Part shown: piece after piece, positions 1 to 56,984 of the stretch
Numbering within the stretch: the first letter of the stretch is position 1
Layout of the letters: each line of letters starts with the position of its first letter
Source of the DNA: a virus
Taxonomy: Duplodnaviria > Caudoviricetes
IMG/VR virus record: IMGVR_UViG_3300037692_000675
Coordinates: 1 to 56,984 of that record
Length of the DNA stretch: 56,984 bases
Reading direction: 5' to 3' (one strand)
Translations under genes and position numbers: made by a program
Notes under the pieces: model-generated
Told to the model about the DNA's origin: nothing
Database searches by the model: none
The model's input: only the letters and a program-made list of their open reading frames with translations

Positions 1-291
1 TCATCCTTCCGCCTTCAGCCGATACACCTCCGCCTCCAGCGCCTCGCGCCCCAGCTCCCCCAGCCCGTTCTGCTTCATCTTCTCGCGCACGAACCGCCGC
101 TTGGCCTCGCCCTTGCCGGGCCCGTAGAGCTGCTCGGCCGCCTGCACCAGGGCCTCCAGTACCTTGCGCACCCGCTCATCCTTCATCTGCTTGGCGTACT
201 CGCGCACGAACGCGATGGCCGCCACCAGCAGCGCCGCGCCCAGCCCCGGCACGACCACCTGCACCAGCCACTCCGTGACGATCTCAACCAC
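1..291 (-). CDS. LL-H-type phage holin-like protein
   Basis: GTG start at 291; N-terminal TM segment then LVQAAEQLYGPGKGEAKRRFV...LEAEV, the pattern of LL-H family holins; homologous to 20783..21184. Confidence 0.6.
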   Translation of the reverse strand: MVEIVTEWLVQVVVPGLGAALLVAAIAFVREYAKQMKDERVRKVLEALVQAAEQLYGPGKGEAKRRFVREKMKQNGLGELGREALEAEVYRLKAEG

Positions 292-646
292 TTGCCTCGG
301 CCTCCTCTTCCTTCGAGCCCTCGCTCTTGGCCAACTCCGCCGGGAGACACAGCCCGCGCACCTGCGCCGGCAGCTCTCCCAGCCGGTACACCACATACAG
401 CATCAGCGCGCACACCATCAGGTGCGCCAGCCACGCCACGCCGGCGGGCCGCCCGAGCCGCAGCCACAACTGCCAGCCCTGGCCGATACCGTCCACGACC
501 AGCGCCGCCAGCGTCAGCTCGCACACCCCGCCCAGCCCCAGCCGCCGCAACCGCAACCACACACTCAGGCACAGCGCCAGCAGCAGCACCTCGGCCGCCG
601 CCGGCACCAGCACTGTCAGCACCTCCCGGCCCATCTCGCTCACCAT
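284..646 (-). CDS. small multi-pass membrane protein
   Basis: three hydrophobic segments; stop overlaps holin start; start codon uncertain (634/646/670). Confidence 0.45.
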   Translation of the reverse strand: MVSEMGREVLTVLVPAAAEVLLLALCLSVWLRLRRLGLGGVCELTLAALVVDGIGQGWQLWLRLGRPAGVAWLAHLMVCALMLYVVYRLGELPAQVRGLCLPAELAKSEGSKEEEAEASG

Positions 647-725
647 CCCATCGGCCGCCAGACACGACAACGCCTCCGCGCTGTGATCAGCCGGAGGCGC
701 CCATGCTCTCGCCGCTTGTGTCTGG

Positions 726-956
726 CTAGGTCAGAACCGCTTCGTCCTCCCAGTCCTCATCCTCGTCCCAGAAGTCCTCATCCCCCTCCTCCGCCGGTTC
801 CCAGCGAATCCCTTGATCGCCGGGATACGGCTGCCGATGGTCGTGCCGGTTGTAGTAGACGTCGTCAGGCACGCCGTCAGGGAACGTCACGCACTGCCAG
901 TCCCTCTCGACTGGCCGCAGATGCTTGCAGAAGACACACTGTGATGCGAATTTCAT
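726..956 (-). CDS. small Cys/His protein, putative immunity protein (paralog 2)
   Basis: CxxCxH...CxxFPDGVP...HDHRQPYPGDQGIRWEP with acidic tail; tandem paralog of 963..1202. Confidence 0.6.
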   Translation of the reverse strand: MKFASQCVFCKHLRPVERDWQCVTFPDGVPDDVYYNRHDHRQPYPGDQGIRWEPAEEGDEDFWDEDEDWEDEAVLT

Positions 957-962
957 GGCGCA

Positions 963-1202
963 TCATCCCGCGGTCACGCCGGATAGGGACTCCTCGTCCT
1001 CATCCTCATCCCAGAAGTCTCGATCCTCCTCCTCCGCCGGCTCCCAACGCAGGCCCTGATCACCCGGATACGCTGTGCGGTGGTCATGGCGGTTCTCCAC
1101 GATATCCCGCGGTATCCCATCTGGGAAGGCTGCACACTTCCAGCCGACCTCGTTGGGGTAGAGCAGGTGCTTACAATGGTCACACTGCGAGTCGAACATC
1201 AT
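963..1202 (-). CDS. small Cys/His protein, putative immunity protein (paralog 1)
   Basis: CxxCxH...CAAFPDGIP...HDHRTAYPGDQGLRWEP; overlaps stop of upstream MuF-like peptidase. Confidence 0.6.
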   Translation of the reverse strand: MMFDSQCDHCKHLLYPNEVGWKCAAFPDGIPRDIVENRHDHRTAYPGDQGLRWEPAEEEDRDFWDEDEDEESLSGVTAG

Positions 1203-2002
1203 AGGACCCCATCCTCTCTCAACATGGCCTCAAGTGATCGGGCTGCGTCAGGCCACTGCCCCGCCCTCGTGTGCCTCGTCGCCGAGAAGGCTTCGGCGAA
1301 GCCCTCTGAGTAGTTGTCCGCACCTCGTCTCCCCAGACCCACCTTGTCCGCCTCGATCCACCACCGACCGTACCTGGGCCCATTCAGCCGATGCCGCAGG
1401 CAATGCCCATACTCGTGTGTGATGACATACTCCGGCGAGTTGCAGCTCGCTGGACTGCGGCCCCTACGTTCCAGCAGTGTCAATCTACGGTTCAGCGCCC
1501 GCAACCCTCTCTCACTCCCGAAGTACCGCGGCGACAGGTTGAGCCGGTGCTCCCCCTCCACCCACTCGGCAAACTCGTTCCGCCCCATCTTGCGAAACGA
1601 TAGCCTGAGCCCGTCCTTCGGCACCCCTGTCGGACACTCCTCCATGAGTCGCTTCAGGTGGGAGTATGCCCTCGTGAAGGTCCCGAAGTCCAGGTCCTCC
1701 GGCACTTCCTCCACGATGATGTCCGGATGGCCATTATCGGCCAGCCAGTCCTTCAGTAGTCTGTCCCGAGCCTCCCTGATCTCCGCCCGCCGCCTGGCTG
1801 CGATCATCACGCATTCCGGGCACGCGGTCGGCATGGGCACGGACACCTCCCAGAGGTCCTCGCCCACCTGCACCACCCTCGTGCCGCACCTGCAGTTGCG
1901 ATGGAACGGAGGCCTTTTCGGCAGCGGATGTACCGCCTTAGCCAGTCTGTCGTTCGCCCCGAACGACCACGCAAGTATCGGATCGCCACCCCGTCCGATC
2001 AT
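1199..2002 (-). CDS. MuF-like motif fused to zincin metallopeptidase (putative polymorphic toxin)
   Basis: PPFHRNCRC (MuF signature), CPEC, then HEYGH...EGFAEAF zincin motif. Confidence 0.6.
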   Translation of the reverse strand: MIGRGGDPILAWSFGANDRLAKAVHPLPKRPPFHRNCRCGTRVVQVGEDLWEVSVPMPTACPECVMIAARRRAEIREARDRLLKDWLADNGHPDIIVEEVPEDLDFGTFTRAYSHLKRLMEECPTGVPKDGLRLSFRKMGRNEFAEWVEGEHRLNLSPRYFGSERGLRALNRRLTLLERRGRSPASCNSPEYVITHEYGHCLRHRLNGPRYGRWWIEADKVGLGRRGADNYSEGFAEAFSATRHTRAGQWPDAARSLEAMLREDGVL

Positions 2003-2109
2003 CCCCTCCTCCTCTCTTCCTCACTTCGCGAACCACATGCAACAAACAGGGCCGCCACCTCTGCGGGTAGCGGCCCCTGCCGTTGCCTTCAACTCACAAC
2101 TCGCAACTC

Positions 2110-2421
2110 TCACCCGTCATCCAGCCGCTCAAACCCCTTATCTATCCCGGTCTTCAGCCGCTTGAGCGTCGCGCCCCCGCACACCGCCCCGATCAGCGCC
2201 GTGCCGAAGCTGTGATCCACCGCATGCGCCGCCACCAGCGACACGATCAGCGTCCCAACGAACCCCAGGTGCAGCGCCCCGCGCCGCATCTGCGGCAGCA
2301 CCAGCGGCTTGCGCTCCAGCACGGTCGTGGCCAGCGCCCCGAGCACCCCGGCCAGCGTGAACCACAGGAAGCTCTTCACTTCCGGGCTCAGCCCACTTAT
2401 CACTCGCGCCCATTCGTCCAT
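2110..2421 (-). CDS. small membrane protein (DUF4257-like)
   Basis: 3 TM segments, GVLGAL..LVLP..LGFVGTLIV pattern; GGGGA upstream. Confidence 0.5.
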   Translation of the reverse strand: MDEWARVISGLSPEVKSFLWFTLAGVLGALATTVLERKPLVLPQMRRGALHLGFVGTLIVSLVAAHAVDHSFGTALIGAVCGGATLKRLKTGIDKGFERLDDG

Positions 2422-2434
2422 CGCTCAGTCCCCA

Positions 2435-2484
2435 TGTGGATTCACAACGACTTGCGAGATTCGCATCCCCTTCGGCAAAGCCGC
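2435..2484 (+). mobile_element. relic left end of a related Mu-like element
   Basis: TGTGGATTCACAACGACTTGCGAGATTCGCATCCCCTTCGGCAAAGCCG aligns with the prophage left end TGTAGATTCGCCAATTCTTTGCGAAATTCTCATTTTATTCAGTAAGCCG and contains TTCGCATC-N5-CGGCAAA (2460..2479). Confidence 0.6.
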
Positions 2485-3785
2485 TCGGCCGCGATCCGCC
2501 GCGCCTGCAGCTCAAGCTCGTGCATCTCCTGCGGCGACCGCAGCGCCGGCCGCTGCTCCATGACGCCGTCCAGCACCACCTCGAGCGCCGCCACATTGCC
2601 CGCCAGCGAGAACTCCTCCCGGATGCGCTTCTGCCCGCCCTTGATCGCCTTCGCCCGGGTCCGCTTGTCCCGCAGCAGCTTCAGCGCCCCGGCGGCCATC
2701 GCGTCCGTGTCGCCCACGTCCACCGCGATCGCCAGGCCGCGCAGCACCTCCGCACACCCGCCCGCGAACGTGCTCACGATCGGCACACCCGCCGCCATCG
2801 CCTCCAGGAGCACCATCCCCAGGCCCTCCCAATCGCTCGGGTGCACCATCACGTCCGCGGCCGCGTACGCGAGCACGACCTCGTCATGGGGCAGCATGTA
2901 GTGCCAGGCGTCCACGCCCCACCGCAGCCCGATCTGCTGGCCCAGGCGCACGAAGTACTCGCTCGCCAGGCACGTCCCGACCATGAGCAGTTGCAGGTCC
3001 GGCTGCTGCTCGCGGGCCTTCACGAAGGCCTTCATGGCGTCCTCAGGCCGCTTCTCGGCGCTGAACCGCCCGCAGTACAGCATCACCGGCGCGTCCGGCT
3101 GCAGCCCAAACCGCCGCCGCGCCTCCGCCCGCCGCTCGCTCGCCTGCCCGTACCGCTCATACTTGATCGCGTTGCGGATGACCGTCGCCGGCGCATGGTC
3201 CGGCCGGTGGACCTCGATCTGCCGCAGCGTCGTCTCGCTGACCGCCACAATGGCCTGGCTGGGCATCGCCCACGAGTTCCAGCACCCGTAGCCGTGCCAG
3301 TACTCGACGATCGGGATCCCGTGCATGTGGGTGACCCAGAACGGCCCCCACGCGCACGAGATGATGAAGGCGTCATACTCCCGCTCCATCAGGAACCGCT
3401 GGAAGCCCGCGCACTGCTCGATCGGCGTGAAAGGCCCGGTCCGCTCCTGCGGGGTAAACGCCTCGAAGCCCTCGTTGAGCACGATCAGCTCATCGAACGC
3501 CTCGGCGAGGGGCACGAACGTGTCCAGCGCCTGCCACACGTAGGCATCCACAATGTACTTCTCCCGGCTCAGCCCCTCGGCGATGTCCCGGTTCACGGTC
3601 TCGACGCCCCCGCCGCACAGGTAGCTCCAGAAGATGCCCACACGCTTCCCCCGCCCGCCCCGCTGCCCTCTGATGACGCATGCCGTCGTCGCGTGGGCGC
3701 GCGTGTCCTCACGCGCGCGATTCGTCCGACACACCCGCGCCTCCCTCACCACACCCTTGTCCGTCCGGTGCACCAGCGTTTTCAT
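2442..3785 (-). CDS. GT4 (GT-B) glycosyltransferase, outer copy
   Basis: GGGVET, CGRFSAEKRP, PSDWEGLGMVLLEAMAAGVP motifs; nearly identical to 6813..8147. Confidence 0.9.
   Translation of the reverse strand: MKTLVHRTDKGVVREARVCRTNRAREDTRAHATTACVIRGQRGGRGKRVGIFWSYLCGGGVETVNRDIAEGLSREKYIVDAYVWQALDTFVPLAEAFDELIVLNEGFEAFTPQERTGPFTPIEQCAGFQRFLMEREYDAFIISCAWGPFWVTHMHGIPIVEYWHGYGCWNSWAMPSQAIVAVSETTLRQIEVHRPDHAPATVIRNAIKYERYGQASERRAEARRRFGLQPDAPVMLYCGRFSAEKRPEDAMKAFVKAREQQPDLQLLMVGTCLASEYFVRLGQQIGLRWGVDAWHYMLPHDEVVLAYAAADVMVHPSDWEGLGMVLLEAMAAGVPIVSTFAGGCAEVLRGLAIAVDVGDTDAMAAGALKLLRDKRTRAKAIKGGQKRIREEFSLAGNVAALEVVLDGVMEQRPALRSPQEMHELELQARRIAAERLCRRGCESRKSL
3689..3719 (+). repeat. REP-like hairpin family E (GCGTGGGCGCGCGTGTCCTCACGCGCG and GGGACCGCGGGCRTCYYGCCCGCG variants)
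   Basis: copies at ~3689 (in GT CDS), 4534, 4883; related hairpins at ~18788, 21200, 41617 (in CDS), 51392, 55266. Confidence 0.8.
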
Positions 3786-4513
3786 CGCAACCCCCCTGTC
3801 CGCGTCCACGAATACTCCAGGTCCGCCGTGCCGCCCGTCCAGCCTCCTCCCACCTCATCCGTCCGCAGGGCCATCACCCGGAACCGCGTCCCGTCCGTGC
3901 AGCTCGTGTCCAACAGGAAGATCACCCCCGGCGCCTCCGCGAATCGCGGTGGCTCTGCCCACCGGAACTCCTCCTCATGGTCCACCTCGATCGGCGCCAT
4001 CGCCCCTTCATCCAGCCCGTAGAAACCCTCCAGCACTCCGCTTCCGGACGTCTCGCCGATCTCCAGCCTAAAGCAGTTGCGGTCCACGCCGGGCGCGTTG
4101 TTGTCCACGCCCGTGACCTCGCCCGCCTCATCCAGCGTCATGGACCCCAGATACACCGCGCCGTCGGGCTTCTCTGGCGACAGTTGCGCCATGAACGCCA
4201 CCGCGCCGTCAGGCGCCGAGACGCTCGTGGTGTGTGCGAACACGAAGTTGACCGCATCGGCGATCAGCCCGGTCGCATCCTGGTCCGCGCTCGTCTCACA
4301 CCAGCACCCGGCCACCAACCCTTCGCCGGCCGCCACTTGCCCCTCCAGCGTCAGTTCCCATCCGGCGTGCGCGCCGTCGGCCAGCAGCTTCCGGATCACC
4401 TTGCCGACCACGCGGTCCACGGTCGCGGCCAGCCGGTTATGGTGGTCCGGCTCGATGATCTCATCGGTCACCACTCCGACCGCCAGCCCATAGTTCTCGC
4501 TTATCCCTGCCAT
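3782..4513 (-). CDS. putative tail/baseplate-associated protein of outer element
   Basis: N-half resembles 14109..15113 (NFVF/NYVH, VTGVDNN/VTAVDNS); C-half closely matches 8144..8473 (EGFYGL..FRVMALRTDEVGGGWTG..YSWTRTGGL). Confidence 0.65.
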   Translation of the reverse strand: MAGISENYGLAVGVVTDEIIEPDHHNRLAATVDRVVGKVIRKLLADGAHAGWELTLEGQVAAGEGLVAGCWCETSADQDATGLIADAVNFVFAHTTSVSAPDGAVAFMAQLSPEKPDGAVYLGSMTLDEAGEVTGVDNNAPGVDRNCFRLEIGETSGSGVLEGFYGLDEGAMAPIEVDHEEEFRWAEPPRFAEAPGVIFLLDTSCTDGTRFRVMALRTDEVGGGWTGGTADLEYSWTRTGGLR

Positions 4514-4577
4514 CTAGCCACTCTCCATCATCCGCGTGGGCGCCCGACCCCAAGGGTCGTCCGTGTCCTCACGCGCG

Positions 4578-4650
4578 CCGTTGCCGTTGTCGTTCCCCTC
4601 TCCGGAGCGAAGCGAGGGAGAGGGGTAGGGGTGAGGACGCCGTTCGCCGT
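4578..4650 (+). repeat. REP-like family A (CCGTTG..TTCCCCTCTCCGGAGCGAAGCGAGGGAGAGGGGTAGGGGTGAGGACGCCGTT)
   Basis: near-identical copies at ~4578, 51421, 51914, 55313, 55500, 56583; all in the same orientation. Confidence 0.9.
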
Positions 4651-4660
4651 TCACTCGCCA

Positions 4661-4867
4661 CTAACCACTCACCACTCTGCCGTACCGTCCCCGCCCATAC
4701 AGCCCCCTCCGCAGCACGCCGCCCTCCGCCGTCATCCGCATCAGGAACCGATTGCCGCCGCCCATCGCCGCCGCACCGCTGCGCCCCGCGGCCGTCGTCG
4801 TCGCCCCCCTCAACGCCGGCCGCACCTGCCGATCCACTACCCGCCGCACAATCTGCACAATGTCCAT
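4661..4867 (-). CDS. small hypothetical protein of outer tail cluster
   Basis: MDIVQIVRRVVDRQV; positional counterpart of 15106..15330. Confidence 0.5.
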   Translation of the reverse strand: MDIVQIVRRVVDRQVRPALRGATTTAAGRSGAAAMGGGNRFLMRMTAEGGVLRRGLYGRGRYGRVVSG

Positions 4868-4945
4868 CCTACCCGCTCCCGTCGCGTGGGCGCGCGTGTC
4901 CTCACGCGCGCTACCGTTTACTCGCCCACTCGCCCACTCAACCAC

Positions 4946-5432
4946 TCACTCACTCCCCAGCCACCGCCCCTCCACCGTCGTCACCGCCACCTCCCGCGGC
5001 CGCCGCCGCACCCGGTGCCTTACTGCCTCCACGCGATACAGCTCCCCATCCACGCCCACCGCCTCGCCGCCGTGGATCCGCATCACCTGCCCGACCCGCA
5101 CCTCGGGCAAGAGCGGCGTCACCACCAGCGCATGTTCGGGCCGCCCGCTCAGCTCCTCCAGCCGCTCCATCGCGAGCTGGTTCACCGCCTCGCGGGTCGT
5201 CGCCCCGGCTACGGTCGTCACATCCATCTTTCGCCAGCCCACATAGCGCGCCGACTGCGGGTCATGCAGCGACGCCGCATCGAAACACGTGGACCGCATC
5301 GGCCGCCCCTTGTCATCCACCCCGCACACGACGACGTAGTTCGCGTACTCCTCGTGCGCCAGGCTCCGCCGCGTCCGCCGCACGCCCAGCACCTCCCCCT
5401 CGGCCCCCGGTGTCGGCGCCTCTGTCGCCCGC
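4946..5432 (-). pseudogene. 3' part of tail-type gene interrupted by the prophage
   Basis: joins in frame with 49553..51365 across the TSD (..VRWELYTR|ATEAPT..); homologous to C-terminus of 15388..17634. Confidence 0.9.
5428..5432 (+). repeat. target site duplication, left copy (CCCGC)
   Basis: identical to 49553..49557; fits Mu NY(G/C)RN target consensus. Confidence 0.92.
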
Positions 5433-5499
5433 TGTAGATTCGCCAATTCTTTGCGAAATTCTCATTTTATTCAGTAAGCCGTGCCGCTTTAATTGAGAA
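5433..5499 (+). promoter_or_regulatory. prophage left end with putative transposase-binding sites
   Basis: AT-rich; minus-strand TTCGCAAAGAATTGGCGAAT (5438..5457) and TTCTCAATTAAAGCGGCAC (5481..5499) resemble right-end repeats. Confidence 0.8.
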
Positions 5500-5521
5500 A
5501 AAGAACAGGACCGCAGCCTCG

Positions 5522-6166
5522 TCAGTCCAGTCGCCCATCACCCAATATCTGTCGCTCCACCTGCTTCCACGGCAGCGCGCTCGGATCAAGCCCCAAGTCC
5601 ACCAACAGATTCCCCAATACCTCCCTCGGGTGCGCTTCCAGCTCCTCCAGCGTCAGCCACCGCGCTCCCGGACAGCCCTGCGACGTCCGCACTCGCCGGA
5701 TGATCTCATTGCGCGCCTGATCCTCGTCGGCGGCGAACCCCACGCGCAGCCAGCTCCGCATTGTCGCCTCCAACTCGCGCTCGATGTAGACGATCTCGCA
5801 GCCTGGACACAGCTCCCGCAGCAGTGGCCACAGCATCGTGTACGCCGGCGACTTATCCCCGATGTACAGCTTCCCTGGCGCCAGGAGCACCCGAAGTCCC
5901 TCGAGCGCCGCCCGCGCGATCTCCTGCGGCCGCCAGCGCTGTGCCCAGTACTCGTCATAGCCCCACAGGTGCATCGTCTGCTCATAGACTGCTTCCCCGC
6001 AGTGCCAGATGATCGGCGCCGGCGGACCCTCGCACAGCGACATCAGCTTCGGCGCCACGTTGGCCTCATGGGTGCACAGCGCGACGTCCGGATGCTGAGC
6101 CAGACACCACGCCAGTAGCTTCGTGCCCGTCCGCCCCGCGCCGCTCACGAACAGCCATCGCGTCAT
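5522..6166 (-). CDS. sulfotransferase family protein
   Basis: LFVSGAGRTGTKLL (5'-PSB loop), LAQHPDV, GDKSP, IVYIER...SW. Confidence 0.8.
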   Translation of the reverse strand: MTRWLFVSGAGRTGTKLLAWCLAQHPDVALCTHEANVAPKLMSLCEGPPAPIIWHCGEAVYEQTMHLWGYDEYWAQRWRPQEIARAALEGLRVLLAPGKLYIGDKSPAYTMLWPLLRELCPGCEIVYIERELEATMRSWLRVGFAADEDQARNEIIRRVRTSQGCPGARWLTLEELEAHPREVLGNLLVDLGLDPSALPWKQVERQILGDGRLD

Positions 6167-6816
6167 GGCGTCACCTTCCGCAGGATGGCGTAGCGCCGTC
6201 GCCCGCCCCAGATCGCCGGTGTGATCCGCGTGAGCGCCAGGCCATGCCGCCGCTCGATGTCGGCCCAAATGTCCGCCGGCAGCGGGCAGATCGGCCAGTC
6301 GGCCGCTTGCCCTGGTTGCGGACCGTCCCCAGGCCAGAAGTCCATGCTCAACAGTCCGCCCGCGCACAACCAGCGCCGCGCATGATCCAGGATGATGTCG
6401 AGCTCAGACACCCCCTGATGGATAAAAAAGCTGGTGCCGAAGATGATGTCGAAGCCATTGTCCCAGGCGGCTTCCGCCTGCCAAACCGTGTGCGAAAAGA
6501 CGACATCCTCCCACTCCCGATAGCGTCCGCGCGCCACCTGCACGGCCACGCGGCTATGGTCCAGCCCCCAGTATCGTCCGCCCGCCGCCGCGACGTGGGC
6601 GGCGCAGCGCCCCACTCCGCACCCCAACTCCAACACCTGCGCGTCTTTGACCATGGCGCGAGGCACCAGCAGCTCCGTCTCCCAGAACAGCTCGTCGGAC
6701 TGCTCCTCGGCATCACACCACAACTGCGCCCCCCGCGCGTTCCACAGGTCCACTGTCGCTCTGTCCCAGGCGGCCAACTGCCCCTCCGTCACGTCCTGCC
6801 CAAAGATGTCGATCAT
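6163..6816 (-). CDS. class I SAM-dependent methyltransferase
   Basis: VLELGCGVGR, GLDHS, FDII, LCAGG motifs; ATGA overlaps with both neighbours. Confidence 0.85.
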   Translation of the reverse strand: MIDIFGQDVTEGQLAAWDRATVDLWNARGAQLWCDAEEQSDELFWETELLVPRAMVKDAQVLELGCGVGRCAAHVAAAGGRYWGLDHSRVAVQVARGRYREWEDVVFSHTVWQAEAAWDNGFDIIFGTSFFIHQGVSELDIILDHARRWLCAGGLLSMDFWPGDGPQPGQAADWPICPLPADIWADIERRHGLALTRITPAIWGGRRRYAILRKVTP

Positions 6817-8147
6817 CGCTTCTTTGCCTTCTTCCCGACCTGCGCGGCCGCGATCCGCCGCGCCTGCAGCTCGAGCTCGTGCATCTCCTGGGGTGACCGC
6901 AGCGCCGGCCGCTGCTCCATGACGCCGTCCAGCACCACCTCGAGCGCCGCCACATTGCCCGCCAGCGAGAACTCCTCCCGGATCCGCTTCTGCCCGCCCT
7001 TGATGGCCTTCGCCCGGGCCCGCTTGTCGCGCAGCAGCTTCAGCGCGCCGGCGGCCATCGCGTCCGTGTCGCCCACGTCCACCGCGATCGCCAGGCCGCG
7101 CAGCACCTCCGCGCACCCGCCCGCGAACGTGCTCACGATCGGCACGCCCGCCGCCATGGCCTCCAGGAGCACCATCCCCAATCCCTCCCAGTCGCTCGGG
7201 TGCACCATCACATCTGCGGCCGCGTACGCCAGCACCACCTCATCATGGGGCAGCATGTAGTGCCACGCATCCACGCCCCAGCGCAGCCCGATCTCCTGCC
7301 CCAGCCGCACGAAGTACCCGCTCGCCAGGCACGTCCCGACCATCAGGAGCTGCAGGTCCGGCTGCTGCTCGCGGGCCTTCACGAAGGCCTTCATGGCGTC
7401 CTCAGGCCGCTTCTCGGCGCTGAACCGCCCGCAGTACAGCATCACCGGCGCGTCCGGATGCAACCTGAACCGCCGTCGCGCCTCCGCCCGCCGCTCGCTC
7501 GCCTGGCCGTACCGCTCGTACTTGATCGCGTTGCGGATCACCGTCGCCGGCGCGTGCTCTGGCCGGTGGACCTCGATCTGCCGCAACGTCGTCTCGCTGA
7601 CCGCCACAATGGCCTGGCTGGGCATCGCCCACGAGTTCCAGCACCCGTAGCCGTGCCAGTACTCGACGATCGGGATCCCGTGCATGTGGGTGACCCAGAA
7701 CGGTCCCCACGCGCACGAGATGATGAAGGCGTCATACTCCCGCTCCATCAGGAAGCGCTGGAAGCCCGCGCACTGCTCGATCGCCGTGAACGGCCCGGTC
7801 CGCTCCTGCGGGGTGAAGGCCTCGAACTCCTCGTTGAGCACGATCAGCTCATCGAACGCCTGTGCCAGCGGCAGGAACGTGTCGAGCGCCTGCCACACAT
7901 AGGCGTCCACGATGTACTTCTCCCGGCTCAACCCCTCGGCGATGTCCCGGTTCACGGTCTCCACGCCGCCCCCGCACAGGTAGCTCCAGAAGATGCCCAC
8001 ACGCTTCCCCTGGCCGCCCCGCGCGCCCGGGATGACCAATGGGCCCACGGTGCCTTCCGGCGCCGCAGTGGGCTTCCTGGCGAAATTGATGACCCTGGGC
8101 TGGCTGACGACGCCCTTGCTCGTCCGGTGCACTACGGTCCTGTTCAC
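6813..8147 (-). CDS. GT4 (GT-B) glycosyltransferase, prophage copy
   Basis: EGLGMVLLEAMAAG (EX7E) and GRFSAEK motifs. Confidence 0.9.
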   Translation of the reverse strand: MNRTVVHRTSKGVVSQPRVINFARKPTAAPEGTVGPLVIPGARGGQGKRVGIFWSYLCGGGVETVNRDIAEGLSREKYIVDAYVWQALDTFLPLAQAFDELIVLNEEFEAFTPQERTGPFTAIEQCAGFQRFLMEREYDAFIISCAWGPFWVTHMHGIPIVEYWHGYGCWNSWAMPSQAIVAVSETTLRQIEVHRPEHAPATVIRNAIKYERYGQASERRAEARRRFRLHPDAPVMLYCGRFSAEKRPEDAMKAFVKAREQQPDLQLLMVGTCLASGYFVRLGQEIGLRWGVDAWHYMLPHDEVVLAYAAADVMVHPSDWEGLGMVLLEAMAAGVPIVSTFAGGCAEVLRGLAIAVDVGDTDAMAAGALKLLRDKRARAKAIKGGQKRIREEFSLAGNVAALEVVLDGVMEQRPALRSPQEMHELELQARRIAAAQVGKKAKKR

Positions 8148-8473
8148 TTCAAGCCCCCTGTCCGCGTCCAGCTATAATCCAGGTCCGCGTAGGCGTACCC
8201 CGTCCAGCCGCCGCCGACCTCATCGGTCCGCAGCGCCATCACCCGAAACTGGCTGCCGCCCGTGTAGCTGCAGTCCAGCAGATACGCCACACCGGGCGCC
8301 TCGGCGAACCGGGGCGCCTCCGCCCAGTGGAAGTCCCCGTCCACCAGGTGCTCGACCTCGATCGGCACCATCGCGCCCTCCGGCAGCCCATAGAACCCCT
8401 CCAGCGTGCCCGACCCCTCGATGGTCTCGGTGTTGTCCGCCCGGTCCCAGTGCAGCGTCTCGTGCGCCATCAT
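8144..8473 (-). CDS. small hypothetical protein, probably tail-associated
   Basis: translationally coupled to both neighbours; homologous to C-half of 3782..4513. Confidence 0.7.
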   Translation of the reverse strand: MMAHETLHWDRADNTETIEGSGTLEGFYGLPEGAMVPIEVEHLVDGDFHWAEAPRFAEAPGVAYLLDCSYTGGSQFRVMALRTDEVGGGWTGYAYADLDYSWTRTGGLK

Positions 8474-11400
8474 GACACCCTTGTCCGCGTGATCGTGAAG
8501 GCCCGGTCGGGCCAGCCCGGCCCCTGCTGCTCGCGCCCCGCCTCGGCGATCTCCACCCGGTGGATGGCCGCGCCGGTCGCCGTCTGCACCGCGGCGAAGA
8601 GCTGCTCGGCCCCGTTGGCCTCGGCCGTCACCAGGTCATTGACCCCGACCGCGTCCTCCAGCCCCAGCGACTGCACCCACCCGCCGTTGCCCTGGCGCCA
8701 CAGGTACTGCCCGCCGGTGCCGATGCCTCCCGCCCACAGCCACCCGTCCATGACCGCCAGCCCCCGCAGCTCGTCCCACCCGAAGTTCTGGTCCAGCGCC
8801 CACGCCGTCAGCTTGCGGTACAGCTTGCCACTGTCCCCGCTCCCCGCGTAGATGACCGTCCCATGCGCCGCGAGCCGCCGGATGACCGCCTCGCCCGTCG
8901 CGTGCTGCAGCGCCCAGGCCGTGCCCGAGAGCAGCAGCACGTCGCCGCCGTCCGTCCCGGCCATCAGCCCCTGCCCGATCGCCGCCAGGGCCGTGATGTT
9001 GTCCTCGTGGACCGCGCTCCCCCGCAGCGACCGCTCCGCATACCGATACAGCTTGCTCCCCCCCGCCGCCAGCGTCGCCGCGATCGCCAGGTCGTCTCCG
9101 GCCACCGCCAGCGCCGTGATCGCCGTCACGACGTCCGGGCGCGGGATCAACAGCCCCGCATCCAGCTCCCCGGTGTCGGTGTCAATCGCCTCGATCATCT
9201 CTCCCCACGCCACGTAGCACGTGCCCCCGAGCACCGCCATGTCCACCGGCTCGCTCGTGAGCCAGTCCAGGTCCCGCAGCAGCCCCAGCGCCCCGGTCGC
9301 CAGGTTCAGCCGCCACACCTGCGCCGGCTCGGTGGCCAGGGCGTAGAGTATCCCGTCCGCCACCCCCAGCCGGATCACGTTCGCCGCCGAGATGGCCCAG
9401 CGCGCCGCCGTCTGCCGGGGCGTCTTGCACATCATCCACTCAATGGTCCGCCCCTGGGGCGTCACGCTGTGCGGCCGCCCTGGCCGCTCGACGATCCGCA
9501 TGTCCCCCCAGGTGTGGCTGCCGCCCGGCACGGCGTACCCCACCTGCAGGTTGTACAGCTCGCTGATGTCGTAGGAGGAAAGATCGCGCGGGTAGAGCAC
9601 CTCGCAGCTCTCCATGAAGATGTCGCCGAAGTCGCTGCTATCGGCGTTGATCGGCACGTTGTCGGCGTCGGTCCCGAGCTGCCCCGTCCAGCACACCCGC
9701 ACCTGGTCCGCCTTGGTGTTCACCAGGTTCACGGTGATCGTGTCGTTGCCTTCCTGCAGCGCCACGTCCCACGCCCGCACCATGATCTCGTGCTCACCGT
9801 TGGCCCAGGTCCCGCTGGCCCAGGTAAACGTCTGCTCCACCCCATTGGCCGGCGCGTCGATGGTCTGCTGCAGCATCCCGTCCACGTACAGCCCCATCTT
9901 CCAGATCCCGACCTCGTCGGTCGCCGTCGCCGTGATTTCCACCGCCCCCGCCACGCTCGCCGCGTCCGCCGGCGCCGTGATGACCACCACCGGCGGGTCG
10001 CCGGCCGCGGGTCCGCCCGCGTCGTACACCACCTGGTGGCTGTCGCTGTCCGTCTCGGCCCCGCTGGTCAGCCGCGCCAGCAGCGTGTACTCGGCCTCCG
10101 CCAGCCCCTCGGGCATCGTCAGCGCCTCGGCATAGGTCCCGCCGCCCGCCACGATCGTCCGCGCCGCGCTCAGCAGCGTGTAGCTGTTCCCGCCGCCGAT
10201 CAGCGTGATCTCCAGCGTCCCCGAGCCCGCCGCGAAGGCCCCGTAGTTGATCAGTGCCGTGAACTCCGGCCCCACCGTCGCCCCCTCCGCTGGCAGGTCC
10301 ACCGTCACCGTCGGCGTCGTCGGCGTCCCGCCGCCCCCTCCGCCGCTGCCCCCGCCGCCCCCGACGACCTCATCAATGATGATCCCCATCACCGCCGCCT
10401 CGGCCAGCACCACCCAGGTCCCGCTCACGTACTTGCCCTGCTGGGCCACCAGCGCCACGGCGACCTGCGCGCCCGACCATTGCATCGGCAGGCTCCAAAA
10501 CTCCGCCGCCCCGCCCTCCGCCACCGGCAGCCACTGGTAGGCATAGTCCACCAGCCTGACGAAGTGCTTCACCGCCCCGGTCAGGTGCCCGCTGACGTTC
10601 ACCTCGGGCCACGGCAGATGCACCCCCGTCTGCGGGCTGTCGATCGCGATCCCGTACGCCTCGTCAAAGACCAGGTCCAGCTCCGCCGGGTCCTCCGCCC
10701 CCATCGGCCACGTCGCCCCGTCGATGAAGGTGACGTTCTCCAGCCCCGCCTGCAGCGTGAACTCCTCCAGGTCGGCCATCTGCGCCGTATCCAGCGTCAG
10801 CGCCTTGGTCCCCGTCAGCGTCGGCAGCGTCAGCGACTTCGCCTTATCCCCGAGCAGATCCGCGCTCGGCGGCTTCATCTCAAAGTGCAGCACGCACGGC
10901 GTCGGCGCCCACCACTCATCGACCTCGACCCCCACCGTCACCTGCGTCGTCTCGATGTGGGTGTCCGGCGCCGGGCTGGTGAAGCTCACCGCCGGCACGA
11001 ACATCGTGAAGCCCGCCGTATCGGTCGCCACCACGCTGCTGTCGCTCGCCTTCTGCAGCTCGAGCGTCAGCGCCTTGGCCCCCGCCGTCCCCAGGTTCCC
11101 CAGCCACGTCCCATCCTGCCCCCAGGGCACCTTGCAGGCCAGGGAGGCGTCGATGGTCCCCTCCCCGCCCTGCAGCCCGTACTCGGTGTGCCACACGTAC
11201 CCCTCGCACTTGAGCACGGCATAGTAGCCGCCGGTGATGCTGGGCGCTTCGAACTGGATGTCCAGGCTGGCCGGGCCGTCGCCCGAGACCCCCGTGTCCA
11301 TGTTCTTATAGCCGCCGCCGTCGTCGCCGTACTTCGAGTAGCGGTGCTTCGTCGCGTCATCCCACAACAGCGCCTCGGCCGCATCCGCCCCGATCCGGAT

Positions 11401-12012
11401 CCACGCCGCCTCCGCCGCCAGCGTCGGCGCGGGGATCGTGCCGAAGTCAACGCCCCAAGGATTTGCGGGAAGATCACCGCCGGGATTAACGGCATTGTAC
11501 GTGACGCTGCCCGGCCCCCCACTTTTGGACGAGTGCAAGCACCAGTAGCCGCCCCCGTAGTACAGCCACCGCTCATTCGGACCGCCCTCATCAAGCACGT
11601 AGGCTGGATGAATTCCATCCGGAGAAAGCCCGCTCTCCTCGTACCAGCCCTTGAAGGTGAGGTCACCCGGGTCGGTGCCGACGCCGTCGAGTTGTCCGAC
11701 ATAGAACCTGGCCATGAGCTTTCCTTTTACCTTGACCGGCTTACCCTTGTGAACGGTCGGCGCCGGGTCCAGCGCGCGCAGACCTGTGCTCAGATCAAAT
11801 GGGGCAACCTGCTCGACCCGTCTCTCCTCCGGGGGCGCCGGCGGCGGCACTCTCTGCCACACCGCCCCCCCGATCAGCACCACCGCCGCCAGCACCACCC
11901 ACGGCCAGATCGCTCCCCCCCCGCCGTTCCCTGCCGTCCCGCCGTCCTGCCGTCCCGCCGTCTCATCGTTCGCATCCGCGACGTCCTTGCCATCGTCGCC
12001 CATCGTGCTCAT
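8470..12012 (-). CDS. large multidomain protein (N-terminal TM, Ig-like domains, C-terminal propeller-like repeats), putative adhesin/fibre
   Basis: WPWVVLAAVVLIGGAVW; PPVVVITAPA..ATATDEVG..YVDG..NGEHEIMVRAWD Ig-like repeats; Gly linker. Confidence 0.65.
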   Translation of the reverse strand: MSTMGDDGKDVADANDETAGRQDGGTAGNGGGGAIWPWVVLAAVVLIGGAVWQRVPPPAPPEERRVEQVAPFDLSTGLRALDPAPTVHKGKPVKVKGKLMARFYVGQLDGVGTDPGDLTFKGWYEESGLSPDGIHPAYVLDEGGPNERWLYYGGGYWCLHSSKSGGPGSVTYNAVNPGGDLPANPWGVDFGTIPAPTLAAEAAWIRIGADAAEALLWDDATKHRYSKYGDDGGGYKNMDTGVSGDGPASLDIQFEAPSITGGYYAVLKCEGYVWHTEYGLQGGEGTIDASLACKVPWGQDGTWLGNLGTAGAKALTLELQKASDSSVVATDTAGFTMFVPAVSFTSPAPDTHIETTQVTVGVEVDEWWAPTPCVLHFEMKPPSADLLGDKAKSLTLPTLTGTKALTLDTAQMADLEEFTLQAGLENVTFIDGATWPMGAEDPAELDLVFDEAYGIAIDSPQTGVHLPWPEVNVSGHLTGAVKHFVRLVDYAYQWLPVAEGGAAEFWSLPMQWSGAQVAVALVAQQGKYVSGTWVVLAEAAVMGIIIDEVVGGGGGSGGGGGGTPTTPTVTVDLPAEGATVGPEFTALINYGAFAAGSGTLEITLIGGGNSYTLLSAARTIVAGGGTYAEALTMPEGLAEAEYTLLARLTSGAETDSDSHQVVYDAGGPAAGDPPVVVITAPADAASVAGAVEITATATDEVGIWKMGLYVDGMLQQTIDAPANGVEQTFTWASGTWANGEHEIMVRAWDVALQEGNDTITVNLVNTKADQVRVCWTGQLGTDADNVPINADSSDFGDIFMESCEVLYPRDLSSYDISELYNLQVGYAVPGGSHTWGDMRIVERPGRPHSVTPQGRTIEWMMCKTPRQTAARWAISAANVIRLGVADGILYALATEPAQVWRLNLATGALGLLRDLDWLTSEPVDMAVLGGTCYVAWGEMIEAIDTDTGELDAGLLIPRPDVVTAITALAVAGDDLAIAATLAAGGSKLYRYAERSLRGSAVHEDNITALAAIGQGLMAGTDGGDVLLLSGTAWALQHATGEAVIRRLAAHGTVIYAGSGDSGKLYRKLTAWALDQNFGWDELRGLAVMDGWLWAGGIGTGGQYLWRQGNGGWVQSLGLEDAVGVNDLVTAEANGAEQLFAAVQTATGAAIHRVEIAEAGREQQGPGWPDRAFTITRTRVS

Positions 12013-12211
12013 CCTCTCTCCACAAAATCGAAGAGCCGCCTAACGTCCACGCCCGGCAAGGGAACGAGGTCGCTGTATGGCGGCTCTCCGAAAGCGCAAA
12101 GACCTCGTTTGGGACAGGTCACTGTCCACCATGCCTTGCCGGGCACTCCGAGTTTGCGCTTTCACGAGAGCGATGTCAAGCTGCCGCCGTTGCCGTCTGC
12201 CGCCGCCGTCC

Positions 12212-12259
12212 GCGTCCCGGAGGGACGCTTCTCCCAGTCGGGGGTTTCAACCCCCGACT
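12212..12259 (+). repeat. REP-like family C (GCGYCCCGGAGGGRCGC..GGGGTTTCAACCCCCG)
   Basis: copies at ~12212, 21237, 37934, 38794 (in CDS), 44586 (in CDS), 51517, 55398; same orientation. Confidence 0.9.
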
Positions 12260-12293
12260 GCCTGCCCCGCCCGCCGTTGCCGTCTGCCGTCCC

Positions 12294-12325
12294 CTGACCT
12301 CTGACCTCCGCCCTCTGACCTCTGC
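12294..12325 (+). repeat. 7-mer tandem repeat family (CTCTGAC/CTCTGAN)n
   Basis: similar runs at ~15355, 22687, 25575, 27920, 28950, 44372. Confidence 0.8.
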
Positions 12326-12327
12326 CG

Positions 12328-14019
12328 TTACTCCTCATACCGCCCCGTCGCCAGCACCGTCCCCTCCGGCCAGGCCACCGCCGCCGGCTTGAGCAGCGCC
12401 ACTTCCACCTGGTAGCCCGGCGTCTCCAGCACACATCCGGCCGCGCCGATGGGCAGCACCTGGTAGTCCCGCCAGTCCCGGCTCTCAGTGGTCTCCGGGT
12501 CCACGCGCACCAGCGCCCGCATCTGCGCGACATCCGCCGCCGGCGCCTTCACCACGAGCCGCACTTCGTGAGCCTTCTCGGTGGGCGTGTCCGCCGCCAA
12601 CTCCGGCTCATACAGCCACCGCACTTCCGCCCCGGCCGGCTCGAGGTACTCGTCACTCGGCGTCATCCGCCCGGCCACGATGCACCCATCCCACAGGCCC
12701 AGCCACGGCGCGCTGCCGCTCCCATCGGTGTAGATGACCGTGCCCTCGCCGTCGGTCAGCACCCACTGCGTGCCGTCCCAGATGATGTGGTGCTCGCCGT
12801 CCACCTGGTCCCAGCTCATCCGCCCGTTGACGGTCCCGTCAGCCTCATACTCGCCGTCGCAGCTCGGATCATCGGACCCCCACACCACGAGCCCCTGGGT
12901 GGTGCCGTCGAGCACGGTGGTGAAGCCCCCGCCCTCGGTGCCGTACGGCGCGAGGATCCAGTTGGTGCCATCCCAGATGATCCACCAGGTGCCGTCCTCG
13001 TTGACATAGGCGGTCTCACCGTTGTGGGTGCCGTCGGGGTGATACCAGCCGTTGGCGCCAGGGTCGGGCGCATTCTCGACCTGCAGCCCCACGACCCCAT
13101 CCACCTCCCGCGCATACACCCACACCCCGCCTGGCCCGACCGTGACCTGCAGCAGCACATAGTTCGGGTCAGGGTAGCCTCCCCCGATGATTCCGCGATC
13201 GTGTCCGACCAACCACAGTCGCCCCGCGGTCTCGTGCCCCGCAAGGGGCACATAGGGCGCGTCGCGTCGGGTAGCGAATAGGCCATCGCGCAGACAGGCC
13301 CAGTTGCCCTCCTGCCCGGGTGAAGATCCCTCCTGGCCGAATAGGTGGAATGCCCTGGCCGTCGCCACCGCTCGCACCGGCGCTGCCTCCAGTGCCCCGA
13401 GCGACGTCATGGCATGACCGTCCCAGCGCCCGAAAACTCCCGCCGCCCCATACCAGGCATCACGCCACCAGGCCGCGATCGTCCTTTGCGGCAACAACGA
13501 GGGCGCCCCGCTCGATTGTAGGAAGCTATTGACGAAGCTGGCCTCGTACATCTCTCGCAGCTTCACCGGCACGCTGTCCCAGGGCACGGCCACCAAAGCA
13601 CTGCCCCGACGCGCGTACACCAAAGAGAGCTGGTAGAGATTGCGCACCACATAAGGCTCGATCTCGATGGCCTGGAGGGTCAGCTCGCCGGCGCTGCTCG
13701 CCTCGCCTATGGCGATGACGCCCCACACCCCGTCTGCGTATTGCCAGACCTGCAGCCCGGCCTCCCCCGCCGCCAACGCCCAGCCCGCCGGATGCAGGGC
13801 AAGCACGCCGTCCACCGTCTCCGGCCCGGCGATCTCATCCACCGTGCCGCTGATCAGTGCCAGGTCGCAGCCGTTGAGCCGGCACACTTGCGTCCGGGCG
13901 CTCGTGGCCAGGCGCAGCAGTGGCGTCGCCCCGCTTGCGCGCGCGACCCACACCGTCCCGTCGCTCATCTCGGCGACGTCGGTCAGCTCCTCAGTTATGC
14001 TGCTCAGCTCAACTGCCAT
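12328..14019 (-). CDS. putative tail/virion protein with internal duplicated Trp-rich module
   Basis: NGWYHPDGTHNGETAY..WWIIWDGTNWIL and DGEYEADGTVNGRMSW..IIWDGTQWVL. Confidence 0.6.
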   Translation of the reverse strand: MAVELSSITEELTDVAEMSDGTVWVARASGATPLLRLATSARTQVCRLNGCDLALISGTVDEIAGPETVDGVLALHPAGWALAAGEAGLQVWQYADGVWGVIAIGEASSAGELTLQAIEIEPYVVRNLYQLSLVYARRGSALVAVPWDSVPVKLREMYEASFVNSFLQSSGAPSLLPQRTIAAWWRDAWYGAAGVFGRWDGHAMTSLGALEAAPVRAVATARAFHLFGQEGSSPGQEGNWACLRDGLFATRRDAPYVPLAGHETAGRLWLVGHDRGIIGGGYPDPNYVLLQVTVGPGGVWVYAREVDGVVGLQVENAPDPGANGWYHPDGTHNGETAYVNEDGTWWIIWDGTNWILAPYGTEGGGFTTVLDGTTQGLVVWGSDDPSCDGEYEADGTVNGRMSWDQVDGEHHIIWDGTQWVLTDGEGTVIYTDGSGSAPWLGLWDGCIVAGRMTPSDEYLEPAGAEVRWLYEPELAADTPTEKAHEVRLVVKAPAADVAQMRALVRVDPETTESRDWRDYQVLPIGAAGCVLETPGYQVEVALLKPAAVAWPEGTVLATGRYEE

Positions 14020-14108
14020 CGCTCTCCGCCGTTTGCCGTTCGCCGTTCCCCCCTCCCCTAAGAGACCCGCAGGGTCTCAGGAGGGGTGCCCCAGACCGTC
14101 GGGGTGGG

Positions 14109-15113
14109 CTACTCGTCGCTGCCCGCCCCCACGAAGTCCTTCCCGTCCGCCCCATCCCCGCGCCCGTAATGATTCTCGACGACCGTTGCCGTATTCCGCT
14201 GGGCTGTCGGCAGGTCCGGCAGGTAGTGTGCCCCGGTCATCATCAGGATCGCCTGGTTGGCGACGTCATCAGGCAGCACCATCTGCACGACGGCGGCGCC
14301 GCTGCTCCCGCTGCCGGCGGCCTCGAGCGCGTCGAGCCGCACCGCCAGGGCATCGGTGATCGTCTGCACCCACTGCGGTATCGTCGTCGCATCGGTCGGC
14401 GAGAGCGCCAGCAGCCACCAGTAGACGGCCCCGAACTCCCCGCCGCCTCCGCCGCCGCCGCCCATGTACGCTTCCAGCAGCACCAGCCGGCTGTCCACGC
14501 TCGCCGGCGGCACGGTCGCCAGGTAGTTGGCCCCCAGCGCCGCGGTCAGGAACGCCTCGAGGCTCTGGTCCCCGCCGAAGACCCGCACGAGCGCCGCCCA
14601 CGGGATCCGCCCGGCGATCGCCGGCGCCGCCCGCACCGAGTTATCCACCGCCGTCACGACCCCGCCCGCCACCGTGACTTTGCACACGAGCAGGGCATCG
14701 GGCGCCGGAGTCGCGCTGCCATCAATGTAGTACCCGCAGCCTTGGTCCTCCCGGGCCGTGGCTCCGACCTGCACGTGCACATAGTTGATCCCCTCGGCAA
14801 AGCCCGCGGCCGCGAGGGTCTCCTCGGCGCTGTAGACGGGCACAGCGCCCAAGTCATCTTCGATCACAGCGCCTGGGACCGTAACCTCGCCTTCGACCCA
14901 GCCCATCTCGGAGATGACCAGGTCCGCCCCGACGATGCTCCCGACACCGCCCCGGTAGATCCCGACGCCCAGGGCCCCGAGCATCGCCCCCATGATCCGC
15001 CCGATGGCCTCGGTCTTCACCCCTTCATCATGTGGGGTGCCGGTTTCCCCCTCGGCGGGGTAGCCCAGGCCGAAGATCGGCTCACTGCCGGTGTAATGGG
15101 TATACTCACTCAT
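14109..15113 (-). CDS. putative tail/baseplate-associated protein
   Basis: in tail operon; N-terminal similarity to 3782..4513. Confidence 0.6.
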   Translation of the reverse strand: MSEYTHYTGSEPIFGLGYPAEGETGTPHDEGVKTEAIGRIMGAMLGALGVGIYRGGVGSIVGADLVISEMGWVEGEVTVPGAVIEDDLGAVPVYSAEETLAAAGFAEGINYVHVQVGATAREDQGCGYYIDGSATPAPDALLVCKVTVAGGVVTAVDNSVRAAPAIAGRIPWAALVRVFGGDQSLEAFLTAALGANYLATVPPASVDSRLVLLEAYMGGGGGGGGEFGAVYWWLLALSPTDATTIPQWVQTITDALAVRLDALEAAGSGSSGAAVVQMVLPDDVANQAILMMTGAHYLPDLPTAQRNTATVVENHYGRGDGADGKDFVGAGSDE

Positions 15114-15330
15114 CGCTGAACACATCCCCGCTACTGGTGTCGTCGCTAAACACCGACACGCCCCACATCCACTTTAATCTGCCCTGACCATCCTGGATGC
15201 TCTCCCCACTAACTGCCCCCGCCGCCACGCCGTTCTCCCCTCTCCCCGTGGGAGATGGGCCGGGGGTGAGGGTCTGCCCGACCTCCCGCACCGCCGCGTC
15301 CACGATCTCCTGCTTCCGGTCGCGCCTCAT
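15106..15330 (-). CDS. small hypothetical protein with in-frame REP
   Basis: overlaps next start; TLTPGPSPTGRGENG is encoded by a hairpin repeat. Confidence 0.5.
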   Translation of the reverse strand: MRRDRKQEIVDAAVREVGQTLTPGPSPTGRGENGVAAGAVSGESIQDGQGRLKWMWGVSVFSDDTSSGDVFSDE

Positions 15331-15387
15331 CGCCGTCCACCTTTGCCGTGCCCCTGGCCTCTGACCTCTGACCTCTGAACCCTGCCG

Positions 15388-17634
15388 TTACACCGCCACC
15401 ACATCCACATCCATCTCCCACAGCCCGCCCACGTCCCACTGTTCCCGAACGCTCATCACGTAGAAATCGCTGCCGTCCACGGTCACCCGCCACGTCGGGA
15501 TCACCCGCTGCCCGATCAGGCTGTAGCTCCCCACGTCGCGCAGCCGTCGTAGCCACTCGAACCGGTACCGGCACCGCAGGTTCACCAGCCGCTGCTCCCC
15601 GAGGCTCTCATCCGCCTCGCGCTCGGTCACATCCCAGCCCCGGAAGCGGCTCGACCCCACCCCCGTCAAAGCTGTAAAGTCGCAGGCCCGGCTCGAGAGA
15701 GGTCGCCCGGTTGAGCGCTCTCGGCCGCCAACGATCACGCTCGTTTTGCCCTCATTCAGCCGGGGCCTGCGACTCAGGTTGCGGCGGATCTCATCCTCCG
15801 CCGCCGGGCTATCCGTCACCCGAAAGATGCGCGTCACCGCCGTGGACAGGGCCACATACTGAAACAGCCCCTCGTCATCCCACAGCATGAAGGTGTTGTA
15901 GTCAAAGCTCATCAAGTAGCGCAGCCACCGCCACACCGACAGCTCGGGCCGGGGCTTGCACGCCGCCCCGCTCTCCCGGTCCACCATGCCTCCGACGTCG
16001 CTGCCCGCCTCGCCCAGGGCCTGCTCGCCCGCCCATGAGCTGTCCGGCAGCCGCGCCCCGCTGTCGTGGATCGCCCCGATCTCCGCCGCCCGCACGTGCC
16101 CCCATGTCAGCGTTTCGGCGATCGCCGCCGCCACCGTCATCCCGTCCTGTGGCGCCCGCTCGCCGCACTCGATCTCATCCAGGATGTCCATGCGGTCAAT
16201 GGTCACGACCTGGGCCCAGGCGTTGGCGATGCTCTCTTCGGTCTTCTCGTCTATCCGGCACACGCTGACCAACTTCTGCGCCGGCCCGTCGCCCACCCAC
16301 GACGATCCCGACCCCGCGTCCTCGCTCCCCGGCCGACCGAGAGCGATACTGAGCAGCTTGTTGGCCCGGAGGTTGTCAAAGAACCCGTCGCTGTTGTCGA
16401 GCCGGATCGTGTACTGCTGCTTGACCACGTGCTTATTAAGGTCTAGCTCCCACCCACCGTCCCCGCTCATAAACCGCTCGGTGAGGTCCAGGAAGCTCTG
16501 TGGCCCCGCCGTCGTGACCGGCGCGACCCGAAGGCCCGCGCACCGCACCACCGGCGTCTCCGTGCCGTCTTCGCTGTACAGCGCCACTCCCACGCGCAGC
16601 GACCGCGGCCAGGGGCCGCTCGGCCCTACCTCGAGCTCACTGCCGTCGGCGTTGGCCAGGTACGCCCGGGCGTAGGTCCCCGCCGGCTTACTCCCGGTCA
16701 CGACCGATACCGGCGCCGCGGCCGGCGCCCGGTCCAGTGTCGCCGCCGCCCGCCCGAGCAGCAGGTTCCACTCCCCCCGCGCGAAGACCACGCCGTGCAG
16801 CCCGAAGTAGCATGCTCCCCCGTTGCCGCGCAGCTCAATTGGCGCCGCCGCCACCGTGATCGGGCGCTTCTCGGCATACACCCACGGCTCCCCCATGGCC
16901 CCAGCGCGCATCACGATCTGCCCATCAATGCACATGACCGTGATGAAGGTCTCGCGCTCGCCGTAGTTGTCGCCGTACAGCTCCTGGGCCTGCCAATCCT
17001 TGGTCGCCACGAGCTGCCACTGCCCGCCGACGCGCTTGTGCAGCTCCGGCGCGCGCCACTTCACCAGCCGCAGGTGCCAGATCCCCCCAAACGTGAAGCC
17101 CGTATGAATGTACGGCGCCGCCGCCGCCCCGATCTCCTCCGCGCTCGGCGTCCACTCCCGGTACAGGCTCACACAGAACTTCGGGTTGGCCGGGAGACTG
17201 CCATGGCTCGGGAAAGCGAACTCATCGGGCGTGGCGGCATACTGCTGCAGGTACGTGACCCCGGATGTCCCGCCCGGGCGGATGATCCGCCACGAGCCGG
17301 TGCTCGCCGGCGCACTGGACCGCATCGGGTACAGCGTCTCCCACGCCGGCGCGAGCGTCTGGTAGGTGATCGGCCCGAACCAGAAGTCTTCGTCAATGTC
17401 GCGTGGCTCGATCTGCCACGCCAACGTCGCAGCCTTGAGCGCCGCATCCCACACGACCCCGCCGAAGCCCCCGACCAGCTGCGCCTCGGTCGCCCGGTGC
17501 ACGTCATATTCGCTGAAGCGCTCGAGCTCATCATCCCACGCAAAGCCCCCGCCCACAAAGCGCCCACGGTCAACGGGATGTGAGAACCCGCCGTCCGCCA
17601 TGTACACCTTGCACTCTGCGAGCGCTACTGCCAT
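15388..17634 (-). CDS. large tail (hub/distal tail-like) protein
   Basis: 748 aa from MAVALAECK; IRLDNSDG, DRMDILDE, PQDG motifs parallel VALDNQRG, DPMVRLRDE, PVFDG in the interrupted outer gene. Confidence 0.65.
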   Translation of the reverse strand: MAVALAECKVYMADGGFSHPVDRGRFVGGGFAWDDELERFSEYDVHRATEAQLVGGFGGVVWDAALKAATLAWQIEPRDIDEDFWFGPITYQTLAPAWETLYPMRSSAPASTGSWRIIRPGGTSGVTYLQQYAATPDEFAFPSHGSLPANPKFCVSLYREWTPSAEEIGAAAAPYIHTGFTFGGIWHLRLVKWRAPELHKRVGGQWQLVATKDWQAQELYGDNYGERETFITVMCIDGQIVMRAGAMGEPWVYAEKRPITVAAAPIELRGNGGACYFGLHGVVFARGEWNLLLGRAAATLDRAPAAAPVSVVTGSKPAGTYARAYLANADGSELEVGPSGPWPRSLRVGVALYSEDGTETPVVRCAGLRVAPVTTAGPQSFLDLTERFMSGDGGWELDLNKHVVKQQYTIRLDNSDGFFDNLRANKLLSIALGRPGSEDAGSGSSWVGDGPAQKLVSVCRIDEKTEESIANAWAQVVTIDRMDILDEIECGERAPQDGMTVAAAIAETLTWGHVRAAEIGAIHDSGARLPDSSWAGEQALGEAGSDVGGMVDRESGAACKPRPELSVWRWLRYLMSFDYNTFMLWDDEGLFQYVALSTAVTRIFRVTDSPAAEDEIRRNLSRRPRLNEGKTSVIVGGRERSTGRPLSSRACDFTALTGVGSSRFRGWDVTEREADESLGEQRLVNLRCRYRFEWLRRLRDVGSYSLIGQRVIPTWRVTVDGSDFYVMSVREQWDVGGLWEMDVDVVAV

Positions 17635-18641
17635 GTCACGCCCCGATCGCTGCTCGTCGCCTCGACATCCTCCGCGTCCGCCGTGTCGTACCGCAGCACG
17701 AGCGCCCCGGTCTCTTTCCGTGCCGGCGCCGCCTCGGTCACACCGTCGGCCACGAGCACGCCGCTGCACCGCGCGAAGCTCCCGTTGCGCACCCGCCCCA
17801 CGCACCAGGCCGCGGTGCTCTGCGGCCCGTCGCCGGTCACCAGCGCGATCCCGCCGCCGGCCGTCGGCTTGAGGAACAGGTACACGGTCCCCGACGTCGG
17901 GACGTCCACGGTCAGGGCCGCTGCGGCCGTCAGCGTCTGGTAGCCGATCACGGCGCTCCCAGGGGCCGCCGTGGCCTGTCCGGAGCCGTAGTTGACAGAT
18001 AGCCCGTCTCGGGGCCCCGCGGCGCCGTCGTGCAGTTGTGTGCGCACCACGAGCATCTCGTTCTCGATGCGCGGGAGCACCTGGTCGCCGCTTACGGGGT
18101 CGAGCAACATCCGTTTCCTCCGTCGTCCGCCCTGCCACACTGAGGTGAAGATCGGCCGTCCGCTCAGGTTCGGGCTGCCCACTTCGGCGTGCGCCACCCG
18201 GATGATCGCCCCGGCGGGGATCGTCAGCAGGTAGTGCGCCGTGTACACATCCACATGGATCGGCCCGGTGCCGTCGTAGCCGTCGGGGTACTCGAGCGTC
18301 GGCTGCTGGCTCTCATCCCCCAGCGTCGTGACCGGGTCGGGCACGCTGCTGGTGATCCGCTCGTTCTGGATGTACCACATGCTGCCGAATGGCCCGAGAT
18401 CCACGACGCTGATCGGCAGGTCCATCCGGATCGCGAGCAGGACGGTGGTGTCGTCGCTGGCCCGCACGTCGATGTCCACATACCAGTGGTGGATCCCGGT
18501 GCCGAGCTCTTCGTTGATCGAGTAGCAGATGACGATGCCGCGCCCGGGCGTGTCGCTGACGATCCCGCGCGGGTGACTGGCCGAGTACGTCGTCGGCATC
18601 CGCCAGTCGCTCCAGCCGCTCCCCACGGGCACCTCAGGCAT
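17625..18641 (-). CDS. putative virion protein with C-terminal Asp-box
   Basis: ends SSDRGVTWQ (SxDxGxTW); C-terminus resembles that of 51998..55222. Confidence 0.6.
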   Translation of the reverse strand: MPEVPVGSGWSDWRMPTTYSASHPRGIVSDTPGRGIVICYSINEELGTGIHHWYVDIDVRASDDTTVLLAIRMDLPISVVDLGPFGSMWYIQNERITSSVPDPVTTLGDESQQPTLEYPDGYDGTGPIHVDVYTAHYLLTIPAGAIIRVAHAEVGSPNLSGRPIFTSVWQGGRRRKRMLLDPVSGDQVLPRIENEMLVVRTQLHDGAAGPRDGLSVNYGSGQATAAPGSAVIGYQTLTAAAALTVDVPTSGTVYLFLKPTAGGGIALVTGDGPQSTAAWCVGRVRNGSFARCSGVLVADGVTEAAPARKETGALVLRYDTADAEDVEATSSDRGVTWQ

Positions 18642-18781
18642 GGTTAACTTTCTGGGTTAAGAATCTGGCGAAAATCCCTGGCTAGCTTTTGCGTTAAGTT
18701 CTGCGTTGCGCATCGCGCAACTATTGGCCCGCGCCGTCGCCGTTGGCCGTCCGGAGGGGCCGGCTATTAGCCGGCCCGCCG

Positions 18782-19123
18782 TTACCGGGACCGCGCACGT
18801 CTCGCCCGCGCCTTCGCCTTCGCCGTGGCCGCCGCCGCCGTCTCCGCCTGCCGCTGCTGCGCCCGCATGTTTTCGGCCTGCCCCAGATAAATCTTCCTGC
18901 GCAGCCGCTGCTCCCCGGCCTGGATGCCGTGCCGATAGCCCGAGCCGTGCGCTTCGCCGGCGGTGTTGCCCAGGCACCGCGGGCAGGGCATCGCCCGCAG
19001 GGTGGCGTAGGGGACGTCCGGCGTCGGGGCTTCGACGACGACCTCCCCGCACATCGGCCACTCACACACGGCGCAGAACACCTGAAAGCTGATCGTCTCA
19101 TTCTCGCCCGTGATCTGCGGCAT
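18782..19123 (-). CDS. small Zn-ribbon protein
   Basis: CAVC...CPRC; TGATG coupling to HAD gene. Confidence 0.55.
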   Translation of the reverse strand: MPQITGENETISFQVFCAVCEWPMCGEVVVEAPTPDVPYATLRAMPCPRCLGNTAGEAHGSGYRHGIQAGEQRLRRKIYLGQAENMRAQQRQAETAAAATAKAKARARRARSR

Positions 19124-19560
19124 CAACCTTCGCTCCTCAGATGCTTCTCCCCCGCGCTGACGTCCAGCCCGATGATGAACAGTGCCGTCTGCCAGGCGCG
19201 CTCGCCGGCATCCTGCGGCCGGCACACGATCGCCCGATCATCCACGTAGTAGTCGGCCAGGGGCTTGCCGTCGCCGGTGTACACCTCGACGGAGCCGTGG
19301 AAGCCATGCTCATCGAGCCATGCCTTCACGATCGCGGCGCTCTCATCCCGACTGAGCCCGTCGCCCCAGGTCTCCCGCTGCCAGTCCCCACATCGGCAGG
19401 TGTAGACCATGACGCGGTGTCCGGCGGCGACGAGCTGCTCGAGCGCCTCGCGGGCGCCGGGCAGGGGCGCGCCGATCTCCCGCTGGCCCTTCCAGCCGTC
19501 GTAGTGGGCCAGGGTCCCGTCGAGATCCACCGCAATCGTCAGCCGCCCCTGCTCGCTCAT
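19123..19560 (-). CDS. HAD-superfamily phosphatase (phage PNK-phosphatase-like)
   Basis: IAVDLDGTLA, VYTCR, GKPLADYYVDDRA. Confidence 0.85.
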   Translation of the reverse strand: MSEQGRLTIAVDLDGTLAHYDGWKGQREIGAPLPGAREALEQLVAAGHRVMVYTCRCGDWQRETWGDGLSRDESAAIVKAWLDEHGFHGSVEVYTGDGKPLADYYVDDRAIVCRPQDAGERAWQTALFIIGLDVSAGEKHLRSEG

Positions 19561-19727
19561 TCGCTCTCCAGCTCCTCGACGCGCCGCTGCGCCAAATCCC
19601 GCTCGCCCTCGGCGTCCCTGAGCTGCTCCTGCAGCGCCTCGGCATCCTCGCGGATCCCGACCACGAGGTCCTCGATGGCCGCGACCGCATCCTCGACGTC
19701 AGTGACCCGCCCGATGTTGACGTTCAT
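19557..19727 (-). CDS. small coiled-coil protein (56 aa, not in ORF track)
   Basis: MNVNIGRVTDVEDAVAAIEDLV...RRVEELESE; ATGA overlap with HAD gene. Confidence 0.55.
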   Translation of the reverse strand: MNVNIGRVTDVEDAVAAIEDLVVGIREDAEALQEQLRDAEGERDLAQRRVEELESE

Positions 19728-19790
19728 GCCGTCATCCTCGCCGTTATCCTTGACATCCTTTTCATCCTGTTCCCGTCGTTGCCGTTGCCG
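19720..19790 (+). repeat. 9-mer-like CATCCT/ATCCTGTT tandem repeat tract
   Basis: similar tract at ~20720..20780. Confidence 0.65.
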
Positions 19791-19791
19791 T

Positions 19792-20010
19792 TCACCAGCC
19801 CAACACCACCTTCACCACCAGCCTCCCCGCCAGCACGACCATGACGATCCCGGCCCCGATCGCGCATTTCCACTTGTTCCGCGCGACGAAGCACCCGACG
19901 AACATCGCGACCCCCATGAGCCCGATGACGACCGCGGCCCACAGTCCTTCTTTGACCCGCTCGGGCGGCTTGTAGATCATCCCGATCCGGTTGGGTATGA
20001 GCTTCATCAC
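19792..20010 (-). CDS. small two-TM membrane protein
   Basis: two hydrophobic helices; GGAG upstream. Confidence 0.5.
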   Translation of the reverse strand: MMKLIPNRIGMIYKPPERVKEGLWAAVVIGLMGVAMFVGCFVARNKWKCAIGAGIVMVVLAGRLVVKVVLGW

Positions 20011-20092
20011 TGCACTCCGCTACCCCAGTCCCCCCTCCCCTAAATGGCCTGCAGGGACATCGGGGAGGGGGGTTAGGGGGGTGGGCCGCCGT

Positions 20093-20764
20093 TCACCACG
20101 CCAACATTCGCGTATACACCACCGGCACCGCTCGGCTCAGGGTAAAGCGCGGGATCCACACACCGCCGCCGGCGGCCATCTTGAGATCGCCCCAGGTCGC
20201 GAACTTGTAGGACGCGCCCAGGATGCCGCCCACCTCGCCGGCGTCCAGCGTCAGCCCGAGATCCAAATAGCCCATGCCCCGGCCGGTCGCCGTCTGGACC
20301 ACTTTGAAGCTGAGCCCGCCGGCGAGAATGCCATCGGGGAAGGCGGTCCCGGTAATGATGCTCGGCTCGATCAGATCGTCGGGAATGATGATCGGCCCGA
20401 GCTTGGTCGTTCCTGTCGCATCGGTCTCCGCGAAGACGCACAACGTCTGTCCGGATACCTGCACCAGAGGGCGGAGTGTCAGCAGGGCGAGCCGGCCATC
20501 ATCGCGCACACGGAGGATGATCGCCTCACTCTCCGTGCGCGCCACCGGTCCCACGAACGTCCCCAGCTCGGGCGCCGTCACCAGCGCCGTCGCCGCAGGC
20601 GACCCTGAGCTTGTCGCAAGGGCCACATGCACCTCACCGGGCCGGCCGCACGTTTCACAAGCCTGTGCGCCGGCCGCCAGCACCACCAACGCCACGATCA
20701 CCATCACCATCATCCAGCCGTTCATCCTTGCTGTCATCATTCTCATCCTTTCCATCCTGTTCAA
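20093..20764 (-). CDS. putative secreted/outer-membrane protein in lysis region
   Basis: signal-peptide-like VIVALVVLAAGAQA, beta-rich C-terminus ending in W; start uncertain because of repeat tract. Confidence 0.5.
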   Translation of the reverse strand: MNRMERMRMMTARMNGWMMVMVIVALVVLAAGAQACETCGRPGEVHVALATSSGSPAATALVTAPELGTFVGPVARTESEAIILRVRDDGRLALLTLRPLVQVSGQTLCVFAETDATGTTKLGPIIIPDDLIEPSIITGTAFPDGILAGGLSFKVVQTATGRGMGYLDLGLTLDAGEVGGILGASYKFATWGDLKMAAGGGVWIPRFTLSRAVPVVYTRMLAW

Positions 20765-20782
20765 GTCGTTGTCGTCGCCGTC

Positions 20783-21184
20783 CTACGCTCCCGGCTCCTC
20801 CAAACAGATCGCCTCCCCGCTGATCGCCTTGAAGTCCGTCTTCAGCTCTTTGGCCTTAGCCTGGTGCACGGCGGCCTCGACCGTGCGGATGGTCACCGGC
20901 GCGGGCGCATTCTCCGCCTCGCGCAGCACAAAGCCCAGCTTCCGGGCCCCGAGCTCGGTCCGCTCGTCGTCATCCTGGGCGTCATCCTGGGCCCCGAATA
21001 TCTGTTCGGCGGCGCGGACGAGCGCGAGCAGCAGCTCGCGGGTCCGCTCCTCCTGGATCTGGGCGACGCGTTCGCTGATCATCTGGATCAGGATGGGCCC
21101 GACCTGCTTCCAGGCGACGATCAGAAAGGCCACGACCGCGCCGCTGACCCCATGCGCCTGCAGCCAAGTCCACAAAGCTTCCAT
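20783..21184 (-). CDS. LL-H-type holin-like protein
   Basis: TM segment then LVRAAEQIFG..KLGFV..VEAAV; homologous to 1..291. Confidence 0.6.
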   Translation of the reverse strand: MEALWTWLQAHGVSGAVVAFLIVAWKQVGPILIQMISERVAQIQEERTRELLLALVRAAEQIFGAQDDAQDDDERTELGARKLGFVLREAENAPAPVTIRTVEAAVHQAKAKELKTDFKAISGEAICLEEPGA

Positions 21185-21288
21185 GCCTCTCATCCTTTCC
21201 GGGACCGCGGGCATCCTGCCCGCGCCGTTGCCGTCAGCGCGCCCCGGGGGGGCGCTTCTCTCAGGCGGGGGTTTCAACCCCCGACGCC

Positions 21289-21597
21289 CTACCGCCGCCG
21301 CTTCGCCGTCGCCTTCTTCTTCACCGGCGCCCTGGGTGCCGTGGCCTTCGTTCCCGGTTCCCGCGTTCCCGCGTTCCCGGTCGTCCTCAACGCCGCGATC
21401 CCCGCCGCCGCGGCCTTCGCGGCCAGCGCCTCGATCGCGCCGTCACCGACTTCACCGACCGGCGCTTCGGCGAGGCTGCTGGCGCTCTGCATCCGCGCCC
21501 CGCGCTCGTCGAGTAGATACACGGTCGTCGCCACTTGCACGGTGACCGCCTCGCCGGTCTCGCCGGCCCGTCTGAAGACCAGTCGCTTCATGTCCAT
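21289..21597 (-). CDS. hypothetical protein
   Basis: AAGGGGG RBS; basic C-terminus; contains in-frame GTTCCCG repeat (TTGNAGTREPGT). Confidence 0.55.
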   Translation of the reverse strand: MDMKRLVFRRAGETGEAVTVQVATTVYLLDERGARMQSASSLAEAPVGEVGDGAIEALAAKAAAAGIAALRTTGNAGTREPGTKATAPRAPVKKKATAKRRR

Positions 21598-21639
21598 GAG
21601 CCCCCTTCAGGGAGATCTGCCGCGCCGGGGGCGCGGGTT

Positions 21640-21658
21640 TTCGCAAAGTTCTCGTCAC
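21640..21658 (+). promoter_or_regulatory. internal copy of end motif
   Basis: TTCGCAAAGTTCTCG identical over 15 bp to right-end site 49422..49436. Confidence 0.6.
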
Positions 21659-21669
21659 GCGCGCGGCCG

Positions 21670-22008
21670 TCAGATGTTGTTCGGCGAGTAGAACGGCCCG
21701 CGGTCGGGCGCCGCCTCTTTCTCCGGCCCGCCATACGCCTCGATCGGCGTCTCGCTCTCTTCCTCGCCCAGCAGAACATCCGGCATCCCGTCGCCAGGGG
21801 TGCCCTTCCGCCCCCGCTTCCGCTTCCCGTCGCCCTCGTGCACCTTCTCCAGCTGCGCCAGCGCCTGCTCGGCCACGGCATGCCCATCGGGCATCTCCAC
21901 CGGCAGGTCCCGCCCCACGGCATACCCCATGCTGTGCTGGATCACCGCCCCACTGGCGTTGAGCAGTTCGACCGTCACCGTCACCTTGATCGCCTTGGCG
22001 TCCTTCAT
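21670..22008 (-). CDS. hypothetical protein
   Basis: ATGA overlap with endolysin stop; VTVELLNASG resembles TTVYLLDERG of 21289..21597. Confidence 0.55.
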   Translation of the reverse strand: MKDAKAIKVTVTVELLNASGAVIQHSMGYAVGRDLPVEMPDGHAVAEQALAQLEKVHEGDGKRKRGRKGTPGDGMPDVLLGEEESETPIEAYGGPEKEAAPDRGPFYSPNNI

Positions 22009-22643
22009 GCCGTCCGCACCTCGATCCGATTTGCCTCCGCGTCGTACCGCACGCTGCCGCCCATCGCGCGCACCAGCCGCCCGATCGGCGCGTAGCTGAT
22101 CCCCGCCATCTCGTCGAGCCACTCGCCGACCTCGGTGACGGTGCCATTGACGGACAGCGACAGCGCCGGCCGCGCCTCGGCCAGGGGCAGGGTCTGAAAG
22201 AACATCGCCCGCGACCGCCCGATCTCATCGAGCGTGGAGATCTTCGTGCCGCGCGCGCGGGGCGTGCCGCGCTTGCCGTTGACCGTGTTCTCGGCCACGA
22301 GCCCGTCGCCCAGGTAGATCCCGATGTGCCCGGGGCGGGCCAGCTCGCTGTGCCCCTTGTTGAAGCACACGACATCGGCATGTTCGGGATGATCGGCGCC
22401 GAGCCCCGCGCGCCGCAGCATGTAATCGGTCTGGATCGCGTAGGCGGCGCGATAGGCCCATTCCTGCTCGTGCAGCCCCAACGCCGCCTCGTGGCACTCC
22501 CGCACGAAGCGGAGGCACATCGAGCTCTCGGTCAGATCGAACTTGACGCTGCCGATCTGGTGGCTGGTCTTCCCGGCCACGCGCGCGGCCACGACCTCCC
22601 GCGCCACCCGCCTCACATCGTCCACTGTCTTGCCCATGGTCAT
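22005..22643 (-). CDS. putative endolysin (NlpC/P60/CHAP-like + copper-amine-oxidase N-like C-terminus)
   Basis: MCLRFVREC...GHIGIYLGDG; C-terminal YAPIGRLVRAMGGSVRYD. Confidence 0.7.
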   Translation of the reverse strand: MTMGKTVDDVRRVAREVVAARVAGKTSHQIGSVKFDLTESSMCLRFVRECHEAALGLHEQEWAYRAAYAIQTDYMLRRAGLGADHPEHADVVCFNKGHSELARPGHIGIYLGDGLVAENTVNGKRGTPRARGTKISTLDEIGRSRAMFFQTLPLAEARPALSLSVNGTVTEVGEWLDEMAGISYAPIGRLVRAMGGSVRYDAEANRIEVRTA

Positions 22644-22661
22644 TGCCGCTTTCTTTGCGAA
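22642..22661 (-). promoter_or_regulatory. internal copy of end motif overlapping endolysin start
   Basis: minus strand TTCGCAAA-GAAAG-CGGCAAT matches end consensus. Confidence 0.65.
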
Positions 22662-22713
22662 TATCTGCCGTTGTCGTCCCCGCAGGGCTGACCTCTGACA
22701 TCTACCCTCTGCC

Positions 22714-24792
22714 TTACGCCGGCGCCAGCCCCAGCTCGTTATCCATGACCCGGTTCACTACCGCCTTGAGGTCCTTGAGGCTATCGGCGTAGAAGCTCAG
22801 GTGGACGCTGCGCCCGTCGCTGCCCTGGCTCCGCTGCACCCCGCCCCCGCCGCTGCCCATGGCACCACGGACGTCATACGTCGGCGCGCCGGTGGGCACA
22901 TAGGCCGCGTTGGCGTCGCTGCGCGCGGCGCTGGCGTCTTTCTTTGCGGCGGCCGCCGCTTCGAGGGCTTGCTCGCGGGTCATGGTCCCCGCCCCGTACG
23001 CCGCCGCGGTCCCGGCCTTGTCAAGGGCCTGCAGCTCCGCTTGCATCTCGGCCATGGTCTTCCCGCTCTCGCCGCCGGCTGGCTGGTACGCCGGCCCGGC
23101 GCTCTGCGCCGCCCGCATGCTCTCCTGCGTTTCCCGTGCTTTCCGCCGCCGCTCCGTCCCGGTCTCGGTGCGCTCGGGCCCGAAGCCCAGCCCCTCCCAC
23201 CAGGTAGGTGCCCAACCGCTCGTGTCGGCCCCGAACCATCCCGCCGCCTGGCGCACCCCGCCGTAGGCGGCCTGCCCCGGCGTCATCCACTCCGCGGCGG
23301 TCGTCGCGGCGGCCCCCAGCACGCCCGTCCCTTCGTCACGCCGCCGCCGGTATTCTTCGTACTCGCCCATCACGGAGGCGATAGGTAGCGCCATCGAGAC
23401 GGCCCCGATCGCGCGTTTCCACAGCGGCACCGGACGAGCCCCGGGCGCGCCGGGTACAGGAACCGGGGCGGGACCTCCGGGCGCCCCTCCCCCCGCCGCG
23501 ATCTGCAGCCCTGCGAGCACGCCCTTCGCCTCGGCCCCCAGCTTGATGATCGCCATCAGCTTCTCCGCCACGAACCCCAGGGCGGCGACCGTCACGAGCA
23601 CCTTCGTCCCCATGATCGCCCAATTGATGATCTGCTTCTGCTGCTCGGGATCCAGGTCCCGAAACGCCTGGATCGCGTCGCGCACCTTGGTGAAAAACTC
23701 CGTCCCGATCGGCAGCAGCGTCTCCTCGGAGATCCCGGTCGCCTCGGTCACCAGCTCCTGAATCGCCTTCTTGAACTGGAACATCGGCCCCCGCGCCACT
23801 TCCGCCGCCATCCGCCCGGCCGCCCCCGTCGAGTTCTTCACCTTGTCCACGAACGTGGCGAACTCCGCCGCCCCTTGCCCGGTGAGGCTCAGCGCCGCCC
23901 GCAGTGCCCGCACGTTGCCCCCGAACAGATCGAGCAGCTTGGCCTGGTCCCCGCCCGCGGCTTTCTCCACCAGCGCCATCGCCCCGGCGAGCCCCTCCGC
24001 CGACAGCGCCGCCGTCGCGCTCTCATACCCCGCCGCCTGCACCGCCGCCGTCAGTTCCTTGCTGGGGTTCAGGAAGCTGGTCATCGCCCGCTCGACCGCG
24101 GTCGCCGCCTCCGCGACGCTGAACCCCTTGGTGGTCATCAGCGCGATCGCCGCGGCGACCTGCTCGAACGGGACTTTGAGTTGCGCCGCCACGGCCGCGG
24201 GCCCGCCCATCTCGCCGGTCAGGTCCCGGAAGCGCAGCACGCCGATCTCGACCATGGTGATGAGCTGGTCCATGGTCCGGACGGCGTCGGGGCCGGTGCG
24301 CGTGCCATACGCCCCGAGGATGCTCACGAGGCTGTTGGCCGCGGCCGCGGTCTCTTCCACGCCGCCGGCCGCGCCGATCGCCGCCGTCTCGAGCACTTGC
24401 AGGGCGTTGCGGCCCTTGAACCCGGCGCCCTCGACCTCATAGAGGCCCTTGGCCAGGTCCACGGGCATGTCGGCGATCACGGGGTTGCGGGCGATGTTGA
24501 GGACGTCGGCGCCGAGCTGCTTGAAGTCCCGGTCATTGAGCCGCGCCATGCTGTTGACATTGCGCAGCTCCTGCTGAAACTCCGCGGCCTTCTTGCCCAG
24601 GTACACGAGCCCGCCGCCGAGGGCCAGGCCGGCGCCGAGCATGTACCGGCTCGCCCGCCCGACGCTGTACTGCACTTCCTGCAGGCCGATGAGCTCTTCG
24701 CGGTTGCGCCGAATGGCGAGCCCGACGCTGTTGAGCGTCCGGATCGCCCCGGCTTCCCGTCCTTTGATGATGATGGTGAGCGCGTTGCCCAC
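22714..24792 (-). CDS. tail tape measure protein (TP901-like core)
   Basis: Ala/Gly-rich 692 aa, AAEFQQELRNV..LAKGLYEV..AATAVERAM..LFGGNVRA; follows tail chaperones. Confidence 0.9.
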   Translation of the reverse strand: MGNALTIIIKGREAGAIRTLNSVGLAIRRNREELIGLQEVQYSVGRASRYMLGAGLALGGGLVYLGKKAAEFQQELRNVNSMARLNDRDFKQLGADVLNIARNPVIADMPVDLAKGLYEVEGAGFKGRNALQVLETAAIGAAGGVEETAAAANSLVSILGAYGTRTGPDAVRTMDQLITMVEIGVLRFRDLTGEMGGPAAVAAQLKVPFEQVAAAIALMTTKGFSVAEAATAVERAMTSFLNPSKELTAAVQAAGYESATAALSAEGLAGAMALVEKAAGGDQAKLLDLFGGNVRALRAALSLTGQGAAEFATFVDKVKNSTGAAGRMAAEVARGPMFQFKKAIQELVTEATGISEETLLPIGTEFFTKVRDAIQAFRDLDPEQQKQIINWAIMGTKVLVTVAALGFVAEKLMAIIKLGAEAKGVLAGLQIAAGGGAPGGPAPVPVPGAPGARPVPLWKRAIGAVSMALPIASVMGEYEEYRRRRDEGTGVLGAAATTAAEWMTPGQAAYGGVRQAAGWFGADTSGWAPTWWEGLGFGPERTETGTERRRKARETQESMRAAQSAGPAYQPAGGESGKTMAEMQAELQALDKAGTAAAYGAGTMTREQALEAAAAAKKDASAARSDANAAYVPTGAPTYDVRGAMGSGGGGVQRSQGSDGRSVHLSFYADSLKDLKAVVNRVMDNELGLAPA

Positions 24793-24794
24793 GT

Positions 24795-24885
24795 CGTTGC
24801 CTTTGTTCCCGTGTTCCCGCTGTTGCCTTTGTTCCCGCGGTCCCGACGTTCCCGTGTTCCCGCCCCGCCGTTCCCGCCGTTGACG
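24795..24885 (+). repeat. 9-mer-like GTTCCCG tandem repeat tract
   Basis: similar tracts at ~21349 (in CDS), 26470, 26612. Confidence 0.8.
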
Positions 24886-24899
24886 ACAAAAGCGACCGT

Positions 24900-25139
24900 C
24901 TACCTGCCCGGTCGCTTCTTCTTCGGCTTCTGCTCCGCCGCGCGCCGCTCGCTGATCAGCCGCAGCAGCGCGCCGCGATACTCATCGGTCAGTTCCTCGA
25001 GGTCCCCGGGCGGGATCCAGCCGAAGAACTCCATCATGACAAAGTTCTCGATCAGCTCCCACTCGTCGGGGCATCGCTCGCGCAGGCGCTTGACGGGGTA
25101 GCCGTGGAAGGCTCGCCAGGCGAGCCGCCCGAGTTTCCC
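24900..25139 (-). CDS. -1 frameshift extension of tail assembly chaperone
   Basis: G GGA AAC slippery heptamer (25133..25139) leads into GKLGRLAWRAF...FFGWIPPGDLEEL. Confidence 0.75.
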   Translation of the reverse strand, partial: GKLGRLAWRAFHGYPVKRLRERCPDEWELIENFVMMEFFGWIPPGDLEELTDEYRGALLRLISERRAAEQKPKKKRPGR

Positions 25140-25528
25140 GGGTCGCCCTCTTCCTCCGCCGCCAGCGCCTTGATCCGGTCCGCCAGCCCGCTGTCTGCTT
25201 CGAGCGCGAAGAGCTGCTCGGCCGGCAGCAGCTGGTTGACCAGGGCAATCCGGTTGGTGATGAAATCCTCGAGCTCCTCGTCGAGGCAGTCGAAGACCTC
25301 CTGGTCCATGACGGTCCCGGTCCGCCGCGTGTCGCCCTCGTCGCCGGGGAGGAGAAAGTCGCTGAGCCCGTAGGTGAACATCACATCCCCGAGCTTCGCG
25401 CCGCCGGCGACCAGCGCGGCGTTCCACTCGTTGCGGCCCCGCCGGTTGAACTGGCACACCTCGATGAAGTGGATATCACTCCCGGGGAGATCGAACCGTA
25501 CCTTCGTGCGCTTCGTCTGTACCTTCAT
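25052..25528 (-). CDS. tail assembly chaperone
   Basis: between tail tube and TMP; contains slippery site. Confidence 0.75.
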   Translation of the reverse strand: MKVQTKRTKVRFDLPGSDIHFIEVCQFNRRGRNEWNAALVAGGAKLGDVMFTYGLSDFLLPGDEGDTRRTGTVMDQEVFDCLDEELEDFITNRIALVNQLLPAEQLFALEADSGLADRIKALAAEEEGDPGNSGGSPGEPSTATPSSACASDAPTSGS

Positions 25529-25603
25529 GGCCGTTGGCCCCCTTAGCCGTTTGCCGTGCCGTCGTTGCCGTTGCCCTGATCTCTGATCTCTGCCCTCTGC
25601 CCT

Positions 25604-26449
25604 CTATGCTTCCGCCCACGTCACCGCCGCCGTCCCGTCGAGCCCCTTGAGCGCCCGCAGCTGCGGCGTCTGGGTGTTGCTCTCCACATCGCCCTCGAAG
25701 TACTCGCACCGCGGCGCCGTGCACGTCAGGATGTTGGCCCCGCGCGTGAAGGTCAGCACGACGGCGATCTGCGCGCCCTCCATCACGGCATCCCACAGCG
25801 CGGTCTCATCGAAGTCGTGCTCGACCGAGAAGATCGCTTCCTGGCCGTCGGTGGGGACTTCCTTGAGCAGCCCGCCGCCGCCGCTGCGGAACTTGTCGTC
25901 CATCGCCTTGAAGTCGTACTTGAGCCCGACCTCGGCCAGGTGCTCCTCGTTGGCCCCGGCCAAAGAGAAGACGCCTTCCTCGAAGGTGTACGGCGCGGGC
26001 GCGCTGTTGAAGACGGGCGCCACGGGGGTGATGCGCTCGCGCGTCCGCCCCACGCAGTCGAAGCTGGCGATCAGGTCCTCGCCGCTGGCGCACTTGAACT
26101 CCGCGCTCTTGGCGGTGATGCCGGCGTTCTGGAAGCCCGCCTGGTCCCCGAGGGTGTCCACGACGGTGACGGAGTTGAGGTTGCGCAGGCCCTTGCGGAT
26201 GAGCATCTGGCGGATGACCAAATTGCGGCCGGGCGCGACCTCGAGTTCGAGCCCGCCCTCGACCTTGGTCGGCCGCTGGGTGGTGCGGCTCTCTTCCCAT
26301 TCGCCCACGGGCCGCTCGAGCACCGCGCGCCCGGGCGTCTTCTTCAGTGAGCTCGTCCCCGGGATCCAGATGCTCGGCGCCACGGCGGTGCCGAAGGCCG
26401 TCTCGAGCCCGATGCCGACGCTGATCTCCCAGGGTCTCGGCTGTGCCAT
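25604..26449 (-). CDS. tail tube protein
   Basis: IGLETAFGTAV N-terminus, beta-rich; upstream of chaperone and TMP; no sheath gene seen. Confidence 0.75.
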   Translation of the reverse strand: MAQPRPWEISVGIGLETAFGTAVAPSIWIPGTSSLKKTPGRAVLERPVGEWEESRTTQRPTKVEGGLELEVAPGRNLVIRQMLIRKGLRNLNSVTVVDTLGDQAGFQNAGITAKSAEFKCASGEDLIASFDCVGRTRERITPVAPVFNSAPAPYTFEEGVFSLAGANEEHLAEVGLKYDFKAMDDKFRSGGGGLLKEVPTDGQEAIFSVEHDFDETALWDAVMEGAQIAVVLTFTRGANILTCTAPRCEYFEGDVESNTQTPQLRALKGLDGTAAVTWAEA

Positions 26450-26651
26450 GATCTATCTCCTCGGCCGCTGGACGTTCCCGCGCCTCGTTCCCGATGTTCC
26501 CGCGTTCCCGCCGTTGCCGTTGTCTCGCCTCGCCCGGGCCTGGTGCAGCGTGTGCTGGCGTCCGGCCCGGCCCGAGTTTGCGGTAAGGGGGCTTCCCGCA
26601 AAGCTGTGTGTCGTTGTTCCCGATGTTCCCGCGTTCCCGACGTTCCCGCCG

Positions 26652-27413
26652 TTACAGAATCATGTCCGCCCGGTCCAGCTTGCTGCGGATCGTGATCGCT
26701 TCCGCCGCCACGCCGCCGCTCACGATCTCCACCGTGTCCACCCCGATGTACCGGTCGGCCGCGTCGCCGATCGCCACCACGCGCGTCGCGTCATCGGCCG
26801 CGATGTTCACGGTGATCTGCTTGACCTCGGTCGTCTCGTCGGGCAGCGTACCGGTCACGTTGAGCACGACGTTGGTGGCCGCGTACCCGAAGGGCACATA
26901 GGCCTCCAGGTTGTTGCCGCTGGTGCGGACCGCGTCAATGGCCTCGAGCGCCGCGGCGCTCCACGACCCCGCCCCCGCGCCACTGACGGTGTACACCCCC
27001 TGGGTCTTCACGTCGTCATACACGTGGGCGGCCGACAGGTAGCTGCCGGTGGCCCGGTACACGAGCGTGGAAAAGAAGATCGGCACGCGCCAGGTCACGG
27101 CGGTCAGCCACGCGTCCACGGTCGCGTACACGGTCTTGCTCTCGCCGGTGTCGGGCTGCCGTTGCAGGTGCTGGATCAGCCCCTGCACGAGCTCGGTCTG
27201 CAGGCTCGCATAGAACGAGCCGCTGGCGATCGCCAGGTCCACGTTGTGGGCGGACTGCAGCATCGGCAGCAGCACGGACGGGTCGTCGGGGTTGGCGGCG
27301 GTCAGCCGGTCCACGAAGTCCGTGCCCCCGTCGAGCGCGTCGGCCAGGTGCTTTTCGATGTAGCTGATGCGCCCGATGATCCCCTGGGCCAGGGCGTCCC
27401 CGATCAGTGCCAT
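26652..27413 (-). CDS. hypothetical virion protein
   Basis: long ORF between capsid and tail tube. Confidence 0.65.
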   Translation of the reverse strand: MALIGDALAQGIIGRISYIEKHLADALDGGTDFVDRLTAANPDDPSVLLPMLQSAHNVDLAIASGSFYASLQTELVQGLIQHLQRQPDTGESKTVYATVDAWLTAVTWRVPIFFSTLVYRATGSYLSAAHVYDDVKTQGVYTVSGAGAGSWSAAALEAIDAVRTSGNNLEAYVPFGYAATNVVLNVTGTLPDETTEVKQITVNIAADDATRVVAIGDAADRYIGVDTVEIVSGGVAAEAITIRSKLDRADMIL

Positions 27414-27438
27414 GATCTCTCAGTCCTTTGGTCGTGAG

Positions 27439-27768
27439 CTACGTCGCCCGTGCTTCCTCGATGCTCTCCACCAACGCGGCCAGCTGCTCCGTGTGCCTCC
27501 GGCAGTTCTCTTTCAGAGCATCGAACCGCTCGTCGCCGGCTCTATCATCTTTCTGTATCTTCTGCAGGAGCGCCTCGGAAAGCTGACAGTTGGCGGCCAC
27601 GAGGCGCTGCGCCTCACCGATGAGGGTCTCGATGGCCCCGTTCTTGGTGTCAATGCGCTTCTGCATCCACGGCAACAGCAACCGCAGCAGCCAACCGAGC
27701 AGAGCCACCAGGCTGGCGAGCACCATACCCACCACGCCGAGTATCTCGCCACCACTGAGCTGGTCCAT
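27439..27768 (-). CDS. small membrane protein with coiled-coil
   Basis: GGGAG RBS, TM segment ILGVVGMVLASLVALLGWLL. Confidence 0.6.
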   Translation of the reverse strand: MDQLSGGEILGVVGMVLASLVALLGWLLRLLLPWMQKRIDTKNGAIETLIGEAQRLVAANCQLSEALLQKIQKDDRAGDERFDALKENCRRHTEQLAALVESIEEARAT

Positions 27769-27783
27769 GCCACGCTCCCGGAG

Positions 27784-27825
27784 AAAAAAAGCGGGGCTGG
27801 GGCTCCCATGCAACCCCAGCCCCGC
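27784..27825 (-). terminator. intrinsic terminator after major capsid gene
   Basis: GCGGGGCTGGGG / CCCCAGCCCCGC stem followed by T7 on minus strand. Confidence 0.8.
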
Positions 27826-27940
27826 GGTGCGGCCGCTCGCCCTCGTCGGTTGTCATTGATCTCGTTGCCGTCGCCGTCCGCCGTCTGCCGTGGCCGTCTG
27901 CCGTGGCCGTTACCTGCCATCTGCCCTCTGACCTCTGCCG

Positions 27941-28840
27941 TTACGCCTGCAGCACGTTAGTGAGCAGCACGCCCAGCTCGGCGCACGTGACCTTCTCGTC
28001 CTGCGCGTAGCCCACTTCGATCGCGTCGGAGTGCTCAGCTTCCTCGCGCCACTTGCGCACCGTCATGTTCTTGCTGCGGAACACGTACCCCGCGCTCGCC
28101 TGGCGCAGCCCCGGCGTCGGCGACACGTAGCCGATCCACACCGTGTCGCCCCACACGTAGCTCATCGAGGCCGTCTGGCCCTCGGCTGCGGTGTCGTACA
28201 CGGCGCTGGCGACCAGGATGTTTTGCACCCCGAACAGCGCCTTCATCAGGTCCAGGGTGATCACGCCGCGCTCGGCGTACTGGATCCGTGCCAGCATGTC
28301 CGCGCTCTGCAGCAGCGCGTCGTACACCGACTGGCTCAAAACCATGCTGTTGGCCCGCATCATGATGATGCTGGCCACGGCGTCCTGCACGTCCTTCACC
28401 GGCGTGCCGGCCGCCTCATCCCAGCCGTTGCTCGGGCTGGAGTTGGCCCACACGCCGACGTTGGTCATCAGCGTGGCCACGCGCTGCTCCATGCCCAAAA
28501 GCAGCTTGTCGGTCAGGATGTTGACCGAGTCGATGTCCAGGTTCAGCGGCGCGTCCGCGTTCCGCCGCTCGGCGTCGTCAATGCGGTCGGACAGCGCATG
28601 CTCATCGGCCGAGTAGGTGTCCGTGGACACGCCCCAGCTGATGACCGGCGCGGCCGTCCGGGGCGCCCGCCGCGACGCCTCGGCCCGGAACGCCTCCTTG
28701 CCGTACACATAGAACAGGTCGCTGTCCTTGACCACGGGGAGCACCGGAAACAGCCGGTCGGCCACATATCCGCTGTTGCGGTACTGCAAAGACAGGTTGG
28801 TCAGCGGCTGGTTCTGGTGGATGTCGGCGATCGTGGGCAT
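27941..28840 (-). CDS. major capsid protein (capsid E-like)
   Basis: LTNLSLQYRN..ADRLFPVLPV..FRAEASRRAP; follows protease and cement genes. Confidence 0.88.
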   Translation of the reverse strand: MPTIADIHQNQPLTNLSLQYRNSGYVADRLFPVLPVVKDSDLFYVYGKEAFRAEASRRAPRTAAPVISWGVSTDTYSADEHALSDRIDDAERRNADAPLNLDIDSVNILTDKLLLGMEQRVATLMTNVGVWANSSPSNGWDEAAGTPVKDVQDAVASIIMMRANSMVLSQSVYDALLQSADMLARIQYAERGVITLDLMKALFGVQNILVASAVYDTAAEGQTASMSYVWGDTVWIGYVSPTPGLRQASAGYVFRSKNMTVRKWREEAEHSDAIEVGYAQDEKVTCAELGVLLTNVLQA

Positions 28841-28990
28841 CTTCGGTCCTCCCGTCAGCGGAGTTCATCTCCGCCGAGCGTTGCTTCGGTTCACGCTGCA
28901 ATCGTTACGTGGTCAGTCCCTCGCCGCCGCCGTCCGCCGTTGCCGTCCCCTGCCCTCTGAACTCTGAGCTCTGAGATCTGCCCTCCGCCG

Positions 28991-30106
28991 TTACGCCGGA
29001 TCCAGCCGGATCACCAGGAACCCCTCGCCCTCAGCGAACGCCGCCGTCTCCTCCACGCACTTGACCGAGATCGTGTCGGCCGCCCCGAAGGCGTTGTCGG
29101 CGGTGATCGCGGTGGCGTCCTTGACATCCCCGGTCGCGTCAATGTCGGCGGTCAGCAGCGTCAGCAGCCCGCCGGTCGTCGGCGTCGCGCCGATCAGACA
29201 GGTGAGGTCAATGTCCTTGCCGCCGGTGCTGGCCGGCGTCTGCCCGGCGATGAAACTCAACTTGCCGATCTTTCCGGCGAAGCCGGGGGTATAGGCATTA
29301 AGGAGCAGGTCGTTGTTGGCCACGTTGGCCAGGGCGCTGATCGGGATCATCAGGATCGAGCTGGCGACCTTGTTGCTGTGCAGCGCCTCGAGGATCTCCT
29401 GCACGGTGTCGGCCAGGCCATCCCCGAGCGTGGCGATGGGCGTCGCGCCGACCAGGTCCGCGCCGGCGGCGCTGTCCGTCTCGGCGATGATCGCGGCCAC
29501 CAGGGCCTCGAGGATCGCCTGCACCGTGGCCGCCGCGCCGGTCTGCGTGATCGGCGTCGCCCCGATGGCATCGGCGCCGGCGGTCCCGTCGGCCACGGCT
29601 GCGAGCGCCGTCACCAGCGCCTCGAGGATCGCCTGCACGTTCGCGGCCGCGCCGGTCAGCGCGATCGGCGTCGCGCCGACCAGGTCCGCCCCGCTGTCCC
29701 CGTCCGCCACGCTCGTCAGGTCGGACAGGTCCACCACCGAGGCGTTCAGGTCCAGCACCATCTCGACGATGTCGCCCGCCGCCCCGGCGGCCGCGAGCGC
29801 CTGCCCCAGCTCATACGCGCTCGAGCCCGTCGCGGTGTCCACCTCGCCATCGGCGGCCGCCACGGCCAGGATGTCACCCAGCGCGAAGGCGCCGTTGGCC
29901 ACGATCTTGGTCGTGCCCAGCAGCCGCACGGTCGCGGCCTCGCCCGACGCCGGCGCGTTCTGCAACACGCCGAACGGCCGGTCCGCCGCGCCGCAGATCA
30001 CAACCTGCCGCGCGGTGGTGTCGAGCTTGACCGCCCGGTACTGGCTGGAAGCCAGGCTTGCCCCGGCGATCATCGTGATGTCCAGAACCGGCTGGCTGAC
30101 TGCCAT
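28991..30106 (-). CDS. capsid cement (DUF2190-like) domain fused to repeated fibre-like segments
   Basis: QYRAVKL..GVLQNAP..GEAATVRLLG N-terminus; three ~38-aa repeats GADxxGATPI..VQxILEAL. Confidence 0.75.
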   Translation of the reverse strand: MAVSQPVLDITMIAGASLASSQYRAVKLDTTARQVVICGAADRPFGVLQNAPASGEAATVRLLGTTKIVANGAFALGDILAVAAADGEVDTATGSSAYELGQALAAAGAAGDIVEMVLDLNASVVDLSDLTSVADGDSGADLVGATPIALTGAAANVQAILEALVTALAAVADGTAGADAIGATPITQTGAAATVQAILEALVAAIIAETDSAAGADLVGATPIATLGDGLADTVQEILEALHSNKVASSILMIPISALANVANNDLLLNAYTPGFAGKIGKLSFIAGQTPASTGGKDIDLTCLIGATPTTGGLLTLLTADIDATGDVKDATAITADNAFGAADTISVKCVEETAAFAEGEGFLVIRLDPA

Positions 30107-30208
30107 GTGGATCACCTTCCCGGACGACGCCCTGGGCGGGTCGCATGTCGTCCGCCGTTTGCCTTATCTCCCCCACTCGCCCACTCGCCCACTCACCCGC
30201 GCGCGCCG

Positions 30209-31360
30209 TTACTCGCCCGCGCCCAGCGCCTCGCCCGCCAGCTCCGGCTGCTCGCCGTTGACCAGCTTGCACGCCTCGGCATGCGTCAGCGTCGGGTCGC
30301 CCTTCATCTTCGCCTGCACGGCCGCCTCATAGCGCTCGGTGGGGTCGCCCCCGCCGCCGGCCACGACGGCCGCGCGCTGCCCGCGCTCGACGATCGCCCC
30401 GGCCAGCGCCTGCATGTCGGCCACGAACTCCTCGCGCTCGGACCGCACCGGCTTGCCCTCGCCGTCGGTCCGCGGGGCGCCGTCCTCGCCGCGAATGGGC
30501 TGGCCGTCGCTGCCGTTCTCGGCGCTGACGGACAGCGCCCAGGTGGCGAGCTTGTCGCAGTACGCCGGCGTGAACTGCGGCTTGCCGTTGGCGCCAAAGC
30601 GCATCTCGGCGAAGCGGTCGGTCAGCTCCTTGACGGCGAGCTGCCGGGCCGTCTCCGCCTGCTGCGCCTCGGCGGCCGCGAGTCGCTCAGCCATCCGCCG
30701 GTTCTCGGCCTGCATCGCCTCGAACTGCTGCGCCGTCACGCCACTCGTCGGTGCCGGCGCCGTGGCCGTCACGCCGTTCCCCTCCCCTGTGGGGAGGGGT
30801 GCCGGCGCAGCCGGCGGGGTAGGCGACGTGGCCGTGGTCTTGGTGTCGTCAGGCATCGAACTGCCTCCTGGATCCGTGAACAGCTGCATCGTGTTCGCCG
30901 GGTCGGTCGCTGTGATCGGCGTCAGTTCCTTGAAAAACGGGTCGTTGGTCAGCGCGATCTTGGACAGCACGTTTTTGAAGCGCTTGTTGTCCGTCGGCCG
31001 CCGGTACACGTTGTAAAACTCCGGCGACACGTACCGGTACCGCCGGTTCATCACCAGCCGCTCCCCATAGTCCGTCCAGTCCACCTCGGCATACAGCGCG
31101 GCGCCGTCGGTGCGCAGGCCCTTCACCCACGCCGGCGCGCCCTCGTTGTTGTCGTAGTGGCTGATGTCGAAGGGAATGTCGCGGTTGAGGATGCGCTCGT
31201 TGAAGTTCGCGACGAACTGCTCGAGGTCTTGCGCGGTGATGACGATCTCGCCATACCAGGTGTGCGTCCACTGCCCGGCGCGCAGCACTTCAATTTCCCG
31301 CGGCAGTTCCGCGGGCAGCTCCACAAACGTCCGCAGCATCTCAAGTGTACGGTCACTCAT
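30209..31360 (-). CDS. Mu gpI-like prohead protease/scaffold
   Basis: PFDISHY..APAWV..LYAEVDWT..YRYVSPEF..IALTNDPF, coiled C-terminal scaffold. Confidence 0.9.
   Translation of the reverse strand: MSDRTLEMLRTFVELPAELPREIEVLRAGQWTHTWYGEIVITAQDLEQFVANFNERILNRDIPFDISHYDNNEGAPAWVKGLRTDGAALYAEVDWTDYGERLVMNRRYRYVSPEFYNVYRRPTDNKRFKNVLSKIALTNDPFFKELTPITATDPANTMQLFTDPGGSSMPDDTKTTATSPTPPAAPAPLPTGEGNGVTATAPAPTSGVTAQQFEAMQAENRRMAERLAAAEAQQAETARQLAVKELTDRFAEMRFGANGKPQFTPAYCDKLATWALSVSAENGSDGQPIRGEDGAPRTDGEGKPVRSEREEFVADMQALAGAIVERGQRAAVVAGGGGDPTERYEAAVQAKMKGDPTLTHAEACKLVNGEQPELAGEALGAGE
30776..30823 (+). repeat. REP-like family B (CCCTCCCCTGTGGGGAGGGG + second hairpin/G-tract)
   Basis: copies at ~30776 (in protease), 36570, 42821, 43211, 43611, 55650; variants ~14044, 15232, 20028, 37166, 52942, 55590. 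Confidence 0.9.
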
Positions 31361-31409
31361 AATCGTTTCCTACTCTACACGAAATTCAGCCGCGTCAAGC
31401 CCTACCCCG

Positions 31410-31432
31410 CACGGTGGAACAGTTCCACTGTG
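31410..31432. promoter_or_regulatory. palindromic operator candidate upstream of late head operon
   Basis: CACGGTGGAAC-A-GTTCCACTGTG (one mismatch) next to a minus-strand TTGACG. Confidence 0.5.
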
Positions 31433-31478
31433 ATGGCGCCAGCGCCCCCGGCAGTTCGATCAGGGCAGGAAAGACGCG

Positions 31479-31505
31479 AAAAGCCCCACCGGGTACGGTG
31501 GGGCT
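31479..31505 (-). terminator. intrinsic terminator for repressor operon
   Basis: AGCCCCACCG-TACC-CGGTGGGGCT followed by TTT. Confidence 0.7.
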
Positions 31506-31558
31506 CGGGTGCGCCTCGTGAATTGTCTGCTTTCCCCCCGACCGCGCATGCTCCTCTC

Positions 31559-31699
31559 TTACGTTGGGCGCTTCCGTTTCGCCCGCCGCTTCATCTCACG
31601 TTTCGGGCAAGCCTGCGGCGGCGCCGTCAGCCACCTCCAGATGTCCGCAAGCCCCCGCAGCCAACCAACGATGTCCGTCCGGTACCCATGCCGCAACAT
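31559..31699 (-). CDS. possible 46-aa basic peptide (not in ORF track)
   Basis: ATG immediately after the stop of 31701..32312; MLRHGYRTDIVGWLRGLADIWRWL..KRRAKRKRPT. Confidence 0.3.
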   Translation of the reverse strand: MLRHGYRTDIVGWLRGLADIWRWLTAPPQACPKREMKRRAKRKRPT

Positions 31700-31700
31700 G

Positions 31701-32312
31701 TCAGTATCCTAGAGCCCTGACGAGGGGGTCTTCATGCCAGTAGCTGGTTCTGGCGGCCACCTGATCGAATGGCCCCGTTTGGATCAACAGGCCATTGGCG
31801 CGATCACAAAAGGCCGAGAAGAGCGTCTCCTCTGACGAACTGCCGCTCGATCTGGACACGACAGTTGCGGTGGCATCAAGGGAGAAGCGCGTCGCCTGCG
31901 GGTACGCTGCCAGCACCTTCGGCGCCAACAGCCACAGGTGCATGTTGTATTCCGCGCGCGGGTTCCGCCGCTCCGCGATCCACGGGTCCAGGCTGTAACC
32001 CAGGCTGATCCACCTATCACTGCCGACCTCGCCCCGCACGTCGGCCCCGACGCGGTTCAACACCGTGCGAGCCAGATTGCATAGCCGCTCGTGCTCATCC
32101 ACGGGCAGCGGCACCGCTGATGGCGCACTCACCGGCAAGCTCGTCGCCGTGCGCTCCTCGGGTGTCACATCATTAACGTCAACTCCGGACCAGTGCACCT
32201 TCGCTGCGATCAACCAGACTAACCCGCCGAGCACGACGCCGCCCACGATGCCCCCGATGATCCAGCCCAGGTACTCGTCATTCAACGGCCGCTTACCCCT
32301 CCGCGCTGCCAT
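31701..32312 (-). CDS. membrane-anchored protein co-transcribed with repressor (superinfection-exclusion candidate)
   Basis: single TM WIIGGIVGGVVLGGLVWLIA; function inferred from position only. Confidence 0.6.
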   Translation of the reverse strand: MAARRGKRPLNDEYLGWIIGGIVGGVVLGGLVWLIAAKVHWSGVDVNDVTPEERTATSLPVSAPSAVPLPVDEHERLCNLARTVLNRVGADVRGEVGSDRWISLGYSLDPWIAERRNPRAEYNMHLWLLAPKVLAAYPQATRFSLDATATVVSRSSGSSSEETLFSAFCDRANGLLIQTGPFDQVAARTSYWHEDPLVRALGY

Positions 32313-32315
32313 CGT

Positions 32316-32870
32316 CTACGCCCCCTTCTCTGGATCGTTGGCCTCCATCATCTCCATCATCACCGGCCGCCCCTTGATCCCCAGCACCAACCGCATGCCT
32401 GACAGTTCCCGCTTCCATTCATCGTTGCTCATGGGCAGCCGTGGCAGCGCGACCGCATGCTTGGCGAGGAGTGGCACTTCATCGGGCGCCAGCCTCATCT
32501 CCGCTGCTAACTCCGACACCACGAAGGCCCGAAGCGTTCCCGGCCAGTATTGTGGCGCCGGCCCGCGGTACACCTCGGGCCATTCGTCTTCTCGCAGCGT
32601 CCGACGCACGGCCAGCACGTCGGGAGGCACTTCTACCCAACCCGCGCTGCCGCCGCGTCCGACCAGGTCGGCGCACGGCACTTCCAGCGCGTCAGCGACT
32701 AACACCAGCAGATCATCAGCAATCCCGCGGGTGCCTCGCTCAACGTGCCCCAGGGCTGATTGCCCCACACCAACCCGCCGCGCCAACTCACTCTGGGTCA
32801 TCCCCGCGTTCACGCGCGCCGCCTTGATCCTCTCTCCCAATCCCGCGTCCCGCGCCTGCCCCTTGCGCAT
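32316..32870 (-). CDS. XRE-family HTH repressor
   Basis: LGERIKAARVNAGMTQSELARRVGVGQSALGHVERG; GGAGG RBS; divergent from early operon. Confidence 0.88.
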   Translation of the reverse strand: MRKGQARDAGLGERIKAARVNAGMTQSELARRVGVGQSALGHVERGTRGIADDLLVLVADALEVPCADLVGRGGSAGWVEVPPDVLAVRRTLREDEWPEVYRGPAPQYWPGTLRAFVVSELAAEMRLAPDEVPLLAKHAVALPRLPMSNDEWKRELSGMRLVLGIKGRPVMMEMMEANDPEKGA

Positions 32871-32953
32871 CGACACGCCTCCCTCACTATCCTGAACTGA
32901 TTCTGTACCCCAACCCGTCGGCCTCGAAACGGCGGGATTCCATGACGACCCCC

Positions 32954-32982
32954 TTGACAAGCTCAGTATGACTCTGTACTAT
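32954..32982 (+). promoter_or_regulatory. sigma70-type early promoter
   Basis: TTGACA-17 bp-TACTAT; TGA(T/C)TCTGTAC repeated at 32898 and 32969 (operator candidates). Confidence 0.75.
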
Positions 32983-33204
32983 GGCTCAGACATGTAGCCC
33001 CAATTTCAGCCAGAGACGGACACGCGGATCATGTCGATCGCCTCTTCCACGATGATGGCGCAGACAAACCAACAGCACCCGAGTCATGCGCGCAGGCCGC
33101 CAAGTACTGCTGCGCAGTTGCCCCGAACACTTGGCATCCGTGTGCCCAGGCGGGGGTCGTGTGGAAGCGGCCCCCGCCGCTTTACCTTCTCACGGAGGTC
33201 GTCC

Positions 33205-33591
33205 ATGGCACACGAGCTCAAGTTCGTCGGCGAACCGCTTACCGTCAACAGCCGCACTTGGCGTGTCGTTGATCCCGACTCTATCCCCGCGCCTCATCCA
33301 AACCTCACCTATGACGACTACGCGCTCTGGTGGCAGGGATTTGCGCAGATGCTGCCCGCCCATTGGCGCGCCCACGTGTTGTCGCTCGCGCTGTCGCGAT
33401 ACCCGGAGTACGCGGTCGAGCACTGCCACAACCTCCGCAACGAGATCCGCCTCGATCTTCTTGGCATGCGCATGCAGTACGGCATCTTCACTGCTCCAGG
33501 GCTCCGCCGTGCTGCCGACCTCATTGAGCGCGACATACTCGACGGGACCAACCGCTTTGCCACCGAGATGGGCGGTGATCAGCATGTCTGA
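33205..33591 (+). CDS. hypothetical early protein
   Basis: GGAGG RBS; overlaps transposase start. Confidence 0.65.
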   Translation: MAHELKFVGEPLTVNSRTWRVVDPDSIPAPHPNLTYDDYALWWQGFAQMLPAHWRAHVLSLALSRYPEYAVEHCHNLRNEIRLDLLGMRMQYGIFTAPGLRRAADLIERDILDGTNRFATEMGGDQHV

Positions 33592-35152
33592 TCAGGAGTT
33601 CGCCCTCACGCTCCAGTCCGCCGGCCTCATGGCCCCGACCCTCGACCGCGCGGTCCGCCGCGCCCGCATCCGCGACCTCTCCGTGCGCCTCGCCGTCTCC
33701 GAGGCCACGATCTACCGCCGCCTCGAGCGCCTCCGCAACGGCGAGCCCCAGCGCCGGGGCAACGGCGCCAAGGGCAAGTGCCGCGCCCTCCCGCCCGAGG
33801 TCCAGGTCGCCGCGCGGGCGATGATCGTCTCCAAGCGCTGGCAGTCCGTCTCGACCGCGCTCCTGCTTGAGCAGCTCCGCCACCAGTTCCCCGCCGAGAC
33901 GATCTCCCTCTCGGCCCTCCGCCGCCTGCGCCAGAGCACGCTGGCCGAGGTCAGCCGCTACGCGCGCGCGTACTGCGCCGTCGAGGTCGCCGCCCCCAAC
34001 GACCAGTGGCAGATAGACAGCTCGATCGGCGACTTCTTCTGTTCGCCGGAGGCGACCCTGAGCTCGCCGAAGGGGCCATTCCGCCCGCAGCTCACCGTCT
34101 GCGAGGACGCCCACACCCGCTCGATCATGTATGCCCGCTACGCCGTGGCGACCCCCTCCACCGAGATCGCGACGATTCTCTTCCAGGCCATCCGCCGCCA
34201 GTCCGACGTGTGGCCGCAGGCCGGCGTTCCCGCCGAGCTCCTGGTGGACTGGGGCAAGGTCTACATGAGCGACCACCTCGAGGCCGCTTTGGAAAACCTC
34301 GGCATCCGCCGCCACGCCAGCCACCCCTACTACCCGCAGGACAAGGGCAAAGTCGAGCGCGCCATCGGCACCCTGCATCACGGCGTCGAGCCGCTCTTCC
34401 CCGGCTACTGCTCCAATAACAACCAGGGCGACCTGCGCGTGGACCCGGCCCGCGACTTCCGGCAGGTCGGCGAGCACTTCGTGGACAAGCGCGACGGCCG
34501 CCGCCTGCTCACGCTCCCCGAGGCCAATGCGCTGCTGTGGCAGTGGATCGCGGGCACCTATCATCACCAGGTGAACCGCACCATGGGCCTCACACCGCTG
34601 CAGTCCTGGCAGATGAGCGCCCCGCGCCCGCACACTTTCTCCGAGGCCTATCTCGAACAGTCGCTGCTCCCGCGCGCCTACCGCAAGGTCGCCCGCGGCC
34701 GCATCAACTGCCATGGCCTCACCTACACCCACGACACGCTCTTGCGCTGCCACGGTCTCACGGTCGAGGTCCGCTTCGACCCGGCCGACGTGCGCGAGGT
34801 CTTCATCTACCACGAGGGGCAGCGGCTCTGTGTCGCGGCCCAGGACAACCCGCTCCTCGCCGGCACGCAGCTCGCCGCCGACGAGCTCGTCCGCCGCCGC
34901 CAGGAGAATCGCGCGGTCGCGGCCGAGAAGCGCGCGCTGCTCGACGATCTTCTCGCCAACCCGGCGGCCCGCGCCGATCTGACCGAGCGCATCCGCGAGG
35001 CCGATGCGAACGCCCCGGCGATCGCGGCCGCGGCCCCCGAGGAAGTGCTGCCCACCGGCGTCCCGGGCCTCACGCCTGGCGACGCCGCCGAGATGTCGGA
35101 CCTTGAAATCGGCGGTCTGCGGCTCTTCCGCCCGCGCGCCGTCAACGAGTGA
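33584..35152 (+). CDS. MuA-like DDE transposase
   Basis: HTH (VSEATIYRRL), WQIDSS / LLVDWGK / KGKVER triad, YHHQVN..LTPLQSW, C-terminal VEVRFDPADVREV. Confidence 0.93.
   Translation: MSDQEFALTLQSAGLMAPTLDRAVRRARIRDLSVRLAVSEATIYRRLERLRNGEPQRRGNGAKGKCRALPPEVQVAARAMIVSKRWQSVSTALLLEQLRHQFPAETISLSALRRLRQSTLAEVSRYARAYCAVEVAAPNDQWQIDSSIGDFFCSPEATLSSPKGPFRPQLTVCEDAHTRSIMYARYAVATPSTEIATILFQAIRRQSDVWPQAGVPAELLVDWGKVYMSDHLEAALENLGIRRHASHPYYPQDKGKVERAIGTLHHGVEPLFPGYCSNNNQGDLRVDPARDFRQVGEHFVDKRDGRRLLTLPEANALLWQWIAGTYHHQVNRTMGLTPLQSWQMSAPRPHTFSEAYLEQSLLPRAYRKVARGRINCHGLTYTHDTLLRCHGLTVEVRFDPADVREVFIYHEGQRLCVAAQDNPLLAGTQLAADELVRRRQENRAVAAEKRALLDDLLANPAARADLTERIREADANAPAIAAAAPEEVLPTGVPGLTPGDAAEMSDLEIGGLRLFRPRAVNE
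34054..34076 (+). repeat. REP-like family D (GACCCTGAGC..CGAAGGG)
   Basis: copies/variants at ~20601, 34054 (in transposase), 38454, 41362, 44119, 44324, 51458. Confidence 0.75.
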
Positions 35153-35334
35153 ACGCTATGCGGCCGCGCCGCAGCGAGGGCCCGCACGCCCCTGCCGTGA
35201 CCGGCCCGGCCGCAGATCTGTTGCCGTTGCCGTTGCCGTCCCTGTTTTTCCGTCCTTCTGTTCTTCTGTCCTGCGCCTTTCGCCGTTCGCAGGCCGCCAC
35301 CTGCACCAAATCTGCTGCAAAGGAGAGCCAGCCC

Positions 35335-36060
35335 ATGCCACGTCGCCCGGTGCTCAAACCTGCCGTCTGGCCCATCCCGGCTTTTCAGGAAACGGCCAAG
35401 GCCCTGCAGCTCGCCTCGGAGTTGGCCACCAGCCGCCGCCCGCTCTCGCTGATCACGGCGCCGGCCGGATCGGGGAAGACCTTCGCCGCCGAGTGGTACG
35501 CCGAGCAGAACCGCTCCTGCAAGATCGCGGTCTGTCCCCCGGCCTACTTGCTCTCGGCCCGTTCGTTGCTCGAGGCCGTCGCCGGCGCCATCGGCTACAC
35601 CGAGACTCACTGGCGCGTCGCCGCGCTCTTTGACAACCTGGTCGCCTACACTGCCAACCGCCACATCTTCCTGGTGCTCGACGAGGCGGACCGCATGAAC
35701 TCGCGCGCGGCCGACCTGCTGCGCGAGCTGGCTGAGGACGCCGACCTGGCCCTGTGTTTCCTCGGCTGCCCGGGCACGCTCGCCACCTTGGCCCGCGTCC
35801 CGGCCACCCACCACCGCATCGGTTTCCGCTTCGAGATCCCGCCGGTGGAGCTGGCCGACGTCGCGCGGATCCTCGATGGCCGCTACGACGACGCCACAGT
35901 GGAGGAGATCTTCGAGCAGACGGGCGGCAACCTGCGCCACATCGAGGCGGTCATCGCGCTGGTGGACAAGGCAGAGAGCGGCGGCCGCCGCGCCACGGCG
36001 AGCCCGAAGCTGGTCCGCGCCCTGGCCCACCGCTATCTGCTCAAGGCGGTGGCCGCATGA
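35335..36060 (+). CDS. MuB-like AAA+ ATPase
   Basis: AAGGAG RBS; APAGSGKT Walker A, LVLDEAD Walker B, GGNLRHI. Confidence 0.9.
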   Translation: MPRRPVLKPAVWPIPAFQETAKALQLASELATSRRPLSLITAPAGSGKTFAAEWYAEQNRSCKIAVCPPAYLLSARSLLEAVAGAIGYTETHWRVAALFDNLVAYTANRHIFLVLDEADRMNSRAADLLRELAEDADLALCFLGCPGTLATLARVPATHHRIGFRFEIPPVELADVARILDGRYDDATVEEIFEQTGGNLRHIEAVIALVDKAESGGRRATASPKLVRALAHRYLLKAVAA

Positions 36061-36629
36061 CCTCCCGCCCCGCCCCGCCCACCTACACCTCCGAGTCCTG
36101 GACGGCCGACACCGTCCTCTCGAACTTGCGCGCAGACTTGCCGCCGTTCTCGCGCCTCTTCCTCTACCTGTGTGTGAACGACGAGACGGGTGCCCTGGTG
36201 CATGCGGAGTATGCCTGCCATGCGGACTACCTGGCCGAGTTCATCCGCCATGCGATCGCGGTCCAGGGCCAGCGGGTTCCGAGCCGGCTGACGCTCGATC
36301 CTGGCAAGCAGCGTTGGGTGGCGGAGTTCGCCCCGTTGGACCTGATCCAACTGGCGGCGCCGCCCTACCATCCCTCGGTGGGCTGCCGGGTGGAGCGCTT
36401 CGCCCTGGTGATCCGTGATCGTTTCGAGGGCGCGCTGCTCGCCACTCCGGATCATCCGGACCTCCGTTCGGTCGTGGACCTCAACACTGCGCTGCGGGCC
36501 TGGCTGCGCCGCTCCCCCTTGTTGGGCCCGCCGGCCAGTGCCGCCGCCGCCGCCGTTGACCTTGCCTCTCCCCTCCCCTGTGGGGAGGGGTACCGGCGAA
36601 GCCGGGGGGGTGGGCCCCATGCCCACTGA
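36057..36629 (+). CDS. stand-alone DDE/integrase-core-like protein
   Basis: WTADT, LTLDPGK, PYHP..GCRVERF, DLNTALRAWL parallel the transposase core; no DNA-binding domain. Confidence 0.65.
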   Translation: MTSRPAPPTYTSESWTADTVLSNLRADLPPFSRLFLYLCVNDETGALVHAEYACHADYLAEFIRHAIAVQGQRVPSRLTLDPGKQRWVAEFAPLDLIQLAAPPYHPSVGCRVERFALVIRDRFEGALLATPDHPDLRSVVDLNTALRAWLRRSPLLGPPASAAAAAVDLASPLPCGEGYRRSRGGGPHAH

Positions 36630-37164
36630 CCGCCAGATCGCCCGTCTCTACGCCCTGGCCAACCGCGCGGGCCTCTCGCACGACCAGGTCATCGCCGAGC
36701 TCTTCGACCGCTACGAGGCCATGAGCAGCAAGTCGTTGCAGGGCTTCCAGTACGAGCAGTACTGCACGGACCTGCAGCGCCGGGGGAAGTCGCCCGAGGG
36801 CAGCTATCGCGAGGGCGCGTACGCCAGCGCGGATCATGTCCGTGAATATGTGGAGAGCGCCGTGCAGTTCGGGCGGCTGTGGCGGGGCGAGATGACCGAC
36901 CAGGACGCGCGGGCCTTGATTGTGGTGATGGACGATTTCCGGCGCCACCGCACGCGCGACCGCCGCTTGAGCCAAAAGCAGATGGACGCGATCTGCGACA
37001 AGCTCAGGGCGTTTCCGCTGGAGATCTTCCGGCGCGCGGCGGGCGAGTGGCTGGCCAAGTACCGCAGCCGGGGCGAGAAGTACTTCGTGGGCATCATGAA
37101 GGGCATGATGCGTGACGACGCCCACCAGGCGGCCCTCTCCCAGGGCACCCTACAACTTGTCTGA
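36619..37164 (+). CDS. Mu gp16/GemA-like regulatory protein
   Basis: TDRQIARLYALANRAGL..SSKSL N-terminal pattern. Confidence 0.55.
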   Translation: MPTDRQIARLYALANRAGLSHDQVIAELFDRYEAMSSKSLQGFQYEQYCTDLQRRGKSPEGSYREGAYASADHVREYVESAVQFGRLWRGEMTDQDARALIVVMDDFRRHRTRDRRLSQKQMDAICDKLRAFPLEIFRRAAGEWLAKYRSRGEKYFVGIMKGMMRDDAHQAALSQGTLQLV

Positions 37165-37264
37165 CCGCCCCTCCATTTATGTGGTCGCGCAGCGACCACC
37201 GGAGGGGGTTAGGGGGTAGGACGCCGTACCCTGCCCATCTCTTTGCCGCAAGGAGCCGCACATC

Positions 37265-37831
37265 ATGGCCGCCACAAAGAAGCGCAAGCCCGATGCCGCA
37301 CCCATCTTCGCCGGCTGGGCCGACGTGGACGACGCCCTCAAGCAGATCGGCCAGCTCGACCTGGTCATCGGCAAGGCCGAGACCCGCGCCAACGCCCTCA
37401 AGTCGAAAGCCGACGACGAGCTCGCGGTCGTCGCGGACCAGGTGAACACCAAGAAGCGCCTGGAGAAGGACATGGAGGAGTACTGCACCGCCCACAAGGA
37501 CGAGATCCTGCCGGCGAAGAGCAAGCGCCTCAACCACGGCGTGGTGGGCTTCACGGCGTCGCGTGAAGTCAGCCAGCTCAAGGGCTTCACCTGGGCGGCC
37601 GTCCTGCAGGTGATGTTGCAGCCGGTGCAGGACGCGCTGATCAAGCTGATCGAGAAGCTGGGCAAGCGTTTCGTGCGGGTCAAGTGCGAGGTGGACAAGG
37701 CGGCGATCCTGGCGGCCCACAACGCCAAGCAGACGACGGACGCGAAGCTGGCTGACCTGGGCGTGGCGGTCGTGGACAAGGACAACTTCGGCTACACGCT
37801 CTCGGACGCCAAGGCCCAGCCGACTACCTGA
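37265..37831 (+). CDS. gam: Mu Gam-like host-nuclease inhibitor
   Basis: DVDDALKQIGQL..YCTAHKDEI..KSKRLNHGVVGF..EVDKAAIL..DNFGY; AAGGAG RBS. Confidence 0.88.
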   Translation: MAATKKRKPDAAPIFAGWADVDDALKQIGQLDLVIGKAETRANALKSKADDELAVVADQVNTKKRLEKDMEEYCTAHKDEILPAKSKRLNHGVVGFTASREVSQLKGFTWAAVLQVMLQPVQDALIKLIEKLGKRFVRVKCEVDKAAILAAHNAKQTTDAKLADLGVAVVDKDNFGYTLSDAKAQPTT

Positions 37832-38016
37832 TTCCCTGGGCGCCCGGAACCGGCGCCATTGCCGACGCACACCCCGGGGCGGGGTCTCTCCCCTGACCCG
37901 CCCCGGGGGCAGCACCAACCGATCATTCCGAGGGGCGCCCCGGAGGGGCGCTTCTCTCAGGCGGAAGCGGTCGGTAACGACCGCATTTCAACCCCCGACC
38001 GAAAGGATAGGCCGCC

Positions 38017-38205
38017 GTGCCCATCACCTGCGCCTGCGGTTCCTGGGAAGCCCACCCCTCGCCGGGCGAGCGCCGTTGCGAGTGGCTCTGCCGCGAGAAG
38101 AAGTCTGTCCTGGTCGTCCGCGGCCGCCGCACGAAGACCTGCGCCCGCTGCCATTCGACCTTGCGCTCTGACGGTACTGCCACACCGCCCGAGGTGTCGC
38201 CATGA
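38017..38205 (+). CDS. small Zn-finger protein
   Basis: CAC, CEWLC, CARC; AAGGA upstream; ATGA overlap downstream. Confidence 0.45.
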   Translation: MPITCACGSWEAHPSPGERRCEWLCREKKSVLVVRGRRTKTCARCHSTLRSDGTATPPEVSP

Positions 38206-38453
38206 AGAACACCGTCGCCGTCCTGCCGCTCCATCTCGTCGCCGCCTGGCTCACCGACCGCGGCTATCGCGAGTCGTACCGCACCCTGCTGGCGAAGCTG
38301 AGCCGGCCGCTGTGCCCGATCAAGCTGCGCACCTGGTCGCCGGGCCGCGTCAACCGTCCGGTCCCGGCGATCGCCGAGCGCGACCTGGGGCGCCTGGTCG
38401 CGGCTCTCGGTCTCAAGCCGTCCCGCACGTCGCAGCTCGCACTGCCGCTGTAA
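38202..38453 (+). CDS. small DNA-binding-like protein (paralog 1)
   Basis: CPIKLR..PVPAIAERD shared with 38519..38746. Confidence 0.6.
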   Translation: MKNTVAVLPLHLVAAWLTDRGYRESYRTLLAKLSRPLCPIKLRTWSPGRVNRPVPAIAERDLGRLVAALGLKPSRTSQLALPL

Positions 38454-38518
38454 GCCCTGAGCGGCGCTCGCTCGCGAGCGCCAGTCGAAGGGCTATCTTG
38501 AACCCACAGGAGACGGCC

Positions 38519-38746
38519 ATGCCCGCACCCACGCCCGTGCTGACCATCACCCAGGCCGCGAAGAAGTTCGCCGGCGAGACCGGTCTGAAGCTGACCTACC
38601 ACAACCTGTATCGCCGCATGGTGCGCCGTTCTGATTGCCCGGTGAAGCTCCGCTACTGCCCCTCGGCCCGGCTGCGCCAGCCGGTCGCCGCGATCGCCGA
38701 GGCGGACTACCCGGTCCTGCGGGACTGGCTCAAGGACCTCATGTGA
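38519..38746 (+). CDS. small DNA-binding-like protein (paralog 2)
   Basis: AGGAG RBS; LTITQAAK..TYHNLYRR..CPVKLR..PVAAIAEAD. Confidence 0.6.
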   Translation: MPAPTPVLTITQAAKKFAGETGLKLTYHNLYRRMVRRSDCPVKLRYCPSARLRQPVAAIAEADYPVLRDWLKDLM

Positions 38747-39627
38747 TGGCCACGAAGAAGCCCGCACCAAAGAAGAAGGCGACCCCGAAGCCTCCGCCCC
38801 GGAGGGGCGGTTCTCAGAAGGCGGGGGTTTCAACCCCCGCCCGTGCGCCCGTCCGGAGGAGCAAGCTCCCGGCCCCTGTGCCCCGGCCGCTTTCTCACGC
38901 CGAGGTGCTCAAGCGCATCCAGGCGACGACGAAGCACGAGCGCCCCAAGCTCACGCGCCGCGACATCGGCGCCTTTGTGGCCGACTTCCCGCCCGACTTC
39001 TACGACCTGCCCTGCATCAACTCCAACTGCAAGCTATGCAAGGCCGTCACGCCCCACCAGGACCTGCGCCGCGCGGTCAACATGATGCTGCTCGCCGGCC
39101 ATCCGCACCCCGATATCGTCGCCCTGTTGGCCGAGCACGACATCGAGGCCACGCCCCAGAACCTTTCCGGCCATTACCGCAAGCACGTGCTGCCGTACGT
39201 GCTGGACCTGATGCGCCTGAAGGCCCAGACGACGGTCTTTGTGCAGGCGGCCCGCGACCTGGGGCAGGAGGACAGTCTCGCCCAGACGCTGGTCAAGTCG
39301 CTCTTGCTCAAGCTGCAGCCGTGCGTGGAGGCGCTGGACCCGTCCCAGCTCGCCCTCGTGGAGCCGGACAAGCAGATTGCGCTGCTCTTGCAGGCCGCCA
39401 AGTCGCTCTCTTCGGTGCAGAACGCCGAGGCGGGCACGAAGCTGCGCACGCTCGAGCTCGCCCTCAAGCGGGCGAAGCTGTCGGACGCCGAGCGCGAGGC
39501 GATGAAGCGCGCCGCCGGCGAGCTGCGCGCCATCCTCAAGGCCCACCCGCAGGTCTGGCAGGCGGTCGAGCCGATCCTGGCGCCGCTGGCCTCCCTGCCC
39601 GGCCTCCCGGAGGTGCCGGGTGGCTAA
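38746..39627 (+). CDS. Mu gp27/DUF3486-like putative small terminase
   Basis: CKLC..NLSGHYRKH, helical C-terminus; directly upstream of large terminase. Confidence 0.6.
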   Translation: MATKKPAPKKKATPKPPPRRGGSQKAGVSTPARAPVRRSKLPAPVPRPLSHAEVLKRIQATTKHERPKLTRRDIGAFVADFPPDFYDLPCINSNCKLCKAVTPHQDLRRAVNMMLLAGHPHPDIVALLAEHDIEATPQNLSGHYRKHVLPYVLDLMRLKAQTTVFVQAARDLGQEDSLAQTLVKSLLLKLQPCVEALDPSQLALVEPDKQIALLLQAAKSLSSVQNAEAGTKLRTLELALKRAKLSDAEREAMKRAAGELRAILKAHPQVWQAVEPILAPLASLPGLPEVPGG

Positions 39628-41335
39628 GCCGAAGGCGGCAGCGGCGCAAGAGGCTAGCAGGCTGGCCTCAGATATGGTCGGCGCGGCGACGGTCTTCCCG
39701 GCCGACCCGCTGGCCTTCTTTGCCGCCCACATCCGCCCCTCCGGCCGCCCCTGGTCCTTCGCCGGCCACGAGTACCTCCGCGGGATCATGTCCGATCCGG
39801 CGGTCCACCGCGTGATCCAGAAGGGCGCCCAACTCGGCCTCTCCACCCTCTCGATTGGCGAGCTGCTCCGCTGGTGCGCCGCCGGTCGCAAAATCGGCTA
39901 CTACCTGTCGGACCGCGACTTCATGACGGCCTTCGTCCAGGACCGCGTGGACACCATCATCAACGCCGATCCGGATCTCGCCCGCGCCACCCTCGAGGGC
40001 AAGGCTTTCGAGCATGTCGAGACCGCCGACCGCAGCCGCCGCAAGTCCGCCGACAACCTGCGCATCAAGCACCTGGGCCAGGGCTCGATGTGGTTCATGG
40101 GCCTGCAGAAGCGCAAGGACGTCAAGTCGCTGGACCTGGACGCCTATATCCTCGACGAGGTGGATGAGGTGGATCAGGACCTGGCGGTCTGGCTGGGCGA
40201 CCGGCTGCTGCACAGCACCTTCAAGCGCGTGATCGAGCTCTCGCAGCCCTCCGTGCCGGACTGGGGCATTGCCGAGCGCTACGCGGCCTCCGATCAGAAG
40301 GTCTGGCTGCACCGCTGCCCCCGCTGCCGCAGCTGGCATTGTCTCGAGGACGAGTGGCCGGACAACTTCCGCGTCCCTAAGCGGGGCACGGGGCCCGAGC
40401 TTTTGTGCCTCAAGTGCGATGCCCGCCTGATCTCCCCGCGCGTCAAGTGCGAGTGGGTGGCGCGCCGGCCCGACTGCGAGATCTCCGGCTACCGCCTCTC
40501 GCAGCTCTACGGCCCGGCCATGACCGCCCGCGAGCTGCAGCAAAAGTGGGCCGCGTGCGCCCGCTCCCGCAGCAAGCTCGAGAACTTCACCATCTCGATC
40601 CTGGGGCTGCCCTTCCCCGGCGATCGCCAGCCGCTGTCTGAGAGCGTGCTGAAGACCGCCTGCGGCGACTGGCCCCTGGGCGTGCCCGGCTATGTGTCGG
40701 CCCTGGCCGTCCCCCGCGGCGAGACCGGCCCGCTGATCGTCGCCGGCATTGATCAGGGCGACCTCTTGCACCTGCTCATCGGCGTCTACTACCGCGAGCT
40801 GTTGGCCGTCGTCTGGGCCGAGGTCATCGAGGACGACTGGGACCTGCTCGGTAAGCGCCTGGCCGATCACGGGGTGCAGTTCTTCGTCATTGACGCCCTG
40901 CCCAACAAGTCGAACGCGAAGAAGCTGCTGCGGTCGGGGCTGAACGGGGCGATGAGCTACCTCAACGCCACGGCGATGGTGGTCAAGTGGGAGGAGCAGG
41001 ATACGGCGCAGCCCTTGCGGGTGGTGGTAGACGACCGCACCACGGCGATTGACGAGATGGCCGACGAGGTGGCGGCGGGGCTGACCAGGCTGCCGTCGCC
41101 GCGATTGGACGTGACGCAGCTGGTCAAGCGCCACTGCAAGGCGTTGGTGAAAGACTTCGATCCGCAGACCGGCAAGATGACCTACAAGCGCGGGGTCGCG
41201 AATCACTTCGGGATGGCGCTGGCGAGCTTGCGCCAGGCCAAGGAGATCGCGCTGCAGCTCGGGCTGGGCCCACGGGGCCCGCTCAACCTGGAGACGGCTA
41301 CTTTCGGTAGCCCCATCGAACCCCAAATATGGTGA
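39620..41335 (+). CDS. terL: terminase large subunit, GpA-like
   Basis: QKGAQLGLST, ILDEVDE, LSQPS, CPRC/CLKC, GYRLSQL, AGIDQG, NHFG. Confidence 0.9.
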   Translation: MAKPKAAAAQEASRLASDMVGAATVFPADPLAFFAAHIRPSGRPWSFAGHEYLRGIMSDPAVHRVIQKGAQLGLSTLSIGELLRWCAAGRKIGYYLSDRDFMTAFVQDRVDTIINADPDLARATLEGKAFEHVETADRSRRKSADNLRIKHLGQGSMWFMGLQKRKDVKSLDLDAYILDEVDEVDQDLAVWLGDRLLHSTFKRVIELSQPSVPDWGIAERYAASDQKVWLHRCPRCRSWHCLEDEWPDNFRVPKRGTGPELLCLKCDARLISPRVKCEWVARRPDCEISGYRLSQLYGPAMTARELQQKWAACARSRSKLENFTISILGLPFPGDRQPLSESVLKTACGDWPLGVPGYVSALAVPRGETGPLIVAGIDQGDLLHLLIGVYYRELLAVVWAEVIEDDWDLLGKRLADHGVQFFVIDALPNKSNAKKLLRSGLNGAMSYLNATAMVVKWEEQDTAQPLRVVVDDRTTAIDEMADEVAAGLTRLPSPRLDVTQLVKRHCKALVKDFDPQTGKMTYKRGVANHFGMALASLRQAKEIALQLGLGPRGPLNLETATFGSPIEPQIW

Positions 41336-41340
41336 ATGAC

Positions 41341-42132
41341 ATGACTGCTCTTTCGCAGAAAGACCCTGAGCCGCGCTCGCCGACGAGCGCCAGTCGCAGG
41401 GCCCCCTATGGATCCACGCGCCGCTCTTTTGCCTGCACGGGTGGCGTGAGCCCCACCCACTACCGCGAGCGTTCGGCCTACGACGATCGCCCCCGCCGCG
41501 GCCATTTCTTCGGTGCGGGCCTCGGCTGCCTCTGGCTCGCGAACTTCCTGGTGGCGGGCCTGATCCTGGTCACCCTCCACCCCTGGTCCCCGGTGAACGC
41601 CGACGCCGTAAGCCGTGGGAGCGCCGGCATCCTGCCGGCGGCCGTCGCCGCTGACGTGGCCGTGGACGTTGACGTCCCCGCCTGGTCTACCGAAACCGAC
41701 CCCTTCCGCCGCTGCGCCCGCAAGGCCCTGGCCGGCGAGTACGGCGCCCTGAAGCCCTGGCAGCGCACCGCCTACGAGCGCGGCCTGCGCGCGGGCCTGA
41801 CCGCCGCCCGTGGCGCCAAGCGCACGACGTACTGCCCGAGGTGCAGCGGCCGCACGTGCGCGGACGGCAGCCCGGTGCGCCGCGGCGTGGTCTCGGCCAG
41901 CCGCAACGTGCCGATGCACTCGCTCGTGTGGCTGGCGACCGATGGCCTGCTGCTGGTGACGGATCGCGGCGGCTGGGTGAAGGTCGGGGGCCGCTTCACG
42001 CGCGCGGGGGAGAGCGCGAACTTCGATGTCTGGAAGCCCCGGTGCGTGGGTGACTGCTGGCACGGGCCGGGCACGAAGCGCCGCGTCCCGTACGTGATCC
42101 TGCGCGCGGGCGCCCCGGGCGGTGAGAGTTGA
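41341..42132 (+). CDS. membrane-anchored 3D/DPBB-domain peptidoglycan-modifying protein
   Basis: TM segment then TTYC..TCADG..VSAS..VTDRGG..FDVW; start uncertain. Confidence 0.6.
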   Translation: MTALSQKDPEPRSPTSASRRAPYGSTRRSFACTGGVSPTHYRERSAYDDRPRRGHFFGAGLGCLWLANFLVAGLILVTLHPWSPVNADAVSRGSAGILPAAVAADVAVDVDVPAWSTETDPFRRCARKALAGEYGALKPWQRTAYERGLRAGLTAARGAKRTTYCPRCSGRTCADGSPVRRGVVSASRNVPMHSLVWLATDGLLLVTDRGGWVKVGGRFTRAGESANFDVWKPRCVGDCWHGPGTKRRVPYVILRAGAPGGES

Positions 42133-42458
42133 TGACCAATAACACCACCAGCTTCTGCCGCGTCTGTCTTGCGCCCACGAACGTCTCCCCGTGCGACGCC
42201 GCCCGGCCGTACATCTGTCCCGGCTGCCGGGCTCTCGAGGCCGCGATGCTGCCCGCCGACGTGGAGGCCATCAACTCAATGCACTATGAGGAGATGCTCC
42301 GGCTGCACCGCCACACGCCCGCGGCCGAGGGCTACTTTGCCCATCGCGAGACGGGGGAGTACTTCGCCAAGGTGATGAACCGCAAGCGCGCCGAGGCCGG
42401 CCACGCGGCCCACGTCGCCGCCAGCAAGGCCATCGGCTGGCAGGGTGGTGACCGCTGA
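42129..42458 (+). CDS. hypothetical protein
   Basis: CRVC/CPGC then INSMHYEEMLR..TGEYF..SKAIGW; coupled to neighbours. Confidence 0.6.
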   Translation: MMTNNTTSFCRVCLAPTNVSPCDAARPYICPGCRALEAAMLPADVEAINSMHYEEMLRLHRHTPAAEGYFAHRETGEYFAKVMNRKRAEAGHAAHVAASKAIGWQGGDR

Positions 42459-42892
42459 TGCCCGCCTGGACTGTCGTGACGCGCGACGGCACGGCCCGCC
42501 ACGAGGTGCTCGCGCACGAGAGCGGCCTCTTCGGCCACGTGGATCTCAACAAGTCGGGGCTTTCGCCCTCCTGGTCCGTGGCCATCGCTGCCGATCACTA
42601 CCAATGGGGTTCCCCGGAGACGCTGGCGACTGGCAGCGTCTGCCTGGGGCACACAGGGCTGACGCCCAAGCCGCACCGCGAGTACGCGGTGCTCGTCGCT
42701 CGGGCCCTGGCCGAGGGGGCCATCGAGTTTCTGCTGCGCTACACCCATCCGCGCCTGAGCCTCGAGCACGACGCCGGCATGGGTCATGTCCGCACTCCAG
42801 CCGCGGCCGTTGACGTTGACGTTCCCCTCCCCTGTGGGGAGGGGTGCCCGCCGCAGGCGGGCGGGGTAGGCGCCGTGGGCGGTGGGCCATAA
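42458..42892 (+). CDS. hypothetical protein, C-terminus REP-derived
   Basis: TGATG and TAATG couplings. Confidence 0.55.
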   Translation: MPAWTVVTRDGTARHEVLAHESGLFGHVDLNKSGLSPSWSVAIAADHYQWGSPETLATGSVCLGHTGLTPKPHREYAVLVARALAEGAIEFLLRYTHPRLSLEHDAGMGHVRTPAAAVDVDVPLPCGEGCPPQAGGVGAVGGGP

Positions 42893-43197
42893 TGGACCCC
42901 CTCGACCGCGCGGCCGAGGCCGCCATGACCCTGCCGGACGCCGTCGCCGTCGCGCCGGTGGTGACGCGCGAGCTCGACCGGGCGGAGCTGCACTTGCTGG
43001 CCGAGCACCTGGTGGGCACGGACATGAGCATCCCGGACGCCTGCCGGGCCTTGCGGCTGGATGTCCGGATGTTGACACTGGACGATTTGGACCGGTTATC
43101 GGAGCGGATCGTCCACTGCCCGCGCTGCGGCGGTTGGGCGTACGGGGACGAGCTGGTGGACCGGATCTGCCCGGACTGCCGCAACCCGTTCACATAG
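42892..43197 (+). CDS. small Zn-ribbon protein
   Basis: CPRCGGW..CPDC. Confidence 0.6.
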   Translation: MDPLDRAAEAAMTLPDAVAVAPVVTRELDRAELHLLAEHLVGTDMSIPDACRALRLDVRMLTLDDLDRLSERIVHCPRCGGWAYGDELVDRICPDCRNPFT

Positions 43198-43311
43198 CCG
43201 TCGCCGTTGACGTCCCCCTCCCCTGTGGGGAGGGGGTAGGGGGTGGGCAACGATAGGAGCCACCATGTCCGCGCAACAGTCTGGACACAAAGTGGGCGGG
43301 GGGGGGACAGC

Positions 43312-43596
43312 ATGCCCTGCCCGCTGACCTTGCCGCCCAACCTGCGCCGCGCCGACGAGATCATCGTCGCCCAGGCCCAGGCGCTCAACCGCCGGCTGGC
43401 GGACATGGAGCGCGAGGCGGACGGGCATCGGGACGACGAGGCCTGGCAGGCGCGCTGGAAGTCGGGCGTGGCGTCGTTGGCGGCGCTGAACGACCTGCGC
43501 GAGCTCTTGGCGCAGCCGATTGTGCGCCTCATCGGCCACACGCAGCTGCGCCTCCGGGTCGAGCGCGAGAACGCCGCCCGCGCCGCCCTGAACTGA
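43312..43596 (+). CDS. hypothetical protein
   Basis: high-GC3 ORF in early operon. Confidence 0.55.
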   Translation: MPCPLTLPPNLRRADEIIVAQAQALNRRLADMEREADGHRDDEAWQARWKSGVASLAALNDLRELLAQPIVRLIGHTQLRLRVERENAARAALN

Positions 43597-43656
43597 TCCG
43601 TCGCCGTTGCCGTTCCCCCCTCCCCTGTGGGGAGGGGGTAGGGGGTGGGAGCCGTC

Positions 43657-44316
43657 ATGACCTGTCCGCACCATGAAACCCGCGGTGACCCACGCGCCCC
43701 CTGGCACTATTGCCAGTTGCGCGCGAAACAGGTCACCCCGTTGGAGGACTGCACTTTTGCCCGTTGCCGCACCAGTGCCGCGATCGCGGCAAAACTCGCC
43801 CGAAAGGACCGTGAGACCATGGCCGCCGCCGAAAACATCCGCCCAGCCGCACCGCCGAAGAAGAGCCACACCCGATGGGATGCCCCTGCCAACGAGGCCA
43901 ATCCCGACTGGCCGGACACGCGCACCGCCCGCGAGCACGCCCGCATCCTGGTCGAGGCCGGTCGCGCCCCGCAGGCCATCGCCGACGACCTGGGCATCAA
44001 GGTGACCGCCGTCTGGGCCGCCCTGAAGCCCCCGACCGCCACGAAGCAGAAGCCGGCCCGCCAGCCCCGACTCGCCACCGCAGATGTGACGGGGGGGGGA
44101 ACAGGTGCCTCATCTTCGCCGTCCCCGGAGGGGACCCCGAGCGCAGTCGAGGGGCAGCCTGCCGCCGCGCCCTCGGCGGACTGGGTCGTCGCCCGCGAGC
44201 TCGTGGCCGCGGCCGACAAGGACGACCTGGCCGAGTTCTTCGCGGCCTACAACCTCACCGACAGGTTCGAGGCGTTCGCCTTGGGCCTGCGCCGCGGCCG
44301 CCGCACCGCCGCCTGA
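43657..44316 (+). CDS. HTH-containing hypothetical protein with in-frame repeats
   Basis: GRAPQAIADDLGIKVTAVW HTH-like; PEGTPSAVEG from family D repeat. Confidence 0.55.
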   Translation: MTCPHHETRGDPRAPWHYCQLRAKQVTPLEDCTFARCRTSAAIAAKLARKDRETMAAAENIRPAAPPKKSHTRWDAPANEANPDWPDTRTAREHARILVEAGRAPQAIADDLGIKVTAVWAALKPPTATKQKPARQPRLATADVTGGGTGASSSPSPEGTPSAVEGQPAAAPSADWVVARELVAAADKDDLAEFFAAYNLTDRFEAFALGLRRGRRTAA

Positions 44317-44391
44317 GCCTGCCGTCCCCGCAGGGGACCCTGAGCGCAGCCGAAGGGTTGCCGTTCACTAAAATCTGAGCTCTGAACTCTG

Positions 44392-44658
44392 ATGCCCGGC
44401 CTAACACCAACCATCCAGCTCCTCCAGGCGCGCAGCTCGGCGTTGGCCTCGAGTCTCCGCGAGTTGCACCTATTCCCACGCCTGGAGGAGCTGCAGTCTG
44501 ACCTGATCGCCGACAAGGAAGCCGCCCTGGCCTCCCACACCGAGGCCCTCATCATCTTACAGCAGCACCAGGCCGTTGCGCCGTCCGCGTCCCGGAGGGA
44601 CGCTTTTCAGCAGGCGGGGGTTTCAACCCCCGACCAGGTCACCCATGCCCACGGTTGA
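44392..44658 (+). CDS. small coiled-coil protein
   Basis: C-terminus encoded by family C repeat. Confidence 0.4.
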   Translation: MPGLTPTIQLLQARSSALASSLRELHLFPRLEELQSDLIADKEAALASHTEALIILQQHQAVAPSASRRDAFQQAGVSTPDQVTHAHG

Positions 44659-45583
44659 GCAAACCCGCGACAGCGTCCTCGCCGGCATCACCGGCGCCTT
44701 CCCGGCCGCCTACTACCAGCTCGGCAAGGACGACGGCCTGGACCCGGTCGAGTACCCGCTCGCCCAGATCATCGAGCACCTGGATGGGAAGATCTGCCCC
44801 CTCTGCCGGTCGGTCCACGGAAAAATCGTCGCCAAGGGCACGCCGGAATGGGTCCGCTGGCGCCTGCCATCTCATATCAACTGCCGCCGCATCACGGTGG
44901 ACATCCACAAGGATGAAGTGGACAATGAGGGCAATCCCACCCGTCCGGACTTCGTCGAGCCCGAGGCGGACCTGGTGAAGCGCCACGGACACTTCGTGAA
45001 CGACCCGAAGAAGTATGAGGCCCTCCGCGTCCCGGCCCGCCCCACCGGCCGCGACTTCATCGTCCGCCGCCTGGCCGGCCAGTCCACCGAGCTGATCTTC
45101 GCCCGCGCCCTGCCTGAAGGTTTGCTCAAAGCCACCCTGCGCACGATCGGCAACGCCATCATCACTGAGACGATCAACAATGGCCCGGGACAGTACGCCG
45201 CCCAGCACGCCCGCATCCTGCAGCAATGTGCCCGCCAGGGCGCCAACCGGCAATACTGGGACCACTTGCCGCTTGATCTCGACCACCATGCCGACGACTG
45301 GGGGGTCGCCAACTACCTGAGCGAGCGCGAATATCGCTCTGTCCCCGGCGCCGTCCTGGATGGGGCCCACGACACGTCCATCCTCCTGGACCAGTCCACG
45401 GATTACGGGGAAATGCCGCTGGTCTGGTTCCGCGCCGACGGGGTGCGCGTCGGCCGCTTCGAGCTTGACGAGGTGGACGCGCTGTGGGATGTGGACCGTT
45501 CCGCCTTCTACCATGTCGGGCGCCTGCGCCGCGCGGATCTGGCCGGATCTGCTGAGTTCACGCCGTTGACGGGTGATTGGTGA
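44645..45583 (+). CDS. MuF (gp30) C-terminal motif with toxin-like extension
   Basis: LDGKICPLCRSVHG..LPSHINCR; extension with DHHADDWG..EREY. Confidence 0.7.
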   Translation: MPTVEQTRDSVLAGITGAFPAAYYQLGKDDGLDPVEYPLAQIIEHLDGKICPLCRSVHGKIVAKGTPEWVRWRLPSHINCRRITVDIHKDEVDNEGNPTRPDFVEPEADLVKRHGHFVNDPKKYEALRVPARPTGRDFIVRRLAGQSTELIFARALPEGLLKATLRTIGNAIITETINNGPGQYAAQHARILQQCARQGANRQYWDHLPLDLDHHADDWGVANYLSEREYRSVPGAVLDGAHDTSILLDQSTDYGEMPLVWFRADGVRVGRFELDEVDALWDVDRSAFYHVGRLRRADLAGSAEFTPLTGDW

Positions 45584-45879
45584 TGACCAGGGAGCTCGCG
45601 ATCTCCTTCGACAGCTGGTGCCGGTACTCGCTGGACATCGTCCGGCTCGACGATTTGCATTTGCGCGAGGCCATGCACTATCGCAATGACCTCAAGCAGA
45701 CGCTCGCGGACGGCACCGATCTGACGGAGGATGAGCAGGCCGCGGTGGCCGCGGCCGATGCGGCTTTCGCTAGGGAGGCCGCCTACGTCATGCCGCGCCT
45801 GACCCACGGCGGCTGGCTTGAGCGCCAGCCTGCCGACCACTACGCCCACGACTACGCCGCCCGCCATCCGGAGGCATGA
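45583..45879 (+). CDS. putative immunity protein
   Basis: 98-aa acidic ORF coupled (TGATG) to MuF-extension gene. Confidence 0.5.
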   Translation: MTRELAISFDSWCRYSLDIVRLDDLHLREAMHYRNDLKQTLADGTDLTEDEQAAVAAADAAFAREAAYVMPRLTHGGWLERQPADHYAHDYAARHPEA

Positions 45880-46298
45880 TCATGCCCTACTGCACCGCCG
45901 CGCAAGTCGAGGGCCTGATGAAGCCCGCCGCCCTGGGCGAGGGGCTGATGCCCACCCAGGCCGAGGTCGAGGATCTGATCGACCGCAAGGGCGAGCTCAT
46001 TGACGGCTACTGCCGCGATCGCTACGACGTCCCCTTCACCTCGGTCCCCACGATCGTGGAGGACATCTGCCTGGCGCTTTGCGTCGCTGAGCTCGTGCCT
46101 ATCGTCTTCCAAAAGAACGAGGGGCGGCTGCAGGCGGCCGCGGAGAAAGGCCGCTGGGCCCAGGCCCAGCTCGACCGCATCCAGCGCAACAGCCTCTCCT
46201 TGCAGGCCGACGACGAGGCCGACGCCGGCATGGGCGGCCAGGCCCTGGCCTCCGCGCCCGAGACTGACCCCAAATTCACGATTGACCAGGTGTGGTAG
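45876..46298 (+). CDS. Mu gp36-like head-tail adaptor (DUF1320)
   Basis: YCTAAQV..LIDGYCRDRYDVPF..VPTIVEDICLAL..LDRI. Confidence 0.8.
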   Translation: MIMPYCTAAQVEGLMKPAALGEGLMPTQAEVEDLIDRKGELIDGYCRDRYDVPFTSVPTIVEDICLALCVAELVPIVFQKNEGRLQAAAEKGRWAQAQLDRIQRNSLSLQADDEADAGMGGQALASAPETDPKFTIDQVW

Positions 46299-46811
46299 AT
46301 GCCTGACACCTTTCAGTTGCGCTGGGAAATCGCCGGACAAGTCCAACTGTCCCGCACCTTCACGCGCCTGGCCGCCACGCTCACCGACTTCCGCAAGCCG
46401 CTGCGCCGCATGTATAAGGAAGTCATACTGCCCGAGATCAAAGAGCAGTTTGAGGCCGAGGGGGCCCCCGCCTGGCCCGAGCTGTCGCCGGCGTACGCCG
46501 CCCGCAAGGCGCGCCGGCACCCGGGCAAGCCCAAGCTCGTCGTCTCCGGGGCGCTGATGGGATCGCTGACGCAGAAGACCGCCCGCGGCGCCATCTTCAA
46601 TCTGACCAAAGAGCAGCTCGAGGTCGGCACGGACCTCACGACCCCGGACGGCAAATGGAGCCTGGGCCGGATCCACCAGGAGGGCGCCCCGCGCGCCTCC
46701 GTGCCCGCCCGCCCCATGCTGCGCCTGCGCCCCGAGGCCCAGACGCGCGCCGTCGAGATCTTCGCCGCATGGTTCTACGAAGAAGGCCGCCGCCTCGGCG
46801 TCGGCCTGTAG
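46299..46811 (+). CDS. virion morphogenesis protein (Mu gpG-like)
   Basis: FEAEGAPAWPELSPAY..LVVSGALMGSL..IHQEG..PARPML. Confidence 0.85.
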   Translation: MPDTFQLRWEIAGQVQLSRTFTRLAATLTDFRKPLRRMYKEVILPEIKEQFEAEGAPAWPELSPAYAARKARRHPGKPKLVVSGALMGSLTQKTARGAIFNLTKEQLEVGTDLTTPDGKWSLGRIHQEGAPRASVPARPMLRLRPEAQTRAVEIFAAWFYEEGRRLGVGL

Positions 46812-46820
46812 GAGCAATTC

Positions 46821-47336
46821 ATGCCCACCGCGATCGAGACCCGGATCAAAGATGCCGTCGTCGCCCTGTTGCAGGCCTCCCTGTCCGACCTGATTGTCGC
46901 CCAGGGCCAGGACCCGCTCCCGGATAGCGCCTTCTCGCCCGTGCTGGCCTCGGTCGGCATCGTCGGCGACACGATTGCCGTCGGCTACGCCGGCACGGCC
47001 CGCGGCACGCGCGGACGCCGCCCCGACGAGCGCGACGGCCTCATCCTCACCCAGCAAAACCGCGACAACCTGGTGGGGCTCATCGTCAACATCTTCACCT
47101 TTGCGCCCACCGACCAGGAAGCCGAGGCCCGCGCCCTCGCCTGCCAGATGGGCGCCATTGCCCTGCTGGACAATGAAGCGAACCACTACCTCGGCGGGCT
47201 ACTGGACCAGCCGCTCGTCGTGGGCACCTCGGTGGCCGACGCCGGCGAAGACGAAGAGCGCGCGAGCATGTACTGGAACCTGAAAATCCCCCTGTCTTGC
47301 CGCGTCCGCACAGACCGACCGGAGCTGACACCATGA
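46821..47336 (+). CDS. putative tail terminator/neck protein
   Basis: size, beta pattern, position after gpG-like gene; AGGAG RBS. Confidence 0.55.
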   Translation: MPTAIETRIKDAVVALLQASLSDLIVAQGQDPLPDSAFSPVLASVGIVGDTIAVGYAGTARGTRGRRPDERDGLILTQQNRDNLVGLIVNIFTFAPTDQEAEARALACQMGAIALLDNEANHYLGGLLDQPLVVGTSVADAGEDEERASMYWNLKIPLSCRVRTDRPELTP

Positions 47337-49297
47337 ACATCACCGCCTCGCTCAAGCCCTTCCGGTTCGCCATCGAGGGTGGCACCCCGCAGCCGACCGT
47401 CGGCACCATGGGGTTCCAGACCATCGTGCAGTACGACACCTTGAGCCCGGGCGAGTACAACCCCGCCCTGCAGGGCGCCAAGGCCATCGGCATTTATGAC
47501 CGCATGCGCCGGTCGGACGGCCAGGCCAATGCCGTCGAGCTCATTACGAGCCTGCCGGTGTGCGCCCTCGACTGGCGGGTCGACCCCGGCGGTAAGGGCA
47601 GCACCGACAAAGAAGCCGCCGAGCTCATCCAGACCAACCTACTCGAGGCGATGGCCGTCTCGTGGGCCGAACTCCTGCGCCAGATGCTGCTCTCGCTGAT
47701 GTACGGTTTCTCGGTCCATGAAATCGTGTACGCGGTGGAGGGCAAGTACGTCCGCTGGGACGACTTCTTCCACATCCCCCATGCCAGCGTCGAAGAGTTC
47801 CAGTACGACCAGGGCCGCCTGTCCGCGATCCGCCAGGTCGGCTCGACCTACGACGGCTCCCAGGCCGACGTGACCATCCCGGCCGACAAGCTGCTCACCA
47901 CGACCTACCGCATGGAGGGCGGCAATGTCGCCGGCTTCCCCCTCTTCCGCCCCATGTACAAGCACTGGTGGTGTAAGGACGTCGCCTACACGATCCTGGG
48001 CATGGCCATCGAGTGCCTCATCATGGGCGTCCCGTGGGCCAAAGTCCCCAAGGGTACCAACGACGAGCAGAAGCGCAACCTGCTCTCCATCCTGGAGAAC
48101 ATTCGCGCCCGCGACAAGCGCGGGGTCGTGCTGGACAGTGACATCGACCTCAATCTGCTCGAGAGCAAGCGCGACCTGAAGATCGTGCTCGACTACATCA
48201 GCCATCACGACATCATGATGGCCCGCACGGCCCTGGCGCAGTTTCTCAACCTGGGCGCCACCGAGGTCGGCGCTCGCGGCCTGTCGGAGGATCACAGTAA
48301 AATCTTCATGATCGCCGAGCAGGCCCTGGCTGACATGGTCGCCACGGTCATGAACCGCGGCCCAATCCCCCGCCTCTGCCAGTACAACTGGCCCGGCCTG
48401 CAGGTCTTCCCGAAGCTGACCCACAGCCACATCCGCACTGTGCTGCGCCTCGAGCCGGTCCTCGAGGCCCTCGCGCACCTGGTCGCCGGCTCCCTGGTCA
48501 CGCCCGAGCTCGACCTCGAGAACCGCATTCGCCAGTTGCTCGATCTGCCGGAGCTCGCCGCGCCCGCCGCTCGGGCCGACAAATCGGCGGAGCCCGCTGG
48601 CGATGAGCCCCCTGATGAGGGCGGATCTGCGGACGCCGCCGACCAGTCTGAGCCGGATGACCAGCAGCGCGCGGCCACCGCGCCCGCAATCGCGCGCGCC
48701 CGGGCGCACGCAGCCTGCGAGCACCAGCCTTTGGCCTTTGCCGATCCACAGACCGCGGCCATCGGCGCGCTCTTCGAGCAGACCAACGACACCTTCCAGC
48801 GCACCGCCGGCAAGCTGCTCGATGACATGATCACTAAGCTCCACACAGCCGCCCGTACTGCGCTCGGCAAGGTCAGTCAGCCATTCTCGCGGGCGCGGCT
48901 CTACACGGCACTACAGGCGATCGAGCTGCCCGGCCAGGCGCGCTACGCCGCGGCGGTCCGTGACTACCTCACGACCCTCGCGGGCGCGGGCCGCCAGGCC
49001 GCGGCTGAGATCGCCGGCGCCGACGTGCCCGCCGCGTCCGCGGACGAGCGCAATCACATCAAGGCCCAGGCGGATCTCCTCGCGAAGCGGCACGTCGCCG
49101 AGCTCAAGGCGGTCTTCATCCAGCAGATACTCTCCGGCGCGCTCACCGATGTCCCGGTGGCCCAGGCTGTGGACGACGCCGCCCAGGCCGGCCGAGATCG
49201 CGTGAGCACGGAGTTCTCATCGTGGTTCCGTGAGGCGCTCGCGGCCTTCACCACCCAGCTGTCGCAGTCTATCTATCCGCAGGGGAGTGGATCATGA
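47333..49297 (+). CDS. Mu gp29-like portal (DUF935) with long C-terminal extension
   Basis: IYDRMRRSD..YGFSVHEIVY..PMYKHWWCK..LAQFLNLG..NRIRQLLDLP; ~190 extra aa after an acidic linker. Confidence 0.88.
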   Translation: MNITASLKPFRFAIEGGTPQPTVGTMGFQTIVQYDTLSPGEYNPALQGAKAIGIYDRMRRSDGQANAVELITSLPVCALDWRVDPGGKGSTDKEAAELIQTNLLEAMAVSWAELLRQMLLSLMYGFSVHEIVYAVEGKYVRWDDFFHIPHASVEEFQYDQGRLSAIRQVGSTYDGSQADVTIPADKLLTTTYRMEGGNVAGFPLFRPMYKHWWCKDVAYTILGMAIECLIMGVPWAKVPKGTNDEQKRNLLSILENIRARDKRGVVLDSDIDLNLLESKRDLKIVLDYISHHDIMMARTALAQFLNLGATEVGARGLSEDHSKIFMIAEQALADMVATVMNRGPIPRLCQYNWPGLQVFPKLTHSHIRTVLRLEPVLEALAHLVAGSLVTPELDLENRIRQLLDLPELAAPAARADKSAEPAGDEPPDEGGSADAADQSEPDDQQRAATAPAIARARAHAACEHQPLAFADPQTAAIGALFEQTNDTFQRTAGKLLDDMITKLHTAARTALGKVSQPFSRARLYTALQAIELPGQARYAAAVRDYLTTLAGAGRQAAAEIAGADVPAASADERNHIKAQADLLAKRHVAELKAVFIQQILSGALTDVPVAQAVDDAAQAGRDRVSTEFSSWFREALAAFTTQLSQSIYPQGSGS

Positions 49298-49387
49298 AGT
49301 AAGCAGGAAGGCGCCCGGCGCGCGCCGAACCGTCTGTCAGTCTGGGGTCGTCATCGGGGTGGTCTGGCCGTCGGTGAGGTGTTCTTT

Positions 49388-49552
49388 TTCGCAAATCGCG
49401 CGGCAAAGAAGCGTGTTGGTATTCGCAAAGTTCTCGGCAAATGGGCCCTCTCGCGGGGTCGCGCCTGACGGTCGTGCCTGCCGCAACCCCCATATTCGCA
49501 AGCCTCCCGGCAAATCCGACCTCCATATTCGCATCCCCAACGCACAATCACA
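49388..49552 (+). promoter_or_regulatory. prophage right end with four putative transposase-binding repeats
   Basis: TTCGCAA(A/G)-N5-CGGCAAA at 49388, 49422, 49495; degenerate copy at 49528; terminal ACA. Confidence 0.85.
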
Positions 49553-49557
49553 CCCGC
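49553..49557 (+). repeat. target site duplication, right copy (CCCGC)
   Basis: identical to 5428..5432. Confidence 0.92.
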
Positions 49558-51365
49558 GTATACAGCTCCCACCGTACCGTGTTGTCGCACGCCCCGGTCA
49601 GCGTCCCATCGTGGGCGATCACATCCGCCGCCGTCCGCTTCTGCCGGCAATACCGGCACGTCTTGCGGAACGCCCCGACCTCATCGAAGTAGATCGCCGC
49701 CTCATGATCGAACCGCGCGACCTCCTCGAGAAACTCCGCCCACGACCGCCCCGGCTCCACCTGCCACGCCGGCTCCTCCACCGTCCCCGTGGTCATGACG
49801 GTCCCGGTGTCCTCCAGATCCTGCTCGCTCTCGGGCACGCCGCACCGCCCGAGCACCCACCGGAACACGTCGCGCACCAGCCACCCGTCGAACACCGGCG
49901 TGCGCCCATCGGCCTTCTCATCCCGCAGCCGCACCATCGGGTCGAGCACACTGATGACGGCCTCGCTCATCCCGCCGCCCGCCATCCGCACCGGCGGCTC
50001 GACCAGGTGCCCGTCCACGATCTGCCCGAGCGCCTCGCTCCCGTCGCTCATCCGCCACCCCAGCGCCAGGCTCGTCCGCCGGTTCTCCTGCAAGCCCGCA
50101 TGTTGCCCTCGCTGGTTATCCAGCGCCACGCGGTACTTTGCCGTCGGCTTATCCGCCGCGTGCTCGCCCTCGACTGCCAGCGCATCCGCCGACAGCTCCT
50201 GGTACGCCGGCTCGCCCACCGGCGTCAGCTCCGCCGCCTGCGCCACCTGCGCCGTCAGCCACTCCGGCGACACCCACGTCTCGAAGTCCACCTGCTCCCC
50301 CGTGTCCGGGTCAACCCCGACCTCCTCCTCGTGGTGCCGGTACGGGTTGATCTGCACCTGCCATGACCGCTCGGTCTCGCTCAGCCCTTCCCGCCCGGCC
50401 GTGTCGTCAATGATGACCGGCGTCGCCAGGACCGCGTGGTCATCATCCATGACCGGGATCATCCGCCCCTCGACCAGTACCGCGCCTCCTGATTCCTGCG
50501 TCAAAAACCCCGCCTCGATCGCCGGACTCTGCACCGTCGCCGGTACCATCTTCATCGGCAGGAACGACAGCGCCCACTGCCCGGCGTTGTGCCACGCCGT
50601 CACCTTCCCGCTCTTGACCTCCACGGGCCCGTGATCCTCATACACCCACACCGCCTGCGCGAACGCATCTGTGGACACCGCCAGCTTCCCGCGCAGCACC
50701 CCGACCCACATCAGCATCCGCTGCCCGCGCGCCACGCCCTCCAGCGACCCCAGCGATACCTGGTAGCCCTCTCCCGTCAGTGTCCGCCACTCGCTCCCCA
50801 CCCGGTGCAGCGCCCGGATCGCCCCCGCGTACGGGATCAGCAGCACCCACTCCTCCTCCTCGCGGATGCCGAAGTGGATCTCGGTATACGGCGGCCGCGA
50901 CCAGTCATGATCCGACGCCGGCTCGGCCCGGTACAGCGAGAACGCGAACAGGGGATTGTGGGGCAGCGTGAACCGGCTCTCCAGCCCGGTCGTGCGGTTG
51001 CTGGTCCCATCGGACTGATAGAGCTTGATCTCCTGGTTCAGCCCCAGGCCCCGCAGTGCGTGCCACGTCCCGCCCACCGTCGCAAAGTGCCCCAGCCCGA
51101 TGCCCTGGGACGTATCCGCGAACGGCCGGCAGATCACGCTATTGATCTTCTTGTCCTGCACGTGCAGCGCGGTGGGGAAGGGCGCCGGGTAGCCTTGCAC
51201 CCACAGTCCCAGCTCGCCCGCATCCACAACGCTGACCCGCGCCTGTTCATCCTGCATGACGTCGCCGGCGATGTCATACTGCCCGAAGCCGTCATAGCGT
51301 ACCCGTGCTTCCGGCCCGGGCTCATACATGCGCACCCGCGCGATCGGATGTACTCGTGAACTCAT
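49553..51365 (-). pseudogene. 5' part of tail-type gene interrupted by the prophage
   Basis: ORF runs into prophage end; rejoins 4946..5427 to give 765 codons. Confidence 0.88.
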
Positions 51366-51592
51366 CCTTGTCTCCTGCCGTTGCCGTTACCGGGACCGCG
51401 GGCGTCTCGCCCGCGCGCCGTTGCCGTCTGCCGTTACCGTTGTCGTTCCCCTCTCCGGACCCCGAGCGAAGTCGAGGGGGAGGGAGAGGGGTAGGGGTGA
51501 GGACGCCGTTCCGCGTGCGTCCCGGAGGGACGCTTCTCTGAGGCGAAGCGGTCGGCACGACCGCATTTCAACCCCCGACTGCGGCTCAGCCA

Positions 51593-51901
51593 CTACAAAC
51601 TCCCCTCGAACACCCACGTCTCCCCATCGTCCCCGCTCACATACACATCAATGTCGGGCGTCCGCGCCACAGCCACCACCAGCCGCCGCCCCTGGCTCTC
51701 GGTCTTGATCAGCCCCGCCCGCGCCTCATCTGCCGCCGCTGCCACGAGCCTCTCCTCACTGCCGTCCACAAACCTCAGCCAGGTCTGCCCCCCATCCGCC
51801 GTCCTCCGGATGTACACCGCCCCCTCCCGATATCCGGTCAGATACACGATGCCGTTATGCTCCACCATCGTCGGATATGTCAGCCCACCCACCGTCGCCA
51901 T
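51593..51901 (-). CDS. small Asp-box (BNR) protein
   Basis: GGAGG RBS; TADGGQTW and SGDDGETW. Confidence 0.65.
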   Translation of the reverse strand: MATVGGLTYPTMVEHNGIVYLTGYREGAVYIRRTADGGQTWLRFVDGSEERLVAAAADEARAGLIKTESQGRRLVVAVARTPDIDVYVSGDDGETWVFEGSL

Positions 51902-51997
51902 ACCGCCTCCATGCCGTTGCCGTTGTCGTTCCCCTCTCCGGAGCGAAGCGAGGGAGAGGGGTAGGGGTGAGGACGCCGTTCGCCGTTCACTTGCCAC

Positions 51998-54900
51998 TCA
52001 ACCACTCAACCACTCCTCCCCATCATCCACCGACACCCACCCCACCGTATCCCCCTCGCGCTGCCAGAACAGCCTCAGCCGCCCCCCCTCATCCTTCTCC
52101 GCGCACGGCTCCGTGTTCTCACCCTCACTCGTGATCTGCCGGGCCTCCTGCCACGGGTTGGCCAGGCCTTCCCGCCGCTGCATCCAGATGTTCCCCTCGC
52201 GCGCGTAGAAGATGAACATTTGCTCGACCGCATCGTCCATCAGGTGCGGCCCGCTCGCTCCGCCGCTCCAGCCGAGCTGCAGCGCCGCCGGCGTCGCCCG
52301 CCGCTCCTCGACCGGCGTCCCCAGCGGGCTCGCCAACAGCCCCACATCGTTCACGACCGTGAACCGGCACGCCGCCCCTGCCGGCTCGACCACCCGCGCC
52401 CCCGTCACTGCCACATACAGTCCGCACCCGCGGTACGGACTCGCCTTCCGCTCCGCGGCCCACTTGCCGACCGCCTTCAGCGCCACCACATCACTCAGCG
52501 GCCTGTCCGCGTTTGGCCCCCGCGTTCCCGCCGGGATCACCACCCGCACGGTCTCCTGGCTGCCATTCTCCAGCCGGCAGTCCAGCTCGACGGTCACCTC
52601 CGCCGCCTGGCTGTACTCGGTCGGAAACACGAGCTTCATCTGCGTCACGCCCAGGTTCCGGTCCACCTCCGGCAGCGCCCCGAACCACGCCAGGTCATGC
52701 CCCGCCGTGAACGCTGGCGTGCCTTCACTATCGAACCGCCCGAACCCCAGCCCCTCCGCAACCTCGTCCACATGCTGTGCGAACCACCGCAACGCATTAG
52801 TCGCCTGCCCGGCCCCGCTCTGGGTCAGGTAGTTGTCATTCTCCTCATACAGATCCGGCCGCCAGTGGTACCGGATGTCATACCTCCGACTCCCCCCACC
52901 CCTCGGCACTACCACGGATTCCAACCGGTGACCGCTGCCTTGCCCCCCCTCCCCCGTGGGGAGGGGGCCGGGGGGTAGGGCGGGCGTCGTAAAATGTGTC
53001 CTCCCATCCATCGCGTTCCCCATCCCGAACGCCATCGCACACTGCCAGCAACACCCTCGCACAAACCCCGCCGCGCTCGGGTCCCGCCACAGCGGCCCGC
53101 CGCAGTACGGGCACACCAGGTCCGCGAAGCACGCCCTCCGCGCCGCGCCGCCGATCGCCGTCACCTGTGTGAACCACTCATGCGCCCCGAACTCCAGCCC
53201 GATCCGCGCCGCCTCCGGCAGCTCCAGCCCGATGGCCTCCCCGCACCCGGTCACGACCCCGCCGTGTACCTTGCCGCCGATCAGGAACTTCGCCTCCGGA
53301 TAGAACCCCGCCGCCCGGTACTGTCCTGGCAGCGTCTCATACTCCTCGAACGACTGCGCCTCCAGACAGAACTCATTCAGCAGCACTTCCCTTGGCGTGC
53401 GCAGCCGGTAGTACCGCAGCTGCGGCCCGCCGACGATCAGCTCGTTGATGTCCTCGACATGTCGGTACTTCGGCAACGTCTCGACCGTCACCCAGCCCCC
53501 GTACGCCGCCTCCGTGGTCCCGAACTGCGCCTCCGTCTCGATGTCCTCGACGACGATCTCATCCTGCACGTACTGGAAGTTCGCGTGCCCCCGGTCGCCC
53601 TTGCGCCACGCCTCCGGCTTGTACATCTCGGCGAACCCCGCGTACGCCCGGGCCCCCAGCACCACATCCGAGTAGGGGAAACCCAGCACCGGCACCGACC
53701 CCCACTGCGGGTCATGTACCCACGGGTCGCCCCCGAACCCCTCCGCCGGAATCTCCGCCTCCCAGTATCCGCCGCCATCCGTCGTCGCGATCGCCTCGCC
53801 GACCACGCCGCTCTCATAGTCAATCGGCACGATGGCGATCCCCGCCGCCGGCACCCCCATCCGCTCATACACTCGCCCGGCGATCAGGTTGCCGCCCTGG
53901 TCGTAGAAGTCCATCACGCCCATGCCGACCGTGGCCGTGCCGCCTTCCTGCACCCCTACGATCTGCCGCGCACACCCCCACTCCGACTCCCATTCCCCCC
54001 ACCCGTTCAGCTTGAACTGCACCACCCCATGCTCGCCCGTCGGCAACCCCTCGACCGTGACGCTCCCCTCCGCGCCGATCAAGTAGTTCCCGCCGCTCTC
54101 ATCCAGCGTCCCGACCTTCACCCACGCCCCCGGTTCGCCGCTCACCACCAGCTTGCCGCTCAAGATGTCAATGACCGCCTCGGTCCCTTCGCTCAGTTCC
54201 GCCTTCCGCCCCAGGTACGCCATCGCTAGCCGCGTCAACTTCCGCGGCGGCGCCTGGCTCGCTGTCTCCTCACTGTCATCCCGCCGGTCCCCCTCGCGCT
54301 GGTAGATCGCGCCGTGCCCCTTCGGGCAGATGAACGCCCACCGCCCGTCCTCGCCGGTCATGATCGGCGCAGTCACCAGCGCCCCCTCGACCCACGTCTC
54401 CAGCGTGTCCGACCAGATCAGCTCGTTGTACTCGAGGCTGTCCCAGAATATCGCCGCCCCGCCCGGCCCCTCGACGACACCTTCCAGGCTGACATTCGCG
54501 CCCTCCTGCGGCACGCCGTCATGCAGCACCCGCCCCCGCACCCAATACCCCATGACACAGGTCTCACTCAGGGGTGCCGCCGCGTACCCCACCCCTTGTA
54601 TCCTCCGCCCCCAGTACGGGTCATCCACCATCACCGCATACTGCGGCTCCAGCTCGAACTCGCCGCCCACGAACCCCAGCTGTCCGGTCGCGAGCTTCTG
54701 GATCAGGTACACCGCCACATTCGGCAGCATCACCTCCGGCGTCCGCGCCTTGTACACCATCACCTCGATGGTCCCGGCCGCCGTCGCGAAGCTCGCACTC
54801 CCGCCGCTGGTGTACTGCCGCTGCACGGTGACGCCGGCCTCGCCTCCCAGCCGGATGACCTCCGGCTCCCACCCGCCATCCTCCCCGGCCTGCAGCAGCC

Positions 54901-55222
54901 CCCACGCCTCCTCCAGCTCCCCGACCTCGCTCCACGTCCGCACCGGCGCCCCATGCAAGAGCCCCAACAGCTGGCCCAGCGCCACGACCGCCTGCCCCTT
55001 GTCCCGCTCCTCCCCTGCCGTCCGATCCTCCGCCTCCCAATCGAACGCATGGCTCCCATCATCCCGCCAGTTGAGTTCGATGAGCGCCAGGATGCAGTAG
55101 CTCAGCACGGCCTTCAGCGCGGCGGTATTGGCCGGATTGTCTTGGGCCTCTGCCTCTTTGGCCCGGATGTCATTGACGAGCCCTTCCAGCCTCTCACCCA
55201 GCCCGGGATTCACCTGCCCCAT
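51998..55222 (-). CDS. large multidomain protein of outer tail-like cluster
   Basis: beta-sandwich-like repeats (VRGRVL..GANV; IAGRVY..TTDGGGYW), CPYC..CWQC, C-terminal SVDDGEEW; in-frame REP at ~52942. Confidence 0.7.
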   Translation of the reverse strand: MGQVNPGLGERLEGLVNDIRAKEAEAQDNPANTAALKAVLSYCILALIELNWRDDGSHAFDWEAEDRTAGEERDKGQAVVALGQLLGLLHGAPVRTWSEVGELEEAWGLLQAGEDGGWEPEVIRLGGEAGVTVQRQYTSGGSASFATAAGTIEVMVYKARTPEVMLPNVAVYLIQKLATGQLGFVGGEFELEPQYAVMVDDPYWGRRIQGVGYAAAPLSETCVMGYWVRGRVLHDGVPQEGANVSLEGVVEGPGGAAIFWDSLEYNELIWSDTLETWVEGALVTAPIMTGEDGRWAFICPKGHGAIYQREGDRRDDSEETASQAPPRKLTRLAMAYLGRKAELSEGTEAVIDILSGKLVVSGEPGAWVKVGTLDESGGNYLIGAEGSVTVEGLPTGEHGVVQFKLNGWGEWESEWGCARQIVGVQEGGTATVGMGVMDFYDQGGNLIAGRVYERMGVPAAGIAIVPIDYESGVVGEAIATTDGGGYWEAEIPAEGFGGDPWVHDPQWGSVPVLGFPYSDVVLGARAYAGFAEMYKPEAWRKGDRGHANFQYVQDEIVVEDIETEAQFGTTEAAYGGWVTVETLPKYRHVEDINELIVGGPQLRYYRLRTPREVLLNEFCLEAQSFEEYETLPGQYRAAGFYPEAKFLIGGKVHGGVVTGCGEAIGLELPEAARIGLEFGAHEWFTQVTAIGGAARRACFADLVCPYCGGPLWRDPSAAGFVRGCCWQCAMAFGMGNAMDGRTHFTTPALPPGPLPTGEGGQGSGHRLESVVVPRGGGSRRYDIRYHWRPDLYEENDNYLTQSGAGQATNALRWFAQHVDEVAEGLGFGRFDSEGTPAFTAGHDLAWFGALPEVDRNLGVTQMKLVFPTEYSQAAEVTVELDCRLENGSQETVRVVIPAGTRGPNADRPLSDVVALKAVGKWAAERKASPYRGCGLYVAVTGARVVEPAGAACRFTVVNDVGLLASPLGTPVEERRATPAALQLGWSGGASGPHLMDDAVEQMFIFYAREGNIWMQRREGLANPWQEARQITSEGENTEPCAEKDEGGRLRLFWQREGDTVGWVSVDDGEEWLSG

Positions 55223-55447
55223 GCGATCCTGCCTCTCTGCCTCGTGTGTGTGTCGTGCCGCTATCGGGACCGCGAAGCGGACCGCAGGTCCGCAGGGCGT
55301 CTCGCCCGCGCGCCGTTGCCGTTCCCCTCTCCGGAGCGAAGCGAGGGAGAGGGGTAGGGGGGAGGACGCCGTTCAGCCTTTGCCTTCCGCCGTTGATGCG
55401 TCCCGGAGGGACGCTTGTCTCAGGCGGGGGTTTCAACCCCCGCCCGG

Positions 55448-56137
55448 CTACCGACTCAACTCCAGCCTCAGATCCTCTTCCTCATCAAACTCCGCTCGCC
55501 GTCGCCGTTCGCCGTTCCCCTCTCCGGAGCGCAGCGAGGGAGAGGGGTAGGGGTGAGGATGTCGTTCGTCGGGTCGTTGCTGTTCGCCGTCCCCCCCTCC
55601 CTGTTCAGGGAGGGGGGGCAGGGGGGGTAGGCGGTCGTTGCCGTCTGCCGTCCCCCTCCCCTGTGGGGAGGGGGTGCCCTGCGCAGCAGGGCGGGGGTAG
55701 GCGCCGTCGGAGGGGCCGGCTATTAGCCGGCCCGTCGTTCGGATCTCCTCCCCCCAACCCTCCTCCTCGACCGCCTCTGCCTTCCGCCTCTGCCTTCCCC
55801 CCTCGCGCTCCTCGACTCTTGCCTTCAGCCTCTCCCGCAACTCCCCCAGCCGCCTCGCCTCCCGCCGCCGCCGTTCGGGGTAGGGGATAGGGGACACGCC
55901 CTCTGCCTGCCGCCTCTCCTCAACTCTCAGCTCCCCGTCTCGCTCGCGTCTCGCCTCGGCCTCCCCGCCTCCGCCCCCAACCGTCGCCGCCTCGACTCCC
56001 TCCACCACCACCGCCTCAACCTCAACTGCCTCCGCCGCCTCCGCCTCCACCATCCCCACCACTGCCTTCGCCATCGCCAGCATCCTGGGCAGCACCGGCG
56101 CCGGCGCGCGCCGCACGATCTCATGGCTCGCCCTCAT
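55448..56137 (-). CDS. charged hypothetical protein in tape-measure position, carrying stacked in-frame repeats
   Basis: ATGA-coupled to chaperone extension; open frame through 55500..55740 repeat stack. Confidence 0.5.
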   Translation of the reverse strand: MRASHEIVRRAPAPVLPRMLAMAKAVVGMVEAEAAEAVEVEAVVVEGVEAATVGGGGGEAEARRERDGELRVEERRQAEGVSPIPYPERRRREARRLGELRERLKARVEEREGGRQRRKAEAVEEEGWGEEIRTTGRLIAGPSDGAYPRPAAQGTPSPQGRGTADGNDRLPPLPPLPEQGGGDGEQQRPDERHPHPYPSPSLRSGEGNGERRRRAEFDEEEDLRLELSR

Positions 56138-56469
56138 GCTTGCCGCGCCCCTTTGCCCTGCCAGAATGCCGCCCACAGCTCCACCTTCCACGCCGGCTGC
56201 CGCGCATACGCCTCACCCGTGGGCAACTCCCCGGTCGCCTCATGCAGCCGCAGCTCCCGCATCACCGCCAGCACGAGCACCGCCCACGCCGGCACGCGCA
56301 CCGCCTCGGCCTCACTCCCCGCCAGCAGCGCCGCCGCCTCCCGCGCCTCCGTAAAGTCCACGCCCTCGCGCAGCCTCACCGCCGCCTCCGGCAGCTCCCC
56401 CGCGAGCAGCTCTGCCGGCCCCGCCATCAGGCCTTGCTCCTGCCGCCCGAGCTGCCTCAGCCTTTTTTT
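56134..56469 (-). CDS. -1 frameshift extension of outer tail assembly chaperone
   Basis: A AAA AAA (56463..56469) just before stop; -1 frame gives KKRLRQ...LPTGEAYARQPAW. Confidence 0.65.
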   Translation of the reverse strand, partial: KKRLRQLGRQEQGLMAGPAELLAGELPEAAVRLREGVDFTEAREAAALLAGSEAEAVRVPAWAVLVLAVMRELRLHEATGELPTGEAYARQPAWKVELWAAFWQGKGARQA

Positions 56470-56972
56470 GCGGTCTCGATCACCGCCCGCTGCTCCGGCA
56501 GCCGCCGGTTCACGCGCTCGATCTCGCGGTGCAGCCACTCCGCCAGCGCCGGCTGCATCCGCCCCAGCACCTCCGCCGCCGCGCCGTTGCCGTTGTCGTT
56601 CCCCTCTCCGGAGGCCGAAGGCCGAGGGAGAGGGGTAGGGGTGAGGACGCCGTTGGTTTCCGCACCCCGCCCGATCCTCCGCTCCACAATCGTCCCATCA
56701 CTTTGCACTTCCGGCACACACGCCTCCACCACACAGTGCTCATGGTCATACTCGGCCATGAGCCGCAGATCATACGTCCGCCGCACGCGCACCGCGGGCT
56801 CTTGCAGCCCGCCCGTGACCAGTTCATACTCCTCGGCCAGCCCCAGGCTTTCGCGTTCCAGGGCCTCAGCCTCAGTCAGCGCCCTCAGCCTCACCCACGG
56901 CCTGCATTCCCATCCAGGCACTTCCACCGGCGCCTCGATCACGATGCTCCTCTCGACGCCCGGCCCACACAC
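56457..56972 (-). CDS. tail assembly chaperone-like protein of outer element
   Basis: GAGGAG RBS, GTG start, WVRLRALT..WLHREIERVN, slippery site at 3' end; in-frame family A repeat. Confidence 0.65.
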   Translation of the reverse strand: MCGPGVERSIVIEAPVEVPGWECRPWVRLRALTEAEALERESLGLAEEYELVTGGLQEPAVRVRRTYDLRLMAEYDHEHCVVEACVPEVQSDGTIVERRIGRGAETNGVLTPTPLPRPSASGEGNDNGNGAAAEVLGRMQPALAEWLHREIERVNRRLPEQRAVIETAKKG

Positions 56973-56984
56973 CGCCCACTCCTC

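Follow-up and report, generated by a model that had tools for sequence, protein, structure and literature searches.

An apparent solo Mu-type end relic beside a glycosyltransferase and tail-domain cassette in a phage-like element of Armatimonadota

How does a sequence resembling the terminus of a Mu-like prophage come to lie 3 kb outside that prophage, at the end of a second copy of its glycosyltransferase gene? The question arises in a virus record of 56,984 bases (IMG/VR IMGVR_UViG_3300037692_000675), the whole of which is referred to here as the window. A sequence-only reading of this DNA had offered two accounts of the locus, namely an older related transposable prophage or an earlier insertion that left a scar made up of an end and a glycosyltransferase (GT). 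The second account fits best and is extended here to the C-terminal domain of a neighboring tail protein, o243, while the older prophage, as well as the surprise expressed at finding two ends so close together in the face of target immunity, is not supported.

The intact prophage and the end-like sequence at 2435

The intact prophage occupies 5433..49552 (44,120 bases) and encodes a DDE transposase with a Mu C-terminal domain by Pfam (33086..35152), a MuB-like ATPase as its AAA+ partner (35149..36060), a Mu-type protease (30209..31360), a Mu-type portal (47297..49297), and Gam. It has TG and CA tips, with right-end sites at 49388, 49422, and 49495 plus a terminal site ending at 49552, and is flanked by the target duplication CCCGC (5428..5432 on the left and 49553..49557 on the right). 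The gene it interrupts, on the minus strand, encodes a large tail protein of about 765 residues, with the C-terminal piece at 4946..5432 and the N-terminal piece at 49558..51365; in silico removal of the prophage restores one tail gene with a frame of 771 codons, and full-length relatives of the protein have 755–770 residues. The element is thus Mu-like in its transposase, ATPase partner, tips, duplication, and interrupted gene, and its transposase shares no more than 28% identity with the transposases of known transposable phages.

The second end-like sequence lies at 2435..2479 on the plus strand and is 45 bases, or 15 codons, long. Its first part (2435..2459) looks like a terminal site, with a TGT tip and TGCGAG at positions 19–24, and the opening nine bases (2435..2443, TGTGGATTC) are those of the true prophage end at 5433. 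Its second part (2460..2479, TTCGCATCCCCTTCGGCAAA) is an exact match to the TTCGCA-N7-CGGCAAA consensus and a candidate for transposase binding. Since both true ends carry TGCGAA at positions 20–25, the spacing from tip to site is one base shorter at 2435. The claim that 2435..2484 starts with TGT and aligns with the true left end held up on recounting (24 of 33 positions identical, with a single 1-base gap), and over the full 45 bases 30 are equal, again with one gap. A short inverted repeat, TGCGA..TCGCA, is also present in this sequence, which sits between two genes.

Strand transfer generates a junction exactly at the tip of the transposing element. At this locus, the TGT at 2435 directly abuts sequence that is native to the surrounding, outer element and ends at 2434, and the body of the element to which the tip would have belonged is absent, leaving a terminus at an exact junction with native sequence of the recipient. 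The native stretch (2422..2434, minus strand; reverse complement TGGGGACTGAGCG) lies just upstream of the start of the gene at 2110..2421, and in cargo-free relatives TGGGGA..CTGAG.. precedes the same gene; relatives without a GT lack the end-like sequence. Within the window no partner end accompanies it, and its other junction, at which the second copy of a 5-base duplication would lie, is gone. At the level of sequence, the observation is confirmed, and the identification of 2435..2479 as a relic of a Mu-type end is supported.

A glycosyltransferase and tail-domain cassette

The relic supplies the last 13 codons and the stop of the outer GT4-family gene (2442..3785, minus strand; Pfam PF00534, E 2e-31), of which the intact prophage carries a second copy (6813..8147, minus strand) with a methyltransferase gene (6163..6816) and a sulfotransferase-like gene (5522..6166) on its end-proximal side. 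It had been claimed that the match between the two GT genes stops at the relic, and this was borne out: identities per 50-base block are 44–50 across 2477..3676 and fall to 24 and 14 to the left of 2477. Over that core the copies are 94% identical (1125/1200), while both flanks are only about 67–70% identical. At the C-terminus, the inner copy agrees with P0002, a GT relative (84% identical) on a 26-kb contig, and the outer copy differs, with relic sequence taking over from 2479/2480 on; the outer GT is truncated and has lost the family-typical C-terminus. The protein collection assigns the same GT to a contig of 64,584 bases. Its N-terminal 30 residues resemble those of P0010, a protein only 63% identical overall.

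Adjacent to the outer GT is o243 (3782..4513, minus strand), a hybrid tail protein of 243 residues. Residues 1–150 belong to the outer family and are identical to 28 outer relatives at 70–100 of about 150 positions (47–67%). The C-terminal domain (residues about 160–243, 3782..about 4040) matches 27 of these 28 relatives at only 12–22 of 71–73 positions and is of the type of the prophage’s 109-residue protein (8144..8473, minus strand), a stand-alone version of the same domain, with 62 of 84 residues identical to it and 59 of 84 identical to L007. This locus, the closest outer relative and the only close one with a GT4 cassette, has the same hybrid o243, and its contig ends inside the GT; neither the remainder of the GT nor the membrane-protein gene was found in the L007 genome. 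Upstream of o243 is a spacer with hairpin-type repeats (4514..4945), and the 94-codon frame listed there, for which no relative was seen, is probably not a gene.

The type of domain tracks the type of GT. The native o243 domain goes with a GT9, which is the first gene after o243 in 11 of 11 loci examined, or with no GT at all, whereas the foreign domain goes with a GT4 in the window, L007, L046, L047, and L050; in L046, a stand-alone relative of 104 residues precedes the GT4 gene. This co-occurrence suggests that domain and GT move together as a cassette. By the comparisons above, the outer GT4 and the o243 C-terminal domain are of prophage type and foreign to 27 of the 28 outer relatives. The order of tail genes, GT, and end noted in the sequence-only reading is indeed repeated, and the end, GT, and domain match the left end of the prophage in both order and orientation.

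An earlier insertion and its rivals

The history that we favor, with a probability of roughly 0.6, is that an earlier Mu-like phage inserted here and was mostly lost, and that its end, GT, and domain stayed behind in frame with the resident tail gene. The donor would have been related to but distinct from the intact prophage, with the relic representing the terminal 45 bases of its fiber-side end. It would have transposed into the outer element just upstream of 2110..2421, with this end toward that gene and its body toward the tail genes. Nearly all of the donor would then have been lost when its end-proximal cassette (a 109-residue domain protein and a GT4) recombined with the resident o243 or a resident GT, or through a deletion between the two, with the remaining block of end relic, GT4, and domain being joined in frame to the N-terminal portion of o243 and now presumably working within the operon of the outer element. 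The methyltransferase and sulfotransferase genes may have been missing from the donor, or a second deletion that also shortened the GT by 10 codons may have taken them out. Ordinary transposition would later have brought in the intact prophage at a distance of 3 kb. We infer this order of insertion and deletion, as well as the make-up of the donor and the relative ages. This reading is preferred because the likeness of the ends, the flush junction at the tip, and the repeated order of end, GT, and domain support an insertion, and because the domain of o243 is foreign, the GT has lost its C-terminus, domain and GT co-occur, and the outer element is not Mu-like.

Several observations count against the favored history. 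No relative of the donor was found, and no natural phage was seen with such an end beside a GT. Should the event be older than the split from L007 (about 30% protein divergence), a site intact at 13 of 13 positions would exceed the expectation under neutral decay. The 94% identity of the GT core against about 67–70% in its flanks requires a further, recent exchange, and the spacing between tip and site is one base short. In addition, CCCCA (2430..2434), immediately to the left of the relic, fits the Mu target consensus CYSRG, as given in PMC7350765, at only 3 of 5 places, a misfit tempered by the low identity of the prophage transposase to known ones.

Searches for the donor or its kin covered several collections. 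Among viral contigs, the exact relic 28-mer and a double right-end-site pattern each gave 0 matches, a degenerate left-end pattern gave six loci that are all plainly unrelated coding sequence, and single queries with the GT, the 267-residue protein, and the split tail protein gave no confirmed relative. The relic-type pattern had 0 matches in genome contigs, and the left-end pattern had five in 401 Armatimonadota genomes, none with TGTR before it. Portal relatives in those 401 genomes are only 28–38% identical, too distant for comparison of their ends. One public run (X1, a sediment metagenome with short contigs) does contain the region, in fragmentary pieces that are thin over 1137..2556.

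It is also conceivable, though rather unlikely, that the relic is the footprint of an insertion that was aborted or imprecisely excised and that had nothing to do with the arrival of the GT cassette. A phage end would have been joined near the 3′ end of the GT, everything beyond two transposase-bound sites degraded or deleted, and the break resealed, such that 45 bases of phage end replaced some 30–40 bases of target; the cassette itself would have come through ordinary phage–phage recombination. The relic consists of exactly two putative binding sites, the GT match resumes at 2479/2480 at the edge of the 20-base site, and a length of 45 bases keeps the reading frame, all of which would be expected of such a footprint. 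GT alleles are also generally mosaic, as the N-terminal 30 residues of the outer enzyme illustrate. Nevertheless, the agreement with the intact prophage in how end, GT, and domain are ordered and oriented would be left to coincidence.

A resemblance by chance, or an origin as a regulatory or terminator-like sequence that is native to the outer element and has no transposon in its history, is very improbable. The inverted repeat and the position between genes, where regulatory sites are common, would suit such an origin; the statistics do not. TGTRGATTC occurs twice in the window, at 2435 and 5433 only, against 0.28 expected (at least two in 2 of 100 shuffles), the tip 9-mer thus being shared with the true end alone. 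The exact TTCGCA-N7-CGGCAAA site occurs four times, in the relic and at the three positions of the prophage right end given above, and five sites with at most two mismatches compare with 1.19 expected, a count reached in 0 of 100 shuffles. Scored against 22,774 window tiles (mean 2.5, standard deviation 1.7, 99.9th percentile 11), the relic had the prophage termini as its two best non-self matches, with scores of 13–14 for the true left end and 13 for the terminal site of the right end. It had been cautioned that matches to the end motif might be common background, and consensus scans point the other way. In 44 related loci (494,464 bases) the exact site is absent, and 151 Armatimonadota genomes hold 91 copies, none close to another (reversed control, ~42), or about one per 7 Mb on an estimated summed genome size, giving an expectation of about 0.008 per window. 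By these measures, the likeness of the relic to the true ends lies far above chance.

The nature of the outer element bears on the last alternative. In relatives, the small membrane protein o103TM (2110..2421, minus strand) comes after o243 and, with the holin (1..396), follows the tail genes in the same order. Genes on either side of 2435 were both matched in 22 of 39 loci, as neighbors in the same order, and in 13 of those 22 only 68–585 bases separate the matches to the two genes. One relative is an element of about 22 kb that runs from unnamed genes and a capsid gene through to an amidase and is bordered on each side by housekeeping genes; no Mu transposase was seen in it. The inner transposase, MuB-like protein, and portal had no match within 10 kb in the 39 loci, nor did the transposase match in five whole genomes; Pfam Mu-transpos_C likewise gave no match in five genomes, in a search whose controls gave none either. 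In the outer parts of the window there is no site with at most two mismatches and no end-like CA followed by CCCCA, and 49553..56984 contains no partner end. Judged by gene content and order, the outer cluster is not a Mu-like prophage, there being neither matches to a Mu-type transposase or ATPase nor bounding ends, but a phage-like element with head, tail, and lysis genes that is conserved in Armatimonadota. A tail-only particle (tailocin) was considered and dropped, given the capsid gene upstream in one relative. That this cluster is instead a second, older Mu-like prophage with its left end at 2435 and flanking DNA at 1..2434, as the end likeness and the repeated order of tail genes, GT, and end had suggested, is barely credible and largely refuted by the gene order that crosses 2435, the housekeeping flanks, and the missing transposition genes and partner end.

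Activity, immunity, and known systems

The relic retains its tip and a perfect putative binding site for the transposase of the resident prophage, lies in the same direction as the true left end, and so could act as a surrogate left end, or as a decoy through which the outer element attracts cis-immunity; that it is still active in either way is quite improbable. If it were a surrogate end, its pairing with the right end (49552) would mobilize 2435..49552 as one unit, GT and tail-domain genes included, providing a route by which Mu-like phages gain end-proximal tail and glycosylation cassettes like that of the intact prophage. Capture of this kind would predict an old end at 8400..8480, where the 109-residue gene and the fiber gene adjoin, and none is visible there.

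Insertion 3 kb from a related end had been called unexpected under target immunity. In Mu, Walker and Harshey 2020 (PMC7350765) place the insertion-free zone at only about 1.5 kb from an end, with insertions becoming more frequent towards 5 kb and matching the bulk near 7 kb, figures that apply to a resident phage with both ends loaded; cis-immunity is thus only partial at 3 kb, and the surprise is not upheld by this source. The Mu measurements likewise concern insertion near an existing end, although of a full resident phage rather than a two-site relic of another phage. Homology- or end-attracted targeting, with two events to go on, is not supported, and no new targeting rule emerges. What the locus would offer is a clear case from nature in which a transposable phage has left a precise scar of its end, bordering a cassette of host-range type (a tail-protein domain and a glycosyltransferase) that is now used by an unrelated phage-like element, which suggests transposition followed by deletion as a path for tail modules between unrelated phages. 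For Armatimonadota, a phylum from which, to our knowledge, almost no phages have been described, it also records a lineage of Mu-like phages and a phage-like element that is conserved.

Three known situations invite comparison. The ends of bacteriophage Mu, attL and attR, carry the MuA-binding sites L1–L3 and R1–R3. The intact prophage is alike in its TG...CA tips, repeated site motifs, 5-base duplication, Mu-type transposase, and MuB-like ATPase, and the relic reproduces a tip and two of the sites; unlike a Mu end pair, however, it comprises one end only, 45 bases long, that lacks a partner and a duplication and has a spacing one base short. Transposon footprints and solo ends, such as solo LTRs and the remnants of Mu excision, are left by deletion or imprecise excision, and there too a short terminal piece stays at the original junction after the body of the element is lost; the present scar differs in also bordering a working cassette that is fused in frame to a gene of the host element. 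Finally, nested and decaying prophages are reportedly known as ‘grounded’ prophages, and they share with this locus a prophage inside another phage-derived element together with remnants of earlier visitors, but here a transposable phage of Armatimonadota plays the visitor, and the recipient is compact and conserved across many species.

Two nested phage-derived elements

Two different phage-derived elements are nested within the single 56,984-base virus contig. The inner one, a Mu-like transposable prophage of 44,120 bases (5433..49552), begins TGTAGATTC, ends ...ATCACA and is flanked on both sides by the 5-base direct repeat CCCGC (5428..5432 and 49553..49557). In-silico removal of the prophage with one repeat copy rejoins a minus-strand frame of 771 codons, and this split frame is one gene elsewhere: 60 relatives, most of 755-770 residues and several named as Armatimonadota, give a consensus that crosses the junction without a gap. 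Pfam matches include a transposase with the Mu C-terminal domain and rve core (33086..35152), an AAA+ partner (35149..36060), a Mu-type protease (30209..31360), a Mu-type portal (47297..49297), Gam, large terminase, Mu gp36-like and virion-morphogenesis proteins and, on the minus strand, a tail tube and a tape-measure-type protein. In the right end there are three exact TTCGCA-N7-CGGCAAA sites plus one terminal variant. The inner element shows the features that define a Mu-like transposable prophage.

The prophage layout is unusual. A repressor gene (32316..32960, minus strand) and the transposase gene (from 33086, plus strand) are central, and two arms run outward, with terminase, gp36-like protein and portal up to the right end, and protease, tube, tape-measure, fibre, glycosyltransferase, methyltransferase and sulfotransferase up to the left; relative to Mu, the early-to-portal block seems inverted. 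A transposase-site motif with one mismatch (22642..22661, minus strand), ~17 kb from the left end in the gap preceding gene 22005..22643, may be an internal binding site or the trace of a past rearrangement. Gene 28991..30115, which has the protease gene on one side and a probable capsid gene on the other, contains a 114-base unit in three tandem copies (29433..29711).

To find relatives of the outer element, species-representative genomes were scanned with an alignment built on the split tail protein; this gave 39 homologous loci, in as many genomes and nearly all from Armatimonadota. The order found by tblastn is a long tape-measure-like protein, a 134-residue protein, a large tail protein, the 243-residue tail protein o243 (3782..4513, minus strand), a variable slot, the small membrane protein o103TM (2110..2421, minus strand) and a holin-like protein; the labels "tape-measure-like" and "tail protein" reflect size and position only, neither having a family match. 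Both o243 and o103TM were matched in 22 of the 39 loci, 68-585 bases apart in 13 and 1.08-3.12 kb apart in 9. One relative (L103 with L037, one Armatimonadota genome), when followed 20 kb further, possessed two unnamed genes, an HK97-type capsid gene and tail genes up to an amidase, in a compact element of ~22 kb with housekeeping genes on its flanks (EF-Ts, UMP kinase and UppS upstream; YidC and an M20 peptidase downstream). Pfam names in that element and at three further loci (L020, L023 and L033) are confined to capsid, tube, Ig and lectin-like domains, and amidase. No terminase, integrase or replication genes were found by Pfam in these same loci; the outer element, derived from a phage, may have been domesticated and not be a full prophage. 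The outer tail protein had no match among 50,697 phage records. A second cargo slot of the outer element (726..2002) contains three genes, between those for o103TM and a 128-residue protein, for which none of the 39 loci has a counterpart. Their products are a 267-residue protein bearing an HEYGH motif and two small phrog_33375 proteins that are paralogs of each other. G+C-rich hairpin repeat families occupy intergenic gaps of both elements, one pair (4577..4662 and 51913..51998) being 99% identical over 86 bases.

A Mu-type end relic bordering a tail-protein cassette

Positions 2435..2479 comprise, by sequence, a Mu-type tip and two sites: TGTGGATTC, then TTGCGAGATTCGCA, then the right-end consensus, copied exactly (2460..2479). 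The tip 9-mer occurs elsewhere in the window only at the true left end (5433). The sequence-only reading had counted 24/33 identities between this relic and the true left end, which is correct; over the full 45 bases there are 30/45 matches with one 1-base gap. Among 22,774 window tiles (mean score 2.5, sd 1.7), the best non-self matches were the two prophage termini (13-14 and 13). The 44 related loci (494,464 bases) contain no exact consensus site, and 151 Armatimonadota genomes contain 91, no copy near another (reversed control, ~42), or ~0.008 expected sites per window with the summed genome size estimated. By these counts the site is rare outside Mu-type ends and, since the best matches are the prophage termini, the relic's likeness to them is real and specific. 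Relic and true left end share a terminal site followed by an inverted one, the latter degenerate in the true end (TTCTCA-N7-CAGTAAG) and perfect in the relic. Counted from the tip, the TGCGA core occupies positions 19-24 in the relic and 20-25 in both true ends. The relic is best classed as a solo-end scar, not as a working end.

On its left, the 13 bases between the tip and the o103TM start codon (reverse complement TGGGGACTGAGCG) match the TGGGGA..CTGAG.. preceding the same gene in cargo-free relatives, so native sequence begins again exactly at the tip. A junction exactly at an element's tip is the product of transpositional strand transfer, and ordinary illegitimate recombination would generate one only by luck. 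On its right lies the outer copy of a GT4-family glycosyltransferase (2442..3785), whose match to the prophage enzyme (6813..8147) begins at 2479/2480, the edge of the 20-base site. Identity is 94% (1125/1200 bases) up to 3676, 15/50 in the hypervariable N-terminal linker, then 69% (243/350) to ~4060. The C-terminus common to the inner enzyme and an 84%-identical relative (P0002) is absent from the outer one, whose last 13 codons and stop are relic sequence.

The 69% stretch spans the glycosyltransferase start and the C-terminal 85 residues of o243. Over residues 1-150, o243 shares 47-67% identity with each of the 28 relatives examined, and for residues 160-243 only 12-22 of 71-73 positions are identical in 27 of them. 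The same residues match a 109-residue prophage protein (8144..8473) at 62/84 positions, L007, the closest outer relative, at 59/84, and a stand-alone 104-residue protein of metagenome locus L046 at 46/82; the o243 of the window is, on these comparisons, a hybrid. A GT9-family enzyme is the first gene after o243 in 11/11 loci with the slot examined (11 of 13 slot proteins; the remaining two come from later genes and have no family match). The foreign domain is followed by a GT4 enzyme in the window, L007, L046, L047 and L050, and the native domain is found with a GT9 enzyme or none. Domain type thus tracks enzyme type, indicating that the two move as a cassette. The enzyme may accordingly act on, or together with, the o243-type C-terminal domain, possibly by glycosylating a tail protein. 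The two genes often overlap by ATGA. Their co-variation is seen in the window (2442..4513 and 6813..8473) and in L007, L014, L017, L029-L032, L034, L040-L042, L045-L047 and L050.

Proposed history of the locus

From 2435 to ~4040, the parts, order and orientation are those found at the left terminus of the intact prophage (end, glycosyltransferase, domain protein), save that the methyltransferase and sulfotransferase-like genes between end and glycosyltransferase in the prophage are absent. This segment is most likely the remainder of an earlier Mu-like phage. The sequence-only suggestion that an earlier insertion left a scar of end and glycosyltransferase fits best, given an end, a glycosyltransferase and an o243 C-terminal domain in prophage order with native sequence at the tip. 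The earlier phage would have transposed into the slot directly upstream of o103TM, its body towards the tail genes, and would then have been lost, save for its end-proximal cassette, through recombination between the cassette and the resident o243 or glycosyltransferase. Both domain families have GSG where the switch occurs, and their C-terminal motifs are alike, which offers a plausible place for the crossover. To account for the two missing genes and the clipped glycosyltransferase, either the donor's end lay directly beside that gene or a further ~1.3 kb was deleted in a second step. The intact prophage would be the later arrival. Its CCCGC duplication fits the target consensus of Mu itself, given as CYSRG in PMC7350765, at 4/5 places, and ordinary transposition therefore accounts for its insertion.

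Some observations sit less easily with this history. No relative of the donor phage was found in the collections scanned, so we infer its make-up. L007 also possesses the hybrid o243 and a GT4 enzyme, which suggests an old event. In its core the glycosyltransferase shares 94% identity with the inner copy, between flanks of ~67-70%, so a later exchange of alleles must be added; such an exchange is unproven but would be unsurprising in a visibly mosaic family. A perfect predicted binding site in an old, dead relic would, moreover, exceed what neutral decay would leave. In a rival, less likely reading the relic is younger than the cassette and is the footprint of an abortive or imprecisely excised insertion, with just two protected sites left. 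Alternatively, the relic of an earlier phage may have been retained since it now supplies the glycosyltransferase C-terminus and stop codon and sets the distance to the gene that follows.

That the outer cluster is itself an older related transposable prophage, as had also been proposed, is contradicted: the gene order of relatives runs across 2435, no inner-type transposase, ATPase or portal was matched within 10 kb at any of the 39 outer loci, the inner transposase had no match in five whole genomes (Pfam Mu-transpos_C also had none in five genomes, a weak blank since control genomes gave none either), and the window contains no partner end for 2435. With o103TM and the holin-like gene (1..396) to its left, position 2435 is internal to the outer element, not its edge.

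Target immunity had been thought to make an insertion 3 kb from a related end unexpected. As described in PMC7350765, Mu cis-immunity prevents insertions within ~1.5 kb of a resident end, with insertions climbing to ~5 kb and reaching bulk level from ~7 kb; on that account immunity is incomplete beyond ~1.5 kb, and a prophage that inserts 3 kb from another phage's two-site relic does not violate it. Two insertions into a single dispensable region of phage origin can also mean that the region tolerates them, with no attraction involved, and two events are too few to test a targeting rule.

Relation to known elements

Identity between the prophage transposase and its counterparts in transposable phages of Campylobacter, Rhodobacter, Rhodovulum and Shewanella does not exceed 28%, and the inner element is, by this measure, remote from described Mu-like prophages. 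Scars, nested prophages and mosaic tail modules each belong to a known kind. The locus adds a clear new instance of a solo-end scar in a little-studied phylum, and one in which the scar forms the border of a cassette still in use.

Follow-up and report, generated by a model that had tools for sequence, protein, structure and literature searches.

A complete Mu-like phage interrupts a tail gene within an old gene cluster of phage origin, which is kept across species of the class Armatimonadia. The window, i.e. the whole stretch of 56,984 nucleotides analysed here (IMG/VR record IMGVR_UViG_3300037692_000675, positions 1-56,984), is a stretch of Armatimonadia chromosome, and its outer genes make up the half devoted to tail and lysis in a ~22-kb cluster that extends from the terminase gene to the endolysin gene. 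As a whole, the arrangement is probably explained by four elements: a domesticated, vertically inherited cluster, the insertion of a Mu-like temperate siphophage, the exchange of a gene cassette between the two and a near-random landing.

The insertion generated a 5-bp duplication and split the large tail gene of the cluster in two. The inner element is 44,120 bp in size (5433-49552), with TGTAGATT as its first and AATCACA as its last letters, and its TG..CA termini are flanked by copies of CCCGC (5428-5432 and 49553-49557), a sequence compatible with the loose Mu target pattern, N-Y-(G/C)-R-N. The left end (5433-5545) carries transposase-site-like repeats, including TTCGCAAA at 5450-5457 on the minus strand, which are inverted relative to those of the right end (49330-49552). 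The latter harbors three TTCGCAAR repeats (49388, 49422 and 49495) and a degenerate one near the tip, and is kept in a relative of the phage (L006). TTCGCAAR occurs seven times (1.48 expected), with four of these occurrences at the phage ends, while GCGAA is located 21 nt from each phage terminus. In silico removal of positions 5433-49557 gives a single open frame of 771 codons on the minus strand, which aligns end to end with the uninterrupted genes of three other cluster loci (L001, L002 and L004); the gene is also intact in full-length single-contig matches. The 5′ part of the interrupted gene (49553-51365, minus strand; ~604 codons) shares 63-84% identity with the intact genes of L001-L003 and its frame now stops 5 nt into the phage end, with the 3′ part (4946-5432, minus strand) comprising ~162 codons. 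The insertion point corresponds to residue ~602 of the ~764-residue protein.

Logan contigs of the probable source run break at the right junction (49525-49554), and among those listed none spans it by 31 nt on both sides, as might be expected if the nesting were an assembly chimera in which a Mu-like phage had been joined to an unrelated contig. Sequencing depth in this run is, however, similar (~10) on either side of the right junction, both junctions fall at one and the same point of a single gene and carry an identical 5-bp duplication, and excision restores a full-length frame colinear with its homologues. A chimera would not yield two independent joints with these features, and we regard this explanation as extremely improbable.

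The inner element shares with Mu-like transposable siphophages a MuA-type DDE transposase with a Mu C-terminal domain (33086-35152) and a MuB-type ATPase (35149-36060), both on the plus strand, as well as a Gam-like protein (37265-37831, plus strand), the multiple inverted end repeats, terminal dinucleotides and 5-bp duplication. Mu itself is the reference for the transposition module, and D3112, B3 and RcapMu are siphovirus-tailed examples of the group. The Mu-type portal, gp36-type adaptor and Mu-I-type protease are further shared features. On the plus strand, a large terminase gene (39620-41335) is followed by a group (45876-49297) encoding a gp36-type adaptor, a tail completion protein, an ORF without assigned identity and a Mu-type portal (47297-49297), the last phage gene before the right end. 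A repressor-like HTH gene (32316-32960) diverges from the transposase gene and shares the minus strand with the remaining genes. These encode a Mu-I-type protease (30209-31360), scaffold (28991-30115) and major capsid protein (27941-28840), the tail tube (25604-26449), a tail assembly chaperone (25052-25528), the tape measure protein (22714-24792), a holin-like protein (20783-21277), a 338-aa protein ending in an Asp-box (17625-18641), and a homologue of the large tail protein that the insertion interrupts (15388-17600), with an uncertain start owing to the overlap of its ORF with 17625-18641. A sulfotransferase-family gene (5522-6367) adjoins the left end. Unlike in other members of this group, the repressor and transposase genes are located mid-genome, 27 kb and 14 kb from the ends, whereas the transposase match lies within ~5 kb of a record end in 13 of the 15 phage records matched among 50,697, to none of which the transposase shows more than 34% identity. 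The virion genes are furthermore distributed over two divergent arms with the portal terminal at one end, while four distant relatives (L014, L016, L017 and L020) retain the usual portal-protease-capsid arrangement. Only two closer relatives were found (L006 and L013), and both contigs stop before the DNA beyond the phage end.

The cluster into which this phage is integrated comprises, in order, genes for a large terminase, portal, S78 protease, HK97-type capsid, adaptor, tube, G/GT chaperone, several tail proteins, fibre, holin and amidase, and represents a full head-tail-lysis set, more than a tail. This order is identical in six cluster loci on long contigs. The cluster genes in the window are all located on the minus strand, beginning with the tail assembly chaperone, which is cut by the window end (56457-56984) and carries a slippery AAAAAAG at 56468, with the -1 frame staying open as far as 56134. 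This gene also contains one copy of a hairpin repeat, which is in frame. The position of the tape measure is occupied by a short low-complexity protein (55448-56191; 247 aa), of which only the two ends are conserved with L002. Downstream are a 1,074-aa protein with a terminal Asp-box (51998-55222), 43-60% conserved among cluster copies, and a ~100-aa protein with two Asp-boxes (51593-51901), for which the true start is M33 of the ORF as listed. The interrupted large tail protein may represent a gpD-type tail hub, as suggested by Atlas structure matches to Phage_GPD-type families (TM 0.74-0.77 relative to the smaller protein). Beyond it lie a small ORF (4661-4945), a 243-aa fibre-like protein (3782-4513), a GT4 family glycosyltransferase (2442-3809) and a holin (1-396; phrog_6918; e-value: 2e-8), the stop codon of which occupies positions 1-3 of the record.

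The large tail gene is present in 50 of the 79 species genomes of the class Armatimonadia (e-value ≤1e-20) and in 40/401 genomes sampled from the host phylum (e-value ≤1e-5), mostly as one match per genome and, among the matches listed, always without internal stops. Identities of the large tail protein correlate with those of RpoB (Pearson 0.70; none of 5,000 Mantel permutations as high), maximum likelihood trees of the two proteins have all major clades in common, and the 24 carriers included in the RpoB tree all belong to one 40-genome clade with an SH-aLRT support of 100. Furthermore, dN/dS ranges from 0.10 to 0.32 in all six close pairs. These comparisons address the question raised in the earlier note of whether the outer cluster is vertically conserved in the host clade, and show a pattern of apparently vertical inheritance under purifying selection in Armatimonadia. 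Such co-divergence could in principle also stem from a host-restricted prophage lineage.

The outer genes may alternatively be read as a temperate siphophage of the ordinary kind, widespread in the class and tending to stay with its host lineage, the window then being a case of polylysogeny. The cluster holds all phage virion and lysis genes, and two IMG/VR contigs that carry it (L004 and L005) are classed as viral. Its flanking genes differ between distant genomes, and a large tail gene match is absent from 29/79 class genomes, which are metagenome-assembled and of unestablished completeness; of the 25 non-carriers included in the RpoB tree, 16 are nested within the carrier clade, and at least 8-10 changes of state are required. 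In the four annotated genomes, however, no integrase, repressor or replication families were matched beside the cluster, and both of its ends abut housekeeping genes (IlvD, acetolactate synthase, LeuD-like, Rrf2, rpmH, YidC and M16 and M48 peptidases). The sole relative with replication genes, a true phage encoding a DNA polymerase and primase (G005), is far more distant, with 25% identity in the large tail protein. The mostly single copies across 50 species, the congruence with RpoB and the low dN/dS likewise argue against an ordinary prophage, which we consider unlikely. The features of the cluster are rather those of a domesticated element resembling GTAs or PBSX.

As in gene transfer agents of the RcGTA type, this putatively domesticated cluster combines head and tail genes in the absence of replication and lysogeny genes, vertical descent over a large clade and purifying selection. 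The RcGTA of Rhodobacter is one of several independent GTAs, others being BaGTA, VSH-1, Dd1 and VTA. Unlike these, the cluster includes its own holin and endolysin, and it matches none of the RcGTA-specific NCBIfam families; in the parts of the literature that were searched, no GTA was described from the host phylum. The PBSX-type defective prophages of Bacillus are similar in being conserved, phage-like chromosomal clusters that include lysis genes, and portal_PBSX is the best NCBIfam match of the cluster portal (e-value: 4.7e-45), although its 154 bits lie below the family cut-off of 166. In PBSX the tail is contractile and a dedicated repressor is present, whereas here a tube-only tail with a G/GT chaperone is encoded and the four annotated genomes showed no regulator next to the cluster. 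No small terminase was recognised in the cluster, and the short protein in the tape-measure position counts against a working particle.

The relationship between cluster and phage was evaluated pair by pair. The earlier note proposed seven pairs of counterparts in the same order and strand, and both gene sets do lie on the minus strand in that order. Homology holds for four pairs, namely the glycosyltransferases (2442 and 6813; 91% identity over 440 aa), the interrupted large tail protein and ORF 15388 (24% over 347 aa; e-value: 2e-7; profile e-value: 4.9e-13), the holins (1 and 20783; 38% over 58 aa; e-value: 1e-5; profile e-value: 9.3e-13) and the C-terminus of the fibre protein (3782), which shares 74% identity over 90 aa with ORF 8144 and is matched to it by a profile built from six other cluster copies (e-value: 1.1e-6). 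The other half of this fourth pair, linking 3782 to ORF 14109, is not supported (e-values: 0.016 and 0.17). Neither are the small ORFs 4661 and 15106 (e-value: 0.099), nor 51998 and 17625, of which the C-terminal Asp-box motif alone aligns (e-values: 0.19 and 0.034). The proposed frameshift feature was recovered in both chaperones (56457 and 25052), the inner one having GGGAAAC at 25139 as its slippery heptamer and an open -1 frame, but their homology was not (hhalign e-value: 0.043; profile e-value: 0.41). Beyond the seven pairs, the phage tube matches the cluster tube of relatives (e-value: 1.2e-8), the outer tube gene being located beyond the window. Altogether, 19 cluster family profiles gave four significant matches against 51 phage proteins. 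The alignments show the predicted tube, large tail protein and holin of phage and cluster to be distantly related, a likeness that would reflect the common ancestry of siphophage tails working on this host clade.

A far closer relationship is evident in a cassette comprising the 3′-terminal ~87 codons of the fibre gene and the GT4 glycosyltransferase gene, for which the cluster (2483-4034) and phage (6842-8405, minus strand; most of ORF 8144-8473 plus GT4 6813-8147) copies share 88.3% DNA identity over 1,570 bp, against ≤38% amino acid identity in the other matched proteins. Across windows of the cassette, identity is 82-100% in the glycosyltransferase and 70-77% in the fibre end. The phage copy starts inside the fibre gene and is fragment-like. 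The cassette was probably swapped recently between phage and cluster by recombination. Of the three readings offered in the earlier note, the best match is an exchange of parts with a domesticated tail particle, given this cassette and the conserved cluster, although the latter is not a tail only.

The landing itself is best read as near-random Mu-type transposition rather than targeting, as judged from a single case. The argument that a landing in the homologue of its own gene would be improbable is based on a single instance, noticed post hoc during a scan of very large size. It may be countered that the phage lineage prefers the cluster as a regional hotspot, e.g. of silent DNA, or that lysogens with a knocked-out cluster are favoured; such lysogens could gain if the particle, sharing its fibre end with the phage, took up the same receptor or if its production were lethal to the cell. 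The 88% identical cassette indicates that phage and cluster have met before, with the fragment-like phage copy in keeping with this, and the cluster's own holin and amidase imply that particle making would presumably lyse the cell. The only insertion of this phage with readable flanks hit a target well under 1% of the 2-8 Mb class genomes. Mu-type portals are rare in the class (1/52 class genomes of the phylum sample, G386, versus 89/349 others), so that the coincidence seems less commonplace. On continuous contigs, however, the large tail gene is not interrupted in any other copy; split (G173, G217, G307, G332 and G427) and truncated (G408 and G416) matches all end at contig ends. The insertion point also lies outside the stretch in which the two large tail proteins are alike (residues 99-436), and CCCGC fits the loose target pattern. 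We consider a non-random landing improbable. The phage-versus-phage knockout envisaged earlier fits the outcome, and 'knockout' describes the result because the large tail gene of the cluster is broken; no sign of selection for it was found.

Mu insertions into resident prophages are known from classical genetics. The window resembles these in that a transposable phage is integrated with a target duplication into resident phage-derived DNA, and differs in that the target is a clade-wide, putatively domesticated cluster with a recently exchanged cassette in common; no matching case was found in the portion of the literature on nested prophages that was searched. The cluster would normally make particles in Armatimonadia, and in this strain it would no longer be able to build a tail.

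The window is a single contig of 56,984 bp, classed as viral, with ~68% G+C, in which no tRNA genes were found. A plain list of its open reading frames (ORFs) was useless, since many of these are shadow ORFs; genes were called by third-position G+C, and 67 ORFs were then annotated by comparison with the Pfam and PHROGs families. The prophage insertion within an outer tail gene claimed in the earlier note is borne out by the termini of the element, its target duplication and the reading frame restored by its removal. Read directly, the element starts with TGTAGATT at position 5433 and finishes with AATCACA at 49552, giving it 5'-TG..CA-3' termini with several transposase-site repeats inverted between the two ends, and it is flanked by a 5-bp target duplication, CCCGC (5428-5432 and 49553-49557). 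A 5-bp duplication and TG..CA ends are hallmarks of Mu. The word GCGAA lies 21 nt from each terminus, longer inverted matches pair 5438-5457 with 49422-49442 and 5482-5541 with 49350-49405, and the motif TTCGCAAR, observed seven times in the window against an expectation of 1.48, has one copy at the left end (minus strand) and three at the right end (plus strand). The right-end repeats are conserved in L006, a contig of a related phage. In-silico deletion of 5433-49557 yields a 771-codon open frame through the joint, which falls at about residue 602 of the ~764-residue large tail protein (49553-51365 and 4946-5432), and the restored frame aligns over its full length with the uninterrupted genes of three homologous loci (L001, L002 and L004). 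The insertion is a Mu-type transposition.

That the nesting is instead an assembly chimera is very unlikely, because the duplication matches at two joints and the frame is restored. The one public sequencing run that contains the junction, and is probably the source of the record, has a depth of ~10 on either side of the right junction; the Logan contigs of this run break at 49525-49554, 2 nt past the right terminus, and none of those listed either bridges or contradicts the joint, so that the run lends the right junction no independent support. The break at this end could mean that other junctions, such as an empty site or further insertions, occur in the sample. The end-repeat word TTCGCAAA also has two further exact copies (21640-21647 and 22654-22661), which are inverted, ~1 kb apart and surround the ORFs at 21670-22122 and 22005-22643, an arrangement that may well be due to chance.

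At 44,120 bp, the inner element represents a Mu-like siphophage that is complete. Its centre harbors an HTH repressor-like gene on the minus strand (32316-32960) and, divergent from it, the gene for a MuA-type DDE transposase (33086-35152), which matches Mu-transpos_C above the cut-off (PF09299; e-value: 1.3e-14) and phrog_310 (e-value: 8e-59), while its rve match (e-value: 1.6e-4) lies below the family cut-off. A MuB-type ATPase (35149-36060; phrog_296; e-value: 6e-27) and Gam (37265-37831; PF07352; e-value: 5e-21) are also encoded here. The right arm encodes the large terminase, a gp36-type adaptor and a tail completion protein, with a Mu-type portal gene last before the right end. The left arm, which runs in the opposite direction, encodes a Mu-I-type protease, scaffold, major capsid, tube, G/GT chaperone, tape measure and a holin-like protein, followed by several large tail proteins, a GT4 family glycosyltransferase and a sulfotransferase adjoining the left end. 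This layout differs from that of Mu, where the repressor and transposase genes lie by the left end and a single late operon runs rightward, whereas in the inner phage they are central and the virion genes form two divergent arms. In 13 of the 15 phage records which match the transposase (22-34% identity), the match is located within ~5 kb of the record end, and in four metagenome contigs with more distant Mu-type portals (L014, L016, L017 and L020) the portal is followed by the protease and capsid genes in the usual order. The odd order of the right arm is no assembly accident, as it recurs in L006 (72% portal identity; contig ending ~35 bp before the conserved right terminus), in the same last three genes of the metagenome contig L013 (53% portal identity) and, at 33-40% identity, in genome G386. 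Relatives are otherwise sparse: a portal scan of metagenomes gave a single closer relative, L013, on a 2.2-kb contig, with all others at most 29% identical, and none of the 90 portal matches in 401 genomes of the phylum exceeds 38% identity. IMG/VR yielded no close relative of the inner large tail protein, and the transposase was not found in the genomes G001-G003. No other Mu-like genome of this group was encountered in full, and the layout of this one is unusual.

A compact element of ~15.6 kb, bounded by inverted end repeats and host genes, is located at ~28983-44565 on contig C10 of G386 (loci L056 and L051). It encodes a repressor, MuA, MuB, Gam, terminase, adaptor, completion protein and portal without capsid, protease or tail genes, and no matching 5-bp duplication was found around it; the element could be what a deletion has left or a mini-Mu resembling a satellite. 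Within the phage of the window, the region 18782-21600 is a probable cell-surface or lysis accessory block amid the tail module, with the holin-like protein, small membrane proteins and a HAD-type phosphatase-like protein that matches a phosphoheptose isomerase PHROG. The GT4 and sulfotransferase genes are located at the left end of the phage (5522-8147).

The first homologues of the interrupted gene were found on three metagenome-assembled contigs titled Armatimonadia (63-84% identity) and two IMG/VR contigs, while the outer tail protein has no match among 50,697 phage records or, as a single query, in IMG/VR. Head genes precede the tail genes in the homologous contigs, with a portal, an HK97-type capsid and an adaptor in G004, and the far more distant G005 adds a large terminase, DNA polymerase, primase and endolysin. 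The first impression that the outer genes are a second, ordinary prophage was changed by the survey suggested in the earlier note. With the intact large tail protein of L001 as query, the gene was identified in 40 of 401 sampled genomes of the phylum (e-value at most 1e-5) and in 50 of the 79 species genomes surveyed for the class (e-value at most 1e-20), mostly as one match per genome, usually full length and at 44-68% identity, and with no internal stop among the matches listed. The split (G173, G217, G307, G332 and G427) and truncated (G408 and G416) matches all end at contig ends and are therefore uninformative on insertions.

Six loci on contigs of 90-391 kb, two of which (G128 and G428) reach a contig end short of the head genes, share one gene order across ~22 kb. 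It opens with the large terminase, portal, S78 protease, HK97-type capsid, a very large protein whose end is Ig-like, adaptor, tube and chaperone, and continues with a 1050-amino acid Asp-box protein, a small two-Asp-box protein, the large tail protein, a small ORF, the fibre, two or three small genes, a holin and an amidase endolysin. Housekeeping genes abut the cluster in all four loci with both flanks, including those for IlvD, acetolactate synthase, a LeuD-like protein, a prismane protein, Rrf2, YidC, M16 and M48 peptidases and Usp, as well as rpmH. No integrase, repressor or replication families were matched beside it in the four annotated genomes, some of whose flanking ORFs have no family match. 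The flanks differ between distant genomes and are common to the close pair G086 and G128, and YidC is encoded downstream of the cluster in both G418 and G164. None of the cluster genes was recognised as that of a small terminase, and the tape-measure position is occupied by a low-complexity protein of 247 amino acids that is conserved only at its ends, both of which are odd for a working siphovirus-type tail. In the locus of the distant relative G005 (L005), the homologue of the 1,074-amino acid Asp-box protein of the window (51998-55222) is matched in two pieces (10001-11686 and 16226-17365), ~4.5 kb apart and with other ORFs between them.

The question raised in the earlier note, whether the outer cluster is vertically conserved in the host clade, can be answered in the affirmative, with scattered absences remaining. 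Pairwise identities of RpoB and of the large tail protein are correlated among 24 carriers (Pearson 0.70; Spearman 0.32; no value as high in 5000 Mantel permutations), and the maximum-likelihood trees of the two proteins agree in their major groups and close pairs. An RpoB tree was built from these 24 of the 50 carriers and 25 of the 29 non-carriers, three of the remainder having no RpoB at the threshold and one being fragmentary. All carriers fall into one clade of 40 genomes (SH-aLRT support: 100), within which the 16 non-carriers are scattered, and the nine deeper-branching genomes are all without the gene. Presence and absence imply ten state changes on this tree, eight of them forced by well-supported branches, against a mean of 16.6 with shuffled labels; as the genomes are metagenome-assembled and of unknown completeness, gene loss among these is indistinguishable from missing data. 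The large tail gene, the sole gene tested, has a dN/dS of 0.10-0.32 in all six close pairs.

Together, these features are those of a domesticated phage-derived element, examples of which are the gene transfer agents (GTAs) and PBSX. The likeness to GTAs is to a functional class: a virion gene cluster without replication, integration or immunity genes, under vertical descent and purifying selection. By sequence it falls outside the RcGTA family, as 20 proteins of G418 compared with NCBIfam matched no RcGTA-specific family. The only matches were to generic PBSX and HK97 portal, HK97 protease, HK97 capsid and rhamnosidase models, the last of these to the Ig-like end of one protein. From the sequence evidence it is possible, though somewhat less likely than not, that the cluster is a working GTA or similar phage-like particle which would have arisen independently in the Armatimonadia, from whose phylum no GTA is known to have been described, been kept throughout the diversification of the class, and traded its fibre tip and glycosyltransferase with temperate phages of the same hosts. 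A literature search, with supplementary files outside its scope, found nothing relevant on GTAs in the Armatimonadetes/Armatimonadota.

No Pfam, PHROG or NCBIfam family and no PDB sequence matches the large tail protein, and the profile of the 1,074-amino acid protein gave one match of no weight among solved structures (e-value: 0.83). The AlphaFold model of the large tail protein is poor (mean pLDDT: 43.7). A separate model of it in a protein atlas resembles mostly unnamed clusters and one labelled as a phage tail protein family (TM: 0.51-0.59), while gpD-type baseplate hub families reach a TM of 0.74-0.77, as measured on the smaller protein. These comparisons provide a lead that the gene may encode a tail-tip hub, which, if true, would be essential for tail assembly.

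The earlier note had further proposed, from seven pairs of genes, that the outer cluster and the phage carry corresponding tail modules. The pairs were compared by all-against-all BLASTP of 68 window proteins and by hmmsearch of 51 phage proteins with 19 cluster-family profiles derived from six other cluster copies, of which four gave significant matches. The correspondence holds for four pairs. The glycosyltransferases are 91% identical over 440 amino acids, and the large tail proteins (phage counterpart at 15388-17600) are homologous at 24% identity over 347 amino acids (e-value: 2e-7; profile e-value: 4.9e-13). The holins are also homologous (38% identity over 58 amino acids; e-value: 1e-5; profile e-value: 9.3e-13) and may be of the LL-H type ascribed to them, although the outer protein scores 22.0 bits against a PF09682 cut-off of 24.9; it matches the holin family phrog_6918 (e-value: 2e-8), while its inner counterpart has no direct family match. 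The product of the outer gene at 3782 shares its C-terminus with that at 8144 (74% identity over 90 amino acids; fibre profile e-value: 1.1e-6). Outside these pairs, the phage tube matches the cluster tube profile (e-value: 1.2e-8). The remaining comparisons, including that of 3782 with 14109, were insignificant with the cluster profiles and with hhalign, where shallow outer profiles were aligned with single inner proteins for the four unsupported pairs. The two chaperones have in common their position and a slippery heptamer with an open -1 frame, a predicted frameshift (GGGAAAC at 25139 in the phage; AAAAAAG at 56468 in the cluster), and the outer homologue follows the tube gene in relatives, as expected for G/GT, but no homology between them was detected. 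Between the Asp-box proteins, the likeness is confined to the terminal S-x-D-x-G-x-x-W motif, and the pairing of the small ORFs (4661 and 15106) likewise finds no support.

One part of the two modules is far closer than the rest. The cluster DNA at 2483-4034 and the phage DNA at 6842-8405 are 88.3% identical over 1570 bp, compared with at most 38% identity between the other matched proteins. In 60-nt windows, identity is 82-100% across the glycosyltransferase part, with three windows at 100% and one poorly aligned near the start, and 70-77% across the fibre end. The likeness begins ~22 codons into a 109-codon phage ORF, which is the counterpart of just the C-terminal ~87 residues of the 243-residue fibre protein of the cluster, and the phage copy thus looks like a fragment. 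In the closest relative of the cluster, L003, a GT4 gene also follows the fibre gene and its product is 63-64% identical to both window copies, while no GT4 gene does so in L001, L002, L004 or the six long loci, a GT9 gene occupying the slot in G086 and G128. The post-fibre glycosyltransferase is thus native to this cluster branch, and transfer from the cluster to the phage is favoured for this reason, although the direction is not fixed, since both window copies are equally distant from L003. Later gene conversion is possible, as the copies are direct repeats 4.36 kb apart. Capture of the cassette as flanking DNA of an older insertion in a fibre gene was also considered and has little weight, as no relic end repeats were found near 8405-8480. 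The cassette provides direct evidence of continuing exchange, between a domesticated cluster and a live phage, of the parts in contact with the cell surface.

Glycosyltransferase genes occupy three slots of the cluster in G086 (L082: 5552-6616 and 8666-9925; L083: 5506-6561), and matching genes are present in G128: a GT4 after the portal, a GT9 after the capsid and a GT9 after the fibre. Together with the GT4 of the window, these slots suggest that the cluster often takes up sugar-transferase genes.

Several families of repeats are scattered through the window. A hairpin repeat of ~60-86 nt with the core CCCCTCTCCGGAGCGAAGCGAGGGAGAGGGG occurs throughout the outer cluster (4577-4662, 51913-51998, 55306-55391, 55499-55584 and 56588-56660, and also 51480-51516), including in frame within two genes, those for the chaperone and for a low-complexity protein (55448-56191). 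The chaperone insert is absent from L001 and L004, and L002 has a different, shorter insert there; the repeat looks like a small mobile palindromic element tolerated by coding regions. Copies of a second hairpin family, CCCCTCCCCTGTGGGGAGGGG, are mostly intergenic in the phage (30764-30833, 36564-36624, 42818-42878, 43200-43269 and 43602-43649), with one in the outer cluster (52931-52978). A double-hairpin repeat, CGCCCCGGAGGGGCG .. GGCGGGGGTTTCAACCCCCGCC, is found in both phage arms and the outer cluster (12211-12274, 21238-21301, 38795-38842, 44588-44635 and 55397-55460, with partial copies at 37935 and 51517). Its copies in the left arm and outer cluster (12211, 21238, 51517 and 55397) are located at gene ends in a terminator-like manner, and each of those at 37935, 38795 and 44588 overlaps either the start or the end of a called ORF.

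Mu-type elements insert nearly at random, and the cluster offers a target of ~22 kb in class genomes of ~2-8 Mb. The landing within the large tail gene was probably due to chance. An insertion hotspot or a selected knockout, which appears unlikely, would fit with the rarity of Mu-type portals in the class (1 of 52 sampled class genomes, against 89 of 349 others) and with the phage having clearly met such a cluster before. However, the case was singled out post hoc in a very large scan, a second readable insertion was not found for this phage group, and the target gene is uninterrupted in every other copy on a continuous contig. It is more doubtful still that the Mu-like phage gains by disabling the particle, so that the landing was selected rather than accidental; such a gain would arise because phage and particle have a fibre end, and hence a receptor, in common. 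The literature, searched without supplementary files, held nothing relevant on nested transposable prophages.

Whether by chance or otherwise, the window represents a natural experiment in the form of a strain with a transposable-phage knockout of the cluster. Independent phage-to-GTA domestications are few, and each has been informative on the taming of viruses by bacteria. With a candidate that most species of a poorly studied class have conserved, the GTA phenomenon would reach a new phylum, and the cluster described here provides a concrete locus for testing.

Follow-up and report, generated by a model that had tools for sequence, protein, structure and literature searches.

Many gene junctions in a 56,984-nt stretch of viral DNA (referred to as the window, at its full length) are occupied by hairpins and short tandem arrays that appear to read in one direction, whatever the direction of the neighbouring genes, and the question is where these repeats come from and what sets their common polarity. 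The original prediction held that the polarity follows the host replichore, and that many of the repeats were written into a Mu-like prophage after its integration. We confirmed that the repeats are real and that their abundance is far above chance, and we then analyzed their structure, their orientation and their occurrence in relatives of the phage and of its host.

The prophage has inserted into another phage-like element

Comparison with an uninterrupted site in contig L135 of G001, a related Armatimonadia MAG that is a relative of the host and not the host itself, placed the boundaries of a Mu-like transposable prophage at 5433-49552 (44,120 bp, with TG...CA ends). The same junction comparison revealed the 5-bp target-site duplication CCCGC on the left (5428-5432) and on the right (49553-49557), so that the predicted Mu-like prophage with separate flanks was confirmed. 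According to PHROG and Pfam matches, the minus arm (5433-32960) carries the tail, head and repressor genes, and the plus arm (32961-49552) those of a MuA-like transposase, a MuB-like protein, Gam, the large terminase and a Mu-type portal. TTCGCAA-type sites are repeated on the + strand of the right end (49380-49552), and an inverted TTTGCGAA is located at about 5449-5456 in the left end; the TTCGCAA-type end sites are probably bound by the transposase.

Judging from the sequence, the target of the prophage is an ORF of another phage-like element, which is the source of both flanks (1-5432 and 49553-56984, both on the - strand). The C-terminal part of the split gene lies in the left flank (ORF 4946-5446) and its 605-aa N-terminal part in the right flank (49548-51365), with 85% nt identity between the window and G001 in the shared part of the latter. 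The right flank, where copies of families A, B, C and E are closely packed, also carries a 1074-aa ORF (51998-55222). The flanks contain tail-region homologues of the prophage, and the flank tail genes are co-oriented with the prophage tail genes. In addition, the left-flank glycosyltransferase (2442-3809) shares 91% aa identity with the product of a prophage gene (6813-8147).

Structure of the hairpin families and tandem arrays

The family A cassette at 4577-4662 (hairpin 4595-4625) comprises, in this order, a GCCGTT array, a hairpin (CCCCTCTCC...GGAGAGGGG), a G-rich tail (TAGGGGTGAGGA) and GCCGTT again. It is 99% identical to the cassette at 51913-51998 (hairpin 51931-51961), and further cassettes are found at 55306-55391 (55324-55354), 55499-55584 (55517-55547) and 56583-56660 (56601-56635); a long-loop variant of the hairpin (51448-51491) precedes the tail and a variant of family C. 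The family B composite at 30779-30823 reads CCCCTCCCC-TGT-GGGGAGGGG, then a second GC hairpin, then GGGGTAGG. Other composites are located in the plus arm (36570-36614 and 42824-42870) and in the right flank (55653-55701), short forms are present in the plus arm at 43215-43247 (with four G-tracts) and 43617-43649, and one element (52946-52979) lies within the 1074-aa ORF, which reads through it in frame.

Family C consists of the hairpin GCGTCCC-GGA-GGGACGC, a spacer of ~10 nt and the hairpin CGGGGG-TTTCAA-CCCCCG. A covariance model located it at 12199-12262 (74 bits), 21226-21289 (68.5 bits), 38781-38845 and 44574-44638 (plus arm, 70.3 and 72.6 bits) and 55385-55448 (right flank, 72.8 bits), and variants of it at 37922-37997 (plus arm, 34.2 bits), in which the 5′ half of stem 2 has given way to an additional hairpin, and at 51504-51577 (right flank, 36.6 bits). 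Among 25 copies from the window, G001 and the phage relative L001, helix 1 was 100% paired, and the stems showed compensatory changes (GC<->CG 15:10, UA<->CG 18:7). The family E hairpin, GGAGGGGCCGG-CTATTAG-CCGGCCC followed by GCCG, is found at 18750-18777 and in the right flank at 55706-55733. All these elements of families A, B, C and E are on the + strand.

Tandem runs of 6-9-mers were listed by Tandem Repeats Finder, including CTGACCT (12294-12324 and 15354-15378), (C/T)GTTCCCG (21349-21379, 24804-24862 and 26616-26653) and GCCGTT (51417-51447). The + strand carries a (TGTTCCCG)n array at 24796-24863, with like arrays at 21349-21379, 26486-26511 and 26616-26653; the octamer array (CTCGCCCA)n at 30168-30198, with related runs at 4652-4677, 4920-4959 and 51994-52015; the heptamer array (CTCTGAG)n at 28955-28980, with related runs at 15354-15378, 25576-25605, 27914-27939 and, in the plus arm, 44374-44392; and a GCCGTT array with (CTGTTCTT)n at 35220-35272, between the transposase and MuB-like genes of the plus arm. 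In a typical junction (12186-12327, + strand), a GCCGTT-type array, family C, a second GCCGTT-type array and (CTCTGAC)n precede the stop codon of the right-hand gene, and GCCGTT-type sequence is present on both sides of nearly every hairpin. A longer order, i.e., array, A, tail and C, recurs at 51420-51590 and 55306-55445, and also in L001 (1494-1840). Such cassettes of A-tail plus C, recurring as units, fit copying by recombination as well as they fit transposition.

The repeats share one polarity in both arms

A systematic scan upheld the claim of uniform + strand polarity. No reverse copies were detected for composite B (7:0, + versus -; expected 0 in 100 shuffles), for family C (7:0, with seven + strand matches at E<=2.4e-7 when the covariance model was run with filters off) or for GCCGTTGCCGTT (9:0). 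On the minus strand, family C gave at E<0.1 weak palindromic shadows of the + strand loci, plus a 12.5-bit match (55264-55306) unlike family C. Family A was oriented 4:0 at <=5 mismatches and 6:0 by a looser stem pattern, and family E 2:0. A and B have palindromic stems, and their orientation is set by the loop and the flanks; in the whole window the 5′ CGTT-CCCC junction was found 11:0 and the 3′ GGGGT[AG]GG tail 18:6. The short words behaved similarly (GTTCCCG 26:0, CTCTGA 18:1 and CCGTTG 53:4). Intergenic GCCGTT was oriented 65:1 (left flank 5:0, minus arm 32:0, plus arm 12:1, right flank 16:0), and only 17:10 in coding sequence; a count of 56:1 in intergenic DNA compares with 4.3:2.0 expected from a first-order Markov model of the intergenic + strand.

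In the plus arm the evidence for polarity consists of GCCGTT (12:1), B (4:0), C (3:0) and the single heptamer array at 44374-44392. Its intergenic DNA contains no copy of GTTCCCG or CATCCT and CCACTC only 1:1, and CCACTC is oriented 0:5 in plus-arm coding sequence. The co-orientation of GCCGTT, B and C in both arms supports the predicted independence of their polarity from the direction of transcription. This lack of a flip between the arms argues against an RNA-level role, i.e., that the repeats are terminators, mRNA stabilisers or translation signals. The intergenic placement and the stable stems would suit such a role, as would the heptamer and octamer runs of the minus arm, which, read in the mRNA sense, come immediately after stop codons, and an octamer run likewise placed after a + strand gene in the host locus L076. 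However, the hairpins are not followed by a T-tract, and terminator-like sites numbered 7 versus 6.9 expected in each of two scans. No Rfam family was matched, which also counts against this role, and we consider it very improbable.

The families are REP/REPIN-type elements of the host lineage

The proposed search for genes flanked by the repeat families was carried out in G001, where the flanked genes were Y1 transposase genes. Family C doublets lie on both sides of a 144-aa Y1 transposase gene (L126); 81-nt units with GCCGTT and the family E hairpin, a repeat matched by the copy at 18750-18777, flank a gene in L165 that matches the NCBIfam family 'REP-associated tyrosine transposase' (96.9 bits, cut-off 80); and a third Y1 gene (L122) is flanked by units with (GNCGTT)n arrays and hairpins. 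Because C, E and (GNCGTT)n arrays flank Y1/HUH genes, the families are, on this comparative evidence, REP/REPIN-type elements, which would be moved by small host HUH transposases. This agrees with the predicted HUH (IS200/IS605, RAYT) class, and it places the repeats in a known kind of element, and not in the undescribed system that had been proposed. The expectation that the enzymes are not encoded in the window held as well: a Y1_Tnp search of the window at E<=1 gave no match, and 5-10 matches per genome were obtained in 4/4 Armatimonadota MAGs searched. The host lineage of the repeats is probably Armatimonadota, and of the 61 genomes of the order of G001 that were searched, many had more GCCGTTGCCGTT than its reversed control.

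The phage repeats differ from those of G001 in several respects. The density in the window is roughly 20-27x higher (B composite 7/57 kb versus 36/5.9 Mb; C core 5/57 kb versus 19/5.9 Mb), although MAG copy numbers are underestimates, given that repeats interrupt assemblies. Contigs of the probable source run are broken at the repeats, and the word depth is 168-306 in repeat-rich bins versus about 9-32 elsewhere. The G001 copies are mostly inverted doublets of balanced orientation (B 17:19; C 5:14 with doublets), whereas the window copies have a single polarity, and host copies of C carry a [G/A]TAGG box before stem 2 that is absent from phage copies. The features that remain unusual are the repeat density and the strict single polarity.

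The polarity belongs to the phage lineage, and the families turn over

The relatives L001 and L002, with about 75% nt identity to the phage, contain 7 family C cores each, all in the orientation of the window. In L136-L140 (TerL 41-71% aa identity) GCCGTT was oriented 22:2, and the GC skew was -0.11 to -0.17 with TerL on the + strand. The repeats of diverged phage relatives thus belong to the same families and keep their orientation with respect to the genes, although their positions differ. The same junctions are occupied in the window and in L001/L002 by different families, and the transposase ORF of L002 holds a cassette of about 125 nt (A-tail plus C) that the window lacks. These comparisons show turnover of the repeat families between phage relatives, as read from their sequences, and indicate that the single polarity resides in the phage DNA or lineage and does not come from this particular integration.

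Accordingly, the claim that the repeats were written after integration, with a polarity that follows the host replichore, was not supported, and this model is in our judgement quite improbable. One polarity is common to flanks and prophage, but it is not independent evidence, because the flanks resemble the prophage in style, being themselves phage-like DNA, and have co-oriented homologues of the tail region. The prophage C copies are slightly closer to one canonical flank copy (similarity 0.89, n=4 pairs) than to each other (0.87), but L001/L002 already contain both B and C, and relatives from other samples and contexts show the same orientation with respect to their phage genes. All 6 family A loci detected with the looser stem pattern fall in the 12.9 kb of flank, and none in the 44 kb of prophage, for which our own arithmetic gives a chance of about 0.0004 if copies were placed at random on intergenic DNA (2.2 of 8.2 kb in the flanks). 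In chromosomal stretches of three genomes of the host's order, 38/57 arrays lie on the locally C-rich strand, as predicted by a replichore effect, and 14/14 do so in the window; the chromosomal bias is slight, and arrays that share a contig do not count as independent observations. Host arrays >1 kb apart on one contig were in the same orientation in 4 cases and in opposite orientation in 7 among the G006 and G025 matches listed.

The conserved occupancy of junctions in the window and L001/L002 despite differing families, together with the strict polarity conserved in the lineage, the compensatory changes that keep the stems and the high density, could also reflect cis-acting one-strand phage signals (e.g., lagging-strand-template sites for priming or primosome assembly, sites of strand-specific nicks or oriented translocase signals) co-oriented by selection. 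We regard this as improbable. The array-poor genome G016 contains a distant Mu-like prophage (43% TerL identity) that lacks the repeat overlay; along the entire 79-kb contig GCCGTT is oriented 24:27, forward arrays are absent and the single reverse array lies outside the prophage region, which also supports a dependence of the overlay on the host. Furthermore, one family can stand in for another at a given junction, flank and prophage differ in the families that they carry (A in flanks only), copies inside ORFs would be an odd placement for a signal, host Y1 transposase genes are flanked by the same families, and the density contrast is affected by the underestimated MAG copy numbers.

A proposed replication-linked origin of the single polarity

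The explanation that we favour, with somewhat better than even confidence, is that REP/REPIN repeats of the host lineage colonised the phage DNA through trans-acting Y1 enzymes, and that the polarity came from a strand-specific, replication-linked process. Small Y1 (HUH) enzymes of the RAYT and IS200-like types would act in trans on single-stranded DNA, so that host enzymes may write the elements into permissive junctions between genes of the prophage and of its phage-like target, and in frame at a few sites within coding sequence. If whole REPINs were inserted and then decayed at random, mixed orientations would result, and therefore an extra orienting step is needed; most likely it is a strand-specific, replication-linked process on phage DNA, in which either the insertion or the survival of the elements depends on the strand with respect to replication. 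In Mu itself the fork usually starts at the same end. If a transposable phage is replicated repeatedly by a fork started at one end, the direction of replication could set a single polarity. Mu replication is described as beginning at one of two end forks (bioRxiv 10.64898/2026.05.30.728999).

The single polarity accompanies a GC skew whose sign is the same in both arms, and which is negative in each 2-kb bin of the window. Several observations count against the favoured explanation, among them the [G/A]TAGG box missing from phage copies of C and the opposed host arrays. The + strand is C- and T-rich, whereas replication skew typically gives G + T richness. The strand that carries the elements in the Y1 sense in G001 corresponds to the C-rich strand in the window. 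By the usual skew rule, the C-rich strand is the leading-strand template, and if this rule applies, the pattern of IS608 is opposite to the placement in the window. In favour of the explanation, Y1 transposases act on ssDNA, chiefly on the lagging-strand template (bioRxiv 10.1101/279083).

An unlikely alternative, which nevertheless ranks above the others considered, is that cassettes were copied between junctions by recombination or gene conversion inside the phage, with the arrays and G-rich tails as short homologies and no role for Y1 enzymes. Once established, the polarity would propagate itself, because cassettes would be copied only in the orientation of the arrays already there. The fixed order of the multi-module cassettes, which extends to L001 and to the transposase insert of L002, the GCCGTT-type brackets around the hairpins and the closer similarity of family C copies from one genome (0.87-0.89), compared with 0.80 when copies of the window prophage are set against those of L001, are in line with such copying. 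However, recombination leaves the initial polarity of the arrays in both arms and the constant GC skew without explanation, as well as the weak skew-linked bias in host chromosomes and the families common to the phage and the Y1-gene flanks of the host lineage. In the source run, joints between repeat copies were same-strand in 15/15 of those listed (15 of 43), which would also be expected from recombination.

Definition of the prophage and of its boundaries

The window record is a single contig of 56,984 bp, classed in IMG/VR as a provirus, for which CheckV gives 51% completeness; its GC content is 68%, and every 2-kb bin has a negative GC skew (-0.01 to -0.30). The gene layout was obtained from GC3-based gene calls and family searches. 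Leftward genes extend up to 32960 and include those for a Mu-like protease I (30209-31360), a scaffold-like protein (28991-30115), the tail tube (25604-26449), the tape measure (22714-24792), two glycosyltransferases and a HTH repressor (32316-32960). The rightward genes within 33086-49297 encode a MuA-like transposase, a MuB-like protein, Gam, the large terminase and a Mu-type portal, and leftward genes resume from 49548. The scaffold-like gene contains a 114-nt tandem repeat (29433-29711, 2.4 copies, 75% matches), and the sole clear T-tailed terminator of the tail/head arm, on the minus strand at 27791-27825 with TTTTTTT after its 14-bp stem, is separate from the repeat families.

The ends were located with L135, a contig of the related Armatimonadia MAG G001 (which is not the true host) that carries the uninterrupted site. 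Bases 3-966 of L135 match window 50516-49553 (85% nt identity), and bases 957-2461 continue directly into window 5436-3897 (71% nt identity). At the left junction CCCGC is followed by TGTAGATTCGCC, at the right junction CAATCACA is followed by CCCGC, and G001 has one CCCGC at the insertion point. The empty site and the junctions together therefore define a prophage of 44,120 bp (5433-49552) with TG...CA ends, flanked by a 5-bp target duplication at 5428-5432 and 49553-49557. The insertion splits an ORF (parts at 49548-51365 and 4946-5446) that is continuous in L135.

The ends, the duplication and the matches to phrog_310 (8.3e-59), phrog_296 (5.6e-27), Gam, Portal_Mu and Mu-like_Pro identify a Mu-like phage. 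The prophage shares with Mu and Mu-like phages the MuA-, MuB- and Gam-like genes, the Mu-type portal, the protease I, the TG...CA ends, the 5-bp duplication and a gene as insertion target, but differs from Mu in having two diverging arms, with the transposase and the repressor in the middle of the genome and the head genes divided between both arms. Megablast of window 33000-53000 gave no match among GenBank phages, a MuA-like protein query found nothing in four MAGs (G001-G004) bar one weak partial match in G003, and no tRNA was found in the window.

In the probable source sequencing run, X1, contigs break exactly at the prophage/flank junction (49525-49554), with about equal depth on the two sides (10.9 vs 9.9), which fits alternative continuations in the population, i.e., other insertion sites or the empty site. 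We also analyzed TTCGCAAAGTTCTCG as a candidate end site. It is present in two exact copies (21640-21654 and 49422-49436) and in a third with 3 mismatches (25036-25050); the copy at 49422-49436 lies amid repeated TTCGCAA sites at the right end of the prophage and is conserved in the phage relative L001, and the internal copies lie at junctions of tail genes. This candidate was rejected, since all copies are on the + strand and an inverted copy is absent within 3 mismatches.

The flanks resemble a second phage-like element

The glycosyltransferase gene of the left flank (2442-3809) and that of the prophage (6813-8147) encode proteins with 91% aa identity, with 300 nt at 97%, and the C-terminus of a 243-aa flank protein has 74% aa identity to the product of prophage ORF 8144-8473. 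The near-duplication of 2442-4513 and 6813-8473 suggests a recent exchange of a module between two phage-like elements. The product of a 916-aa prophage ORF in the tail-gene region (15388-18138) is a distant relative (24% over 347 aa) of a 605-aa flank protein, for which a pattern search in IMG/VR found no relative. In G001 the homologues of the flank genes are on 2-kb contigs with a GC skew of +0.24 to +0.27 in the coding sense and with AACGGC repeats, unlike 400 kb from the largest G001 contigs, in which the skew stays within about ±0.1. The prophage homologues and the skewed G001 contigs thus indicate that the flanks belong to a second phage-like element of the same sequence style. PHROGs and Pfam searches of the flank ORFs other than 1-396 and 55927-56124 gave nothing except the glycosyltransferase matches at 2442-3809. 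The gap between ORFs at 671-1198 holds two alike stretches of ~260 nt (with TCCTCATCC and then CACACTG), which may be two small paralogous minus-strand genes missed by the GC3 gene calls.

The repeats have a single polarity

The original prediction was that every repeat copy checked reads in the same way on the + strand, whatever the direction of transcription. The single polarity was borne out by a systematic scan, which found zero reverse-oriented copies of any hairpin family. The composite B element was found 7:0 (+:-), where shuffles expect 0. A covariance model of family C, used with the filters off, gave 7 matches at E<=2.4e-7, all on the + strand; the minus-strand matches were weak palindromic shadows of the same loci and one 12.5-bit match unlike family C. 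The six family A loci and the two family E loci were all in the + form, as judged from the loop and the flanks, and CGTT directly precedes A/B hairpins at 11 sites on the + strand and 0 on the minus strand. The short repeats behaved similarly, with GCCGTTGCCGTT at 9:0, GTTCCCG at 26:0 and CTCTGA at 18:1 in the window. GCCGTT was counted 56:1 against the 4.3:2.0 expected from a Markov-1 model; its intergenic copies were distributed as 5:0 in the left flank, 32:0 in the minus arm, 12:1 in the plus arm and 16:0 in the right flank.

Whether this polarity is independent of transcription has to be judged from the plus arm, which contributes GCCGTT (12:1), B (4:0), C (3:0) and one heptamer array. Independence was hence sustained for GCCGTT, B and C; GTTCCCG, CATCCT and CCACTC cannot be called independent, the first two having zero intergenic copies in this arm and CCACTC standing at 1:1 there (0:5 in coding DNA). 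In the whole window the + form of the elements is on the C-rich strand; this includes the plus arm, whose coding strand is C-rich, and the rule also applies to the skewed G001 contigs L134, L135 and L173. The strict polarity follows the sign of the GC skew and not transcription.

An oriented motif of the KOPS/Chi type was considered and rejected: the GCCGTT skew is intergenic (65:1) and weak in coding DNA (17:10), and GGGTAGG(G) is present in the tails, yet GGGNAGGG is found 22:20 overall. A G-quadruplex as the common feature was also discarded, because the 7 motifs on the + strand are all at hairpin tails but 18 are on the minus strand, so that the families are not unified by it. The B-type tails (43227-43247, 43629-43649, 20054-20081, 52958-52980 and others) do carry canonical G-quadruplex motifs of four tracts on the + strand, which is otherwise C-rich. 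Tracts one and two can instead pair with upstream C-tracts, and such tails could act as a hairpin/quadruplex switch.

The overlay is of the REP/REPIN type

The window carries 6, 7, 7 and 2 copies of families A, B, C and E, respectively, which are short, GC-rich, imperfect palindromes, nearly all intergenic, with stems of -10.6 to -21.3 kcal/mol as ssDNA. Family C, compared over 25 copies drawn from the window, L001 and G001, preserves both of its stems. All of helix 1 is paired (100%), with two compensatory pairs (GC<->CG, 15:10; UA<->CG, 18:7), and helix 2 has one (23:2); this covariation exceeds that of all 500 shuffles and of the slid controls. No family hairpin was called as an intrinsic terminator, T-tailed sites being as frequent as in shuffles, and Rfam 15 gave 0 matches in the window at the gathering score.

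The exact 21-nt stem-loop of B was found in 118 stretches of genome contigs from many phyla, nearly always followed by more G-tracts; as the bare C4TC4/G4AG4 hairpin with its G-rich tail is so widespread, Armatimonadota are indicated by the composite syntax alone. The full syntax (GCCGTT flank, hairpin B, a second GC hairpin, GGGGTAGG and GCCGT) was observed in Armatimonadia and Armatimonadota MAGs; a MAG labelled Chloroflexi has both hairpins and the GGGGTAGG tail without GCCGTT flanks. In families A and B GGGGTAGG is on the 3' side of the hairpin and not on the 5' side. Within IMG/VR the exact hairpin B had 0 matches, and the sole relevant records with the family C core were the phage relatives L001 and L002; the record L204 has 3 such cores but was set aside as unrelated (28% GC).

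The prediction had assigned the repeats to the HUH class (IS200/IS605, RAYT), and this guess proved right. Between 5 and 10 Y1_Tnp matches were found in each of the four Armatimonadia/Armatimonadota MAGs searched, and three Y1 loci of G001 are flanked by repeats of the window's families. At L126 a gene for a 144-aa Y1 transposase has family C on both sides, as inverted doublets and direct copies. At L165 the protein scores 96.9 bits against the NCBIfam REP-associated tyrosine transposase cut-off of 80, and the gene is flanked by tandem 81-nt units composed of the family E hairpin and then GCCGTTGG. At L122 the Y1 gene lies between ~230-nt units, present on both sides, in which hairpins accompany a (GNCGTT)n array. 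Of the three enzymes, those of L126 and L122 score above the NCBIfam cut-off for IS200/IS605 transposases. No Y1_Tnp match was found in the window at E<=1. Flanked Y1 genes in G001 and none in the window mean that the overlay is REP/REPIN-type DNA of the host lineage, with the enzymes encoded elsewhere and supplied in trans. An undescribed system, the other part of the claim, is thereby withdrawn, as REPs, REPINs and RAYTs are well described (PMC3116915).

Inverted doublets (REPINs) are present in G001, and none was found in the window or in L001 and L002, where reverse copies of B, C and E are also absent. In G001, GTAGG or ATAGG abuts stem 2 of family C in 10 of 14 copies, ATAGC does so in 2, and TAG is absent in 2; at this position the window has CAGG, CAGT or AAGG, and L001 has ACAGA, ATAGA and the like.

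Phage relatives carry the same polarity

The prediction further suggested that many of the repeats were written after integration of this prophage. L001 and L002 (about 75% nt identity) are syntenic with window 29894-49517, and each has 7 cores of family C, oriented as in the window, together with B-type, A-like and other GTAGG-headed hairpins and arrays on the same strand. In distant metagenome relatives (TerL 41-71% aa identity), GCCGTT is found 22:2 with TerL on the + strand, and the GC skew is -0.11 to -0.17. The similarity of family C copies is 0.87-0.89 within one genome and 0.80 between the window prophage and L001. A cassette of ~125 nt (an A-type tail and a C variant) lies at ~4335-4460 of L002 within the transposase ORF (3037-5115), and is read through in frame as a ~42-aa insert in the MuA-like transposase, which is without insert in the window. 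In this pair, the sole filled/empty one, ~17 nt were replaced and the boundaries are not clean.

The differences between L001, L002 and the window, and the L002 cassette, indicate turnover of the elements within each lineage, with an orientation relative to the phage that is always the same. Furthermore, all 6 family A copies lie in the flanks, with 0 in the prophage, which argues against uniform writing over the region after integration. Writing after integration is therefore not supported. Of the outcomes foreseen for other phage copies, repeats at other positions and in other combinations were indeed observed in L001 and L002.

The overlay also depends on the repeat system of the host. Of the 61 genomes searched in G001's order, many have more copies of GCCGTTGCCGTT than of its reversed control (246 vs 50 in G006, 205 vs 73 in G002 and 71 vs 7 in G062). 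The sole TerL relative found among 67 genomes of this order (43% aa identity) is on contig C10 of G016, an array-poor genome (12 vs 5 in the control). The overlay, a strong skew and the hairpin families are all absent from this contig, on which GCCGTT is found 24:27, with zero forward arrays and one reverse array, located outside the prophage region. The X1 contigs, used for presence and break points only, end at repeats, and the word depth is 168-306 in repeat-rich bins and roughly 9-32 elsewhere, so that the families are much commoner than the phage itself in that community.

The replichore question was approached by proxy tests in genomes of the host order (G001, G002, G006 and G025). In G001, B composites are found 17:19, mostly as inverted pairs 100-280 nt apart, and C cores 5:14, doublets included. 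Among the G006 and G025 matches listed, arrays more than 1 kb apart on one contig were alike in 4 cases and opposed in 7. Tandem arrays lie on the locally C-rich strand in 27/37 cases in G006, 6/11 in G001 and 5/9 in G002, and in 14/14 in the window; the total for the host order, 38/57, is suggestive only, as arrays on one contig are not independent. Single-hexamer counts on long G002 contigs (25:26 and 19:44) carry little weight because the GC3 calls are poor there (~30% called intergenic), and tandem arrays were used instead.

Possible origin of the polarity

The REP-type identity is far better established than what causes the polarity, and for the whole reading, REP identity together with a replication-linked polarity, we have a slight preference. 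The polarity would reflect a replication-linked strand asymmetry, acting through biased insertion or biased survival, and this asymmetry would be amplified by the replicative transposition of the phage, with a fork begun at one end. In Mu the fork usually starts at the same end. Mu replication has been described as starting from one end (bioRxiv 10.64898/2026.05.30.728999), and Y1 transposases as targeting ssDNA and the lagging strand (bioRxiv 10.1101/279083). The replication-linked reading has its difficulties: the inverted doublets of the host alone would give a mixed orientation, and the + strand is pyrimidine-rich and not G+T-rich. The element strand that is sense to the Y1 genes lies on the C-rich strand; under the usual GC-skew rule, by which the leading and the lagging strand are distinguished, this is opposite to the IS608 pattern. 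Copying of cassettes by recombination via the polar arrays also fits, and the cassettes recur as multi-module units.

An extension of the replication-linked reading, which we consider improbable, is that Mu-type phages are preferred substrates of host HUH/Y1 enzymes, with REPs piling up in one polarity and perhaps co-opted as signals. Every lytic round would copy the phage from one end and expose the same strand as ssDNA, REP hairpins would be present as single same-polarity units at 20-100x the chromosomal density, and the phage might use them as strand-specific signals (lagging-strand priming, hairpin/quadruplex switches). The direction in which a phage replicates would then be recorded in the orientation of its REPs, a new kind of interplay of two classes of mobile elements.

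Comparison with known repeat systems

We know of no description of a REP overlay in Mu-like phages, and narrow full-text searching of the literature found neither REPs inside phage genomes nor a co-oriented REP overlay. The elements share with the REP/REPIN-RAYT systems (E. coli BIMEs, P. fluorescens SBW25) the many short, GC-rich, imperfect intergenic palindromes, the several families per genome, each adjoining a Y1/HUH transposase gene (L126, L165 and L122 in G001), the inverted doublets of G001 and locally co-oriented tandem arrays, which have been described for SBW25 (PMC3116915). They differ in that the window copies are single or tandem and co-oriented over 57 kb, with zero inverted doublets, in that they are combined in a fixed order with hexamer-to-nonamer arrays and G-rich tails, and in that the GTAG box, clear in the G001 copies of family C, is missing from the phage copies. 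Prophages and other mobile elements were described as 'REP deserts' in the P. fluorescens group (PMC3390384), whereas the window prophage is denser in REPs than the related MAG.

As with IS200/IS605 elements and their non-autonomous derivatives (PATEs), recognition is of hairpin ends, two of the three Y1 enzymes with flanking repeats (L126 and L122) belong to this group by their scores, and orientation is strand-specific, as expected of ssDNA insertion at forks (bioRxiv 10.1101/279083). Unlike in IS200/IS605, neither a pair of left and right ends bounding a unit nor a target tetranucleotide could be defined in the window, and, if the usual skew rule holds, the polarity has the opposite sign from IS608 with respect to GC skew. 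The heptamer repeats of Xanthomonas (GGGAATC) and Nostoc (GGGGA(T/C)T) likewise have 6-9-nt tandem units, almost wholly intergenic and near one ORF, and the other strand of (GTTCCCG)n has G3 tracts and is quadruplex-capable, as they are (PMC4692102). For the Xanthomonas heptamers no strand or leading/lagging preference was reported (PMC4692102), whereas all the window arrays are on one strand.

What sets the case apart is that REP-type elements are deployed so densely and with such strict polarity in the DNA of a transposable phage, which is unusual. The prophage and the adjacent phage-like DNA carry REPs more densely than any other DNA considered, and in one half-orientation only, in contrast to the P. 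fluorescens group, where prophages and recently acquired DNA were described as being without REPs and the inverted doublet was taken as the mobile unit (PMC3390384). If the polarity arises by strand-specific insertion into unidirectionally replicating phage DNA, it would offer a natural system for the study of RAYT strand choice and of the possible mobility of single REPs, and the replication direction of uncultured phages would be readable from sequence. The repeats also indicate that the host of the phage is a member of the Armatimonadota. For annotation it matters that metagenome assemblies break at such repeats and that these can sit in frame in genes, as in the MuA-like transposase of L002 and in the 1074-aa ORF at 51998-55222, which contains the family B copy 52946-52979. 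The REP cassettes in frame in these two ORFs are read through as Pro/Gly-rich stretches; the element at 52946-52979 gives PALPPGPLPTGEGGQG, and the contig of the G001 homologue ends at that position.

What the first reader, a model, noticed from the sequence alone, without database searches (positions are those of the whole stretch)
30776..56655. Palindromic repeats translated in frame inside essential phage proteins
Seen: repeat-encoded peptides in the protease/scaffold linker (PAPLPTGEGNG, 30776), the transposase loop after the first catalytic Asp (ATLSSPKG, 34054), the putative small terminase (RRGGSQKAGVSTP, 38794), the 3D protein (41362, 41617), the 43657 ORF, the 1074-aa protein (PPGPLPTGEGG, 52942) and the outer chaperone (LTPTPLPRPSASGEGNDNGNG, 56583). 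All leave the frame open. Known analogue: Rickettsia palindromic elements. Inference: the genes stayed under selection while repeats arrived, so the elements are probably functional.
Basis: partly seen in the sequence, partly recalled or inferred. Interest (0 to 1): 0.75.

Follow-up and report, generated by a model that had tools for sequence, protein, structure and literature searches.

The report
Hairpin repeats read inside phage genes
A Mu-like prophage is peppered with short GC-rich hairpin repeats, and at least six of them sit in frame inside conserved phage genes as extra loop or linker peptides that relatives lack, much like the palindromic elements of Rickettsia, but nothing shows that the peptides do anything.

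Summary
The repeats are real and far above chance: 7 copies of CCCCTCCCC-NNN-GGGGAGGGG, 5 of GGGGGTTTCAACCCCC and 4 of GACCCTGAGC against 0.00, 0.00 and 0.20 in shuffles. Every copy points the same way.

- protease/scaffold linker
- transposase loop
- N-terminal tail of the presumed small terminase
- linker of the 1074-aa protein
- a loop of the 171-aa protein, the cleanest case, with about 25 extra residues missing from 23 homologues

I found a sixth at 44587. One place (43657) is not in the ORF. One (41362) lies in a doubtful N-terminal extension. One (41617) sits in a variable linker.

Of 26 copies in four families, 16 are intergenic, although about 81% of the window is coding. The elements carry few or no stop codons in most frames. 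The same elements reach 10-40 times the phage's depth in one sediment metagenome, and similar hairpins lie between housekeeping genes elsewhere.

Best reading: REP/RPE-like repeats have colonised the phage, and only harmless in-frame copies survive. The inference that the elements are "probably functional" does not.

The parts
30779..30799 (+). A palindrome (CCCCTCCCC-TGT-GGGGAGGGG) plus a second hairpin up to about 30826. The minus-strand protease/scaffold gene 30209-31360 reads it as PAPLPTGEGNG.
34040..34080 (+). F element (small hairpin + GACCCTGAGC + CCCT..AGGG), read as SPEATLSSPKGP in the loop after the first catalytic Asp of transposase 33587-35152.
38795..38842 (+). C element (double hairpin), read as PPRRGGSQKAGVSTPA in the N-terminal tail of ORF 38746-39627, which lies upstream of the large terminase.
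41362..41371 (+). F motif in the doubtful N-terminal extension of ORF 41329-42132.
41622..41680 (+). Hairpin CGCCGGCATCCTGCCGGCG plus GNCGTN hexamers, in the variable linker of ORF 41329-42132.
36570..36590 (+). A palindrome plus a second hairpin in the C-terminal tail (…SPLPCGEGYRRSRGGGPHAH*) of ORF 36057-36629. The next gene starts at ATG 36619.
42824..42844 (+). A palindrome plus a second hairpin in the C-terminal tail (…VDVDVPLPCGEG…*) of ORF 42458-42892.
43215..43247 (+). Intergenic A palindrome with a GTAGGGGGTGGG tail.
43617..43649 (+). Intergenic A palindrome with a G-rich tail, directly upstream of ATG 43657. It is not in the ORF.
44587..44635 (+). C element, read in frame as a 22-aa insert near the C-terminus of ORF 44392-44658. 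Rfam Acido-Lenti-1 scores 29.8 bits on the minus strand, below its threshold of 37.
52946..52966 (+). A palindrome with a CGT loop, read as PGPLPTGEG at residues 753-759 of the minus-strand 1074-aa ORF 51998-55222. Distant relatives are split into two genes at this exact junction.
56573..56660 (+). B element (hexamers, a 35-nt hairpin and a GGGGTAGGGGTGAGGAC tail), read as GVLTPTPLPRPSASGEGNDNGNG in minus-strand ORF 56457-56972.
4577..4662 (+). Intergenic B element, 99% identical over 86 nt to the copy at 51913-51998.
51420..51998 (+). Intergenic cluster holding a B variant (51448), a C variant (51517) and a B copy (51931).
55306..55733 (+). Repeat-laden non-coding stretch holding B (55324), C (55398), B (55517), a 12-bp-stem hairpin (55591), A (55653) and hairpin G (55713).
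12212..12260 (+). Intergenic C element.
21239..21285 (+). C element just downstream of the stop of gene 21289-21597.
37935..38010 (+). C variant with a nested extra hairpin, downstream of gam. A like copy sits next to a Mu gam gene in metagenome locus L233.
20601..20610 (+). F motif inside ORF 20093-20764. No homologue was available to check it.
44336..44345 (+). Intergenic F element after the stop of ORF 43657-44316.

Best explanation
The window is a Mu-like provirus colonised by several families of short, non-autonomous, GC-rich palindromic repeats of the REP/RPE kind.

The families are:
- A: CCCCTCCCC-TGT-GGGGAGGGG, with or without a second hairpin, followed by a G-tract tail.
- B: a longer variant of A.
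- C: a double hairpin ending in GGGGGTTTCAACCCCC.
- F: a small hairpin followed by GACCCTGAGC.

A and B are usually flanked by GCCGTT-type hexamer arrays.

The elements belong to a pool shared with cellular genomes of the same community. They arrive repeatedly and mostly end up at gene boundaries. Insertions inside genes survive only under three conditions: they add a multiple of three bases, bring no stop codon, and land in a disordered linker, surface loop or terminal tail. There they are translated as Pro/Gly/Thr/Ser-rich filler such as PLPTGEG, GVSTP or NGNG.

What is shown: the repeats, their in-frame position, their absence from homologues, their turnover between close relatives, and their excess depth outside the phage.

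What is inferred: the way they move. The uniform orientation points to a strand-specific, single-strand-DNA mechanism like that of IS200/IS605-RAYT enzymes. Also inferred: that the translated peptides are neutral passengers.
For: The repeats are real and all point the same way.

Homologues lack the peptides:
- protease/scaffold: 5 of 5 database homologues, plus R
- 1074-aa protein: all 19 of the 24 aligned homologues that span the site lack the peptide
- 171-aa protein: 23 of 23, plus a phage relative
- presumed small terminase, ORF 44392 and the transposase loop: against R and L352

The inserted stretch in the 171-aa protein is coil. Its three 10-residue blocks over residues 101-130 have mean pLDDT 58, 50 and 58, inside a core at 85-95.

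Turnover between relatives is clear. The closest relative R has 60-82% amino-acid identity, with MuB lower at 38%. It carries the same kinds of element at other places, including a 38-aa insert in its own transposase (…AQGVSTPDQ…) and 7 C hairpins in 13 kb, all in one orientation. The more distant relatives G003 and G004 have none.

The elements are dispersed outside the phage:
- In run X1, summed contig depth at the elements is about 90-420 against about 7-11 for the unique phage contigs. 485 of 681 laid contigs fit only partly, and contigs break at the elements.
- The C hairpin occurs in more than 122 metagenome stretches. Some lie between metE and nifU or between maf and purC.
- The generic A palindrome occurs 33 times in one 5.1-Mb Abditibacteriales MAG, with 0 in the control, and in many phyla.

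The elements avoid coding sequence: 16 of 26 copies are intergenic although about 81% of the window is coding.

Stop-free frames were expected.

REPs and RPEs inside ORFs, and REP ends that supply stop codons, are already described (PMC3733652, passages read; PMC10969869, passages read). In this window 7 minus-strand genes end in TAA-CGGC, running straight into a repeat array.
Against: No host genome is at hand, so copy number and orientation in the host were not measured. The exact TGT-loop form was found in only 1 of 201 genomes of the Abditibacteriales MAG's phylum. The C hairpin was found in 0 of 301 Planctomycetota.

No transposase of the RAYT/IS200 type was found among the 56 window ORFs scanned with Pfam.

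No clean target-site duplication was seen. There is one possible 6-bp repeat, ACCAGG, around the 44587 insert.

No presence/absence polymorphism could be seen, because contigs end inside the elements.

The repeat density is far higher than in the one cellular genome counted: 7 A copies per 57 kb against 33 per 5.1 Mb.

Several copies sit exactly at gene or domain junctions. All four in-ORF A copies use one codon phase (CCC CTC CCC). Both facts could instead reflect selection for a function.

Three of eight elements fold better than shuffles (z about -3). Five do not.
Confidence: 0.6

Rival explanations
1. The hairpins are the phage's own 'punctuation' signals. They would act in RNA at gene and domain boundaries to stabilise mRNA, attenuate transcription, pause ribosomes or donate Shine-Dalgarno-like GGAGG sequences. 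On this view they are kept by selection, and the in-ORF copies mark internal boundaries such as protease|scaffold or the junction of a fused gene pair.
For: The copies cluster at junctions. The 52946 copy lies exactly where 3 aligned homologues end and 2 begin, and where relative L001 has two genes. The 30779 copy lies between the protease and scaffold parts. The G-rich tail puts GGGAG a few bases before ATG 43657 and AGGAG before ATG 43266. A C variant lies downstream of gam in the window, and like copies lie near gam in R and in L233. Density is about 20 times that of the one cellular genome counted.
Against: Orientation is the same on the + strand whether the genes run + or -, so the flanks differ in the RNA. 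No T-run follows the hairpins, which are followed by G-tracts. Element type and position differ between close relatives, and homologues do well without them. The same elements are 10-40 times deeper than the phage in the metagenome, and like hairpins lie between housekeeping genes.
Confidence: 0.25
2. The elements are recombination hot-spots that shuffle gene modules between phages, as proposed for the stem-loop cassettes of T4-type phages. That comparison is recalled and was not checked here. On this view the in-frame copies are scars of such joins.
For: Two B copies that are 99% identical over 86 nt (4577-4662 and 51913-51998) flank modules that are adjacent in relative G003 but 45 kb apart in the window. 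Run X1 holds contigs that join one element to another in different orders (tables 5 and 5c). The 1074-aa ORF is one gene here and two genes in L001.
Against: The joints may simply come from other loci or other organisms that carry the same repeats. 19 of 24 aligned homologues are already fused without any element, so the fusion came before the insert. The inserts in the 171-aa protein and in ORF 44392 lie inside otherwise collinear genes.
Confidence: 0.1
3. The in-frame copies are assembly artefacts: repeat-induced chimeras or collapsed repeats in a metagenome assembly.
For: Contigs of an independent assembly end inside the elements at 43218-43243, 43620-43643, 52950-52972 and 56609 (table 8). 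The two overlapping relative contigs G005 and G306 differ by a 22-nt foldback at a palindrome, which looks like an artefact.
Against: One Logan contig spans 37000-43243 with a single difference, and another spans 43620-49554 with none. Together they cover the copies at 38795, 41362-41680, 42824 and 44587. However, X1 may be the sample the window came from. Every in-ORF copy keeps a long conserved frame open on both sides, which random misjoins would not do.
Confidence: 0.04

Closest known systems
Rickettsia palindromic elements (RPE)
   Same: These are short palindromic repeats inserted in frame into unrelated, conserved genes. They are translated as extra peptides that homologues lack, at places compatible with the fold (PMC10969869, passages read).
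   Different: Here the host is a Mu-like phage of a 68% GC environmental bacterium. The units are 21-90 nt, whereas RPEs are about 150 bp by that review. The sequences are G/C homopolymer hairpins with hexamer arrays. Only about a quarter to a third of copies are in ORFs. No RPE sequence was compared here.
REP elements, including GTAG- and CGTC-tagged families (Di Nocera et al. 2013, PMC3733652)
   Same: These are 20-40 bp GC-rich stem-loops. They are mostly intergenic and close to the 3' ends of genes. Some lie entirely within ORFs, often at the N- or C-termini, and some supply the stop codon (passages read). In this window 7 genes end in TAA-CGGC at the edge of an array.
   Different: All copies here share one orientation, rather than forming head-head or tail-tail dimers. 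The stems lack the A/T first two positions described for CGTC families. 'GTAG' follows some stems, but the cross-phylum relatives show other letters there. No RAYT gene is in the window.
Rfam Acido-Lenti-1 RNA motif (RF01687; Weinberg et al. 2010, PMC2864571)
   Same: Family C has the same two-hairpin layout. A metagenome copy sharing the GGGGGTTTCAACCCCC hairpin passes the family threshold, at 38.6 and 38.8 bits against 37.
   Different: The window's copies score 29.8 and 25.4 bits, below the threshold. The paper lists the motif only as a probable non-coding RNA of Acidobacteria and Lentisphaerae (table read). It says nothing of phages or of translation.
In-frame MITEs of bacteria, for example Coxiella QMITE (PMC5896051, search listing only)
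   Same: These are small non-autonomous repeats that can fuse in frame with host ORFs.
   Different: MITEs are defined by terminal inverted repeats and target-site duplications. Neither was demonstrated here.

Membership tests
RPE-like in-frame palindromic insertions (functional class) | A repeated palindromic element occurs in many copies. | tested here: met
   There are 7 A, 6 B, 7 C and 4 F copies, against 0.00-0.20 expected by chance.
RPE-like in-frame palindromic insertions (functional class) | Copies lie inside conserved ORFs with the frame kept, and are absent from homologues. | tested here: met
   Six sites meet this: 30779, 34054, 38795, 44587, 52946 and 56601.
RPE-like in-frame palindromic insertions (functional class) | The insert lies in a surface loop or linker compatible with the fold. 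| tested here: met
   In the AlphaFold model of the 171-aa protein the insert is coil with 10-residue block means of pLDDT 50-58, between strand 95-101 and helix 128-137. The other sites lie in length-variable segments.
RPE family proper (Rickettsia) | Sequence similarity to RPE-1 to RPE-10, about 150 bp, in Rickettsia. | not tested
   No RPE sequence was at hand. Size and composition differ from the description in PMC10969869.
GTAG/CGTC REP families | A terminal GTAG or CGTC tetranucleotide. | tested here: inconclusive
   GTAG follows the stem in the A-short and B copies. CGTT or CGTC precedes the stem. Cross-phylum relatives have varied letters at these places.
GTAG/CGTC REP families | For CGTC families: stems of 8-9 bp with A/T in the first two positions, and a CCA tail. 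| tested here: not met
   The stems here are CCCCTCCCC / GGGGAGGGG, against the description read.
GTAG/CGTC REP families | Frequent head-head or tail-tail dimers in opposite orientation. | tested here: not met
   All copies of A, B, C and F lie on one strand.
GTAG/CGTC REP families | An associated RAYT (IS200/IS605-type) transposase. | tested here: not met
   None was found among the 56 window ORFs scanned with Pfam. The host genome was not available.
MITE | Terminal inverted repeats and a target-site duplication. | tested here: inconclusive
   There is one possible 6-bp direct repeat, ACCAGG, around the 44587 insert. No other case was resolved.
Rfam RF01687 Acido-Lenti-1 | A score at or above the gathering threshold of 37 bits. 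| tested here: not met
   The window's copies score 29.8 and 25.4 bits. A related metagenome copy passes at 38.6 and 38.8 bits.
Intrinsic terminator | A GC-rich hairpin followed by a T-run. | tested here: not met
   The hairpins are followed by G-tracts or further hairpins. No terminator scan was run.

The most novel reading that the evidence does not exclude
These are members of an undescribed, cross-phylum class of strand-specific elements built from a hairpin plus a G-tract. One form is a hexamer array, then CCCCTCCCC-loop-GGGGAGGGG, then GGGGTGGGG, whose G-runs could also form a quadruplex. The other form is an Acido-Lenti-1-like double hairpin. On this reading the elements are actively mobile in Mu-like phages, and their in-frame copies are selected as linker or 'punctuation' modules. 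Examples would be the protease|scaffold boundary and a boundary where relatives have two separate genes. They would then be more than tolerated junk.
Probability: 0.2. Interest if true: 0.8.

Novelty: new variant of a known kind. Interest (0 to 1): 0.55.

Why it matters
In-frame palindromic repeats are a textbook oddity of Rickettsia and a few other bacteria. Four literature searches (listings only) turned up no report of them inside the core genes of a phage.

Here they lie in a transposase, a head protease/scaffold, a presumed small terminase and conserved virion-module proteins. They turn over visibly between close relatives.

This gives a natural experiment on which loops of phage machines tolerate 4-25 extra residues. 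It also bears on how host-type repeats enter phage genomes.

It carries a warning for annotation. ORF starts, ends and 'fusions' in such GC-rich phages are partly shaped by stop-free repeats.

Tried and rejected
**Host identification failed.**
- The genome search draws no relatives for a virus record.
- The protease was not found in two genomes reached through repeat loci.
- The C hairpin was in 0 of 301 Planctomycetota.
- The TGT-loop A form was in 1 of 201 genomes of the Abditibacteriales MAG's phylum.
- The Atlas search with the large terminase gave only viral clusters.
- tblastn of the large terminase against cultured phages gave only hits under 25% identity.
- The only hint is that two homologues of the 171-aa protein are named 'Armatimonadetes bacterium' by their source.

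**Other blanks.**
- The B tail had 0 exact matches in viral contigs.
- Earlier-findings look-ups were empty.
- No RNA holder is listed for the window, so expression could not be examined.
- Read laying used contigs only, so presence/absence alleles could not be seen.
- The Foldseek PDB search with the 171-aa model found nothing at E <= 0.001.

**Ideas dropped.**
- I dropped the idea that the 1074-aa ORF is a fusion created by the repeat. 19 of 24 aligned homologues are single chains without it.
- An ORF in L001 between the two homologous genes is Arg/Gly-rich and has no match in the window. I judged it not to be a gene.


Full report
**What the window is.** It is a 56,984-bp IMG/VR provirus record with an estimated completeness of 51% and 66-71% GC.

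Pfam and PHROGs identify these Mu-like genes:
- transposase (ORF 33086-35152; I take the start to be near 33587)
- MuB-like ATPase (35149-36060)
- Gam (37265-37831)
- large terminase (39620-41335)
- Mu gp36-like and virion-morphogenesis proteins
- Mu-type portal (47297-49297)

On the minus strand lie a Mu-like protease/scaffold (30209-31360), a scaffold-like protein, the major head protein (27941-28840), a tail tube, a tape measure and further tail genes. There are also two glycosyltransferases.

These are the '3D protein' (41329-42132), the 'small terminase' (38635/38746-39627) and the 'outer chaperone' (56457-56972). A confident model of the last finds no PDB fold at E <= 0.001.

**The repeats.** Four main families stand out.
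- A is CCCCTCCCC-TGT-GGGGAGGGG. It is preceded by GNCGTN hexamers. It is followed either by GTAGGGGGTGGG or by a second hairpin and GGGGTAGG. There are 7 copies plus 2 variants.
- B is CCCCTCTCC-GGAGCGAAGCGA-GGGAGAGGGG-TAGGGGTGAGGAC, set between GCCGTT arrays. There are 6 copies. Two of them are 99% identical over 86 nt.
- C is a double hairpin, GCGTCCC-GGA-GGGACGC … GGCGGGGG-TTTCAA-CCCCCGCC. There are 7 copies, two of which carry a nested extra hairpin.
- F is a small hairpin whose stem differs in each of the four copies, then GACCCTGAGC, then a CCCT…AGGG stem. There are 4 copies.

Against dinucleotide shuffles the counts are 7 against 0.00, 5 against 0.00 and 4 against 0.20. Every copy lies in the same orientation on the + strand. 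This holds although the genes run minus up to 31 kb, plus from 33 to 49 kb, and minus again after that.

As RNA, three of eight elements tested fold better than shuffles (z -3.0 to -3.3). Five do not, and the F copy in the transposase scores z +1.4.

**Checking the in-frame claims with homologues.**

- Protease/scaffold. PLPTGEG sits in the variable linker after the protease domain. Five database homologues at 28-49% BLASTP identity lack it. So does the closest phage relative, at 56-60% identity.

- The 1074-aa protein. HMMER found 84 relatives. I aligned 24 of them. Nineteen span the site as one chain without the peptide, three end there and two begin there. In relative L001 the two parts are separate genes with a 53-nt spacer. 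The window has about 9 extra residues exactly at this inter-domain junction.

- The 171-aa protein. A phage relative aligns on both sides of a 25-residue gap. All 23 database homologues, at 48-86% identity, have only a short variable loop there. In an AlphaFold model (mean pLDDT 81.8) the insert is coil, with 10-residue block means of pLDDT 50-58. It lies between a strand and a helix of an otherwise confident fold.

- Comparison with R. I built a working composite of two overlapping IMG/VR contigs (G005 and G306), which I call R. Amino-acid identity to the window is 60-82%, with MuB lower at 38%. Against R, the window has:
  - +6 aa in the transposase loop after the first catalytic Asp. This loop also varies in a third relative.
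  - +11 aa in the N-terminal tail of the ORF upstream of the large terminase. Its ATG at 38746 is conserved, with an upstream in-frame stop in R.
- +22 aa, a whole C element, five codons before the stop of ORF 44392-44658.

**Claims that do not hold, or hold only weakly.**
- The 43617 copy ends in its own in-frame TAG and lies upstream of ATG 43657.
- The 41362 motif lies in an N-terminal extension of the 267-aa ORF. None of the 10 homologues aligned shares that extension, and all 46 found cover only the C-terminal half. By my own count, GC3 there is about 70%, against 89% for the gene.
- The 41622 hairpin with its hexamers lies in the variable linker and is probably translated.
- The copies at 36570 and 42824 are read as C-terminal tails (…PLPCGEG…) of ORFs that have no orthologue in R.

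**Why open frames are no surprise.** The A palindrome has no stop codon in any of six frames. B has none in the orientation that minus-strand genes read. C has one closed frame in each direction.

Of the 26 A, B, C and F copies, six are in ORFs with homologue support. Four are in unvalidated ORF parts or tails. Sixteen are intergenic. By my gene list about 81% of the window is coding. So the elements are depleted from genes, and the survivors sit in the most tolerant places.

The edges of the arrays also shape gene ends. Seven minus-strand genes stop with TAA-CGGC running into an array. This parallels the REP ends that supply stop codons (PMC3733652, passages read).

All four in-ORF A copies are read in the same codon phase. 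With n = 4 this is only suggestive.

**Where the elements come from.**
- Relative R has its own A-type palindromes with other loops and many C hairpins, 7 in 13 kb and all in one orientation. They lie at other positions, including a 38-aa in-frame insert in its transposase.
- Two more distant relatives at 65-66% GC have none.
- In one sediment metagenome that holds the window, contigs break at the elements. Summed contig depth is about 90-420 at the elements against about 7-11 for the unique phage contigs. 485 of 681 laid contigs fit only partly. The elements are therefore multi-copy outside this phage in that community.
- The C hairpin occurs in more than 122 metagenome stretches of 38-70% GC. 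Most sit within other conserved flanks. Some lie between housekeeping genes and one lies next to a Mu gam gene. One such copy passes the Rfam Acido-Lenti-1 threshold, while the window's copies fall short.
- The generic A palindrome, often followed by GGGGTGGGG, is found in many phyla. It occurs 33 times in one Abditibacteriales MAG.
- The host itself was not identified. Two homologues of the 171-aa protein are labelled Armatimonadetes by their source.

**Reading.** The simplest account is that REP/RPE-like palindromic repeats from a pool shared with cellular genomes have repeatedly entered this phage lineage. In-frame copies persist only where they are harmless.

The uniform orientation suggests a strand-specific way of insertion. 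But no transposase of the RAYT type is in the window, and no clear target duplication was seen.

A functional 'punctuation' role at gene and domain boundaries cannot be excluded. It is favoured by the junction positions and the high density. It is disfavoured by the orientation, the turnover between relatives and the dispersal outside the phage.

In four literature searches I found no report of such in-frame repeats in core phage genes (listings only). REPs and RPEs inside bacterial ORFs are well described. Supplements of those papers were not read.

Noticed in passing
12328, 15388, 18782, 26652, 27941, 28991, 30209 (gene ends, minus strand): Seven minus-strand genes stop with TAA followed by CGGC and run straight into repeat arrays. 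The edge of the array (GCCGTTA on the + strand) seems to supply the stop codon in a 68% GC genome where TAA should be rare.
   Followed up: partly
12268-12334, 15321-15394, 22662-22718, 25550-25616, 27895-27951, 28931-28997, 44368-44408: Arrays of a 7-nt unit (CTGACCT or CTGAGCT on the + strand, CAGAGGT as read by the minus-strand genes) lie just downstream of late genes. Octamer arrays (ACTCGCCC) lie at 4920-4977 and 30167-30224. Their role is unknown.
   Followed up: no
55223-56456: About 1.2 kb between two conserved minus-strand genes has no convincing gene. It is packed with B, C, B, a 12-bp-stem hairpin, A and a further hairpin. The hairpin GGGCCGGCTATTAGCCGGCCC recurs at 18757.
   Followed up: partly
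2483-2782 and 6842-7141: A 300-nt stretch is repeated at 97% identity inside two paralogous family-4 glycosyltransferase genes. A sulfotransferase-like ORF lies between them at 5522-6367.
   Followed up: no
29381-29711: There are three tandem 114-nt units at 71-85% identity inside the scaffold-like gene 28991-30115. This is an internal protein repeat.
   Followed up: no
4577-4662 and 51913-51998; relative G003: Genes homologous to window 3782-5446 lie next to those homologous to 49548-56972 in relative G003, but 45 kb apart here. Near-identical B copies sit at both places, which may mark a repeat-mediated rearrangement.
   Followed up: partly
G306 2835-2856 versus G005 (relative contigs): Two otherwise 99.9-100% identical contigs differ by a 22-nt inverted duplication at a palindrome inside the presumed small-terminase gene, which shifts the frame. 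It looks like an assembly foldback.
   Followed up: partly
loci L003-L126 (many phyla): The motif CCCCTCCCC-NNN-GGGGAGGGG is often followed by NN-GGGGGTGGGG. It recurs in Sphingomonadaceae, Oscillospiraceae, Bacteroidales, Chloroflexi, Planctomycetes and others. Its four G-runs fit a quadruplex motif that would compete with the hairpin.
   Followed up: partly
loci L232, L298, L311, L320: The C-type hairpin occurs in head-to-tail arrays. Match spacings are 66 and 132 nt in L298, and 152 and 125 nt in L232, all in contigs of 51-56% GC.
   Followed up: no
window 32316-32960 (minus): An HTH_3 repressor-like gene diverges from the transposase side. Head and tail genes also run leftwards from about 31.4 kb. 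The same layout is seen in relative R, and it differs from the Mu gene order as I recall it.
   Followed up: no
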